Shown in pieces: positions 1-64,000 of a DNA stretch of 64,000 bases. The DNA is from Ramazzottius varieornatus (taxonomy: Eukaryota > Animalia > Tardigrada), in NCBI GenBank assembly GCA_001949185.1, contig BDGG01000001.1:5381530-5445529 (forward strand), in the 5' to 3' direction. A model generated the notes under the pieces. That model saw only the letters and a list, made by a program, of their open reading frames with translations, was not told the origin of the DNA and did no database searches. The number at the start of each line of letters is the position of its first letter. Position 1 is the stretch's first letter. The position numbers were made by a program, and so were the translations under genes.

Positions 1-3000
1 CCATATCCTCATCTCGTCTCGAGGCTTCCACACCTGTTCCAGCTCATTGACGGTATCGTAACAGGCCAACGTGTCCACATCGTGGAACTCACACGACAAC
101 ATTCTCGTAATGTTCAGTTCGCGCATGACAGGTGGCATATGGTCCGACTCGACACTGTCCGTCATCTTTGCGTCACCCACTGTCTGGGACTGGACACTCC
201 GCACCGTCTTGCGGATGGATGTCTCTCGTTGCATCGTCGGGCTTTGTGTACTGTGGTAGTTACCCAGTTGGCGTAGTAAGTCTTGCAAGGAAGATGACCG
301 TTCGGTGCTAAGGGGGGTGAGGGCTGAAGAGGGGCGGGAAGGGTGGTGAGGTAGCGTGGAACCGTACGTTGGTTTCATGTGTCTTCGGCTCACGGATGAG
401 TGGTGGGAACGGTGAACAGGACAGTGGTGGACGGTGGAAGGCGATGAATCAGGGTACAGCGTAAAGTGAGGTGTCGGAAGTTCTTCGGGACTGATGTTGT
501 CGTAGTATGGGTTGACGTGGCCGTGAGCACGACAAAACGAAGGAGGACGGGTAGAGTAATGTGATGAATGCGAGGTTGGGTACGGTCGTCTGCCTGCTCG
601 ACAACTAGCTCGATCTGAAAACAACAACAGTCTATATGGAGCGCTATGTCAAGTGGCGCATATATTCACTGTTCTTGGCTGGGAAAGTGCGCTGCTCAAG
701 ATAACGATCTTGTACGCTTGGTTTGCTTAACTCTCACACTATCATTGATTCATGGTTCAAATCTGGGGCGTATAATGGTGCAAATATGCGCTGCTGGGAA
801 CTTACGTAGATGGTGGTAGGTCCGAGATCGTTGGTGGTGGTGGTTTCGAGTGAGGTGGGCTGTGGAGGAGGCGTAACTGTTGGCTGCAGAGGGACTATCC
901 GTCGTGCTGGTGGACCCATCTTCGTTGTCCGTGGCACTGCGAGCATGCGGCGAGTCCAACAATTGCTCTTGCCCGGCTTCCGTTGGTACGCGAGAAAAAA
1001 TCATGGCCGCCATGAACATGAGGAGAAACAGAGCGATCAGGCCAGCCATGATCAATAACATCATGAAGTTATCCCACATGCTGGTCATGGCACTGGATTG
1101 CAGGTTGAGGTTGTGTGCCAGGACGTTCTTCTTCCAGGCCTCGAGGTTCTCGTGGTCAAGTGCGGAAGAGTTGTAATAGCGGGAGTGGACACCTCGTGGA
1201 CGGGCTCGAGGTAACAGTTGGCTGCAGTCTGGTCCGTGGAAGTCGGTGTCGCAAGAACATTCATTGAGGTCGTTGCATTCACCTTGACCGGAACAGGGCG
1301 TGGACGGCTTGTTGGACGGACATTGGGCGGGTGGGGTGATGTCGTGAATTGGGATGCAGGCTTGGTGTAGGCAGATTCTGTTGTGGCCACATTTCGAACC
1401 GTCCTTCGTCCAGGCAGAATCGGGCTAAAAAAACTCACCGGTAACTTTGCAGTGTCTTCTCGACCACACAACACCAAAGTACCGTAGAAAACGGGCAAAG
1501 TATGGCTCCTATAGTCTCGTACAATACAACTGACTGAAAAAAGGATGACAGGGCACATTGAAAATTATACATGTAGTCCGTTTCCATTCTACGAGTGCGT
1601 GGAAGTTTTCGGCAAATTGTTTTGGTTGAGACGTTTAGTGGTTGCTATGCTGTACAGTAGATAGATGAAAGTGTAGTTAGTTCAGTCGTTGCTCACCCAA
1701 GTCAATGTCGCAGACGGCTGGAGAGTTTTACACTGGAAGTTTTTCCCTGGATTGATGGTCACGTGCGTAATGGACGGAGAATAGCCCTGCAGTTCTACGG
1801 GAAGAGGTTTAATGGCTCCTCCTTGGCAGTGCACCAGTCCACAGATACCAGCGTCCGAGTCCACGCTAATATGCTCGGTGCATTCAAGAGCCGCTTGCTT
1901 GCTGTCGGGTCCCCAAATGTCGTGGCACTGCTCGTCGCGCCCAACACACGTGCGGTTGAAGCAGTAGCTGGTCTTGTCGTCACACAGCTCTCCGTTACGT
2001 TGGAAGCCATCCCGTGGACAGTGGGAAGACACACCGGTGCAGTACTCAGGCAAATCGCAGTCGTCGGCTTCCTCGCGGCACAAGGTCCCCGCACTTTTGA
2101 ACTGTTCAAGGAAGTCTTTTGCAAAATACCGATCGTAGCAGTTGTTCAATCTCAATCAGCTCTTTCCCGAATATTTCAAAACTATGTCATCGATAAAAAT
2201 AAAAGATAGACCCAGGTTAATTTTAAGTCACACGATACTTTTTCTTCCTACATTTAAAGTCAGTAGCGCTTCAGCCGAGTTTCTAATTGTTCCCTTTCTA
2301 CTTTTGATTGCTACTGTATATTGCATGGTTGCAGGTTGCAACGTACCTTGCATTCTGGAGTGCAGCATGGTCCATGTGAGCACTGGGCGCCATCTACCAA
2401 ACGGCACGTCAGCGGATCACAGCAGGAATGGCGACCCAGACAAGCGACATCGGCTCCGCAGTCACAGTCTTCGTCGGGGTCCACCACGCCATTCCCACAC
2501 AGTAAGGCCACCGGGTCGGGTATAGGTCCGGGAAAAGGCGAGTCTACAAGGCACGTGCCAGCTCCACGCTGCAGGGTATCCAGTAAATCATCCTGACCAC
2601 ACGAGGAAAACACCGGTCGTCTTCTTGCTGTCTCCCCTAATCTTGAACAGAAATGCACCGATATCTTGATCTTGAAACCGAAAGTATTTGCATGTATGTT
2701 ATTACCGACTATAAGAAGGTCGCATCAAGCATCCTTCATCAGCCGGGCAAATGCAGTCTCGAGGATGCGAAGAGTCGTGTGATATTCCCAAATTATGGGC
2801 AATCATGTGTGAAACCCTGACTGCTGCACTCAATACATCAAGGCCAACCTATAATTTTCCAAAAAAACATTTACATCACAAACAGCCTCAATGAAATAAG
2901 TCAGACAAGCCAGTTCGCCGAAAGGGCTACATTCAGGATAAGAGTTTGGGTATAATGAGCTTACTGTAGTCATTCCCACCGATTTCAGTGAGCAGATGCT

Positions 3001-5943
3001 ACCGACGGAAGCTGTTCCGTATTGATCATGGGCGAAACGTGCCGCTTGACTTGCCAGCAGTAACTGGAGCGAGTCAAATGAGATCGTGTACAAATTGTCC
3101 GCCGTGTAACTCATCACGTTCAGCAGGGTTGCGCCAGCGTCGTTGTGTAGGATGTGAACTTGGTTGTGCTCGTTCCAGACTTCCACGTAGGACAAAACTA
3201 CTCGTATTTTCAAGGGCTGGAATACCTAGAGAAATAAAATCAATGAACCTCAATGTCTAAGAAAAATATGGAAGAATTGGAGGGGGAAAAATCTCCCCAA
3301 GGATATTTTGGAAATTAATTCAACGACGAACAACGATAATATTTTGTGTTGATCTTTGACCAGACACGAAAACAAGCTGGGAAATTTCCAATCGAATTAG
3401 CGATCCATTGATATGTTGAATTGAGTTGAAGTACACGCACGATGGGTGATTATGGGACAGGCCTTTTCGCTACGACGGTACGGGAGCACGTACGTACGCA
3501 ACCGATTCACAGTAATATACTTTTCGACACTTTTCTACGGTTGAATTTCCGTCTTTACCGCCTGTCCCGTAATTACCCATCGTGCGTGAACGCACAGTAC
3601 ACTGAGTACAGTACCTGATCGATAAGATTGGTGATGGCCAAGGCGTACTCGAGCGCGATATCTTTGTTGTTTTGCGATGAGGAAGTGGTGTTGAGAAGAT
3701 GTATCTGTTATGTAAGAAAAGGGAGAAAAGAGCACAAATTGAGTGTCATGATGGAAAGAGCCACTAGAGAATTGATCCGTATGGAAACATGGAAGATTCC
3801 AACTTTGTGGTTGCACTACAGCTGCTGCATGTTTTAATCAAGCGCGAACAAAAGCTAGACGGTTCTACATGTTATGAAAGTACCCAGAAACACGGCGAAG
3901 GGATAATTGATGGCATACCAATGTGGTGTCAAAGATTAGCGCCAGCTCCAGCCATTTCAATGCGCCACTGGATCGGAGAAGCGAGCGCTTCGTCCTCGCT
4001 ATAGAATTCCCCTTCGAGTACTCCGGATCGAGCGGTAATTTATGCCGATGGCGCTTGTTATGGCGCAACGAACGATGATGGCTTTTAGTGGTACTTCCGC
4101 CTTCGACGCCGGTATAGACACCTGTGAATGAGAGGGATGCATCAATCAATAGAGAACGTACTTGTATCGAGTAAACAAGGTTGCAGTGACCTTTTCCAGT
4201 ATTGATTCGCATGAAGGAGTGCGATTCTATCCGATTGTTTGTGGAGAAGGCTGCAAAGTGTCGCTTACCACAGTGATCACGGTCATCATTGTCGACTTCT
4301 TCTTCCTCGTGAATGTGTTTTCTCTGTGACAGGTGCTGGTTTTTGCGATGATCAGTGTTGTCTTTGGGGGTATGGCTGGGTTGGGCGCTCTTTTTTAATA
4401 TGTATAGCAGATGCGCACTTGATGGAACTTCCGTGATTGCTTTTTCGCTGGGGAATAGAGACAACTTTTGTTGAAGCGATGGGCTTGTCGTTTTTATTGA
4501 CATTGATGATCCCTTTTTGTTGAGCGGTGCCATAATGATGGTTTCACCTGGCAGTTCATCGATTTCGAATGTCCCTCTGCAACCACAAATAGAACATCAA
4601 ACGTAGAAAAACCTATTCACTCACTTAGTGATACGTCAGGTGGTCCAAACTGTGGCGGTCTTGTACGAAGTAACCAAGAAACCAAAGTTCGGACGTCGGC
4701 AAATGAACTGAACAAAATCGTTTTATCAAGTGGCGCACATTCTCGTTGTTTGTACCGGAAGAGTGCGCCAGTTGGAAAAACGATCCTCTTCAAGTCATTC
4801 GCCGACTTCCACAATAATTATCAACAAAAGGACTCGTCCAAATAACCTGAAACAAGGGGTTTCCTTGTTTTTCTCTTTATTTAACATCGTAACGACAGAG
4901 AAGCTGGGTTAAAGTGCAAATCTAAAAATTGATTGGAATATTTTGAATGTAGGAAGAAGTTGATGTGCGTAATCAAGACTCACTTGAGCGAGCCAAGAGC
5001 CTTATCGAGCGCAAAAGTGGCAAAGAGGCCCTTATCACGCGGCTGATAGTGGCATTCTTCATTCTTAGTGAAAGACGCCATTCCCTCCTCTTCTGCACCC
5101 TCCAAACTCGGTGAAGTTTGAAAGAGATGCTTGATGGCCAACTGCGGTGCCTGCAGAAAGGGGTTAAGGACCAAATGCTGGCTGATGGTGTACTGTCCGA
5201 ATACCGCCGGTACCCATAACTTCATGCTTGCTGGACAAGTGGCGGAGTGTTGTGAAGTGTTTCGGGTCTCGTTGCTGCTGCTGTAACGGATATTGGAATC
5301 GTTCAAGAAGAGGACTTGGTAACGATGAGCAATAGTGCTTAACCGGCCATGACTGAAACCATTGGCCGTCAATATTTCCATCGAGTGGCGAGTGATGGGG
5401 TCGGGATCGGAGAAAGGAAGTGGAGGGTTAATGGCTCCCTTGATGGACTGCGAGCTGCCGGTGGGGACATGATAGCCGGAACTCCTGGCTTTGTATGGCT
5501 TACTAACCGAAATACTTCCCGCGTCGGTAATGGAGCCTTCAAGAAACCAAGCATGAAATTAGCACCATGTGCGCCGTCAGATTCCCATGTCCCAACCAAC
5601 ATACACAGTATCCTGTACGTTATTCCGGTTAAAGTATTACAATCAAGAAACTCCGTAGAACATTATCACCATTGCTAGTGCCGAGGTTATTGCTCCTTGT
5701 GGACACATTGGAAAACCTCCAGAATTGTATTGAACTTTGACCGAAAGTCCCAGAGACCAGCCGGACTAACTCGGAGAGAAGAGATGTGTCGTTTCACCAA
5801 ATATGCGGATGTCAGCTTCAAGTAGAAAACAGAAGTGGTTGCTTACCGGTAGAGACATCGAAGGTGTTTTGGTCAGCCCAGCAGAGCCCGGGCTGGTGCA
5901 GTAGGATGAATACAAAGCAGGAAAGATTCTGGACGATTTCCAT
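1..5943 (-). CDS. Multi-exon ADAM-family membrane protein, non-catalytic (mind-meld/UNC-71/ADAM11-22-23-like); 3' end lies outside the window
   Basis: ATG at 5943 gives the signal peptide MEIVQNLSCFVFILLHQPGLCWA. Then a prodomain, furin site RTKR and KWLELALIFD; Zn motif HMIAHNLGISHD (2774-2809) with Met-turn CLM; disintegrin CGNGVVDPDEDCDCG...CDLPEYCTG; Cys-rich KDGSKCGHNRICLHQAC; EGF CSGQGECNDLNECSCDTDFHGPDCS; TM FMMLLIMAGLIALFLLMFMAAMIF. The frame at the left edge is open to position 1. Confidence 0.9.
3434..3588. mobile_element. MITE family A (TA-CACGC...GCGTG termini), in an ADAM intron
   Basis: ~30-bp terminal inverted repeat cacgcacgatgggtgattatgggacaggc / gcctgtcccgtaattacccatcgtgcgtg. 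Core shared with the copies at 43858 and 51345. Confidence 0.8.
4700..4803. repeat. Hairpin repeat family B (CAAGTGGCGCAC...GTGCGCCACTTG); related copies at ~640-712, 7430-7525, 24895-25075 (x2) and 26845-26940
   Basis: Recurring palindromic arms gatcgtttt..caagtggcgcac / gtgcgccacttg..aaaacgatc around a variable loop. Confidence 0.7.
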
Positions 5944-8489
5944 TTTGAGTAGAGAGAAACTGCGGGCTGGTGAGCTTATCCATGCAAATGGCTTGAAGTT
6001 CCCGACGAACTGACCATTCGCACTGTGAATCGGTAGATAATGATAACGACGAAATATAGTGTTGGTACTTCCTGGTTCGCTCAGTAAACTAGATCCAATT
6101 AGTTTGGTCTTCTGCTATATTGACAATAAACAGGATATGTGGATAGCAGGGAAGAGGAAGAGGAGATAAGTTGGCAGGCATCAACTGGATAAACAAGCTT
6201 TCGTCATTTCCTTGTGGTCACTGCACAATGCGCACAATCTTCCTCCCTACACCCCGAACTGACGCCCACGCAAAGTCCCAATCCCATCACGATTCAGCTT
6301 TGGTCAAATGGAATTAAAACATCCATCAATGATAGATAAAGTTTAGCCACTGCATAATGCACTCTTTAAATCGATACGCGCCATCGCTGAACAGTGGATA
6401 ACATCCCAGCTGAACGCCGCTGTAATCTCATTGTCGGTAGTTGGAGTGCGCCACCGAACGTGACCAAGAGGCTACGAAATCACAAAACATTTCACGGAAA
6501 AAGTCTTAAACTAGAACATCATCTCATAGCTGAGTTCCACATAAGCAATATAAACGTGAGCCGAAACAGCTCTAAAACGTTTGCACCACAGAGTGAATAG
6601 GCTAAACTCTGGATATTGAAAGTTTTTCTGCGGTTACGTTCGAGTCTGATGGAGCTGAACGTGCGAGACACCAGCTTTCGCGTTGATCCCAATCGAAAGA
6701 TTAACAGCATGCAGCATTGCGCATCTATATGTCCAGCGAATCCACAATCACACTCTGGATAGTAATTAGGGGCTGTGTAGCGGAAGGAGCACAGGAAGCG
6801 GACAAAGAGGCAGAGCGGCAAAGGGGAAGTACCACCGAGTGACTAATCTTCCTGCGTGTATCGATCAAAACGAAAACTCGTACTGGGCTATTTGAACCTC
6901 TTCCCTACAGGCTTCGGCTACCGTCATAACATCCTGAATATCCATGACGCATCTCATTTGACAGGTTTATTCCTTCTCGTTCTATTTTACGAGACACTCG
7001 GGGTAACAGGACAGCAATAGCAGGGTGCACATACACTGCTGTTCCTGCACTGCATAACGGGATGACCAAACGAGACCTTACGTGTTAATTTCATTTCGGT
7101 CAAAGAATTGTACTGGGCGTTGTAGGTTGCCTTTTGTGAATGTGTTCAAGGCTGAGCGAGTTCCGAAACCATCGGAAGTATCTATTCACTCGAAGCACAA
7201 TCTGCCGCCCATATGCTCACGCAATCAAGAAGTACTGACCCGTTCTCTACGCCTCAGGATAAGCCGCTAGGGCACAAGGTGATCACGGAGGGTTCATTAA
7301 CGTCTGGTTACTCATCCCTCATCCTGATCCTCTATTCTAACTAACGTGGATAACGATCGTACTAGCATGAAAGGGATGAGATGTTCGGGTTTTTCTGGAC
7401 AAGAAAACTGGGACGTTGGCAGCTGAAGAGAACATGATTTTTGTGTCAAGCGGCGTGCATTCTGATTGGTTTCAGCTGCGAGTGTACGCCACTTGGTAAA
7501 ACGATCCTGCTCTAGTCATTTGCCGACATTCTAAGTATAGTCACGGACCTCCGTAAGGAACGATCAGTCAAAAAATGCGAGGACCTCGTTGGATATGATG
7601 TGGAAGCATGTATTGGTTGGTGGAAGGGGGTGAATGTACCATCAGTGGGGAGATGGGATCGACAGAAGTGCGAGTAATGAAATGAGAAGGAAGTTTTTTA
7701 AACATGCTGACATGTAAAGAAGATTTATGACTGCATCTCAGGGGCAAAGACGTCAGTGCCTTTGCCACTCTGGTGCCTGGAACTTCGGAGGACTGCATCA
7801 GTCGTCGTACCCAGTGGACGACTTGGGCACATTAGTATTCGGACAAGAAAGATTCATTGAGTTAACGTTGTGAAGTGAGCCCTTGATCATGTTGTGTTCT
7901 TCTATTATCCCCCACGTTTACAACACGCTCGCCATGATAGTTTCGCGTACTCCACGGACCTAACCTCTGCTTAATACTGTACAGCCAGCGCCAGATCGGC
8001 ATTGTAAACGATAGAGAATGTGGCGCCACCCTGAGACCTGGACGGGAAGTCTAATAGTATTCCCAATTCCAAGTACACCTACAACGTATACATTCGGTAA
8101 AAATGTAAAATTCCAGACAGTGAAGCCGTGAACGCTCGTTACAAATACCAGTTACGCCACCATTCGCAAAACTCACTTTGATTAAACTTGTACACCCCTG
8201 CTAGGATTTCACGTTCCGGATTTAGTGATAGAATTAAACTCAAGTGGATACGCGTGTATTTGGGTACTCTGATCCGCTAGAAAAATTGCCGCGCGCTGTG
8301 GAGGATAAACGCAGTTGTCTTACCGTTCATGTATTTATACTTCTCGGTCCACTACAAGTTTGACGGAAGGATCGACCATCAGTACGTACTATTATCGATG
8401 TACTGTCAGCCGATCGGACTGCCAACTGGATACTGTCACATGTGCGCTGTCATGTGCATGGTGCATGGTGCATGGTGCACCACATCATA

Positions 8490-9490
8490 GGGTTTCTGCA
8501 CCAATCAGATCCCAGGTGTTCTCCGGTGTTGGAACAGCCGTGTAGGTGTCGCTCGTTAGGACGGTACCTTTCATATGGGATATCATGTGGATGTGGTTGA
8601 CACGACCGGCGTAACGCCCGGGGAAAGAGGTACGGAAGCTTGCCTGGCCGAACCTTTTCGTCGGTTGTAGACCTTGAAGAAACGTCGTCGTGTTCTGAAA
8701 CCACGACGATGGATGCTGTAAAGGATGATTGAATTACTGCCCGGTGTCTTACTTACTAGGCTAGCATTGATGTCGGACGTCCAATTACCGTTGCCACTTG
8801 GTCCCATAGGCACACTACCACTGCTGTTACCAGGAACGCCAGCATAAACCCCGGTGGCCTTACGGTTCAAGATATAAAGGTAGACATGTCGAGTTCCACA
8901 TACCTGACTGGCATCTCCTCTTTGATGATCAGGATGGTCAAATCCAGAAATAAACCGTGCTGGATCTAGCGTACGTTCCGGCGTAAAGGTGACCGTTGGG
9001 GTCGGTACCTCTCAATGCGATGACTGGTGGCAAGAACAGCGGCATCGTCCCGTTGCTAGCGTACCCAGTTCAGAAGCGCTTCGCGACGAAGTCGAGCATG
9101 TTCTTGTACTTTAAGAAAATGCAATGTTCTATGCACTGGTCCAATGAATGCTTTGACCAAGAGGGGGAATCGTTCATGTTTCGCGCCGATGAGTAAACTC
9201 ATTCCATTCGTTTCGTTTCTCGTGTCGCTACGCGAGAAGACTTTTTTCCCTCCCGCTCACCCTCCCTACATTGCACGTACCGGTTCCCTACTCAATAAAG
9301 GGAGCGACCGGATTCCCGTCGCGTCCGAATTACGAGCGCCTCCATTCCGGCAAGGCCACTTCCGCGTTCGTCCAGTAGAGCACACGCTGGATGTTCAGAC
9401 AAATGTATTATCTCGATATCCCCATTGTGCTCGAGATGAAAAGTGTTGAAGCCAAAAACAACAGTGCTATTCTCCCAGCTCATTCAAATT
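8490..9490 (-). pseudogene. Fungal-type intradiol ring-cleavage dioxygenase, copy A (degenerate)
   Basis: Manual translation gives LFLDLTIL...VYLYILNRKATGVYAGV...GNGNWTSDINASL, a 62-nt GT-AG intron (8695-8756), then NTTTFLQGLQPTKRFGQASFRTSFPGRYAGRVNHIHMISH. There is a frameshift near 8890 and stops upstream. Outer boundaries are approximate. Confidence 0.8.
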
Positions 9491-9932
9491 TCTCATCACT
9501 CTGGCAGTAAGTCCGGCAGACGGAACTTGCCTTTGCGAATCCGTCAACGTAGCTGGACTAGTTCGATCTATGGTGAACATACATGAAAACTATCTAACCG
9601 CCAATGTTTTGTTGTGTAGTATAAAGAACAGAGCGCTATTTCTTCTCAAAAATTTATGATCCCGATAGAACGATCAGACGATATCCAGGTAACAGGGTGA
9701 TCATTTATCACTACGTACAGTCGACTGATACCACTACAGTTCGTCAAATCGCTCGGTAGATCCATCCGTAGTTGTAGGATTTAGCAGTGGCTCCGGTGTT
9801 TTCGCTGCCGGTAGAGCCATACCTCGTGCTACATTGAGTTGTTCCACCACCTGGAGCTAGTGCCACCGTGCTGCTGTTAACGCTGGGACAGCCACCCATG
9901 CCACTCATTTCTCCTGGTGTTATTAAGATCGT

Positions 9933-10610
9933 TGTAGATCACATTAGGGACTTTCTGATCACGTGACAGGCGAGTTACCTACTCAATCAATCAACCGGTA
10001 GAAAAGGTGGTTCGGACAAGGAAATAAGGGCTATTTTCGGCTGCCGCTCTCCCGTCACGTGACAGATCGTTGCAAAACCTAAATGGCCAAAACGTAGCAC
10101 AGACACCACCCTATCGACCATACCAAAAGAGATCTTCGGTAAAGTTTTTGTGCAAAATTTTCCCATATGAGTTGTATACCTCATTTTGCGACATTCTTTA
10201 GGGACGAAAGACTTTCGCTTTCAATATTGTCCGACGATTTCATTCGATTTCAGTGAACTAAGTACCGGCAAATAGCGCAGGGTTTGTTCTCTAGAATAAG
10301 CATAGTTCTGTTATACAGAAGACTGAGAAGAGAATTCCGATTAAGAAGTCCTCAGAAGTCAGGTGTAGATCCCATATGGGAAATTTTTGCACACAAATTT
10401 TATAGAGGATCTCTTTTGGTGCGGTCGATAGAGTGTTGTCTGTGCTGCGTTTTGGCCATTTAGGTTTTGCAACGAGCCTGTCACGTGACGAGAGAGCGGT
10501 AGCCAAAAATAGCTCTAATTTCCTTGTCCGAACCACCTTTCTTACCGGTTGATTGATTGAGCAGGTAACTCGCCTGTCACGTGATCAGAAATTCCAAGGT
10601 GTGATCTACA
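9933..10610. mobile_element. Non-autonomous long-TIR (foldback/MITE-like) element
   Basis: ~240-bp imperfect inverted arms (9933-~10170 and ~10372-10610, tgtagatcac...gtgatctaca) around a ~200-bp spacer, with no credible ORF. Confidence 0.85.
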
Positions 10611-10699
10611 CGGTAACGTTTAAATTATGAGAATCGAACGACGGGATCAGAAGATACAAGCAAGTACACAAGAACCATGGCTGACGATGAAATATAACC

Positions 10700-11745
10700 G
10701 TGACTGTATGTAGTAAGTATGCTGGTTTAGTGTGGCCTATTCTACGATGAAAAGTTCTCCCTGTTCTGATAAAACTCCAATATTATGTTCGTGAGGTTTT
10801 CCCCGTAATCAGCTAAGCCACAATGTTAGCCTACACTTTTGGTATAACATGTCTTTGACCCGAAGGTCCTTGACCTTCATTGGGTACGTCCTACTGGGTA
10901 AAACTTGCTGGGGTGGATTACCCCCAGGTATCGACCTGACCCATGATGTCACCAGCAGTGCGAGTACTAGTTTGGATAAGGAGACGTGGCCAGCGGGAAT
11001 ACCGCGGAGCTGGTGAGGTTGGTATTTGTCCACCGGGAGGTGGACAAATACAAACGTTGTCGTCGCTGCTGGTACCTCCGTTGCCACTTCCGAACCCACT
11101 GCGTTGTTGTCGTTGACTCCGGCGTAGACGCCTGCGCCTGTGGGCGGCAGCTCCAAATATGTAAGTGTACGTTCGCTGCTGGTTAACATGTGGTCACGTC
11201 GATCATCTGTATGTCCAGATAGAGGTCCACCCCGGCCTGCATAGGTCTCTCATAGGTCTTTTCGTGTGAGTTCACCCTTTACCCAGAATGACCAGTCTTA
11301 ACTTCAGAGGCAAATACACAGATGGCGTTGCTGTTGAATGGACTGGTGCTGGATATCAGGCCGGTCGGGCTGGAATGGTGGTTGGTGGCCAGGATACTGG
11401 CTGCATCACGGTCTATACCTATTCCAAATAGGAGATTGAATTCCGAACAGGTCATTCTTATTGGCCCGCGGTACGTAGATACTACAAAGTCTTGCCTGCT
11501 GCCACATCACGGTTGAAGTTAACTGCTCTTGGTTAACCTTTAACTCACGTTCTTGATGGATAGAAGCAGCGCCTCTCTCCCGAACTCGGATATTCGCATG
11601 GATCGCTCGGGCATGCTGGCCACCCACACATCCGTCCAATGAACGCCTGGTTCTGGTTGAAATAAGCGCTCTCTTGTGCAACTGCGGACGGTGAATGGAT
11701 AAGTTCTTCGTTGTGACCCAGCATCAATGAAGACACAAGAGCTGA
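10700..11745 (-). pseudogene. Fungal-type intradiol ring-cleavage dioxygenase, copy B (degenerate)
   Basis: Fragments across frameshifts and stops: RRSLDGC, DRDAASILATNHHSS, NAICVFASEVKTG/FWVKGELTRKDL*, QAGVDLYLDIQMIDVTTC*PAANVHLHIWSC/GVYAGV, LRGI. A possible Gly/Ser-rich tail lies at ~9750-9925, beyond the TIR element. Confidence 0.75.
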
Positions 11746-12260
11746 AACGCCAAGAGAGAACAGAGGTAACGCTCAGGTTTAAGGTTTCGATGATCGTCGA
11801 GCATTCAAGAGGCCCAGGCTCTCCGGAAAAGAAAATTGATATCATAAGCCTAGCTTCCTGAGCAGCATGATATTTGAACATCAAGACACAACTGCAGAAA
11901 CGCCTATAGCGTACGTACGGTTATATTGCTTTGGTGTGCCATCTTGAATCTTCTTCTCGAGTCTTCCATCACTAAAATCAGATGATGGATCGTGATAATA
12001 GCTTACCCCACATTTTGACTGATGGCGGAAATGCGTAATTTCTTTTGTCGGTAATTTTTAACCATCACCTCAGACGCGGAATATTACGAATGCTGGTCCT
12101 ACTTACCGCATCACTGAGTTTGATACTTCCGTGCAATGATCTGATGAAAACGTACAGAAAAAGTGCTAGAACTGAAAGCAAAGCTAACAGATTCGATTGA
12201 TTCAATCACACAGCTGAATTAAGTTCATTCAGTGACTTCTCGGTGTGTCAAGCAAAAAGT

Positions 12261-12332
12261 TTCCCAAACGGGGAATCGAACCCCGGCCACCGCCGTGAGA
12301 GGGCGGTATCCTAGCCACTAGACCATTTGGGA
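12261..12332 (-). tRNA. tRNA-Glu (anticodon CTC)
   Basis: 72 nt: TCCCAAATGGTCTAGTGGCTAGGATACCGCCCTCTCACGGCGGTGGCCGGGGTTCGATTCCCCGTTTGGGAA. Acceptor stem, anticodon stem CCGCC/GGCGG, GTTCGA T-loop, and a downstream T5 Pol III terminator. Confidence 0.97.
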
Positions 12333-13650
12333 TCCACATATGACTCTGAAAACTCACACGGTCAACTGGTCTGGATAATCATTTGGCTTGCAAGCCCTTG
12401 TGTAAGACGCGGCTGTATGCCGCACGGTCATTTCAGTGGCTCAGAACTGTCACAAAGAAGAAATCTTCGCCAACGAGAAGCTTAGTGTCGAGCCATTTTC
12501 ACCAGACTGACATCCTCAAAGTTCGAACAGTGTTTGGGTTGGCAGGAACCAAAGTACAGTCCGTTGCAGCGCACTCAAAAAAGCTTATTCTTTTTTAAAT
12601 TTTACGCCCAGACGAAACTCAACTGGATATCAACGAGGTTTTGCATTCCTGTTCAAATAGTAACCAGTGCGAAGTCCTACTTTGATTTTGTGGGATAACA
12701 ATTAACATGTCGCATGACATCTGACTCCATGCAAATACCGCGAGGCTGGGAACTCTGTGAGCAAACACCAGCGGACTCTACAGAAGGCGCCACTGACAAG
12801 TACTTGAACGTCTCAAACGTACCCAAAATCCAAACACACTTAGCTTCACGGAGTTCCAGACGGTTAGCTTTCTGTACGAGAAGCTTTCTTGGTGAAGCTT
12901 GGCTACGGTCATTTCCGCCCATAAATATGCACAGCCAAATTAGTTGACACTCCTGCGTTCGAAAGTTGCGGTCAGTTGGATCATTGAAGTTGATCTTTGG
13001 AAGCTTTCTCGATCTGACCAATTTACGGATTTTGTTTTGGATATTAATCTATAAAGTCTATACATGCACACAGTGGTAGTCCACCTTGGTGGCCTAATAA
13101 AAATATTATGACGATGGTTGAAGATACAGCTGGTAGTGTTTGGCTGGCAGCCAGTAACAGTGACGACAAATTAAAGAAATGTAAATATTGTGGCTCAAGA
13201 TGTGCGTTGCAGGTTGATTAAGTGTGGACACATCTTGGCAGCTAGGGAGTGTTCCCTGCCGCCTAGCTGTATGCACAACTCAAATTGCTCCTGCTGACTC
13301 CCATTAAGACTAACGACCCAACCGAACAAGCAGCCCGCAATTAAAATAACATTTTGCCAAGATCGACATTCAACTTGATTTCCTTCCTTCTCCAACAGTG
13401 TGGTATCACGTCCTCCCATCTGCCGCAGTGTATGGCTGAGTTTTTCAACAATGCCTGTCTAATTAGATGTTGTCACCGTAATTTTAGCATAACTTTTCGG
13501 CATCCTCGAATTTGACGGAGCTGTATAGTGTGTAGCGAAGCTCCACTGTGCAGTTCTTTATTACTTCACCGACAGAAGTTTCACCGATTGCGATCCAGTA
13601 GTAGAGGTAACATTTCGTGCGGTATGGTGGACTAGTGCGTGGCTGGAACA

Positions 13651-16070
13651 ATGAGGCGTCATTCGTTTCAAGCGATTCCATTGCTTTTGACACTATTGTA
13701 CGAATGGATATTCCTACGTCACTCAGCAAAAGCCGCTTCGCCGGCAGAGTTACAATGGTCACCCGCCCAGATTCGGGTCAACGCGACGTGTGTCACATCG
13801 CTCTCTCCGGAAGACTGCTGCTGGTGTTCGGCAGTGTCACGGCCCGAAAGATTAATCCAGGTATCTCAAAACTGAACAATACCTCCTCAATTCTGCAACA
13901 TTTCAGTTTATATTGTGTTTGACGGTAGATTGCCCAAGCTGAGGAGGAGACTGGCTCTCTGAAGCTGACAAACGTTGTCGAGCTGAAGCTAATTCTACAG
14001 TCCTCGGACATTGATGATGCGAAGGTGGTTATTCTGAGCGTGGTGGGAGAGACACGCGCCGGCAAGTCAACTTTACTCAACATCATCTACCGATACCTGG
14101 CGTGTCATGTTAGTACACTATCGTGTCATCTGTTTACCCTTGATCCGAAAATAACCAGATAATGTATCCCGACGACCTTGAAATAGAAACCACAAATTAA
14201 AGAGACAACCAACAGCCGTATTTCCTTTTAGTTGTTTTTTTACATATTTTCCCTTCGTAATCTTTCAGCACAACAAGTCACGAATCAAGGCACCGGCGGT
14301 TCACGAATGGCTGTACGAAAGGGAAGACCCCGAATGGAAGTCAGCGCCCGAGGTCTTCGGCACGTCATCGCGATTTACCGCGCACACTAAGGACGTGTGG
14401 ATGACGCGCTATCCATTCGTTATTCGGAGCAAACATCGACAAAGCGTGGCAGTGTTCCTAGTGGACACACAAGGACTCTTTGATATCAACAGCAGTTCCT
14501 CAGTGGACTCCCAGCTATTTTATTTGAGCAGCTTGCTGTCTTCCACGCTAGTGGTCAATAAGATGCGCCGTCTGGATGGACAGTTGACCAAGCAGGTGGC
14601 AGCGTACACACTCCAGATGACTTCGTCCATGAAAAGCTCATTCCCCAGTAAGAAGTCGATCTTCTATCCTAACAATCATACTTTCCTGATGGCCTCCGTC
14701 TTCCAGTTACATCGACAAGGGATAAGTTGCTGCAAGATCTTGTTTTCCTGATCCGAGATTCACAGTTTCTTGATCCGTTCGGTTGGGAAAGTGGGCAACG
14801 CCACCTACAGGTAGCCTTTCCTATGGGCGGAAGCCATGTGAAACAGTTTTCGCGGGTAGAGAAATCTCATTATTCCAGAGTGCTTTTCCCAGCGGTGGGA
14901 CGGAAGATCTGTTGGGAGAACTGAAGTCAGCCTTTCAGCAAATTTCATGTTTCCTCATGCCGACCATTGCAACAAACACTACCAATTTGCAGATCACCCC
15001 AAAACGTAAGCTCGTTGCCGCTGAATCGCGTCAGCTTGGTCCAGTAAGCCAGTAAAAGATTCTTCTCGACAGGCATTGCTCCTGAGTTTGGTACCCAAAT
15101 GAAAATATTTCTGGACCGGTTATTTTCACCCACATCCATTCGGCCAAAGACGGCTTTCAACCGGATGATTACTGCCAGAGAATTTGCACAGCATTTAGAG
15201 GTACTGCTTCGACGAAATGTCTAGCTGCGGATGATCCGAAGATTTCTAGAGTTACAACGGCATTTTCTTGTAATAGCTGGTCGACACGTTCATACGGAAC
15301 GGAAGTTTTCCTTCCGTACAGGACGTCTTTGAAGGTTTGATGGACAGTACAATGCAGCGATCAACAGATGAAGCTTGCTCGAAGTATCGTGTGCAAATGG
15401 TAAGCCCAGGTTACTCAATATCAAACTAGCTAGGGTTTCTTCTGTCATTCTTCCGGCTTATTGCAGGACCGCACAGTTGTCATGTCCCAAGACGGTTTCT
15501 CCCCCGACTCGTTTGAGCGGGTGCATCACGCCTTCTCGGACCAAGCCAAAGACAGTGTCCGCGCTAACCCAGTATTACGAAGCAGCCCTACGTTTTTGGA
15601 GCGTGCCATTACGAAGGTCGCCAGCTGCACGGAGGTGGCCAAGAAAGATTACCAAGTCAAGTTTATCCTCCAAAGGGAAGCCACAGAGCAGCGAAAAAAG
15701 AGCGAAACCTTTCAGGTAAGCTCCATGCTTCACATGCCCAGCCTGTGACAGTATGACTTTCCCCTGAACGGATCAGGTATAGCCTTCGCGCTCTGTAGGA
15801 GGAAATTCGCTTTCGCAAAATGGAACTGGAAAGAGCCCAGGAAACCATCAATCAGCAAAGCACGGTAAGCCTCTTTCTCTAGATCCATAAGCTGTGCATA
15901 TAAAAAAATGTTTTGGTCGCCTCTTTCAGATGATGGCGGTGGACAGTAGCTGGACCGAATCGATCATGAAGCCGGTGAAGTTTGTCATTTTTGCCGTGCT
16001 CGGGTTTGCAGCATTGGCAGTTTTATATGCAGCAGTTCAATTTCTTGGTAAAAGATGCTTCAGTATGTAA
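13651..16070 (+). CDS. Multi-exon atlastin/GBP/RNF112-family large GTPase with a C-terminal hydrophobic segment
   Basis: G1 VVILSVVGETRAGKSTLLN, G2 AHTKDVWM, G3 FLVDTQGLFD, G4 LVFLIRD, ISCFLMP, a helical/coiled region, and a last exon ending KFVIFAVLGFAALAVLYAAVQFLGKRCFSM*. The start codon is inferred from splice phase. Confidence 0.85.
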
Positions 16071-16684
16071 AAGACTATCTGGATAGACCGTAGACATATT
16101 TGATTCCGAAATACCTTCGCCTTAGCATATTCGAAATACTATGAGCAACACGTGATCCATCGCCGATTACGGTAAATTCCTCGTGGGTGTTGATATTACA
16201 GTATAAATTTCAAAACCGCATCCCCTACAGGAATGTGAAGCCATATACAGCATCTTATGACGGCCCATGTGAGCTGATCCTGACCTTTGATGAATACTCG
16301 AGCCCCCAAATATGGCGTGTGCACCGATCCGCAAAGGTTTTCATGCGACATAGGTTTTCAGGGCTAATGTGCCTCGAAATCTCATGATTACGGCCGATGA
16401 AGGATGCGACGCTTTAAGCTATTTTGATGACGAAGTTTCTCCCCCGATGGAGCTGTAGACTAGATGCCCAGTTTCTTCAGCTGGTTGAGATTCAGAGCTT
16501 ACATCAAGAAGACTCGTCACCAACAAAGTCTGCTCTATCACCGACACATATGCAACGAGCTAAGGCGTGCAGATGCTTTCAGTATCATTTAAGGTCTTGA
16601 TTGCATCGTTTTTGTTCAGCACACATCTCTCGGCCCGAGCTTTCAAGTGCCACGGCTAGTTCCCGCCGGGCGCCCTGCAACGCG

Positions 16685-17686
16685 ATGGACAATCTTACCG
16701 CCTTTACTGTGGTGAACACGACGCTGATTTTGCTTATCCAACCGTCCTACATTTCTCCCACCCAATACGTGGTCGCCTTGTTGGTCAGCATCTTCTTCTG
16801 CGGTACCATTGCCCTAAACTCCCTTTTCATCCTGGCCGTTGTAAAGAACCCAAGTCTCTGCACATCCTTCAACGTCTACGCGTTGAATCTGTCCATAGCC
16901 GACCTTCTATGCGCTTGTTTCAAAATGACTTTCTTCGCCGCGAACGCTCTTCACGGAAACTGGCCCTTCAGTGGGACCTACTGCCATTTCTACGCCTACA
17001 TCCGCATGGTTAGTTTCGCCGGTGCCGAACACGCGCTGGCGCTGATCAGTTTGGACAGAATGTGGTCCGTGTGCTCGCCCGTTCGATATCGAGCTTTCCG
17101 TTCTGTTCGGAACAGCGTGCGGGTCTGTGTGGGAGTCTGGTTTTACCTGCACCTCATGCTAGTTCCTTACGTCGTCATGGACCGTGTGTACTACAGCTCT
17201 CCCGATCCCACGGTCTGTTACTTCAACATACAGGCGCAGAAGGCGTACTCGATACTTCTTAGTGTGGTGGTGTTTGCGCTTCCACTAGTTACACTCTTCG
17301 TGAACTACTCAATTGTACAGTACCAAGTTCGCCGAAGAAGACTGACCATTTCCACTGAATTAGCTATTCCTCCGGACAATGGAAACGTCCCGAGCAAACA
17401 GACGCGAAATCTGCGCCTGCGCGACGTCATAAAAGTGGAGAACCAAGTGACGGTACTGGTTGTGTTGCTGCTCGCAGTGGGCGTGATCTGTTGGACACCA
17501 GTCATTGTCCACTATGTCATGGGAAATGTTATTGCCGGGTACTACAATCCAAAGTTTTTCACTACTGGAATGATGATGATGTATTTCAACTGTATGATCA
17601 ATCCCTTCATCTACCAATTTCGCCTGCCAAGCGTTAGAAATAGCATCAGAAGGCTAATCACTTTCGATACCGTACGCAGTACTTGA
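16685..17686 (+). CDS. Intronless class A (rhodopsin-like) GPCR
   Basis: Seven hydrophobic segments with NLSIADL, ISLDRM, CWTP and NPFIY. The first ATG (MDNLT) is at 16685; the track's TTG start is unlikely in a eukaryote. Confidence 0.92.
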   Translation: MDNLTAFTVVNTTLILLIQPSYISPTQYVVALLVSIFFCGTIALNSLFILAVVKNPSLCTSFNVYALNLSIADLLCACFKMTFFAANALHGNWPFSGTYCHFYAYIRMVSFAGAEHALALISLDRMWSVCSPVRYRAFRSVRNSVRVCVGVWFYLHLMLVPYVVMDRVYYSSPDPTVCYFNIQAQKAYSILLSVVVFALPLVTLFVNYSIVQYQVRRRRLTISTELAIPPDNGNVPSKQTRNLRLRDVIKVENQVTVLVVLLLAVGVICWTPVIVHYVMGNVIAGYYNPKFFTTGMMMMYFNCMINPFIYQFRLPSVRNSIRRLITFDTVRST

Positions 17687-19767
17687 TCATTTTATATAAT
17701 CGCTTTATGACTATCATGCTTCGTTCGTGCAGACTCACATCAGAGACTCTCATACCGGCTTTAACATTTGCGAGAAGTGTTAAGATAATTATAGTCCTGT
17801 TCGTGACTTCACCTGTAGATCCAAAACCTTGGCGGGACTAAGAAGATCCTGCGGTCTTGTGCTCGCCGTACCACCTTCCGAAAAGGTGTGGAGTGTCACG
17901 CCTGAACGCCATAAGGTGTCATTAACCCGCGGCAGGTCGGACCGTGAGCACAGGAAAGCCGGCACGTCCACATGCAATCTAAAACCTCCCACGGGGCGTC
18001 GCTGTTGCGTTTGATCTATCTAGTGTTTTTTTCCCTTGAAAGTTAGCTCGTTGTAAGCGAGTTTTTAGTCAGTCAATCAATCAGGCAAATTGCTTCCAAG
18101 ATTCTTCACTGCATCGGCTACTCGTTCACCTTGCGGCTTACTTCACCTCGGTCGGCAGAAAGGGAGAAGTCCTCGAAAGTGCGACGTAGTCCCCTTTGAA
18201 GAGCCTACTGGTCCTGTATACTTATCCTGCTATCCGCGTGGATGCAGCTACACAAGTCCCGGAAGGAACTCAAACCTAAGACACCATGGCACTCAGCCCT
18301 GTTTCCACCGGGTGGAACAAAACCCACGTTTGACGAGAAGTCAGGAGAATAATTTAATCGACCGCTCACACCAGCGAAAAACGAAAACCAATATCAAACT
18401 GGCCACCCAAAACCACCGTTGCTGTCAGCGCAACTCCTTCTCAACACACAGTCATATACTGACGTACGTACTCGTAAAAGCTAACTGGCTACGTCACACA
18501 GCGTTTGGTGCAAATTAACTCTTCGATCGACAGAAATCCTCGCAACAGGAAGAAGAGGCGACTGTCCAGTCGGAGATCGTTCAGGTGAAAATTGTTGAGG
18601 TCGCCGACGTGGTGCTCCACAGTGTGATCATGAGGTTTCAAGGATGGCATGAATAATTTGATGTGAAAATTGTTTTCAGACGGCAGATACGAGTTCACTT
18701 ATGATTGGTGCGATAGTGAGTGGATCCGGACTCCGGAGTTGTTACTGCGCTTGCAGGAGCAGGGGTCGAGCTGTACTGGTGCAGAAAGCAGACGGAGCGA
18801 AAAGCACAGGGGCTTGATAAGACAAAAACAGTTCTGGTTCTTGATTGTAGAACGGACATTCGATTCAATGCTCTTCGTTATTGGGTCTACATGTTGGCAT
18901 TACTGGCCGGCCTGCTCTAAAAGCATACTTGCAAGACCCAAGTGCTTGTCTACTTCCGGCGCCCGCAAACGTTTGGGGCAAGTACGATATCACAAGTGCA
19001 ACAATGACATCCTACTGTTCAAGCGGAATGTCCTACCGACTTACAGGTTCCTATCTACCGGCGAAACATTGAACGTCCGTGACTCACAGCGGAATATTTA
19101 TTGTGTACATAATTTAAGCATAGTCTACCAAGAAGGTTTTGAGTTCTGCCAACATTCGACTATCGAAAAATTCGTTAAACCTATACGTCATTCGATAGAT
19201 CTCGACAAGACAAGCAAAATGTTTGCCTACAGTTCATTTATCTCTCCGCAGGACTAAAAGTTATTCCAAAAAAGCTGACCGGAAGTGGCGTCATCAATGA
19301 CGCCTCTCCCACTCTCTGCGTCCTCCCTTCTCAAGGCTTGAAGAGTATGCTGAACTCTCACAGCTTTGCTGTGTGAGCTGCACGTTCTTCTCGGAATCGA
19401 GACAGGAAACGTACTGATGTTTAACGAAAACAATTGAATAGACACGGACCAGCTTTGGGCGAGGTAAGAAGAAACAAAACTATTATGTAACAAGTGTTCC
19501 TATTGAACAGACCAGACTACTAAATTTGAACCACTCACACAATCTGCAAAGTCGTAATAAATACGAAAGAGGTAAGACAAAAGAAAGTCGTAAAACAAAC
19601 TAAGAACTGCTCATTACGGCAAATAAGGAAATGAAAAAAAACGAGGTACTGCCGCCGAGGTATATCACAGGAATTACAGTACAATCAACGATAAAGATTC
19701 TAAAAATCAAACGTTAAGAAAAAAATTCAAAAGCTTATAAGTTCTTCGCTGCCTAATCGTATCCACA

Positions 19768-21520
19768 TCAGTGGCGCTTTCCGTGGGTTCGTTGTTTCTT
19801 GCAGGGACAAGCTTCCTTCTTCAGCTGATCCATCTCATTCTTCCACACTCCGGCTTGACAAGCCTTACGAACAAGTCTTCCCTCCTCATTAAGCGTGCAG
19901 AGCCATTTGCGCAGCTTGTATCTGCCATGACCAACCCGGAAGCGGTTGACTGCAGTAGCGGCAGAATCAGGCAACTCGCATGCCGCGTTCCATTGAGTTT
20001 CTAATGGATCCGCGTAACCTACAAAAGAAATTCAACATGTTTCGATGACAAGGATCAGAAATTTGAAACGACGTCATGTGAAAAAAATAGAAATTACGGC
20101 GATCTTTCAGGAGATAGAAGGGACAGCTTCTTTTCTTCACAAAAAAACCGTGGATGGCCTCGACCTGCACGATTGCAGCCTCATCGCTGACTTCCTCTGG
20201 TGTGACGCACCTGCTGGGCACTTCCTGCTGCTGCAGCGGCCGATCCGTCTGCTTTCCCGTCGCTGTTTTCGAACTTTCTTCTCGTTGAAACAGCTGAAAC
20301 GGTTTCTGGTGCTTCCCATCGGTACTTCCGGTGGCACTTCCGGTTGCACTTTCGGTCACAGGTACCATCTGAAAAACACAGCCTTCTACCAACTTATAAG
20401 CACATCAGAAATGCTCCCTTATATGAACTAAAAGGCTTTCACGAATCTTTTAGATTAAGATAGATTCAATGGTACGAGCTTTCACAGGAGTGAGATCGTG
20501 AGGTACTTGGTCGAAGTTCTCCTCGTTTTCACCGGCGATCTCTTCCGTGGCAGGCCATGCTGACTTGCACGTGCCTAAAGGCAGTGGTGAGCATGTCCAG
20601 TCCGCAGAGCAACGAGGAAGACGCGCCGAGATAACGAAGGAGCCCAGGCTGGGTTTCTTCTTCAGCCGCCCTACACCCTTAAAGACCTCGTCGTGATTGA
20701 TCTCCTGAGCCAACTGCTTGCCCAAAGCCGCCGTCAAATTTGGCGTCTTCGACCACTCCGGCACGGGCCTGTGTGGTTTCTCCTCATCGTCCTGCAATCA
20801 AAGTACTTCTTTAACAACCCGACCATGAACGTAGCTGAAAAAGACAGACATAAATCATTAAGATAGTGCGAACCGCTGAGAATATCGAAGAAGATCACGT
20901 ATCGACAAAGACAAGAATAGTTTGAGCCTTCAAGGAAAACATACGGTGTCACTGTCAGAGTGGAATTCCCGGATATACGATTCGCTATCCAGCTGGACAT
21001 CTCCAGTCCGGTGAGTGTGGAGTATCACAGAAACTGGGTCGGTCCGCACAGTTACGGCGTTCTGTGAAGAACGAACCTCTATCTCGCTTCCGCCGCGAGA
21101 GCTCGCAGTTTCGGCAGAGTGGACCTCTTCCGGCTCCACGTTGTTCTTCATCATGTCCTTCACGGCCGTTTCTTCGCTCTCTACTTTGACCAGGACTGGC
21201 TCAGGCAACACGTCGTGTTGTGGCTGGTCTTGGAGTGGCACTTCGACAGTTTCAGGAATCTAAAACAAAACAGGCGTCAATCGCTAATGAATGTGTTAAC
21301 GCCATCCAGATAATTCTAAAGATTGATTTCTTACTCCAACAATCTGCGCCTGTATTGGGTAATATGTCAGGATGAGACTAGTGCAAAAGACAGAAACCAG
21401 AACAAAGACGAACACGCAGAACAGGATCGGTGAAATGGAAGGGAAGGCATTTTCGTTCCAAGTCGCTTCTTCAAAGATCTGTCCTTCCTCGCGACTTGCA
21501 GCCTCTCTGCCTTCTTCCAC
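19768..21520 (-). CDS. Multi-exon protein containing an INCENP IN-box (Aurora-B-binding) motif; 5' and 3' exon structure unresolved
   Basis: Splicing gives SYIREFHSDSDT|DDEEKPHRPVPEWSKTPNLTAALGKQLAQEINHDEVF...PSL...RCSADW, which matches the IN-box pattern (SDDSTDDE..P...P.W......L...L..Q.......F...R.SSA.W). Confidence 0.6.
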
Positions 21521-22082
21521 GATCTATATACAGCCCCAAGAATGCCTCAGTACCCCCCAATCACAAAAGACAAGATCATCGAGATATCATGCAAGACAAA
21601 CCATTCCTAAAGCTTGCAACGCAGCCGATTGTTGTGCAGCAGGATTCGACGATACGTACTTCCGACTGCAACGAAAATGCAAAATACAGTAGACTTGAGA
21701 AATTCATCAGCATGTATCCTACAGCTTTTCGTACTGCTCTCTTACCTGTTCACTGGTCGTAGATAGGCGCTCTTGCACTGTGGAAGTTCAGCGTGTGGCA
21801 GAACTCCTAGCTCTTTGTAAGGATGAAAGCAAAGATGGCAGTCGTCTCCTCGTGGGCGGAAGCCACCTCCAGCATTGGTATCCACCAAAGCCAGCCACGC
21901 GCAGGTAACGATGATCAGTCACATGATTCTGTGGTAAAAGAAAAACATGCAAGTGAAAACTCACAAATGTAGGAACACAGTCACAGAAGCGAAGGGAAGA
22001 AAGAAGCAAATGAAATTTAGGTTTCAGGAGCCAGGACTTAGACATTTTGGATTTGAAAACTAAAACACGCCAAACACCTCGC

Positions 22083-22155
22083 GCCGGAAGTGTAAGGATT
22101 CACAGCTTTACATCAGGGAGCCAGCGGTGGTTGCTCGATTTCATCATGACGTAAT
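22083..22155. promoter_or_regulatory. Probable bidirectional promoter elements between the IN-box gene and transportin
   Basis: ETS-type GCCGGAAGTG (22083) and CRE/ATF-like ATGACGTAAT (22146) between head-to-head genes. Confidence 0.35.
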
Positions 22156-22586
22156 CAAACACTATCTTGGTGGCAGAAATCACAGCCGTCGGCGTCCAGT
22201 TCGTACGTACTAGTACACGTACTGAAAGTTTTGGACGATGTTCATTGTGTAGATGCAGACGGTTGATTGACTCCGTAAAACCAGTCAGATTGATTGAACA
22301 CGCCGAAGTCGAAAACTGAATTTAATTTTGTCGATTTTGTCAATCATCTTCGATCGATTTTGCCGACATTTGCCTCCAGTGTTTCCGAATACTTTCCGGA
22401 GTGATGTCCCTCGTCAGACAGGTCTGAGAAGACTTCCTGTGTTCGTATAGCATCGAACCATCCGGAACTCGAGACGATCCGGAGCGCCAGCTGTCCTGTC
22501 GCTGTGAGGGATTGCCATCTGGTTCACCCTGTCGCTGGCAAGAATATCCCCAAAGAAATTGTTGAGTGGCTGTCTTGTTTGCTGGG

Positions 22587-25500
22587 ATGTCGGGAGCTTT
22601 ATGGAAGCCTCAAGAGGCAGGATTACTGGAAATTACGCAGCTGTTGAAGGAATCTCAGTCGCCGAACACACAGATCCAGCGTGATGTACAGCAGGTAAGG
22701 ATCGTGTATCGTAGTGCGTGTCGCTATTCGGATGCGCGTGCCGTGCGTGGCCGGTTTTTAGCTCACTGCACAGCGTCGACGCACGTGTGTGCATCATTTT
22801 CCACCATACAGATATAACATTCGTTTCTCGATTCTTGAACGAGTTCTGATTTTGTCGTCCCTTATTTTGCAGAAGTTGGATCAACTGAATCATCATCCTG
22901 ATTTCAATAACTACCTTATTTTTGTCTTGACGCAGTCTAAGAATTTAGGTACGTCCGCGGCGACCTTCCTTTGTTATGTGATTACAGAATAAATCGTCCC
23001 AGCTTCGAGCCGCCTTCAAGTAATCGATCGTTCAGGTGTATCTCGATAAATCGTCAGTTCTTTATTGCAGATGACCCAACGAGGTCCCTTGCTGGTTTGA
23101 TACTGAAGAATAATGTTCGAGTACAGTGGGAAAATTTTCATAATACCACCCAGGAGCTGATCAAGCATGAATGCGTGGCTAGTATCGGGGATAGTTCTCC
23201 GCTGGTTCGGGCGACTATCGGCATCCTCGTGACAACCATCGTCAGCAAAGGTGTGTAGATTTTTCGGAAGGGTTTTTTCTCACGATAAGACGTTATCTAA
23301 CTTGGAAATACTTCAAAGGTGGATTACGAACATGGACGGACCTACTACCGAAACTCAGCCAGTGCCTGGACAGCCCACAAGTAGAAATTGTCGACGTGAG
23401 TTCTAGCATTGATTGTTGATTGAAGGGTAGTCATTCGGGTGTCATCGTTGAGGACTAAAGTTAGAAAACGCATGCGAAAATGGATTGAGACCAACAGTGT
23501 TTGTTGTGTTGTAGGGAGCTTTCAGTACGCTGCAGAAGATCTGCGAAGACTCGACGGAACTGGACGCCAGCGATGCCGCGAGTGCAGCGGAACAACAGCC
23601 GTTGGACGCTCTCTTACCGAAGTTCATCCAGTTCTTCCAGCATCCTACGGCAAAGATACGCGCGTACGCATTGGGTTGTGTCAACTGCTACATTCTCCAT
23701 CGGCTTTTACCGCTTCAAGCACACATGGAAGTTTTTCTAAAGGTAGAGCCCTTTGAAGCGTTCGGGTAAAGTTTGAATGAGGCCGGAAATGACTGTATTT
23801 CCTTTGAAGAACCTGTTCGCTCTTGCGATGGATACTGACGCTGACGTCAAGAAGCAAGTCCTCAGAGCCATCGTAACTCTTCTTGAAGTCCAGCCCGACA
23901 TTCTTTACCGAGACTTGACCAACATCATCGGCTTCATGCTGATGCGAACGCAAGACGGCGATGAACAAGTCGCACTCGAAGCCTGCGAATTCTGGCTGTC
24001 GGTCGCAGACAACCAGGTGGGCCAGCAGACCCTCCAGCCGCACCTAGCTCAGTTAGTCCCTCTCCTTCTCGAAAGAATGAAGTACTCTGCCATGGATATC
24101 GCGATGCTGAGGACGGAAGACGAAGAGGACGAAATGAAACCCGATCGGCCAGAAGGTAAGCGCGAATATTGCCTAGGGTGAGCTCTAGTCTATCAGTCAT
24201 GGTTTTACCATTTTGACTTTCTCATGCAGAAGTATGGTATTGTACTTGGAATCGGGCCGGGTAGTTACTGGTCGATTACTGGAGTTGATTGATTTGTTGA
24301 TCCTTGCAGATATCAAGCCACGCTTCCACAAGTCGAAGACGCATGGGGGTATGGAATCACAGCCACACGCGGCCACGCCATCAGGTGACCATGCGACTGG
24401 TGGTGAAGAAGAAGACGATGACGAAGACGACAATGAGGAGATGACAGAGTGGAACCTGAGAAAGTGTTCGGCAGCAGCGTTGGACGTCCTGTCGAACGTT
24501 TTCCACGATACGCTCTTGCCGGTCCTTCTTCCACCACTGAAGGAAGTCCTGATGTCTCCTGACTGGGTCCGGAAAGAATCCGGCATTTTGGCCTTAGGCG
24601 CAATTGCTGAAGGTAAAACTGACTCTGTACATTGTTGTAACGGTTGAACCGGAAGTAAGCCGATTCCTGTTCTTTAGGATGTGCTGATGGAATGTCTACG
24701 CATTTAAGGGACTTGATTCCCTTCCTACTCGAGTGTCTGAATGACCCAAAGCCTTTGGTACGGTCCATAACGTGCTGGACGTTGAGTCGGTATGCCTCGT
24801 GGATCGTTGCAGAAGACCCGATCAAGTACTTCCAACCTTTCCTCGGCAAGGTAATTGTAAAGATTTTATTACAGTATGGGAAATAAATTTGGACGTAGGC
24901 AAACAAACTGGGATCGTTTTTCTTCAAGTGGCGCACGCTAGCAGCCAGTTCACCGGTATCTGTCGCCACTTGGGAAAACAGTCTAACCCGACAAGATCGC
25001 TTTTCCAAGTGGCGCACTCTGACAGCCGTTAACATTGAATCGTGGGTCACTTGTTAAACAGACTTGTCGATATGTTGGCCGAGGTCGGAATTCTTTTGTC
25101 CAGTATGTTGGAAGTATTCTGTGGTAGTCTAGCTGCAAACTCTATTCATTGTGTTTCTTTTCAAGCTGTTGGAGCGTTTGCTGGATACGAACAAGAAGGT
25201 CCAGGAAGCCGCTTGCTCGGCCTTCGCTACTCTCGAAGAGGAAGCCGGAGCCTTACTCTCCCCTTACCTCGAAGTGATTGTACGGACACTGATAGCAGCT
25301 TTCCGGAAGTACCAGAGCAAGAACCTCCTGATCCTGTACGATGCCATCGGTACATTAGCCGAGTCGGTGGGTCAAGAGCTGAACCGGCCACAATACGTCC
25401 AACAGCTGATGGAGCCTCTGCTGGTCAAATGGGGCTCCATGCAGGACAACGATAAGTCTACATTCCCTTTGCTGGAATGCCTGTCCTCTTTGGCCACTGC

Positions 25501-27311
25501 CATGGGCGATGGCTTCATGCCGTACGTCGAACCCGTGTTCAAGAGGTGCTTGGTCCTCATCGATAGAGCCATACAAGACCAGATAGTAAGAATGCAAGAT
25601 TGGAACACCCAAGAAGCAAACTTGCTTGATTTTTGAAAAAAATATGAGAAATAAAAAATTGATTTTTCTGCGCCTATTGACTATGGTTTTTTGCAGCTTT
25701 ATCAGACGTATCCCGAAGCGGTCGAAGTGCCCGAACATGATAATCTGATTGTGGCGCTGGATCTTCTGAGTGGACTGACGGAAGGGATAGGTAGTCGTAT
25801 CGAACCGCTGGTGATGAGCAGTAATCTGATGGTCAACATTGCTCACTGCATAAGGGTAAGTTATTCCTGGCTTGTTGCTTTATACTCACCTATCGATTTT
25901 CCTGTTTGAAGAACTAGGCTTCGATGATAATATCGTGGGTTTGCTTACAGAATCAAATACCGGAAGTACGCCAGAGTGCGTTCGCGCTGATTGGCGATCT
26001 GGCAAGAGCAGCCTTCAACGCGGAGAAGCCTTACTTGGGTAAGTCACTTAGGCTTGGCTGAATTTTTAGATTCACTGCATTGTTTTTTGTGGTTGGTATC
26101 TGGGTGGTGTTGACAGATGATTTTGTGGCACATATGGCGTTGAACATGGACCCGGAGCATTTGTCAGTGTGCAACAATGCCACATGGGCCTTGGGCGAAG
26201 TGGCGCTACGGCTGGGAGCAGAGACGACTAAGTACGTCCCTCACGTGGTTGAGCCTCTCATAGGTCTCATGAATCGACCTGGAACTCAGAAGACCCTTCT
26301 GGAAAATGCAGGTACGGGAAAAGTTTTTTGAGGAGTGGTTTGTGTGTTCTAAGGATGGACAATTCTTACGAAAGAGTGTGTAACATGATAATTTCGTGTA
26401 TTCGTACTGTCTGAAGAATCAACATCATACTTTTCTTCGTTTGGGTGCGGGATTGATTTGGGTGATTATATTTTGAATGTTTTATGATTTCAGCCATTAC
26501 CCTTGGTCGCCTTGGTTTGACCTGTCCCCAGCTTATGGCTGAACGTTTACCACAATTTATTAAACCATGGTAATTTCTCGTCTTCTACGTTCCTCACATT
26601 TGAGCCACAAATGAAGCTTCCACTAACTTTCCGTTGACTGGTAATTTTACTATTGTATTTCGTTGAAATACTCAGCCTTTTTGTTTTCGTTTATTCATAT
26701 AATTTCGAAACTTTCCTGTTAGTATTGAACCTTGGCTCTTTTAACCATCTTGTATGTATAGGTGTTATTCGTTACGGAATGTCCGAGACAACGAGGAGAA
26801 GGCCAGTGCATTCCGGTTGGTTTTCCCACATCTGGAACCTAAATAAACTCGACGAGATCGTTTTCCCAAGTGGCGCACGCTTCCCGCATGTATTGATGAG
26901 GACGTGCACCGCTTGGGAAACTAGTCTTGTCGAGTTTGTTAGCTTTACCCGTTTTCTTCGTCTTGTCTCATCTCATTAAGTTCCGTACGTTCATCCTGTT
27001 TTCCTTGCAGAGGTATTTGTGTGATAATTGGTAACCGGCAAAAACCGATGGATTCAGCGGACTTTATGGCCTTCTGTGATGCCGTGGCATCCTGGCAAAC
27101 TCCCGACCCTCAACTGAAGAGTATGTTCCAACAGGTATGTTTTTCAAACAACGCTTTCTAATTTATGAAAGAGCATATGCCTGATCCGGAACATGCGATG
27201 CAGCTTCTTCATGCCTATAAATCCATGGCGCCAGCGGACCAGTGGCCTCTTTTCATGCAGCAGTTTCCCCAACCCATTCGAGAACGACTGGAGAAGATCT
27301 ACGGAATGTGA
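22587..27311 (+). CDS. TNPO1: Transportin-1 / importin beta-2 (multi-exon)
   Basis: [52 protein letters not shown], acidic H8 loop, [35 protein letters not shown]; ends [10 protein letters not shown]. Confidence 0.96.
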
Positions 27312-27687
27312 ACGCTGACAGACCCTCGTATGGTGTACCTCCACTTGATATCCTTCTTTCATTCTCCGTACGCTTCTCGTTTAGAACGGAAGTGAATGTA
27401 TACTCTTTTCTCGCATACCTGGCTTTGCCATAGTAGAGACGTTTTAAGGCTTTAGTTATCGTGAAACTTTTCTGTGTTAGACTGAACTTTTCGTTTTCTT
27501 GCACCGTTTGGCACGGTTCGTTCGAGCTTGGCGTGATAATTATCATCCAGATGTTTTCAGTCATGGTTTTTCTTGTTGTCGAGACGAACACAAGCTAGAC
27601 GTTGTTTTTGTGATTCGAGAGTGATTTAGGTTGCGGTTTTCGAACTGTAAGGAATATGATCCAGCTTTCAGTTGTAATATTTGAAGC

Positions 27688-27727
27688 CTATGCCAACCAG
27701 CGCTCCACAACTTCTGTTAGGAGGTCA
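27688..27727 (+). promoter_or_regulatory. Conserved upstream module CTATGCCAAC...AGGTCA (first of eight; others at 31493, 35032, 38420, 47685, 49928, 53142, 57588)
   Basis: The same 10-mer lies 196-234 bp before the ATG of each full-length protease paralog, with AGGTC[A/G] 28-40 bp further on. Confidence 0.8.
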
Positions 27728-27895
27728 CCTCTGCGCTGAAACTCAAAATACATCTGAAAGATGAAATCTTGGAATATAATGTAGTGAGATTGAATAATTC
27801 GTTGTATTTTTGTCCTATTCGAGCTGTACTATTTGATCGCGGTCCGTTGTACTCCAGAAGCTTGATTGTGAGCTTAGTTCTTCGGGAAAAAGCAG

Positions 27896-30761
27896 ATGCG
27901 GGAAGTTGGTCGTTGTTTCGAAATTGTGTTTGAGAAATTGTTGTTGACAGTCGTCTTTTGGGGTTCCACGCATGAAGCGGTCCATGCAGCTTGTCCCACC
28001 GTCATTGAGCTTCAAAATGTGGGTGACTCGAAGTCCATTACATCGACGTTGAGCGCAAATGAAGTAAAAAGATGGATCGTGAAGGGCAATGGTCATCCCA
28101 TCAACATCACTATTAGTCGGATGTCAATGGGTCCCTGGAATAACGACGTAATGAAAAACATCTTTTTTGCATGTTTTGACTCTCCGCTTCTGAGAGTGGT
28201 CGACAACAAATGTAAGTGATGTTAATGTCACACCAATCCAAGTTTGTATTGATATCTATGCATCAATTGCCTATCGTGACATCTTGCAGACCCGCTTTTT
28301 CCTCTGGTGACCGTTTGTGCCGATAAATTGTTCAGCGGGCCATCCTTCGGCGACTTTTTGGGAAGTAGACGTTTTATTTCATGCGTCGGTGCGTTGTACT
28401 TTGTTTCATAAACCTGACTCATCACTCTTTCCTTCACAGAACATCAGCCACATCGGAAACTCTATGTACAATACCACTTTCACAATGTATTTGACCGGTG
28501 AGTTTGTGTGAGTGGAACAGCTGAATTAGATTCCGACGAACTGTCTACCCGAAGTTGGTGGTGCTACCGTGCGTTAGAACCGCCGAATGTTGCAGCGGTG
28601 CAGTGCGGCCAGGATCACTATGTGTGTCCCTCTGATCGTAAGAAGTGCATCCCTTTGGACCAGATGTGTGATGGTCAGCAAGATTGTCCACAAGGAGAGG
28701 ATGAGATATGCACGGAAAAGTGCGGAAATGCCGGAGCAGCGAACAAAAAGGACAAATTTAGCAGTAAAATTGTTGGTGGCGTGGAGGTAAGCATTCATTC
28801 GGAAACCCAATCTGCTAGTACTGCACCAGCAGTGTGGATTCGATTTCCAGGCAGTTCCATACAGCTGGCCATGGCAGGTTTTCGTCTACGGAACGGACGG
28901 CGCATATTCGTATCAATGTGGTGGGAGCATTGTGAGTGAATAGCCTAAACCAAAGTCCGGTAATGTTGAACTGCGACTAAACTGATTCGGACTATACGCC
29001 TCGTACTGAGAAAGGTTTTCTTTGTGAGTGACAGATTGGGCCACAGTGGATTCTGACTGCCGCGCAGTGTTGTTGGACAACAAATTTCGAAGCCAAGCAA
29101 GTGTGAGTGTTCTTTTGGTTTTCGTATAGGACATACTCATAAGCGCGGACGATTAAGGTCTTCGCGCGTTTTTGTAGGCTATGGGCACCTAACCAGATGA
29201 AGGTCTACGTCGGAGGTCACACGAAAACCGAAAACACTCCCGTGGCCGTAGCAGAGGTCATTCCTCATCCGGACTTCATTCCTTTAAAGGGCTACAATAC
29301 TGATATTCCCGCACCCTATCGCGACTACTGCATGGTGAAACTGGCAGAGGTATAACCGTAAGACATACGGAGACAGTGTCTTAGTCCAACTGCGCAAAAA
29401 CTGAAGCAACTGCTAATTCATGCTGCAGCCACTGGTGTACAGCGATAAGGTTGGACCAATTTGCTTGGCGCAACTACCCAACCCACCTCCAAAAACATCG
29501 TGCTACATAACAGGTTGGGGACGTACAGTGCCAACTGATATGGGTTCCTTCAGTCCGAAGCTGATGGAAGCAGACGTCAGGCTCAAAACGGACGAAGAAT
29601 GCTCCGCGGCTGCTCGCGAGGAGGGAGTTTCATGGAACAGTTACATGAGCCCGGAAGCCATGTGCACGCTGTCGAATCCCAAGTCAATGTACGTAGCCAC
29701 GTCAGTTGGTGCAGCTGGATGTATTTCCGGGCCGTTGAGTGTTTCCTAGTCTAATCATGACCTTGTTTCAGATGCGGCGGTGACAGCGGAGGACCTCTGG
29801 TTTGTCGACTTCCTAAAACTGACCGCTTTCAATGGCAGCTTATTGGAGTGACTTCCTATGGGTCGTAAGTGTTTAATTTGTTGTTTGATTGCCGGCAGGA
29901 GCAGACTTTAGGCACTCGCGATGTCACCTGGTTGGTTGTCTTGCTGGTTATAGGGTATGTGGAAAAGATCCGGCTTTCTCTGTCCGGGTACGCCGTGGAC
30001 TACCTTTCATCGCCGACGTGCTGTACAAGGAGAAGTACGACGGCTGGAACTCAAACAGAACTATCAGGCGTTTCGATCCATCGGTGCAGTACGACATCGC
30101 GGATTACAAGGTCGACATTCCAGTTGGCACACGCGAGCGAGAGTACACGGTAGATAAACCCAGGACAAATGCCTCTTGGTACGCCGAGGATAGTTGTTTC
30201 CCCAGTGTGGCGACCACTCCAGCCATCAAAGTTCCTACAACAACTACCACCCCCAGCACCACGACTCGCCTTACCACTAATCTCCCCACCACCACCACTA
30301 CTACCACCACTACCAGTACCAGTACCTCTACTCCTAAACCAACTACTCCTAAGCCAACTACCCCTGTCGCCACTACCCGTGCTCCTACCACCACCACCCC
30401 TCCAACTACCACCCCACTTACCACTACAACCACTACCTCCACCACTACTCCCACAACCACCACCACCACCACCACCACTACTCCTACAACTACTACCACA
30501 ACTCCAACAACTACCACTCCTACACCAACCACGACTACCACTTCTGCTACTACCACCACAGTTACCGATGCTGCCGCAACTGAAGTTTTCACTGAGGAGG
30601 TTACGCCTGAGGAGGGAGATACACCAGAGAAAATGACTATCCCGGCAGCCACTCAGACAACTAAGGGATCTAGCGCGACCAGCAATGGCCACTACATCCA
30701 CCTACTCACATTGCCTGTCTCCGCGGCTCTCTCATATACTTTCTCAAGACGAAAATGCTAA
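27896..30761 (+). CDS. CUB-LDLa-serine protease paralog 1; catalytic His replaced by Gln; long Thr mucin stalk; GPI-like tail
   Basis: Signal peptide, CUB-like exons, LDLa CGQDHYVC..CDGQQDCPQGEDEIC, K|IVGG, WPWQ, LTAAQCC, DYC, GDSGGP. Confidence 0.9.
30240..30560 (+). repeat. ACN (Thr) low-complexity repeat encoding the mucin-like stalk
   Basis: Runs of ACC/ACT/ACA codons in frame with the last exon of paralog 1. Confidence 0.9.
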
Positions 30762-31726
30762 GTGAGAATAGGCTCGGGTAATTTATTTCAGAGCTCTAGT
30801 TAACCCCGCGTGGAGATACGACATGTTACATGGGATTTTAGATGTGACGATGAACTTTCGTTGGAATGCGATTATGGGAATGAACAGATTAAACTGACGA
30901 ATTGAAAGCGAGCTGTTCCAGCGTTTAATGAGCTCAGACCACATCTATGATCGGTGTGTGTAGTACCGCTAACATGAGCACTGGGCGAAGCTTCTTGGTA
31001 AGGTGTGGCCAAATCGCGCAGTTTGGCGCTGAGAGGAAAAGTGTTTTTGTTGATTAATCAAGAATATAACAGTCATTTAACTCGAAGAAGACCTACTGAT
31101 TGGCTACAATGCAGCTACCTTTCCTCTTGGTACAGTTCATTTGACCACGCCTTACCAAAAAGCTTTGTGAAGCCGACATAAGTCAAGGAGATGGCCAGTC
31201 ACAACCTAATGGACCGATGACGAAAGACTCCGCACGGGGAGGAGGGATAACCGATCCAGCGTATTTTCCAATGCTTACGGATACGCGAAAGCGTGAAACA
31301 CGAAAACTTAATCGAGTCAGGGAGTTTTTTGCGTCCTCTAGGATGACTGTTCGTCCTGGCGAAACCGACACTACCGAATATTCTCAGCGATGTTGAATTA
31401 GCTTGACAGACCAAGCTTTCCGTGAAGGACAGCGACTCGAACAGCCGGCGGACATACCTTCCAGGCCACGTGCTCATGAACAGTCCGGAAATCTATGCCA
31501 ACAAGTGGAAGGTCGCTTGAAGGTCGTCCCTTCATCGACTGAAAATTAGTTTCGATAAAGTCAGCTCAGACACAAGAACAAGAAAAAGTGTAGTAACTGT
31601 GTATCTGGTAATAATCCTGTAATATCTTGCCATCTTTGAGCTGTAGTACTGTGACCTGCATCGCGGGAGCCACGAGGCCGTTTTTCTTCGTCTCTGAGCC
31701 TGGTTTGGCACCAACCGGAACGGCAG

Positions 31727-34646
31727 ATGTGGAGTGCTGGCGGTGGTTCAGAAACCTATTTTCGGAAAGTTGCGGCCAGTCTTGTCGTCTGGGCTTGTGC
31801 GCACATCATCGGTGTTCAAGCTTCGGATTGTCCCTCCTTAGTGGTGCTCGACAAACTTGGGGCTACAACAACCATCACAGCGTCACTGACGACCAACGAC
31901 ACAAAGAGATGGGTGGTAAAGAGCGACGGCCACCCAATCAAGATCTCCATCATTGCGCTAGACATGGGAAGTGTGCAATTTGATGCACCTAGCCAAACGC
32001 TCTCCGCGTGTCTGCCATCTCCCATCCTACGTGTTGTTGACAATAAGTGTGAGGATACCATGATCGTCGTACTCTGAAATCTATTTGACTGCTTCAACAC
32101 TAAATCCAGATAGAACGATCTGTCTGATTTGTAGACCCGCTGTTCCCACTAGTCACCACCTGTGGTAAATTTCCTCCGTTCGAGGTGACATCGTTCGGCG
32201 ATTTTTTGGTAAGTATGTCTCTCACCTTCCGTTGACCGCGCTACCATGTACAGTATGATCAACCACTCTGTACTGCTCGCAGAACATTACGCACACCGGG
32301 GATCAATACCTCGCCAGCACCTTCACCATGGATCTGACCGGTAGGTGTAGGCCGTAAGCTGCGGCCCACAGTGGCGGCTGCGTATACAAACTTCTGCCGT
32401 TGAATTTTCGCCTGCCTATGTTTAAATGATGGTGGAGGACAGGTCAAAGGCAGAAGTCCGTATACGCAGCCGCCACTGTCGGTCCGCAACTCAGTTTGGG
32501 ACAGCTGACTGTTACCGCCTTCCAACAAACAAATTTTGTAGTGGTCGAGTGCGGGCAGGACCACTTTAAATGCCCATCCGATCCGAGAAAGTGCATCCCA
32601 GTAGACAGGATGTGTGATGGCCAAAAAGACTGCCCAAACAACGAGGATGAGATATGCTCGGAACAATGCGGATATGCGGGTTCGGCGAACACGAAGGAGA
32701 TTTTTAAGAAGAAGATTGTTGGTGGTGTGGAGGTACGTCCAAAGACGCTCTAGAGCGCCTTGCGCAGGACTCCAGAGGGTGCAGTAGGTAAAAGATTTTT
32801 CTTTACAGGCCGCAAAACACAGCTGGCCATGGCAGGCTTACGTGGTCAACTACAATCTTCTCGCTGATAGATCATATACGTGTGGAGGAAGTGTTGTACG
32901 TATATCGACCAACTACACTGAAATTCGGGAGCGTTTATACCTATGTACTATCGAGAGTACCAGATTTCTGGGTTTCAGATCGGTTCGCAGTGGGTTTTAA
33001 CTGCCGCTCATTGCTGCTGGGGAAAAGATAACAACCATGTCGATGTGTAAGTACAGAGAATGCGGCGCCGTCGTTGGTACAAAATCTAGTGAAATGATGG
33101 AAATCCGTTGTCGAGCGTGAACTTAGTACCAACTTACCTCTTTCGCTTCACTGTCATGAGATTCAAATATGTCGTCACCGAAGCTGAATCCGCAGGCCTG
33201 CTGTCCCCGGTTATACTCCGCTGCGCCCGCAGCTATAATGCAGCTGCAGCCAGTCCGAACTATGGTTCTAACAATAAATGGTCCACGATGGCGCTCCATC
33301 CAGAGTTCTGTTACTCGTCTGTCTCATTCCGAATTTTTTTTATTGCAGACTTTGGAGACCCGATCAAATGACAGTTTATGCTGGAGGTCATACGAAAACC
33401 CAGAACGAACCTATAAAGGTTGAACAGATATTCCCGCACCCTAACTACACCGGTATCTATAACGAGGACTTGAAAGCAGTACGTGACGACTTCTGCATGA
33501 TAAAACTGGAAAAGGTAATCCTAAAAGAATACAGGGATGTATCGTTCAGCGTAGTAGAAGACCCAGATAACCGTTACATTTTGTCGTAGCCTCCGGTGCA
33601 TATGGAATCCATCCAGCCAATTTGCTTGCCGCAGCCGCCGGATCCGCCCGCAAAAACAGCATGTTACGCAACAGGTTGGGGACAAACGGTGCCTACTAAT
33701 CCAAAGAATGAGGAAAGGTCGAGCGAAAACTTGCTGGAAGTTGACCTTCGGATCAGATCTGACGACGAATGCTCAGCAGCTGCTTTCGAGTCGAATGACA
33801 CGAATCAGATGTTCATTAGCCCTGAGGCATTCTGCACTGTATCAAACCCGAAGTCAACGTACGTATGCTTGTTGTCCTGGGCGGCTAACTGTTCTCGCAT
33901 CCTGCAGCGTCGCTGTTGATACGCTGTGTCTTTTCAGGTGTTACGGTGACAGTGGAGGACCTCTGGCCTGCCGACTTCCTAAGCACAAGTTCTCCGAACA
34001 CTACCAATGGCAGCTTGTCGGAATAACTTCCTACGGATTGTGAGTGTCTATGTTTAGGTTGAAAGTAGCAATTAAATCCAAGAGATGTGACGTCACTAGG
34101 GCACTGTATCGTGTCGATAGGGCCTGCGGTCAAAATCCTGCGTTTTTCGCACGCATACGCCGTGGCTTACCGTTCATGGCTGATGTGTTGTGGAAAGAGC
34201 AGTACGCCGGTTGGTTCAAAAACAGAACGGTCCGCCGCTATGATCCCTCGGTGGATCGATACACACTCCAGGATTATGATATCAAAGTGACCGAGGGAGC
34301 GGTTGAGAGAGAGTACACCGGTGAGACGGCCAGAGCGAAAGCGCCATGGGACGTCCCTGACACCTGCGTTTTCAACTTCCCCAGTACGACATCGACAACG
34401 ACCACTACCACTACCACCAATGTCCAGCCTGCCGAGGCTACCAGCAAAAAAACTGCCAAACCCCGTAAAGTCACCGACCCTGCCAATCCGGAACCCGAGA
34501 ATGAAGAAGAACCTGAGGACGTAACTGTCGAGGTCACGGTAGCCGCTACCACCAAAAAGTCCGGCAGCAGTACCCACCTCGCTCACTTCGCTCCTGTGAT
34601 TCTCTGTGTTTCCTTCATAAGCTTGTTTACGACGTGCCACGGTTGA
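31727..34646 (+). CDS. CUB-LDLa-serine protease paralog 2
   Basis: Same exon set: KKIVGG, LTAAHCC, DDFC, CYGDSGGP, hydrophobic C-terminus. Confidence 0.9.
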
Positions 34647-35264
34647 CTGAAACATAGAAGCTCTTTTATTTTTCTTAAAAAGAATATAGCTTGGAACGTT
34701 TTTTATTATCCCATTTTACTCTTACTTTTTACAGTAGCTGTTCGTTAGCGTTCGTTCAGTTCCTTGATTCTGATGAGGATAGTATACAAATATAGTGGAA
34801 AGATTGATGTACTCCAACTGATCTTACGCACGGTTTTTTTTCGCGTCAGCTAATGAAGTCTGCAACAACAACAATAAACATCGGACGAGACTGCACACAT
34901 TGTTGAATCCGTTTATACCTTCTGGCAGGCTTGGTTTTGTTACTGATGCAAAATCTGGGAGCTGATTTTTGGAGCTTAATCTTCGGTCGTGCTTGGTCAT
35001 GCTTGTCGCAGAATGACATCAGCATCGAAACCTATGCCAACAGAGAGGATTAGTTTATAGTAGGCTCGAAGGTCACCTCTTTTCTCAAGTGGATCGTTCC
35101 AGAAAGCAAACTAACGAGCCCCGTGTTTATTTACTGCATTTTCGTCACATCTAACCGACGCTTCCTGTTATACTTTGCCCGATATTGCCCAACAGTATAT
35201 TCGTCAGTATATTTATCAGTATATTCATCAATATTTGTTGGAAACGTTATTTCGAATCAGGCTG

Positions 35265-38047
35265 ATGCGGAAAGCTCCTGATCGTTCCGCAACGCGCTTG
35301 CTTGGTTTCGTTGATCTCGTTGTGTGGACCTGTTTACATGCGCCTTTTGTCCATGCTGTGACAGATTGTCCAACCGTTATTGAGCTTCGGACGATCGGGG
35401 ACTCGAAAACCATCACATCGACTTTGTCGACGAACGAAATAAAAAGATGGGTCGTCAAAGCCAACGGACACCCAATCAACATGACCGTTACACAGTTGGA
35501 CATGGGATACATACTGCCGAACATTCCCAAGCTTCCCGGCCCTGGGTGTGAGAACTCGCCGCTCCTAAGAGTTGCTGACAAAAAGTGTACGAAATTTGTG
35601 GCTCATATTTGAAATTCGTTTCGCAAAGATTAGTAGTTGCTGTAAACGCGTATAGGAAAAGTCTGGAACAGTATGAAGTTTGGAACAGGCGCTTCCAACA
35701 GCGGACCGAAAGTTCGTACGTAAGTGTGCAATTCACGCCAATGCACTTTTGACAATTTCCTGCGGTTGATTTCTCAATTTGCCGTCTTTTCCGCCTGTTC
35801 CACACTTTTTATTGTTCCAAATCTTTCCTTTCGAGCGTGTACAGAGAAGCCATCGAATGACTGTATCCACAGATCCGCTGTATCCGCTGGTGACCGCCTG
35901 CGGCCCCTTGTTTATGAGGCCACTCCCACTGCGATCGTTTGCAGATTTCCTGGTAAGTTAATGTTATTCCTCATGTTATCGCGTTATTCTCTTGTAGCAC
36001 TGACACCTGGCTGCTCACCCGCTTTATTTTGGTGACAGAACATTACTCATATCGGTAATTCAACGTTCCCTAGTTCTTTCACGATGGAACTTGTCGGTAT
36101 GTAACTTGGTCGAAATCACAACGTTGAACTATTAATCATTTTCGATTAGAAATTACTGCAGTGGTCGTCCAAACACACTACAGTCAGCTTGTGAGGGCGT
36201 AAAAAGTAGTAGAAATTGTAGCTGTCGAGTGTGGCCAGGACGATTTTGTGTGCCCTTCCGACGCGAGCAAGTGCATTCAGGCGGATAAGATGTGCGATGG
36301 TTACCAAGATTGCCCAAAGGGGGAAGACGAAATCTGCACCGAGGATTGCGGTAATGCCGGTGCGGCGAACAAGAAAGGAAAATTAAGTGGAAAAATTGTT
36401 GGTGGCGCAGAGGTATGCTCTTGTGATGGGAAGCGCAGCTTGAAAGTATTCATGGAACTACTTTCAAACTGGATTTTTCTCTAATTCTAATTGGATTTTT
36501 TTAGGCAGTCCCGTTTAGTTGGCCATGGCAGGTTTTCATACTCTCGGATAACGGTGGCTCGCATTTTGGTACATGCGGAGGAAGCATTGTATGTGAAGCT
36601 TAACCTCCCCCAAGGTATCAGCAATAAAATTTTTTATTTCCTGGTTGTACATAGGTGGCACCCCAGTGGATCTTGACTGCCGCTCACTGTTGCTGGAACA
36701 TCGATCGGTATGGCAGCGATCTGGGGTGTATTAAGTCGCTGATGATTGCGGTTATTTGAATGAGATATTCACTTTCGCTGTGCGGGATTTATTGCAGGCT
36801 GCGGCAACCTCAACAGTTGAGGGTTTACGCAGGTGTTCACCTGAAAGACGGAGAACCACATGTGACCGTAGTGAAGGTGGTTGCTCATCCCGAGTTTGGT
36901 TATTACTACAACTCTGACTTCCATGCACTCCACCATGACGCATGCATGCTTAAACTGGCACAGGTCAGTGCTTACTACAGAATTCCGACAATTCCCTCTG
37001 ATGGTGCAGTCGGTACAGAAAACGCTTGCTTTCTACACTACAGCCACCGAGCTACACGGACAGAATCCAGCCGATTTGCTTGGCGCAGAAGCCAGCACCG
37101 CCGCCAGGAACTTCATGCTTTATTACAGGTTGGGGGCGTGAGGTCCCGGAGACGATCGAGTCGGAGTCACGGAATCTGATGGAAGCCGACGTCAAACTCT
37201 GGAGCGATGAGGAATGCTCGGCCGGTGAACATCTTGATGGAGCATCACCGTTTTTAATGAGCCCTGAAGCACTTTGCACATCATCATCCCCCAAAACAGC
37301 GTAAGTGAGATGGTTCGCGGGTTTTCCGGAACGGTCGTCGAGTCTTTGTAGTCGAAACATTCGCTGCTGGATTCAAAACTTTCGGCTATACTAATTTAGC
37401 AACATTCGCAGATGTCAGGGTGACAGTGGAGGACCACTGCTTTGTCGGCTTCCCCGAACCGAACACTTCCAGTGGCAACTAGTTGGGGTTACTTCTTACG
37501 GCAATATGACGTAAGTGTCACTACTGTGCGCAACCAGAATCAGAGAGCCCTACGAGATTGGTTCGCTTGCAGGAGATGTGGTGACAGCCCATCATATTTC
37601 GCAACAGTACGCCGTGCCCTGACTTTCATGGCCGACGTGTTGTATAACGAGAATTATGATGGCTGGAATCCCAACAGATCGATCAGGAGGTTCGACCCGT
37701 CGGTGCAGTATGGAACCGAAGATTACGCTATCGACGTTCCGGCCCAAGCAGATACACTTCCTCCCAAGCTTAATCCAGTCAGGACAAACGCTTCCTGGGT
37801 CGCCGACGACAGTTGTTTTCCCGCACCGCCACCCACGACAGTTACCAGCACTGCGGGACCTGGAGATGGTGTGACGCTTGAGGGCATTACTACTTCTGTC
37901 CTGGGACCAGGTGGACCACCGAACATTGCCAGTAATGTCCCTTGCACCAGTCTTACCTTGGTTTATTCTGTCTTGTTGATTTGCGCTTTTGCAAAAGGTA
38001 GTGCCCAGATACCGCTCCCTCTCCGTATGGTCTTTTCTACGACTTAA
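35265..38047 (+). CDS. CUB-LDLa-serine protease paralog 3
   Basis: [26 protein letters not shown], hydrophobic C-terminus. Confidence 0.9.
35645..35839. mobile_element. MITE family A variant in intron 1 of paralog 3
   Basis: TA-flanked, with inverted arms and a core homologous to 51545-51724 and 53684-53887 in the opposite orientation. Confidence 0.7.
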
Positions 38048-38632
38048 AAAAATGTAATTCAAAGTTTAGTGATGAACAGGCTGCGAGGTCACCAGGTTTT
38101 GACATTTTCCTCTATCTAGTCGCCGGCCTCCTCAGGCATTACGACTGATCGCCATTATAATCGCCGGGGAAGTATGAGCGTCGGAAGAGCTTTTCAGAGG
38201 TGGAGCCATTTTGATTCTTGAGAGATCGAACGCTCTGATGTTCGAGCGTCAAGTGAACCGGCAATTTGCATGCAAAACGCAGTACCTCACATGCTAATTT
38301 TGAGCAATGCGTGAGCGATTTTGAGCAATTCGAGCGGAGAACTTTTGAGCGTTTCCTCAGCTTCGGACTCAGGGACCCGGAGGACGGGCTACCGAATTCA
38401 TAAGTAATGAAATGGAAACCTATGCCAACAGAGGGCACCAGCCACCAAGGCTTGAAGGTCACTGCATTATCAAACCAGACAATTGGAGTGCAGAAACAAA
38501 GAAACTTGTATCTCGTAAATAAACTTTGTAGTATTCTGTCGATACCTGCTGTAGTATATTGCCTATAAAACCGGAAAAGCTACTGTCGCCCTACCTGCAT
38601 ACCTCGTTGAGAAATTTCTCTGAATCGGTTGA

Positions 38633-41600
38633 ATGAGGATAGGTTTTGGTTCCGCAACTCGCTTTCTTGGTTTTGTTAATCGTGTTGTGTGGAGCTGTTT
38701 ACAAGCGTCTTTAGTCCAAGCTGCAACAGACTGCCCAACCGTTGTTGAGCTTCAGAATATCGGGGACTCGAGGACCATTACATCGAACTTGTCCACAGAC
38801 GACGTAAAAAGATGGATTGTGAAAGCCCATGGACATCCAATCAACATCACCGTTACGCAGTTAAACATGGGAGCACAACTGCTCGATAATTGGGCTGGCT
38901 TTGGATGCGCGAACTCGCCGCTTTTAAGAGTTGCTGACAGCAAGTGTAAGAAATTTGTGGTTTACTGTATTGGTCGAAAGGTTGAAAATTTCGTTACAGA
39001 AGTGTTATTCAGTGGTCAAATTTGCAGATCCACTGTACCCGCTGGTGACCGCCTGCGGCCTATATCCGCCGGGGTTAATGTTCCACGTGAAATCGTTTGC
39101 AGATTTCTTGGTGAATATATAATCTTCCACATTTCCGGCTCATAGCACCATCAGACTGCGAATTGGGCGTTCAACCACTTTATTTTGGTGACAGAACATT
39201 ACTCATATCGGCAACTCAACGTTCCCTAGTTCCTTCACGATGGAACTTGTCGGTTCGTAACTTGGTCGAAATCACGACGTTAAACTAACTTTCATTTTGT
39301 AACTTGTCGGTACGTGCGCGTCTGCCAAGATCGCAACGTTAATCATTGTATTTTTATTAATGGTTACTGGTCGTTCAAACACCGTCTGAGTTCTGACTTG
39401 TAACAGCACGAGTGTCGGATTCTGTAGCGATCAAGTGTGGCCAGGACCAGTTTGTTTGCCCTTCCGACGCGAGCAAGTGCATTCAGGCGGATAAGATGTG
39501 CGATGGTTTCCAAGATTGCCCGCAGGGAGAAGATGAGATCTGCACGGAGGAATGCGGAAATGCCGGTGCGGCCAACAAGAAGGGCAAATTAAGTGGCAAA
39601 ATTGTTGGTGGCGCTGAGGTAAGCTTTCGATAGGAAGCGCAGCTTCCAGTAGTTAATGTGCCCGCGCGACCGACGGATTTTTCCTCGCAGGCGACCCCAT
39701 ACAGTTGGCCTTGGCAGGTTTACATTGTTTCAGAGGATATATACGGCTCGTGCGGAGGATCCATCGTACGTGGCTTAACCTAGTCATCCACGGTTTTCCT
39801 ACAAAGACAAGTCCACTGATTGGTTGTAGGTCGCACCTCAGTGGGTCTTGACTGCCGGGCACTGTTGCGGGAGGCAATTCGGGAATGGATCTGTGTCCGT
39901 GCGTCGACGGCATGCGAATGCGAACTCACTCATGCTCTGCCGTATTTGTTACAGGCAGTGGCAACCTCACCAGGTGAAGATTTATGCTGGGGTTCACATG
40001 AACAAAGAAAGTTCGCCGGTGAGCGTGGTGAAGGTCGTTCCGCATCCACAGTTTGCATATTACTACAACTCTGACTTCCGCACAATCCATCACGACGCGT
40101 GCATGATGAAACTTGAACAGGTTAGAGCCTATAATCACCCTGTAATGCCAAAAACGGTATGGGGAAGTCTCGCCTTTTACATTTTAGCCGCTGCTATACA
40201 AGGACAAAATTCAGCCAGTTTGCTTGGCACAGCGACCAGTGCCGCCGCCAGGAACGTCATGCTTTACCACCGGCTGGGGACGTATGGTTTCAGGGCCGCA
40301 GGGCTGGAACATGACATCGCAAAATCTGATGGAAGCCGATGTTAAACTCTGGAGCGATGAGGAATGCTCAGCCGGTGAACGGCCTAATGGAACGTCACCG
40401 TTCTTGATAAGTCCCGAAGCACTTTGCACATCATCATCCCCCAAAACAGCGTAAGTGAGATGGTTCGCGGGTTTTCCGGAACGCTTAAGGAGGAGATTCA
40501 CATTCGCATGTACAACCTTCCGTTGTCAAAAGGTTGTCTTAGTTGCGAAAATCACCCGACAAAATACTGACAGTCAGACATCGGTGAAAAAAGTTATTAC
40601 CAGCAGTATCTCCCAAAAGTCAACTACGTCCGCAAGAACACCTCTAAAAACTTGCCGGCGGTCCTGAGTAGTAGGTTGCTGGCGTGACGTATTCAAATTT
40701 TGAGAGGCTTTGCTGTAGCGAAAATTTTCCAGAGGTTGTTCCTTCTAAATTCTCAATAATAGTTTTACCGTAAACTGCCGATTACAAGGGACAATTTTGG
40801 CACCGGGTCCGTGAGACAAGACCGCCCGGATAGTGGGTGGGACATGTTGACTGTGTTGCCATCTGCCGACTGAAATAACATCACACACAACATCAAAACC
40901 TCTCCGCAGCAGCCGGATAACGTCCACCTGCCGGATGTCAAAAGTGTCCCTTGTGATCGGCAGTTTGCAGTATGTGATGGCGGGAACCGGTAGATCAATT
41001 CAGACACCGGTTGGTGTTTTCAGTCTACTGAATCTCCAACCTTCCGCATGAATCATCGAGATCTGGAAGTAGACTCGCGCTCGTTCCCGAATGGTTTCTT
41101 ATTCAAAACGCTTTATCTGTCCAGTGGACGGGCTAAATCGTTGCGACCAGCCATGCTGATTTGGTAGTTTTCTTCAGGTGCAACGGGGACAGCGGAGGAT
41201 CACTGGTTTGTAGACTCCCCAAAACCGACCGATTCCAGTGGCAACTTGTTGGGATCACTTCGTACGGCAATGTGATGTAAGTGTCAGTACAATATGGCAT
41301 CAGACTCAAAGTACCGTTACCAGATTGGTCGCTTACAGGAGTTGTGGCAACAGTCCAACCTATTTCGCAACAGTACGGCGTGCACTAACATTCATGGCCA
41401 ACGTGCTATACAACGAGGCTTATGATGGCTGGAACCCCAACAGAACGATCAGGAAATTCGAGCCATCAGTACAGTATGGGCTCGAAGATTACGCTATCGA
41501 CGTTCCGTTCCAAGCAGATCAACCTCCTCCCAAGCTTAATCCAGTCAAGACTAACGTTTCCTGGGTCGCTGACGACAGTTGTTTCCTCCCACCTCCATCT

Positions 41601-41777
41601 ACGACAGTTACCAGTACTGCGGCACCTGAGGATGGCTCAACGTCTGGGGGTGCTACGCCTTCGGCCGCGGTACCAGGTGGACCCATGGCCGGCGGTACCC
41701 AGTCCACTAGTTTCGCACTGCTTGACCTCGTCTCTCTCTTGTGTAGTTTTGCAAAAGGGAATATCCTCTGGCCATAG
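38633..41777 (+). CDS. CUB-LDLa-serine protease paralog 4
   Basis: GKIVGG, LTAGHCC, HHDAC, CNGDSGGS. The intron at 40451-41178 is enlarged. Confidence 0.88.
40489..41041. mobile_element. Intronic insertion with short imperfect TIRs (possibly a TTAA-targeting DNA element)
   Basis: Absent from the equivalent intron of paralog 3, whose first 33 nt are identical. Ends are ttaa|ggaggagattca ... tgaatctccaacc. Confidence 0.4.
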
Positions 41778-41779
41778 TG

Positions 41780-42419
41780 TATGGGCGCCGTTTGCGTCAA
41801 AGCTATTTCGTCAAGAATTCTCGCAGAGTTTCCTAAACCGCCTGACATGCTTTGCCAGAGTTTTAGTTAGCACGATTTTTCATTTCGCACTTTGTGTAGA
41901 ATTCTCGAACTCTGGGGAGAATTCGTACGGCGGAAAAAGGTACCTTGGTCGCCCCTCCTCGGAAAAAGGTACCTTTTTTACCTTGGTCGCCCCTCCTCTA
42001 CTGAGAAATGCGCAGGCATGTAGAAACAAGGCTCCGTACGACACCATACAGCACATACCACCACTATTTGGTGACGTCAGAGAGTGCGTTCCTGTTTGTG
42101 CGCGCCTATGAATCACGGTGGGAGGAGCGACCAAGCTCAAAGAAGACACGCGTTTTTACAGTCATTTTCAGCTGCACGAATTCTCGCCAGGGTTCGAGAA
42201 TTCTACACAAAGTGCGAAATGAAAAATCGTGCTAACTAAAACTCTGGCAAAGCATGTCAGGCGGTTTAGGAAACTCTGCGAGAATTCTTGACGAAGTGTG
42301 AAATGAGAAGCTGGGCAAAGTGAAACCCTGACAAAGCTGGTGAAGTGGTTTTAGGAAACTGCGACAATTCTTGCGAAAAAACGCGTCAACAGTTTTGACG
42401 CGCTTTTTCGCACCCCATA
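41780..42419. mobile_element. Foldback/MITE with ~130-bp near-perfect inverted repeats (41807-42295) plus an extra partial right arm
   Basis: ttcgtcaagaattctcgcagagtttcctaaacc... / ...ggtttaggaaactctgcgagaattcttgacgaa; outer ends tatggg...cccata. Confidence 0.8.
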
Positions 42420-43079
42420 ATAGTGGACATTAATGTCGCGGAAGCTTATCATAGTCTTTTCTACGATTTGAGAAAGCGGCTCAAGGTGCAATTCTAAATG
42501 GGTGTGAAATCCCTGGACATCGTCACATCGGCCTTGCGGCCACCGCCCAGCCACTCACATGTTCAAGCATCGCAACCGGCAAGCATGCTAATCGACATCT
42601 GGATATCTTACAGTAAAACAACGCATTGTCATCAGGAGAGTGGCACTAACAATCTTAACAATGTTAAAAGCTGTTCGCTTCGCCTTTAGCTCTCTCGCAG
42701 CTTGTCGATGATGTAGAAAAACGGAAACGGGTAGCGCGGAGGAGCGGCAGTGTAAATATTGAAGTTATGGTCAGTTTGGCCTGAAAAGATCCCGTTGGCT
42801 CGCTCTAAACATGGTGGACTAACGGGGGAACGTTCAAGTGCACAAATTCAAACCACTGAAAAACTTCGAGGTTGTTTGATTTCAAACCGAATTTTTTCAT
42901 CAGATATAAAGTGATGCCCGGAACGTAGAAAGTTTGCCGCGTCTTTTAACGTCCGCGCTTGAAGACCAATGTCTTGAAACCTGTAACCTAGCTCAGTAGG
43001 ATAGCCACTTTTCGGTTAGCGATGTTGGAATATATAAAAATTATATTAGAATTAGAAAATTATATTAGAATAGCTCCAT

Positions 43080-44754
43080 CCTAATCTATATGTACTGCTA
43101 TCCATTTATTTTCACTGTACGCTCTCGCGTCCGTCCAGTTTCAGTCCGCATTGGTTCAAACTTTGCCCAAAATTCAGGAATGTTCACTAGCTGTCGCCAA
43201 CGTGGTCGGTTCTTCAGTTTTTCTATCCTGTAGTTCAGATTTTTACTTTTTTGCTTGCAATTTTCACGTCATTGGGACGGAGCCGTACGGCCATTGTATC
43301 CCTGTTCCCGAATTCTGTAGTGGCGTCCTAGAATTTGTTTCCGCCGATGCTGCCTGCCTCTGTTTATACAGTGAAGTCTCATCTACTTATATAGCGAATT
43401 GGTTTCACAGTTGGAGTGAACCGACTGGCGTAAATCCCTTGTCAGTCACATTCCATTCACAAGCTTATCTCCACTAATGCTGTAATTTGCCTTTGACTGG
43501 GCAGAGTGCAGTAGAGGGGTTCAAACACAACCTTACGCAGAACCAGCTCCGCAACGACAGCTCGTGCCCAAAAATTCCATGTAAAACCACCTGAAGTGGT
43601 TTGGCATGGCGTAACATGGGATATCAAGTCACAATGTACTTCGTTGAATACAATACTCAAACCAATTCGTACGAGAAAATTTCGGCGAAGATAAACACAT
43701 AGCCGAAAGAATAGAGTATCGTTCAACACCAAACGCAAAACCAAAAGAAATTAGCAGATTTCCGACCTGCGAGCGGTTTTCTTCTTATAACTTAATGCTT
43801 GATTGTCATAAGCTCCTCGTTCTTTCGAACTTGCAAAGTTGAAAGTTTCATCTAGTACACGCACGACGGGAAACTATGGAGCCGGTGATAAATAAGGGGA
43901 CCAGGCTTTTTCGCTACGGCGGTACGCAAGCATGTACCTACGTGACCGATTCACAGTAATGCACTTTTGAACACTTTTGTACGTTTAAATTTCCATTTTG
44001 CCGTCTTTTCCGCCTGGTCCCATAGCGTTTACCGGTCCCATAATTTCCCGTCGTGCGTGTACGGTTTGTAAAAACTTTTGTTTCGGAAAAACTCATCAGG
44101 CTTGACATCCAATTCGGAGCGCGAACGATGCGTCCGATGACACATTCTTTCAGCGTGCCAGCTTTCTACTATCTCTATGACCTCCCTCCCCCCGTTTACC
44201 TCAACTAACACAGGCCAAAGAGTTTCACGGCCTTAACCGCTGCGAGAGTCGCTTTGACCTAGCCCACCGACCATTCTCTACAGCTTTACATGTGGCCTTC
44301 GGAAACGTTCGGTCAGCTGGGAAACCATTTGCCCAAAACAATATTGGATCAGCGAAACACAGATGAAGTTCGAGTAGGTCTGAACCACCAAGGTCCAAAT
44401 AGTGGACGGAACTGGGACGAACCTTGTTGAGTTCCTCGCTTGTGCCTATCGGGAAAAGTTCCACATGAAGATCTATGTAGCAGCGCACATAGACGTCGGG
44501 AATGGAGCTGCCTAAGGTATTTGCTAACTTGCTAGGCAATGAGCCGCATCATGAAAACACGCAGGAGCCATGAAAATTGCAAGAAAAAATCAAAATCTGA
44601 CTTACAGGATAGAAAACTGAAAAACCGACCACGTTGGCGACAGCTAGTGAACATTCCTAAATTTTGGGCAAAGTTTGAACCAATGCGGACTGAAACTGGA
44701 CGGACGCGAGAGCGTACAGTGAAAAGAATCGGATAGCAGTATATATAAATTAGG
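43080..44754. mobile_element. Non-autonomous DNA transposon with ~190-bp TIRs
   Basis: cctaatctatatgtactgctatcc...ttgcaattttca versus tgaaaattgcaag...ggatagcagtatatataaattagg; flanked by AT on both sides. Confidence 0.85.
43858..44059. mobile_element. MITE family A nested inside the 43080-44754 element
   Basis: TA|cacgcacgacgggaaa ... tttcccgtcgtgcgtg|TA. Confidence 0.85.
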
Positions 44755-44759
44755 ATAAT

Positions 44760-47520
44760 GTGATGTTCAAATCAAATCTGGTCCACCATCCGGATTATTG
44801 CTGTGGATATTTGAACGATCTCAGCATGCCGCCCGTCGACTACAAAGGAGCAGTCAGTCGGAAGCTTGTCCTACGGTATGCCAACGTCAATGGTATCCGT
44901 AGCAAGAGTGAAGAAGTCAAGAGATGGATCGACGAAGGGGATGCGGATATCGTTGCGCTTGTCGATACAATTGCAGGCGACTCAACGGCTGATTGCCTAA
45001 TGTGCGACCTGGACAGGTACAACCTGCATCGCCTCGACCGAACTGGTTGCCAGAAAGAAACTGGCGGAGGTGTAGCCCTCATCATGAAGAGAGAGCTCCA
45101 AGCCATCAGGATGCCTCAGTTTGAAGTGTCAGGGTTGGAGGTGCTGTGGGTTAAGGTAGTAGCACTACGGATGAATCTACTCGTTGGAGTCATCTATGCG
45201 CCTGGGTATGACGTCACAGTCTTCTCCGATCTACGTGCTTCAATGGAAAAGATTCCTTTCCACCTGCGAAGGAATATCCTGCTAGTCGGGGACTTCAACT
45301 GTCCCACGATCCAGTGGGATGGAAACGTCTGCGGATCGTCCGAAAGGGACAGAGATCTCATTCTACTCAAGAACGAGTTTAAGCTGTTTCAGAGAGTGCG
45401 AGAGACAACACGCCAACGCGGTGACGTCACATCCACTCTGGACCTGCTTTTCGTCGCGCAGCTCGGACTGGTGCGGAACGCGCGAGCTGTGAAGCCTCCC
45501 TCAGTGACAAACGACCACTTCGGCATCCAGTGCAGTGTCATCCTAATGACGCCCAAGCTCCAGAGCAAGCCGAAGCTCGTCTGGAAGATCGATGAATGCG
45601 GTGCAAAGCAGTTCAAACGCTTGCTCGCTGAACCAACTGGGGAGAGTTGTTTGACTTACAGTGCAATTCTGGCGTGGCCCTTACTGTTTTTCAGTGGGAG
45701 TTTCTCTCAGCTGCAAAGAGCTCGTTCCAGCTGAGGTCGGTGACATCTCGACGCCTTCATCGTCCCTCTCTATCCGGAAAGGTTGTTGTTGGCCTGCGGA
45801 CCTGTAGAGGTGCCTATACTCAATGGAGAAGGACAAGAGACCAAGCCGACTTTCAACGTTGGAAGGAGCTAGAAGCAGTGAAGAAGAGGCTCATCTTGGC
45901 TGACAAGTACCGTAAGCTACGAGGTATCGCCTTTTCGTCTCGCAGAGATCCCACGGCTGTATGGAAGTTTCTGAAGAAGAACTCAGCATCCGCGTCGATC
46001 CCTCCAATACCCATTCCAGGCAGCGACGATAAGTATCTCATCGAGCCGCAAGACAAAGCCAACTCCATCAGCGACCTCTTTGCCAAAGAGTACGTATCCT
46101 GTCCAAGCCATTGCACTGCCCATGTCTCGCAGCGCCTGCCTTTGCAGATCCTTTAAGAATCGCAGTGCGAGGAGCCAACAGTAGCAACGTCCACCCTACT
46201 CACACTGATACGGAAGCTCGACCCGAACAAGGCAGCAGGCTCATCGCTCGTCACCAACCGGCTCCTGAAGATTGCCGGTACTACCATCATCTATCCCTTG
46301 TCGCGCCTCTTCAACCTCATCCTGTGTACAGGAAAGTACCCCGCTGCCTGGAAGACCGCCGACGTCGTACCTGTGCCGAAGAAAGGCGGATCAACACTCC
46401 GACCAATCTCGCTCCTCCCTCCCCTGTCAAAGCTGTTTGAAAAAGTTTTGAGTGATCATATAAACTCTTTCCTTGACAGGAACAAGCTGCTGTCCGACAC
46501 CCAGTACGGATTTATGAGGCGCAGGTCGACGGAGATGCAATTATTTCAAAGTGAAGTCTCCCGTCTCCCGTCAAGCAAAGTGAAGTCTCCCGTCTTTCAG
46601 TATGCCGATGACATCCTGTTGTACCGCATCATTCGAAAGAACGATGACTGCGCAGCTCTACAGCAAGATGTGAACGGCATTGCGGAGTGGTGCATCGAGA
46701 CCGGCCTTGAAGTAAACCCCAGAAAGTCGTAGCATCTTCGGATCTCCAACAAGCGAACCAGCAACGCAAAGATAGACGGTGGAAATTACAGTTTCTCTTC
46801 TGTAATTATTCCGTCTGTTACAGAAGCAGAATGCCTCGGAGCCATCTTCTCCAGCAAACTCGACTGGACAGCCCAGGTCGACAAAGTCATGGCAAAGTGC
46901 AGGAGAAGACTCTGCGCAATCAAGGGCTTCTTTCCTCGACGATTCGGCTCCGTCAAGCAGCTGCTCTTCAACAGCCTGGTTCGTTCGGTTATGGACTATG
47001 CTTCCTCCTGCTGGAATTCCACGTCAAAGACACTGCAAAGACAGCTGGAGACCATCCAGAAGAAGTTTCTCCAGAGTATCCGGCTTGGTTCGCTCTTGAA
47101 TGATGGACATGATCGTGATTTCAAGCAATACCGCTCACACCTGTCAGAAGTGGACTGGGAGCCTGTCTGGGAGCGGCGCTGCAAAGGCATTTTGCTGAAT
47201 GCCTTTAAGATATGGGCTGGTGTATTTACAGGTGGCGACAGCATTCTCAAGAAAAAGCGATGGAAGGACAGCTCGATTACAAGAAGTCAAGCCAAAGAAA
47301 TGGTCGTGTAGCCGGTCTCTACAGCTCCACCTTCGTGTAGGATGCTAGAGTCCACGCTGGGGTCCTTCGCTTACGTGGCTACTGCCTTGACGAAAGATCC
47401 TTTGTTTAGTCCTAACCTGAGCTAGTTGCTGTCAGTAGAAGCCTTTAAATCCTACCTGACAAACATACGTCTTTCTAGATTTAAATGGAGCAAAGAGAAT
47501 ATCGATCCTTTTTTGTTGGT
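44760..47520 (+). mobile_element. Dead non-LTR retrotransposon ORF2 (APE endonuclease + RT; CR1/L2-like)
   Basis: YANVNGIRSK, GGGVAL, VGDFN, LDL, NDH; RT WKTADVVPVPK, RPISLL, QYGF, YADD. Frameshifts, stops and an internal RT deletion; no ORF1. Confidence 0.92.
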
Positions 47521-47686
47521 TTAAAACTGGTAGTATTTTATATTGTTTGAAATCACTTTATCCCTGTCTCTTCCGGCTCTCTTGCCAAATATTTCTCAAA
47601 TTCGTCATACGCTTTGCCTGGCTAGCTCTCTGACAATAAAGGTACATATATATGTTCCGGGAAGTTTCACAGATATTGTGGAACCT

Positions 47687-49375
47687 ATGCCAACAGAGGG
47701 CACGAGTTTACAGAGGACACGAGTTTACAGCAAAATTGTTGGTGGCGCAGAGGTAGGTTCTGGTCGGGAAGCACAGCTTACCAGATTCAGTGTGCTCACA
47801 AAGCTAGTTGACGGTTTTCTTTAGGCAACCCCGTACAGCTGGCCCTGGCAGGTTTACACGGTCGCAAGTGACGGTGCCGAATTTGAGCATTGCGGAGGAA
47901 GCATTGTACGAAGTTTAACTTAAGAATGGATTCCAGATCATTACCTACCACGATCAAGAGATTTTTTCCTGACTTGCAGGTCGCGCCGCAATGGGTCTTG
48001 ACTGCCGCTCACTGCTGCTGGAGGATAAATCGCGGAATGTGAGTGCAGTGTGGCTCGCTTCTTGGCTGTAGACTCGTGGACGTGTACCATACACGGGAAA
48101 TCCCTGTTTTTAAGCTCTCCGAGCTTTATTGCAGAGTGTGGCAACCTAACCAGATAAGCCTTTATGCTGGAGCTCACATGAAAACCGAAACCGCTGCGCT
48201 TAAAGTGGCAAAGGTTGTCCCGCATCCTGACTTCGGGATCAAATATAACACTGACTTTCGTACACTCCACCACGACCACTGTATGCTGAAGCTGGCACAG
48301 GTGAGTGCCCGAAATGGTCATCGGGGTGGAGCTCAACAGAACTGATGAAAGCGGTTGTTTTTCCACATTACAGCCACTGATTCTCACCGAAAAAGTTCAG
48401 CCAATCTGCTTGGCACAGCGGCCCGAACCGCCACCGAGAACAGACTGCTTTATCACTGGCTGGGGAGTTTTGGTGGCTGGCGACCCCAACTCGTTGGCTC
48501 AGAAGCTGATGGAAGGCAATGTCAAAATCTGGACCGATGAGGAATGTTCAGCCGGCCAACAGCTTGATGGTGTTGGAATGTACTTGATACGTCCCGAAGC
48601 CTTCTGCACATCAGCATCTCCCAAAACAACGTAGGTAAAACTGTCCGTAGGCATTCCGCCACCCCGGACGATTACATCTCAATGTATACGCCCCTCTTCG
48701 GAAAGCGCAAAACTTTGAAATACTCCATGCTACGACGCAGTTTTTGGATTGGTATGTAGGTGTCTGATATTGATTACGCACATCATTTTAGGTGTCAGGG
48801 TGACAGCGGAGGGCCTCTAGTTTGTCGGCTTCCCAATACTGATAACTTCCAATGGCAACTTCTTGGGGTAACTTCCTACGGCAGTGAGTAAGTACCGATC
48901 TGCGATCAACAGCAAAGGATCGTTACAAGATTGTCTTACTTAAAGAAAATGTGGTGCCGGTCCATCGTTCTTCGCCACAGTACGCCGTGGACTAACATTC
49001 ATGGCCAACGTGCTATACAACGAGGCTTATGACGGTTGGAATCCCAACAGAACGATCAGGAAATTCGATCCGTTAGTACAGTATGGAATCGAAGATTACG
49101 CCATCGACATTCCAGTCCACACGGAGATACCTCCTCCGAAGCTGAAGCCGGTCAAGAATGACGCCTCCTGGGTCGCGGACGACAGTTGTTTCCCCACGCC
49201 GCCGCCGCCATCTACAGCAGTTACGAGTGCAGTTGAACCAGCGGACGGCGTGACAACTACGGGTGCAGCTACTTCGGCAGGAACTCCCAACTTTGGCAGC
49301 ACTATCCACTCCGCCAGTTTTCTGATGCTATGTTTTGTTTGGCTCATCTTCAACTTCAGCAGATGTGTATCATAG
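47687..49375 (+). pseudogene. Protease paralog 5, 5'-deleted (signal, CUB and LDLa missing; protease domain and tail intact)
   Basis: The upstream motif is joined directly to SKIVGGAE. LTAAHCC, HHDHC and CQGDSGGP are retained. Confidence 0.8.
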
Positions 49376-50124
49376 CACTCTCCGGTGAAAACTGCTTACG
49401 AAAGGACCTATAGGAACATTAGACGCAGATTTTGATTTCAGTGCTACTAAGTGATAAGGTAAGCCTTTAGCTTACCACGAACAAGCCGAAAGTCATGCCA
49501 TAAACCTCTCGCTGGAGCTAGAGAAATCCCGAAAGCGTGGACTTATTGTCTATCCCAGTAAGACCAGGGGCCACTTCGAAGTCTGTTTCCAGTGCATACA
49601 AAGAAACGAAAACGTTAGCGCTTTAAAGGGAGTTTCTTTGATTTACACTGAAAAGTGTTACAAGAGGCACCGCTACGCTTAAGCATGAAAACAAACGGCT
49701 TGGGAAGCCAGATAAAATAAATGTAAGAGAAATCGTAGAAAAAGGCTCCAGAACCCACGCAGTGCTACGAGATGGCGTTGGATCAAAACTTCGCCTTGCG
49801 ATTGACTGGGTGTTTCCGACGAAACTAGCCCACGGTCTAGCCAAAGTGTTGTGCCTGGGTCGATTTCGTGTTACGCCACGGCAGGCAAGAATGGCCAATC
49901 GACCAGGCATACAGATGACATGGAAGCCTATGCCAACGGAGGTCACAAGTCTGCATCACTGAAGGTCATTCTCTTACTCCGTCATTTTGAGAAGCAAATA
50001 GAAAACTTGTGTATGGCGTAAATACAGTCTGTAATATCTTTCTCATGCACACTGTAGTAAATTGTTCTCAGACAGAAAAGTCCATCTCAGCAGATCTTAA
50101 AACGGTGTTCTTCAAGTCCGCCGG

Positions 50125-52952
50125 ATGCGGAAAGCTGATCGTTCCGAAATTGCCATTCGTAGTTTAGTTGGCTGCCTTGTGTGGAGCTGTTTACATCGGA
50201 CTTTTGTCCAAGCTGCAACCATTTGCCCCACGATCGTTGAACTTCAAAATGTGGGAGACTCGAAAGTCATCTCATCGTCATTGACGACGAATGACATAAA
50301 AAGATGGATCGTAAAGGGCAATGGTCATCCAATCGAGATAGTCGTTACACACATGTCTATGGGTCCTTGGAGAATTGAGCCTGACAAATCTATCTTTTTC
50401 GGGTGTTGGAACTCTCCACTCCTAAGAGTCGTCGATGACAGATGTAAGAAGTTTTCGATCCTTATTTCGTACAGCTGATCAGCACCAGATAATGCGATGG
50501 ACTAAGTTGAGATTTCGCAGATTCGCTGTTCCCGCTGATGACTGCTTGTGGTGACACTGGGCGCTTACCCAATACAACATCCTTCAGCGATTTTTTGGTT
50601 AGGTGTAGTTAAGTTTACGCTTTACCTGTAGTACGTTAGTACCTGTCAAGCGGCTTTCCCCCCACAGAACATCAGTCATATCGGGAACTCGGCGTACAAC
50701 ACTAACTTCTCGATGGAGGTGACCGGTAAGTTTGGACTAGACCCGCAACACTTTGGTTTCAAGCAAAAGTGAACCCTATGGCTATCTGAATTCTGCCCTA
50801 CGAGCAGCTGTAACGTGTGGTCAGGACCATTATAAGTGCCCCTCCGATACGAGGCAGTGCATCCCGACAGACAAGATGTGCGATGGCGAACAAGATTGTC
50901 CACAAGGAGAAGATGAGATATGCACGGAAAAGTGCGGAATAGCGGCAGAGGCAAACAAGAAGGAGAAATTTGGTACCAAAATAGTTGGGGGAACAGAGGT
51001 AAGTGCTGAAGAAGGAAGCTCGGTTTATGGTTTTTGAGGGAGACGATGCAGGACGAAGTGTCTCGATTGCTAGGCGGTACCATACAGCTGGCCGTGGCAA
51101 GTTTATATGCTCGCGGACGACGGCAGTTTTCAGACTGGTTGCGGTGGAAGTATTGTAAGTCCTGGTTCCATCGCTTACCCTATTTTGCATAGCACAATTA
51201 CGACCAAGCCTTCTTTTTGATGGAGGTGGCACCGCAGTGGATCTCAACTGCTGCACATTGTTGTTGGACGAGAAACGAAGGCGGCAACCAAATGTGAGTG
51301 TGCTAGCCTTATTCATAGCTGAAAGCACTGAAACACGTACATTACACGCAGGACGAGAAATTATGGTACAGCAAATATTATGGGACAGGCCTTTTCGCTA
51401 CGGCGGTACGGGAGCACGTACACACGCGACCGATTCACAGTAATACACTTTTTCGACACTTTTCTACGGCCAAATTTCCATCTTGCTGTCCTTTCCGCCT
51501 GCCCCATAATTTTTGCTGTACCATAGTATCTCGTCCTGCGTCTACACGCACGCGGGGATAGTTTGGGCCGGTAAAAAGTTTGGGCCGAGCGGAAAAGACG
51601 GCACATTGAGAATTTAACCGTAGAAAATGGTCAAAAAGTGCATGGGTGTGAATTGCACACGGCCGTACGAACTCCCGTTCCGCTGTTTCGGAATCGCTTG
51701 GCCCAAACTATCCCTGCGTACTTGTACTGTAAAAGCAGGCTCTTCACACTGGATACTTACAGGACATGGAGACCAGACAATATTAAGTTGTATGCCGGAG
51801 CCCACATGAAATCTGAGAATGGTCCCATTTCGGTGTTGAAGGTCATTCCGCACCCAGACTTTACTTACTCATACAACACGGACTTTCAGAACCTCAACCA
51901 GGATTTTTGTCTGTTGAAGCTAGCAAAGGTACCAAAACCTATGAAAGACTGGGAGAAAAAAGTGCTGGGTACAGTAGTCCTTTGTCAGCAATGTGACCGC
52001 ATACTTGCGTTACAGCCACTGGATTACACTGATAAGATTGGACCAGTTTGTTTGGCCCAGCGGCCGGATCCTCCGCCAAAAGCGTCCTGCTATGCAACAG
52101 GCTGGGGACGTACAGATCCGAATGATTTCAATGCTCCCGGCAGTCAGAAGCTGATGGAGGTTGATCTTCGCATCAGATCTGACGACGAATGCTCAGCTGC
52201 GGCTCAGTACGAGGGGATTCCATCAAGTATTCATGTCAGCCCCGACACAATCTGCACACTGTCCAGTCCCAGAGCAACGTGAGTAGAAATTTGCTGAGGC
52301 AAGAGCCGGAAGATGGCCACTTCTGAATTCCACAGTCTCCTCACAGATGTCACGGTGACAGCGGGGGACCACTGGTTTGTCGGCTGCCTAGAACTGACCG
52401 CTTTCAATGGCAGCTCGTCGGACTAGCATCTTACGGAGCAGGACAGTGAGTTCGAAGGCTTGATCACTGTTTAACCATGTGGTTGATCTGGCTTTACAAC
52501 CGCAAAATTGTTATGTTCGCAGGAAATGTACGTACGGTCCGAAGTACTTCGCCAAGATCCGCCGCGGGCTAACTTTTATAGCCAATGTGTTGTACAACGA
52601 TTCCTATGACGGTTGGAATCTCAACAGGACGATAAGACGCTTCGATCCGTCAGTGCAGTATGACAGAGGAGACTACATTATTGACATTCCAGCTCATGCA
52701 GACTCAGAACCTTCGTACGAGGTGGAAGGAATCATGTCAAACGCATCTTGGGTCGCCGATGCAAGCTGCTTCTTCACTCCGCCGCCCGTAACAACTTCCA
52801 GTACCGTGAAGCCAGGGGAGGATGTAACACCTGCGGGAACCACCGCGCCCGTCCTCGCACCAAGTGAAGCCCCGAACTTCGCCAGTATTTCCCACTCTCA
52901 CGGTCTCACGTTTCTTTTCTGCGTCTTTCTCATGTGCTATTTTACTTGGTGA
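50125..52952 (+). CDS. CUB-LDLa-serine protease paralog 6
   Basis: TKIVGG, STAAHCC, QDFC, CHGDSGGP, hydrophobic C-terminus. Confidence 0.9.
51345..51724. mobile_element. Two abutting MITE family A copies in opposite orientation sharing one TA (51345-51542 and 51545-51724)
   Basis: ta|cacgcagg...cctgcgtc|ta|cacgcacgc...gcgtacttg|ta in a paralog 6 intron. Confidence 0.8.
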
Positions 52953-53337
52953 ACACGCTCTGGTTAAGTTAGACCTGTTGTTTCGCGCACGCGGCCTTGT
53001 AACAGTCACTGGGAGTCTCTTTCCGAAGTTTGATGGGAGATTATGTCTTTGAATTTTGTGCCCTGCTCAGTTTCAATCTCGAAGTCCTGATGAAACTTCG
53101 AAGTTGTACTTCATGCAGGACACGGGTACAGTAAAATCTAGCTATGCCAACGGAAGAAGATTTTTGTTGTAGTCCACGAGAAGGTCACCTCGTACATTAT
53201 AGAAAATCTGAAGTAAATGTGGCACAAGAGAGTGCTGGATCAATTCCACCAACTTTGATTTTGTAGTATTTGGCCGTATTCACAGCAGTTAGCACTGTAA
53301 CTCGTAGGAACGTCATGTGCATCGTTGCGGTATTAAT

Positions 53338-55942
53338 ATGGTAACTGACCTGAGTCGATGGAAGCCAAATCCCCCACCGTGGGTGCTGCCAGTAGTCTGT
53401 CAGATCATGTTCTACCTACTACCTGTCCAAGCAGATTCAGATTGTTTCACAACGATTCGACTGAAGAAACTTGGAGATTCGGAAATCATTACTTCGGCCT
53501 TATCTATCAACAGAGTCAGAAGATGGAATGTGCATGGGAACGGGCATCCCATCCGGATAAAGGTACTGAGGCTCGACATGGGCGTGTCTCACTCATTGAA
53601 CGGTTTTGGGGAGTTGTGTGATCAGAAATATGGCGCACCTCGGGCTGAAAATCTCCGACAACAAATGCAAGTGCATAACTGTACACGTAAGCGCACGCAA
53701 AGAATGTTCGGGCCAGTAAAAAGCTTTGGTCAGACGGAGAAGGCGGAAAATTGAAATTCAACCGTAGAAGATTGTTAAAACGTGCAGTGGAGTGAATTAC
53801 ACACGAACGTACGTTTTTCCGTTCCGCTGCTTCGGAATCGCCCGGCCCCAACTTTTTGCTGGCCCGAACTTTCTTTTTGTGCGTGTGCCGCAAAACTTTC
53901 AACGGCGCAGCATTTTGAATTACGTAGATTGACTTTGCAGATCCGAAGTTCCCACTGTTGGTGGCATGTGGCAAGTCTACGTCAGGCGTCATATCCTACG
54001 GCGACCTTCTGGTAAGCGCCCAGTCGTTACGTGGTGTTTGGTTGTTCGTTCGATAGTCGTTCATTTGATATGCCGGTGTGTACTTTGTCCGGAAGAACAT
54101 CACCCATATCGGAAGCGCCGAAGCAAGTTCTTTCGAATTGCAAGTGATCTGTAAGTACTACACGGCTCAGTAGTATTGGTACCACACGGCTAAGTTAAGG
54201 GTAAGACCACTTAGCATAAAGTACGAGCTGCATGATGTACAGCGGTGGAATGTGGCCAGGAGGATTACTATTGTGCTTCCAACCATTCAATCTGCATACC
54301 ACAGACGAAGATGTGTGATGACAGAAGAGACTGTCCAAAAGACGAGGACGAGATATGCACAGAAGACTGCGGCATTGCTGGTCCTCTTCACAACAAGAAA
54401 ACGTTTGACGGAAAGATCACAGGACGGACAGAGGTAATATCCACGGTTCAACAGAACAAAAACCTACTGCGGCTACTCTTAGGAGTAAATTGGATACTAC
54501 GTACTTTTGGTTGCAGTCCGCCGTGCACAGTTGGCCTTGGCAGATTTTCATGAGAAGGATCTTTACATCTCGAAATCTAAACCTGGAAAGTACATGCGGC
54601 GGAAGTGTTGTAAGCCATCAAGTTCTCGATCGACCTCACTTAGAATAAAACTAGAAAGGACATGTTGGCTATATATAGAACCTGCAGGTGGCGCCACAGT
54701 GGATTTTGATTGCCGCACACTGTTGTTTTACTGACAACGACGATGGTGGCGAGAGGTAAGAGCATGGTGGTGGATCCAAAAACGGCACGAAAGTCGCAGT
54801 TCGCAGACCGAACTTTTTATTGACTGACGGTATTTGGTTTCAGCGTGGCTACTCCAGAAAGCGTCACGGTCGGGGTTGGGATGCACAATCGGAGGAAGGG
54901 TTACGCCATCGTATCCGATGTTGTTAGAGAAATAGACAAAGTTTTTGTTCACCCAGCCTACCGATCGGTGTACAACAGCGAATTCGTGGGACCCGATAAA
55001 GACTTCTGCCTCCTGAAACTAAAAGAGGTTTTCACTTGACTACTACCAACAGTTATCGCTCAGTTTCCATTATAACTTCCTTTCCAGCCACTGGAGTACA
55101 ACAAGAAAATCAGTCCAGTCTGCTTAGCGCAGATGCCAGAACCGCCAATAGGCACATCATGTTACACGACGGGTTGGGGAGACATAGGAGAAAAGACCTC
55201 TGGAAATGACACAAGGGATTACAGCAATACCGTGCTGATGGAGGCTGACGTCAAGATACGCTCAACCGATCACTGTACCAGCGCGATGGTCAACCGTGGA
55301 ACACCGGCATACTTAAGCCCCGAGTCGATCTGCATATTGCAGGATGACAAAGGAACGTAAGTACCACAGCCTGCAACAAACTTGGCTCACTTCTGTACAG
55401 TACTGCGACAAAACTATTGTATCCTGTAAACAGGTGTGGTGGTGACAGTGGAGGACCGTTGGTTTGTCGCCTTCCCAACTCGACTCATATGAAGTGGCAG
55501 TTGGTTATTGGGATGACATCCTACGGAAGGTGTGCATTAGCGTTCGCTCATTTTGAAGAGTGTCTTTTGAAAACTTGAGAAACCTTGTTTATTCGGTAGG
55601 TACTGTGCCGTCACGCCATCAGTCTATTCGCGTACCCGACGGGGTTTAGGTTTCATTGCGGACACGTTGTACGCGGAAAACTACGACGGCTGGTTTACGG
55701 ATAGAAACGTCCGACCTTACGACACTTCGCGCACTTACGGTCCAAAAGACTTCAAAATTGACGTTCCGGCTGGTCCACCAGATCCACCAGAACCGGTGGC
55801 TGTGGATACCAATGGCTGGATAACAGGAGACCAATGTACCTCGATGGACTACACCCAGTCATCGCCGGTTTCCATTTCGACAAATCAGCTGCTCGGTTTA
55901 GTACTTACAATATCTCGGTTACTGCATGCAGTCTATTTATAA
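53338..55942 (+). pseudogene. Protease paralog 7 with a +1 frameshift in exon 1 and an altered activation site (possible pseudogene or sequence error)
   Basis: CCTCGGGCTGAAAATCTCCGACAACAAA reads PRLKISDNK, like the paralogs, only if one G is removed. K|ITGR replaces K|IVGG. IAAHCC and GDSGGP are intact. Confidence 0.7.
53684..53887. mobile_element. MITE family A variant in intron 1 of paralog 7
   Basis: Inverted arms ttcgggccagtaaaaag / tttttgctggcccgaa; core shared with 51545-51724. Confidence 0.7.
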
Positions 55943-57803
55943 TTTTTTTACACTCTAAATGACCGAAAGGGGATGTGAATTCATTACGCTGTAAGTAGCT
56001 TGTTTACTAACTGCAACAATAGGAAGTTGATTGTCTGTACGGATGTGACGTGTGATGTTACTGATGCAACTGCCTTTATTGGCTCCGACACGCAAAGCTT
56101 CCGATAAGTTTGTTGAGGACATTTCATCAACGACGTCAGATTGGGCAATGGCCGAAAGTCCCGAAAAGCTTTCGAAAGCAAATCATACATTATAAAAATG
56201 TAAGTTTCTCATCTTCTTCAACCGTCAGTCAGGTTTGGTCCTACCCACACTGTTTGTCTCAGTTCTTCTCTTTTCGTACTACACTGTAGTAGTCGAGAGA
56301 AAACCATGAAGGTTGGCCGTTTCAAGTCGATAGGTGGCGCACTGTACCATCAATTCCGGAATTTCGGGTAATCGAGAAGGTGGTGATTGGTCCTATTTGG
56401 CGACGCCCTGGTTTTGACCAGTTAGAAAAAGGTGAAAGTGAGTTTCCTTCCTGGTATTCTGAAAGCTCGAAATCGCGTGATGCTCAAGGCGTCAACTTGT
56501 GAGAAGAATCAGCCTGATAGTACGGTTAACGCGGAGGCCAGTAGAGCACCATGCCGCCCACCCGAATCATGTAGACGAGTTTCGGGATATCATTAGCTAC
56601 GTGGAGTCAGCTACGGAGGACTCGTTTCGCGAAGCTCAACTCTTCACTTGAAGGTTTCACTCAACACAGTCAAGGTTCCACGTCCACTCCGAGCACAAAG
56701 CCCACTCTACGATATCCTACAGGCGGGATGAGATTCTTCGCCAAACGCATGGCTGGGGTTACAATGAAAAACAGTGTTCGTGTGTACCTCGAAAAGTACG
56801 TATAATTAACTTGTTGAGCATTACGGGATGATCGCTATAAGTTGGACGGATTCTAGAAATTCGTGGCAAAATCGCTTCCACCTTTTAACTTTCAAACTTC
56901 AGCTCATTCAATAGATAACGTCTCCATCTTCTATTCTTGTGACGGTCCGCGATCCCTTCAAAAAGAAGATCGTGTGATTTTTTTAGCGCATTGACTCGGT
57001 GCACGGTCTGTCACGGTTTTTTCTACGTGCACGGGCTGGTACACTGCCTTTGACTCCAGGCACCACCTTTGACCACTGCCTTCCGCATACTCACGAAACA
57101 TCCGTGCGAAAAAGCCAAATACAGAGGTGTTTGAGATTGGAACACTAGAGCAAATTAAGTTCGTTGCACCGAAATGGTGGCCTTTGCCAGCCCTAGACGG
57201 ACCAACGCAACGGAAGACGCGTGGCACCAAGATCTAGCTTTTTGATAGTTTCATATGACACCATAATCGAACAACGTCTTAACAGTAACTGAACCAACAA
57301 ACGCCGTTCCGAAACCCTTCAACTCTTCAGGTCTTCTCCAGGTTGTGCAAGTACACCCCGTTCACGCCACATCGCTACCATCTGGCATTTCGACGTGGAT
57401 TGAAAAAGGAACAGACAGCTCTAACACGCTGAGGAACGGAGAAACCAAAAAATAGTTCAAAAAATACTCGAAACATTTTGCTTACCCCCTGAAACAGCTG
57501 TAATATTATGGCTCACTGACCCACCTATGTGCATAATCAAAGATGCAGGAAACCCAGAAATGCATGCTTTGTGTAAACTAGTCGATTCTATGTCAACAAG
57601 TTTAGATCAGACTTCCTGTAGAGGTCATCTGTGCGGACATCTTAACACTGTACTCCAAATAAGGTATCTGGTTTGCTTGATAGTTCGTCGCACAGCTAAT
57701 CACGGTTGAACAGTATCCTGTAATACATCCTAGAAATACTGCTAAGCTTTTATTGGAGTACTTCTGTATGTTCGTTTTATTTATTGGCGTTTCTTCGTCC
57801 TGA

Positions 57804-60800
57804 ATGCATGGCCTCGCAAGTGGAGCAAATCATTTTGGACGCCTGTTTGTGGTAATGCTAAGGCTTCTCGGGACTTACTGGCTGCCCACTGGTGTAGTTC
57901 GCGCCAGGGATAATCCAGAATGCCCCACGGCAATTCACCTCTGGCAACTGGATGGATCCAGACCTATCGAATCATCATTACCGGGGGAAGCGACTCGACG
58001 ATGGAACGTTATCGGACACGGACGCCCTATTCGTGTCAACATCACCAAATTCCAGATGGGGGCAACTGTCCAAAGGGGTATTTTCAAAAAGTATTGTCCG
58101 GTTACCCCGCGACTGAAGATCGTGGATAACAGATGCAAGTAAACCGAGTGGTTCGCAGTCGCCTTTCATAAGCAGTGTCCTGGTAGGTGAAAATCATCTT
58201 GGCTTACAAGGTTTGGCATTTTGTACAGATCCGAAATTTCCACTCGTCGTTGCATGTGGCACTGACTCGTTCAGTTTCACCTCTTACAGTGACCACTTGG
58301 TAAGATCAGTAAGACATGTTACCTGTCAACACTTCTAATCAATGTACAGTGTACGAAAAAATTAACCGTTAAAAATGGGCGTAATACTGCAGCTGGAGAC
58401 TATTGACGACTCGGCCAATGAGAATTATATTTTACTGCATGCGCAAATCTCATTGGTTTTATCCATCTGGTTCCATCCATAACCCATTTTTAACGGTTTA
58501 TTTTGTCGTACACTGTAGTGCACAATAGCTGCGAAACTTGTCCGTTGAAAATCCACCTCAAAGTTTATCGATTGTTCAACAGAATATTAGTCATCTTGGA
58601 GGCTCCAGAGGACCCAGCTCTTTCACCTTGGAAGTAACCTGTAAGTGACTGAAAAAGGGAGCAGCCACATTTGCAAGACTGTCTAGGGTATAAATAATTA
58701 AAACCCGTCAGTAACTGTATGCATTGCAGCGGTAGAATGTGGACAGGACCATTTTGTGTGTCCCTCGGACAGAACCAAATGCATAACCATGGAGAAGATG
58801 TGTGATGGTCGACGAGACTGTCCAGATGGAGAAGACGAGATATGTACGGAAGAATGCGGAGAATCGAGCTCGGCGATTTCGAAGAATCCTTATCGGCGAA
58901 AAATAGTGGGCGGCGAAGAGGTGCGAACGACCTACTGGTACTATGGGTGTGGGGCGATGCTTAATTCTGAGTATAGATACAATCTTGTACAGTGTACTGA
59001 ATTTAATTAGGCCTCCCCTCACAGCTGGCCGTGGCAAGTTTTCATCAGGGCGGACAACGGTACGCAACCCGTGACTTGCGGAGGGAGTATCGTAAGGCGA
59101 TAGCTCAATCAATGGAACACCGTTTGACACGGTGTAACGCAAAATATTTTAAGTTTTGTCCTTGTGGAGCGCTTCAGATCGCGCCACGGTGGGTTCTGAC
59201 CGCGGCTCATTGCTGCACAGGCAAGCATTATGGCGTAGACAGGCAATACGATGCGGAGAAGGTGCAAGTTGGAGTTGGAATGCACGAAAAGACCAAAGGG
59301 CAACCTGTCTCTAGCGCGTACTTGAGAGAGGTGGTAAAAGTCATTGTGTCGCCTGGCTATGCAGGAGATGCTTACAACAGCGAATTTCCATTGCCTCAGC
59401 ATGACTTCTGTCTGCTGAAACTAAAACAGGTACGAGGTAAAGGACATGGAGTTTTCCAGTGGAAACTTCGGACATGGAAATTTCCAAACTGCGGTGTAGG
59501 GTGGCACCACAATATGTGACTGTTTTGTCACGTGACGTCTTGCAGACTGGAATGTGCAAGGAAGGAAGGAATTTTATTAGCCTCGACAATTCAGTCGACG
59601 ACTTCCCCGATGTTAAGAGGATCAAAGTCTACTCAGCACGATGATGGAAAAAGTTACAGTAACTAAAACAGAGTCACCCGGTTGATCAGGAACGAGTATC
59701 GTTATGAAGATCGATCATTCAGGTTCAAGACAACAAATAGATCCGTTTGGAATGCCAGCTAGAGAGACTAAAGGAGAATTTATAACACACATCGAGAAAA
59801 TTTGGTTAGCCGTTCGGTTCACAGTTATAGACCGATCTTCCAAGGAATGATGCTGATGTTGGGCGACCAGTTCTCGGCTTCCAGGACAAGGTCCACATCG
59901 CTAGCAAAGACTCCGATGCGACCGACCGACTTAGTGTCGTCAGGGCCAACAGGAACTATCCAGACGAAGCGAGGCTTCACTCCGATGCCTTGCCGGTAAT
60001 CTTTCAGTTGTTCAGCGGTTACGTGTCTCGGGGCACCCCGAATGGCGAAGTCACGACCCGGCGGCCCCTTGGCTCGCAGCGGGTTGGCAGTTATACTTTC
60101 TTCATCGGCCTTCTTCGTACCTCTTACAACAACGCGGGTTGCCTTTCGCCGGACAGCGGGGTTCTCGGATGGTTGAGATCTCCGCGCAGCAACGGCAGCA
60201 AAGGTTGCAGTGGTGATAGCCTTGACTGGGGAAACTACGGGCGTTGCGGTGGCGGTAGCCTGGGTCATACTGGGGACACTAGCCTTGGTGGCAGGAGGCT
60301 CATATGGCGGGACAGGCAGCCGTTGGGGAATATTTTCCAGCAAGGGCAATCTTCCCAAGATGGAATCCTGGCTTACCTGTAGAGCTTTGACGGTCTTCTG
60401 AAGCTCCAGCTTGTCTTTCTGTAGGGATTCCACGAGGCTCTCCAGGCGGCTGATCTGCTCAGCTTGGTACCGAAGGTGTTCCATGGGCTGGTACATTTGG
60501 ATCGGCCATATCCGCTTGAATTCCTCTCGACAATGATGCCCCAATACTTCGGCCATCCCTTCCATGGGCGTGTTGTATCTTTTCAGGAGCTCATCCTCGG
60601 CCCCGACGCAAGATAGCTCTATATCAGATTTGCTACCAGCTGCTCTTCCGAAGGAGCAGATGGTTTCGCCATAGCAGATAAATAACTGTTGATTGATAAG
60701 AAAAGAACGGAGTTAAATAAATGCTACTATTTGTTACAGTGATGATTTGTTACAATGATGCAACCGCAGACTGGAAAGTGCAACCGCTTTTGTGAAGTTT

Positions 60801-62631
60801 GGCCTTGCTTCACGGAATCGACATGCTTTACATGCGTCGAAAACGCGTCAGAGGCTTTGTAGAGCATCCATCAATCACTTATGTTATCGTAGGAGTTGAC
60901 CAGAACGGAGGTGTGACGTCTTGGCGTACGTTTCCGTAAGAAACTACACAAGCGCCTCTTCAAGGCTACGTTGTTTTTCTCGTCCAGACTCTTTAACATT
61001 GGATTTTATCCTGTCTCCTGCAGACCTTCCTTTCTCACCTTTGCACCGTCAAATGACTCGGAAGACGGCTTGGCTATGATCAGAAAGACTCTCTCTATTG
61101 ACTGACTTACCGTACGACGCAATCTGACCAGCAGCTACGTTAAAACAACCTGGAAATTTTCATGTCCAAAATTCTCACTGGAAAACTCTATGTCCTTTAC
61201 CTCGTAGGAAAGAGAACAATGTACTGTATCACCCTGATATTTCTGCGAGACATGTTACCCATGGCGCCATCTGCGGAACTCTCGAGACATACGGCGGACA
61301 GGGCGTATGTATGGACGACATATGTCCGGTTGGTGGGGCCACGGGTAACAGGGTTCGCTGAGCTGTCGGGGGAATGCAAGACTGCTTGAAATTTCAGTAC
61401 CAGTAAAAACAAACTACTTCGCTCAGTGGACGATTGCCGTGTGAGTGTGACCTCTTTTTCAGACTTTCCGGGGCGGTCTGTTGCGGATGCGGATGAGCGC
61501 CAGCGAAATATACTGTGCCAAACTGCAAGTAAACAGTCACGCTCCGCTGGCGGACTTCCACTTCCGCTGTGGGCGGCTCCGAAAGTCTGACCGGTGGGGT
61601 TTCTACGGCTCCCAGTAATTTTTTCCACCGAGCGAAGAAATGTAGCGAAAATACCTGCGTTTGACGATTTGTGTTGCAGCCCTTGGTGTACAGTCAGACA
61701 GTCGCGCCCATCTGTCTCCCTCAGCTACCAGAGCCGCCGGTGGGAACGAGTTGCTACTCAACCGGGTGGGGCCTCCTGCAAGATCCAACTGGTCCAACCG
61801 ACTTTACTGATACCACCAGTGAAGTGCTGCAGGAAGTGGACGAAAAGATTCAGTCGACCAATGTATGCACCAATCCCAGATATGCAGCTCACTTGGGTTT
61901 CAACTTGGACGTTATGAGCCCTGATACCATTTGTACTTTACAGCACCTGAAAGGAACGTAAGTCAGGGCTTTGCTTTTTTTTCCAGCTGCTGGTCAGGAA
62001 AGTGTAAAAGAGCTGCGCCTTTAGGTGCAAAGGAGACAGCGGAGGACCCTTAGCCTGCCGGTTACCCAAAACCGAGCATTTTCAGTGGCAGCTGGTTGGG
62101 GCGACGTCTTACGGACTGTAAGCTTAGTTCGGTGCCGCATTCAGTATTGCTTGTTCACCTTTCGAGGATTTTTTCAGAGCGTGCGGAGGTACTCCTTCCT
62201 TTTACGCGCGAGTACGGCGAGGTTTACCGTTTATCGCCAGCACACTCTACCAAGAAAAATATGACGGATGGCTCCTGAACAGAACGGTCAGGGTTTTCAG
62301 TCGAGGTGCTAAGTACGACCCCAGTGATTTTAACGTCAGTGTTCCATCTCGGAATCCGTGGGTGGATATCAGATACGAGGAAGAGCCAGATAATCGTCCC
62401 AATGGATGGATTGAAGAAAGTCTGTGCAAGCCCGCCTCATCAACATCGACACCCGGTCTCAGTTCGTACGTTGCTTTTAGCATGAACCCGCCAGCAGACG
62501 ACGGTGAACGGTCCCCAAGACCAGAAGCTAGTGCGGCCTCTGTTAGCGGCATGCGGAAGTTGTTTTCCCTTGCCCTATTTGTATTGCTGTTAATACGAAA
62601 CGGGGGGGGCGGTGGTTTCAATAATTTTTAA
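57804..62631 (+). CDS. CUB-LDLa-serine protease paralog 8
   Basis: RRKIVGG, LTAAHCC, HDFC, CKGDSGGP, tail RKLFSLALFVLLLI. A 2.2-kb intron starts at 59430. Confidence 0.88.
58347..58515. mobile_element. Tc1/mariner-type MITE
   Basis: TA|cagtgtacgaaaaaattaaccgttaaaaatggg ... cccatttttaacggtttattttgtcgtacactg|TA. Confidence 0.85.
59433..61204. mobile_element. Mariner-like TIR element (54-bp TIRs, TA target duplication) carrying a LINE ORF1-like gene
   Basis: TA|cgaggtaaaggacatggagttttccagt...aaatttcca and tggaaatttt...actggaaaactctatgtcctttacctcg|TA. Confidence 0.8.
59825..60565 (-). CDS. 246-aa non-LTR retrotransposon ORF1 (gag-like) protein
   Basis: Coiled coil (ISRLESLVESLQKDKLELQKTVKAL), TFAAVAAR, and an RRM-like C-terminus ending ENWSPNISIIPW; intronless. 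Confidence 0.6.
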   Translation of the reverse strand: MEGMAEVLGHHCREEFKRIWPIQMYQPMEHLRYQAEQISRLESLVESLQKDKLELQKTVKALQVSQDSILGRLPLLENIPQRLPVPPYEPPATKASVPSMTQATATATPVVSPVKAITTATFAAVAARRSQPSENPAVRRKATRVVVRGTKKADEESITANPLRAKGPPGRDFAIRGAPRHVTAEQLKDYRQGIGVKPRFVWIVPVGPDDTKSVGRIGVFASDVDLVLEAENWSPNISIIPWKIGL

Positions 62632-63526
62632 AGCTGATTTTATTACAAATTGCTGGTTCGCCTGAACTTCGCAAGTTTTCCAAGTAAACACCACCGACCT
62701 CTATGCAATGTGTACTTCGAGAAACCCAGTCGTCCAACTTTTCGTGGTGAAAGCTTTTATCAAAAGAAGAGAGGGCTTCGTCGAGAGCGCTATTTAGCTC
62801 CTTTTCCGTCGAAAACTTTCTCCCCTGAAGAGATCTTTCAGCTTTGGAAACAGCAAAAAAATCCCAGGAAAATAGGTCTCGAGAGCAAGGGTGATAACTG
62901 ATGATATCGAGCTACTGATTCGCTGAAAATTCCGCTGTTGAAGGTGCGCTGTGTGATTTCCGTTATCGTGGTGAAGCACTTGCCCCCCCCCCCCCCAACT
63001 CCGGCTTTCGGACGTCTGTTTCTCAGGATCTCGCAGCAGAGGTCTCAAATTTCGATGTGAGACGCAGCATTCATCGACGGTTTACGAGGTAGCTTCGCTT
63101 TGAAATAACTGCTTTACGATCCAGGAGAAACTCATACAAATGCTTCTTGATGCTCCTCGGTCGCCGTACAGCCATGCGTGTGCCACTTCCTCTTTCAGCC
63201 CATTCCCTATTCTGTTTCTTCCGTTTTCCCTATCCAGAAATAAGCTGCGGTTTAGGCAACAGAGACGGAGTATTTTCTGCTTTTCGGTTCGTCCTAGCTC
63301 CTACGTTCGCGGGGGGCTTTTAACGACTGAGACGAAGGTAGCACGGATCTGAGTGGTAGTTTTACTTTGGCAGCACTCGAGGTTCTCGTAACATCCACGA
63401 GGAAGTTCTCAAACTGACAAACTAGAATGACAGACGGAGCTAACGCGTTGTCCAATGAAAATCTAGCTGAAAAGCAGAACAGGTAGGGAGTTCCCAAACG
63501 GACAGAGAGAACAGCGACACTGCTGT

Positions 63527-64000
63527 CTACAGATCTCCTTCCTCCTCGTCGATGTACGGTACGGGAGAATCCCTTGCCTTACTGGTAGAGGCTCCAGCCC
63601 CATATCGATCATCGTCACTTGTCGAGCTTGCTTTCCGATAGTACGTCAGACACTTGCTGAAAGCTCCAAGAAGGTCTTCGACACTGATGTGAACCGCCGG
63701 GTTCTTCACGCAGTGTGGATGATGGTGTTTATCCAGCCTGCGAAACCAAAACAGTTAGGGAGTCCCCAAAGCACCGTCAGAACTATCCACAAGTATGTGT
63801 TCAGGAAGCGTACCCGTGATATCGATGACGGTATCACGGCCTAGAGCGGCCTGCAGCCCGAAGTTCCGGCCGGTGCAAATGGCCATGGCGGTCTTGTGGC
63901 TACCGAACAGGAGAAGTGCGAGGTCGACCGCATCAAGCATCGGATTGGATCGGAGTTGCTTCTGAAGACGGAGAAACGAGCCGTCAAGACCCACCGCAAG
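63527..64000 (-). CDS. Probable 3' exons of an unidentified gene entering from the right edge
   Basis: Open frame from 64000 with coding-like composition and a plausible GT-AG intron at ~63739-63814. The frame of the last exon is ambiguous. Confidence 0.35.

Follow-up and report, generated by a model that had tools for sequence, protein, structure and literature searches.

Several kinds of S1 serine protease resemble parts of the genes described here. Prostasin (PRSS8) and testisin (PRSS21), both GPI-anchored in mammals, combine a signal peptide and a chymotrypsin-fold zymogen with a near-terminal hydrophobic C-terminal signal; they are trypsin-like enzymes, with Asp189, and lack CUB and LDLa domains, an extension of about 60 amino acids, and a long mucin-like stalk. 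The type II enzymes enteropeptidase, matriptase, and TMPRSS6 have CUB, LDLa, and protease domains in that order; a signal anchor at the N-terminus holds them in the membrane, SEA or several CUB/LDLa modules are present, and the activation bond lies between stem and catalytic domain, with a linker cysteine for a disulfide tether. The membrane-tethered mosaic S1 proteases of the Drosophila apical matrix, Stubble, Notopleural, and Lint, are also type II. Finally, a common secreted type in tardigrades is the CUB-(LDLa)-trypsin protein that carries a signal peptide and terminates at the end of its protease domain; Ramazzottius varieornatus, Hypsibius, and Paramacrobiotus have several each. Databases call such proteins "CUB/LDLa/Trypsin domain-containing protein", "plasminogen-like", or "venom serine protease 34".

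The 64,000-nucleotide stretch of the R. varieornatus genome analyzed here (the window) contains eight paralogs, all on the plus strand, at positions 27688-62631: c1 (27896-30761), c2 (31727-34646), c3 (35265-38047), c4 (38633-41777), c5 (~47726-49375), c6 (50125-52952), c7 (53338-55942), and c8 (57804-62631). They were delimited by self-comparison of plus-strand ORF pieces and by spliced alignment, and the spliced gene models were built from homology and canonical splice sites only. The paralogs match one another with E values of 1e-15 to 1e-74, so the similarity is not due to chance. The common layout has ten exons, encoding a signal peptide, a divergent CUB domain, one LDLa, an S1 protease domain activated at K|IVGG, an extension of about 60 amino acids, a variable S/T/P stalk, and a short hydrophobic C-terminal tail. 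The initial annotation had described eight same-strand paralogs with a common exon layout, which the alignments bear out (c8 has nine exons and c5 is without exons 1-3), and had called the members active, dead, truncated, and frameshifted. Splice models and a check of the catalytic triad agree: clean open models with a full triad were obtained for five of the eight (c2, c3, c4, c6, and c8), and the other three are damaged, c1 appearing catalytically dead, c5 truncated, and c7 frameshifted.

We lean, by a slight balance of probability, toward reading the array as a tardigrade-specific subfamily of mosaic S1 protease zymogens that has expanded in tandem, in a scheme that would include GPI tails, activation by a trypsin-like enzyme, and joint switching on. 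With the type II proteases the array shares the order of its domains, the position of the activation bond, and, in intact copies, a linker cysteine positioned for pairing with Cys122. Unlike them, it has a single CUB and a single LDLa behind a short signal-like sequence at the N-terminus, and its sole long hydrophobic element is C-terminal. The signal-like h-regions are short and include polar or charged residues in c3, c4, and c6. The best PDB matches of an AlphaFold2 model of a Paramacrobiotus relative, P0016, are multidomain chains: enteropeptidase, aligned over 567 columns with E 2e-27, and TMPRSS6, over 522 columns with E 2e-24. Prostasin structures are among the best matches of the catalytic domain. 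NCBI has named a Paramacrobiotus relative "prostasin-like".

Support for the CUB domain is indirect. Pfam made no CUB call in the window's own N-terminal domain, a PDB profile search with that domain found no match, and its direct alignment with CUB by hhalign is weak (P 0.004). In P0016, Pfam CUB matches with E 0.017 over positions 7-109 of 110, all ten Atlas structure neighbors of residues 20-165 are CUB proteins (TM 0.68-0.77), and the AlphaFold2 model folds the N-domain entirely as beta structure, at a block pLDDT that for residues 41-170 is mostly 83-93 but falls to 59 and 65 in places. The R. varieornatus N-domains align with those of Paramacrobiotus (hhalign 93.8%, P 1.7e-7), and these in turn with bona fide CUB domains (89%, P 2.4e-6). 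Through its relatives, then, the N-terminal domain of the array may be taken as a divergent CUB, unlike the CUB of the secreted proteins, which is canonical enough for Pfam. The LDLa (Pfam Ldl_recept_a) was found in exon 4 of all seven copies that keep that exon (E 2e-8 to 5e-5). The cutoff is 24.1 bits; six copies clear it with 28.1-34.9 bits, and c7, at 23.9 bits, falls slightly below it.

Pfam Trypsin matched the exons of c1 that encode the protease. Six copies have K|IVGG as their activation motif and c7 has K|ITGR, and KIVGG is still present in the c5 remnant. At position 189, array members have Ser, Thr, Ala, or Gly in place of the Asp189 of prostasin, testisin, and most of the secreted proteins. 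Since Asp189 is absent, array members probably need a trypsin-like activator. According to the model, the zymogen would be cleaved after Lys by a separate protease of that kind, for which the dispersed paralogs that retain Asp189 are candidates. The CUB-LDLa part would remain disulfide-tethered to the active domain and provide partner recognition, while the active enzyme, with its non-basic S1 pocket, would cleave extracellular substrates at the cell surface. Stubble, Notopleural, and Lint, from an animal that also moults, offer a plausible functional analogy for an enzyme that works from the surface on cuticle or apical matrix, although their stems are unlike those of the array.

What distinguishes the array lies beyond the protease domain. 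The secreted proteins resemble the array up to that point, with a signal peptide followed by a single CUB, in most cases a single LDLa-like module, and a single protease domain, but they end 48-55 residues past GDSGG (in one case 72), without extension, stalk, or tail. A search of 1.84 billion proteins with the C-terminal extension gave 16 matches, mostly R. varieornatus fragments, with three short ENA contigs, one Paramacrobiotus protein, and one weak unrelated match. Outside the array, three R. varieornatus paralogs dispersed in the genome share this build, as do at least two genes of Paramacrobiotus. As judged by these searches, the module of extension, stalk, and tail is restricted to a small tardigrade subfamily and is not peculiar to the array, whereas the secreted CUB-LDLa-protease core is common in tardigrades and apparently occurs in arthropods too: the nearest protein-atlas clusters, no more than a lead, consist of arthropod CUB+LDLa+Trypsin proteins 397-472 amino acids long (scores 0.94 and 0.91). 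The earlier claim of a lineage-specific hybrid architecture holds for the C-terminal module but not for its framing as a hybrid of type II and prostasin designs. Such a fusion is a vertebrate-centered idea, unsupported in view of the common secreted tardigrade core. What is unusual in the architecture is confined to the C-terminal module, and it is this module that is new.

The extension is kept in all eight copies and carries N-glycosylation sequons. It matches no Pfam family and has pLDDT below 50 in the model of P0016, and so may be a linker rather than a domain. From its final Cys, 34-187 residues remain (tail included), rich in S/T with some Pro; the longest stretch, in c1, has 101 S/T among its 187 residues. 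Each tail closes with 9-24 uncharged, hydrophobic residues and a further 2-17 before the stop. A hydrophobic end directly before the stop is present in all eight array copies, two of the three dispersed paralogs, and two Paramacrobiotus genes, and like tails occur in a RefSeq Paramacrobiotus model and an environmental fragment. By eye, strictly hydrophobic cores span about 12-15 residues, interrupted in c4 and c7 by a charged residue; in c2 the core is 14 residues and the protein ends 5 residues on, while in c6 the hydrophobic tail stops no more than 4 residues short of the stop codon. In most copies, small-residue triplets lie 4-13 residues upstream. The hydrophobic segment is too short for a normal membrane helix. 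The array tails fit GPI anchoring, a property of prostasin and testisin and a putative one of the tardigrade proteins, and one resemblance is to the tail of a testisin-like sequence. The protein would enter the secretory pathway, the C-terminal segment would give way to a GPI anchor, attached a few residues upstream at a site of small residues, and the glycosylated stalk would keep the enzyme above the apical epithelial membrane.

Upstream of the genes lies a bipartite motif with seven matches in the 55.8-Mb genome, all seven before array members (control, 1 match): c1, 27688-27727; c2, 31493-31526; c3, 35032-35075; c4, 38420-38461; c6, 49928-49968; c7, 53142-53187; and c8, 57588-57627, all on the plus strand. 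Position 27688, where the array starts, is the first base of the c1 motif. That one promoter module serves the array, as first proposed, is consistent with this genome-wide uniqueness. Because the copies share this conserved 5' control module, they are probably switched on together. Values of dN/dS lie between 0.09 and 0.30 for the N-domain, protease, and extension and between 0.22 and 0.62 for the tail region, with dS from 0.4 to saturated, pointing to old copies kept by purifying selection.

Perhaps the C-terminal segment is not a GPI signal but crosses the membrane once as a type I anchor, leaving a minimal stub in the cytoplasm, as tryptase gamma does. Serine proteases anchored by C-terminal transmembrane domains are a known class (PMC10252689). 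The core is followed by 11-17 residues starting with K or R in c3 (17), in c8 (11), and in the dispersed paralog at C1:6.85 Mb (c7 has 9 residues after its core), and the uncharged stretches of c2, c3, c5, and c6 run to 20-24 residues once polar residues are included. However, c2, c5, c6, and the Paramacrobiotus relative end 2-5 residues past the hydrophobic stretch, and these near-terminal ends, the short cores, and the small-residue triplets together fit GPI signals better than transmembrane helices; we regard a type I anchor as unlikely. It is less likely still that the products are soluble secreted enzymes (of digestion or moulting fluid, for example), with the hydrophobic end spliced out or irrelevant. 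The closest larger family is indeed a secreted one with nothing beyond the protease domain, the nearest atlas clusters are too short for the C-terminal module, and the deposited GenBank models of c1, c5, c6, and c8 splice out of the last exon ahead of the hydrophobic tail. Those models, however, are visibly faulty. Public annotation holds the array genes only as fragments; the GenBank models skip the GDSGGP exon, whose 93-nt counterpart is kept in the RefSeq Paramacrobiotus gene, and they merge neighbors (RvY_01908 joins c3 and c4, and RvY_01913 runs from c5 into the region upstream of c6). The recurrence of the hydrophobic end across array, paralogs, and Paramacrobiotus, and a tail dN/dS below 1, also speak against a soluble enzyme.

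One might also view the array as mainly an evolutionary relic of decaying duplicates, with little or no expression and no joint function. Three of the eight copies are disabled (c1 by a lost donor and His57Gln, c5 by deletion, c7 by frameshift), a retroelement and repeats have inserted within and between the genes, and public annotation failed to yield clean models. Yet five copies remain fully open, with canonical splice sites and complete triads despite dS of 0.4 to saturation, dN/dS is 0.1-0.3, and the short upstream motifs persist although the surrounding flanks are unalignable. We consider a relic very improbable.

The reference layout is that of c2 (31493-34646, plus strand; exons 31727-32048, 32135-32208, 32283-32340, 32542-32732, 32809-32895, 32979-33046, 33349-33514, 33590-33858, 33938-34039, 34121-34646), which encodes 620 amino acids through GT-AG introns, with no internal stops, a complete H/D/S triad, and Ser at 189. 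Also intact, with complete triads, are c3 (35032-38047, plus; exons 35265-35586, 35873-35952, 36039-36096, 36222-36412, 36505-36588, 36655-36725, 36798-36963, 37044-37300, 37412-37510, 37576-38047; 599 amino acids, all introns GT-AG, Thr at 189), c4 (38420-41777, plus; exons 38633-38945, 39028-39110, 39195-39252, 39428-39618, 39691-39765, 39830-39894, 39955-40120, 40188-40450, 41178-41276, 41342-41777; 582 amino acids, TAGHC and GDSGGS, Thr at 189, intron 8 of 727 nt), and c6 (49928-52952, plus; exons 50125-50443, 50521-50597, 50668-50725, 50808-50998, 51074-51154, 51226-51293, 51763-51928, 52016-52278, 52347-52445, 52523-52952; 583 amino acids, all introns GT-AG, Ala at 189).

The three damaged copies appear from their sequences to be decaying or non-catalytic. 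The upstream module and ten exons of c1 occupy 27688-30761 (plus; exons 27896-28211, 28290-28360, 28440-28497, 28596-28786, 28851-28931, 29035-29102, 29178-29349, 29429-29688, 29772-29864, 29954-30761). Its 705-amino-acid model is open only with a non-canonical GG donor for exon 2 (28361-28362; GT in six paralogs), since use of the next GT, 4 nt further on, brings a stop codon into frame. With its catalytic His57 changed to Gln (TAAQC), c1 is probably dead or a pseudogene. The 5'-truncated c5 (47685-49375, plus; remaining exons 47726-47752, 47825-47905, 47980-48038, 48135-48300, 48374-48630, 48792-48887, 48946-49375) keeps the protease domain, extension, stalk, and tail; with exons 1-3 and most of exon 4 gone, it has no signal peptide, CUB, or LDLa. 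Upstream motif 1 is at 47685-47694, and homology with c4 resumes at 47730, the last ~23 nt of exon 4, which implies an internal deletion of about 1 kb. The remaining exons are open, the triad is intact, and an ATG within motif 1 is in frame with the remnant. In c7 (53142-55942, plus; exons 53338-53666, 53941-54011, 54096-54150, 54243-54433, 54517-54609, 54688-54755, 54844-55027, 55088-55356, 55434-55529, 55600-55942), exon 1 has, near 53630-53640, a net 1 nt more than c2 and c6 and 10 nt more than c8, so the CUB frame is broken.

Between c4 and c5 lies a degenerate non-LTR retroelement (44754-47308, plus), its frames broken over several ORF pieces, with Pfam Exo_endo_phos_2 and Exo_endo_phos on 44754-45731 and RVT_1 on 46157-46729. 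The last copy, c8 (57588-62631, plus; exons 57804-58134, 58229-58299, 58583-58640, 58730-58920, 59011-59091, 59178-59429, 61680-61957, 62025-62117, 62178-62631), is intact, with 602 amino acids, a complete triad, and Gly at 189. Its exon 1 donor is GC, as in c7, and its exon 59178-59429 corresponds to exons 6 and 7 of the other copies, the intron between them having been lost. The 2.25-kb intron that follows (59430-61679) is a repeat-element insertion on the minus strand. A Pfam search with its minus-strand ORF (59828-60712, 295 amino acids) gave no match; the ORF has 44 matches in the genome, with identity up to 88%.

Comparing all plus-strand open reading frame (ORF) pieces against one another reveals the same series of coding blocks eight times over between 27.9 and 62.6 kb, confirming the tandem array (copies c1 to c8, 27688-62631) reported in the initial annotation. 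The window corresponds to G000:C1:5381530-5445529 in an assembly of 55.8 Mb and 200 contigs; its DNA contains introns and comes from an animal, the tardigrade Ramazzottius varieornatus, not from human. Exons were modeled by protein-to-genome spliced alignment, with the template being at first P0016 (a full-length Paramacrobiotus relative known from a RefSeq model) and then the hand-verified model of c2. Database and structure searches used single exons or proteins retrieved from the databases. Spliced in this way, c2 gives a clean product of 620 aa from ten exons, every intron being GT-AG, and the same ten exons are found in c3 (599 aa), c4 (582 aa), and c6 (583 aa). In c8 (602 aa), the intron between exons 6 and 7 has been lost and the following intron carries a 2.25-kb repeat insertion. 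That long intron holds an ORF of 295 aa (59828-60712, minus strand) belonging to no Pfam family; it is part of a repeat, an uncharacterised mobile element, with 44 matches in the genome at identities up to 88%. Intron positions and phases are kept among the copies (for example, a Tyr codon is split at the exon 1/2 junction in all of them). Exon 1 is closed by a GC rather than a GT donor in c7 (53666) and c8 (58134), within a strong GCAAGT context, and this is probably a functional GC-AG intron, seemingly inherited, and not a lesion.

The initial annotation held that the array includes active, dead, truncated, and frameshifted members, and each kind can be pointed to. Five copies (c2, c3, c4, c6, and c8) have intact models and a full catalytic triad. 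His57, Asp102, and Ser195 are all present in c2 through c8; since Gln replaces His57 in c1, that copy is classed, as judged from its residues, as a protease homologue rather than an enzyme. The exon 2 donor of c1 is moreover GG, as against GT in six paralogs, and use of the closest alternative GT leads to a frameshift into a stop. What remains of c5 starts, by homology, with the last 23 nt of exon 4, immediately 3' of the first block of the upstream module, from which it follows that a deletion of about 1 kb took out the signal, CUB, and LDLa regions; the remainder is open. A 17-nt direct duplication lies at the deletion junction (47685-47752). The upstream block of c5 contains an ATG in frame with the surviving KIVGG remnant, so the truncated gene could encode a protease lacking a signal peptide. 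Exon 1 of c7 has a net gain of 1 nt, which shifts its frame, and c7 also departs from the others at the activation motif. There it reads K/ITGR (the slash marking the putative cleavage site), and K/IVGG is read in c1, c2, c3, c4, c6, and c8, as well as in the c5 remnant; cutting at this bond would give the Ile16-Val-Gly-Gly N-terminus of an activated S1A protease.

Pfam Trypsin (PF00089) matches the translations of three c1 exons, which have paralogous exons in all eight copies, and every canonical protease motif was found in the models. P0016 matches the same family with an E-value of 4e-51, and its AlphaFold2 model, compared with protease structures, gives target-normalised TM scores of 0.82 to 0.89. 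An LDLa domain, taken as some 40 residues with six Cys and an acidic cluster at the C-terminal side, was matched by Pfam (PF00057) in all seven translations of exon 4, over profile positions 2-37 of 37 and with E-values from 2e-8 to 5e-5. Of the seven, c7 alone stays below the curated cutoff, by 0.2 bit.

The N-terminal domain is probably a divergent CUB, as had been proposed, but the argument passes through a relative. Pfam finds no CUB match (PF00431) in exon 1 of the window copies, and a profile of seven exon 1 translations meets only chance matches among PDB sequences (E about 1). Aligned directly by hhalign with a set of ten CUB domains delimited by Pfam, the window N-domain reaches only P 0.004, though the register is correct. 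The steps on either side of Paramacrobiotus are firmer: nine R. varieornatus N-domains align with three from Paramacrobiotus at 93.8% (P 1.7e-7), and the Paramacrobiotus N-domains align with true CUB domains at 89% (P 2.4e-6). In P0016, Pfam CUB spans almost the entire profile, though under the cutoff (E 0.017), and for residues 20-165 the Atlas gives ten structure neighbours, every one of them a CUB protein. The CUB fold is a beta-sandwich of about 110 residues. When P0016 is modeled with AlphaFold2 (mean pLDDT 75.5), its N-domain comes out all-beta, and the block from residues 41 to 170 has pLDDT values mostly of 83 to 93, with dips to 59 and 65. Compared with the PDB, the model agrees best with enteropeptidase and TMPRSS6, each aligned across more than 520 columns, a span that takes in CUB, LDLa, and protease as a whole. 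These structural results refer to P0016 and not to the window copies, whose own N-domain is spread over three exons and to which the results would extend by way of the hhalign chain. When the first 193 residues of the Paramacrobiotus relative served as query in a word-based search, the sole match was the query itself, and the results of a search with the whole of P0016 were dominated by multi-protease "polyserases".

Beyond the protease domain lies a stretch of about 60 aa common to all eight copies and without a Pfam family. Its core reads Y-x-G-W-x-x-N-R-T followed by D-P-S-V-x-Y, and a Cys stands at its end. A profile of this extension found 16 matches among 1.84 billion proteins, mostly R. 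varieornatus fragments; the others include three short ENA contigs, one full-length Paramacrobiotus protein, and a repetitive, unrelated protein of 1115 aa that is matched weakly (E 3.8e-4). In the AlphaFold model of P0016 the region has pLDDT below 50, so the extension, instead of folding, may form a glycosylated neck. From its final Cys to the C-terminus there are 34 to 187 residues, rich in Ser and Thr with some Pro (101 of the 187 are Ser or Thr in c1). The proteins end in an uncharged hydrophobic stretch, then 2 to 17 residues, then the stop. Judged by eye, the cores that are hydrophobic throughout span some 12 to 15 residues, a length that is short for a membrane helix and typical of GPI signals. 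Small-residue triplets occur 4 to 13 residues upstream in most copies, and by a heuristic of our own, most copies and relatives carry the pattern of a GPI-type C-terminal signal (small omega region, short spacer, and hydrophobic end without a real cytoplasmic tail); c3 has no omega candidate by this heuristic, and the ends are longer in c3 and c8. The same ending is found in the RefSeq model of P0016, in a further relative sequence (P0137), in two dispersed paralogs, and in one environmental fragment. At the other end of the proteins, inspection by eye shows, for a putative ER signal peptide, h-regions of about 9 to 13 residues and a site of the V-x-A type directly before the first CUB Cys.

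The claim that the copies stand under one promoter module has real support. The block CTATGYCAAC is kept in all eight copies, at -196 to -234 from the ATG, in 5' flanks that otherwise cannot be aligned. In seven of the eight it is followed, 1 to 29 nt later, by RAGGTCR; c5 has the first block alone. The combined pattern matches the genome seven times, always on the plus strand and each time ahead of an array copy (a control pattern matched once), and the pair is absent from the three dispersed paralogs L003, L004, and L005. Closer to the ATG is a third block, CTGTAnTA. We take RAGGTCR to resemble an extended nuclear-receptor half-site (AGGTCA) and treat it as a candidate for one. The second and third blocks could equally be the ends of an intron in the 5' UTR, with AAG/GTCA as its donor and CTGTAG as its acceptor. 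Another reading, that the first block (which has an ATG) is a small coding first exon, was rejected: phase is not kept, c3 and c6 have in-frame stops, and the length is variable, with a block spacing of 1 to 29 nt (first match) and about 28 to 40 nt from ATG to GT. Poly(A)-signal hexamers were found 3' of the stops in three copies only and are uninformative.

In the maximum-likelihood tree, c3 and c4, then c5, c6, and c1, form a supported clade, which c2 and the contig 11 paralog adjoin; c7 and c8 lie outside. Synonymous divergence is 0.4 to 0.8 for c3 and c4 and saturated for other pairs. The ratio dN/dS is 0.09 to 0.30 in the N-domain, protease, and extension and 0.22 to 0.62 in the stalk and tail. 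The array copies are old duplicates under purifying selection. At the specificity position of the protease, residue 189, all array members and the contig 11 paralog carry Ser, Thr, Ala, or Gly; Asp stands there in P0016 and in two paralogs, one at C2:3.23 Mb and one at C1:6.85 Mb. Lys or Arg precedes every activation bond. Lacking Asp189, the array members would, we infer, be incapable of activating themselves and would rely on a trypsin-like enzyme, that is, on a cascade.

The build of the array genes recurs in Paramacrobiotus and in three dispersed paralogs of R. varieornatus, and it is therefore older than this array. L003 (G000:C11:1799000-1808999) groups with the array, but the ORF of its last exon has no hydrophobic tail at its end; L004 (G000:C2:3222000-3231999) and L005 (G000:C1:6844000-6853999) keep Asp189 and have the tail. 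The 10 kb around each of the two Paramacrobiotus genes contain no further member of the family.

Among membrane-anchored serine proteases, the N-anchored class has a modular stem and the GPI-anchored class has none. Such proteases are held either by a helix, at the N- or the C-terminus, or by GPI, and in humans two are GPI-anchored (PMC10252689). [quoted passage not shown] TTSPs begin with a cytoplasmic segment, followed by a signal anchor of some 20 residues that stays uncleaved, but in the array the mature CUB starts 31 to 40 residues from the Met, after a hydrophobic stretch of no more than about 9 to 13 residues, and the long hydrophobic element is C-terminal. The initial annotation set type II proteases against stemless GPI-anchored ones and saw a lineage-specific hybrid of the two. 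That contrast omits a third group, the secreted CUB-(LDLa)-trypsin proteins. Many signal-peptide proteins of this kind in tardigrades end where the protease domain ends, whereas the array adds a C-terminal module, and the atlas clusters nearest to P0016 are arthropod CUB, LDLa, and Trypsin proteins of 397 to 472 aa (a lead only). The earlier interpretation is thus upheld in part: the core is shared with secreted proteins, and what appears tardigrade-specific is the C-terminal module. The array is best read as a secreted panarthropod core with a tardigrade-specific C-terminal tether. Literature searches found no paper on this protease family. Set beside the three known designs (N-terminal anchor with a stem, C-terminal helix, and stemless GPI anchor), a CUB-LDLa protease carrying a GPI-type tail would be a fourth combination, and it would show that recognition modules and tethering mode can recombine independently. 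The domain combination is unusual, and the locus is a neat experimental handle. Five of its genes are intact, dead and truncated variants occur naturally, and the control module measures 40 nt; for tardigrade biology this is a compact, testable set that could serve studies of surface proteolysis in moulting, feeding, or hatching.

A more elaborate scheme can be drawn, though we think it improbable in its entirety. Tardigrades would have fitted the panarthropod secreted CUB-LDLa protease with a tether of their own making (glycosylated neck, mucin stalk, and GPI signal); in Ramazzottius the result would be a co-regulated battery of non-tryptic surface zymogens fired by the Asp189 paralogs, a membrane-bound cascade; and the AGGTCA-type half-site upstream, as for the nuclear receptors that time the moult, would link the battery to remodelling of cuticle or eggshell.

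The window matches GenBank entries GAU89347 to GAU89362 (R. varieornatus RvY_01904 to RvY_01919), whose array models are fragmented and chimeric and call for re-annotation. Four skip the short exon (93 nt) encoding GDSGGP, which is retained in the RefSeq Paramacrobiotus gene; RvY_01908 is a fusion of c3 (last exon) with c4 (LDLa exon); and RvY_01913 begins in c5 and reaches into the motif-bearing region upstream of c6. Owing to such models, the family is invisible to searches by domain architecture. The 5.9 kb separating c4 from c5 are in large part taken up by a degenerate non-LTR retroelement (44754-47308, plus strand) with endonuclease and reverse-transcriptase pieces. A short repeat is shared by a site far upstream (3425-3615), the c4-c5 spacer (43946-44068), and the enlarged intron 6 of c6 (51319-51558). 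Upstream of the array, a single-exon ORF (16601-17683, plus strand) encodes a rhodopsin-family GPCR (Pfam 7tm_1, E 4e-39). Synteny with Paramacrobiotus was considered on the basis of neighbouring GPCRs, but at 22 to 23% identity these permit no conclusion. Other neighbours outside the array are a gene with EGF-like and Cys-rich pieces (753-4600, minus strand), an importin-beta/HEAT-repeat gene (23700-25650, plus strand), and an ORF piece (22347-22523, minus strand) with a D-x-S-D-E motif of the LDLa type.
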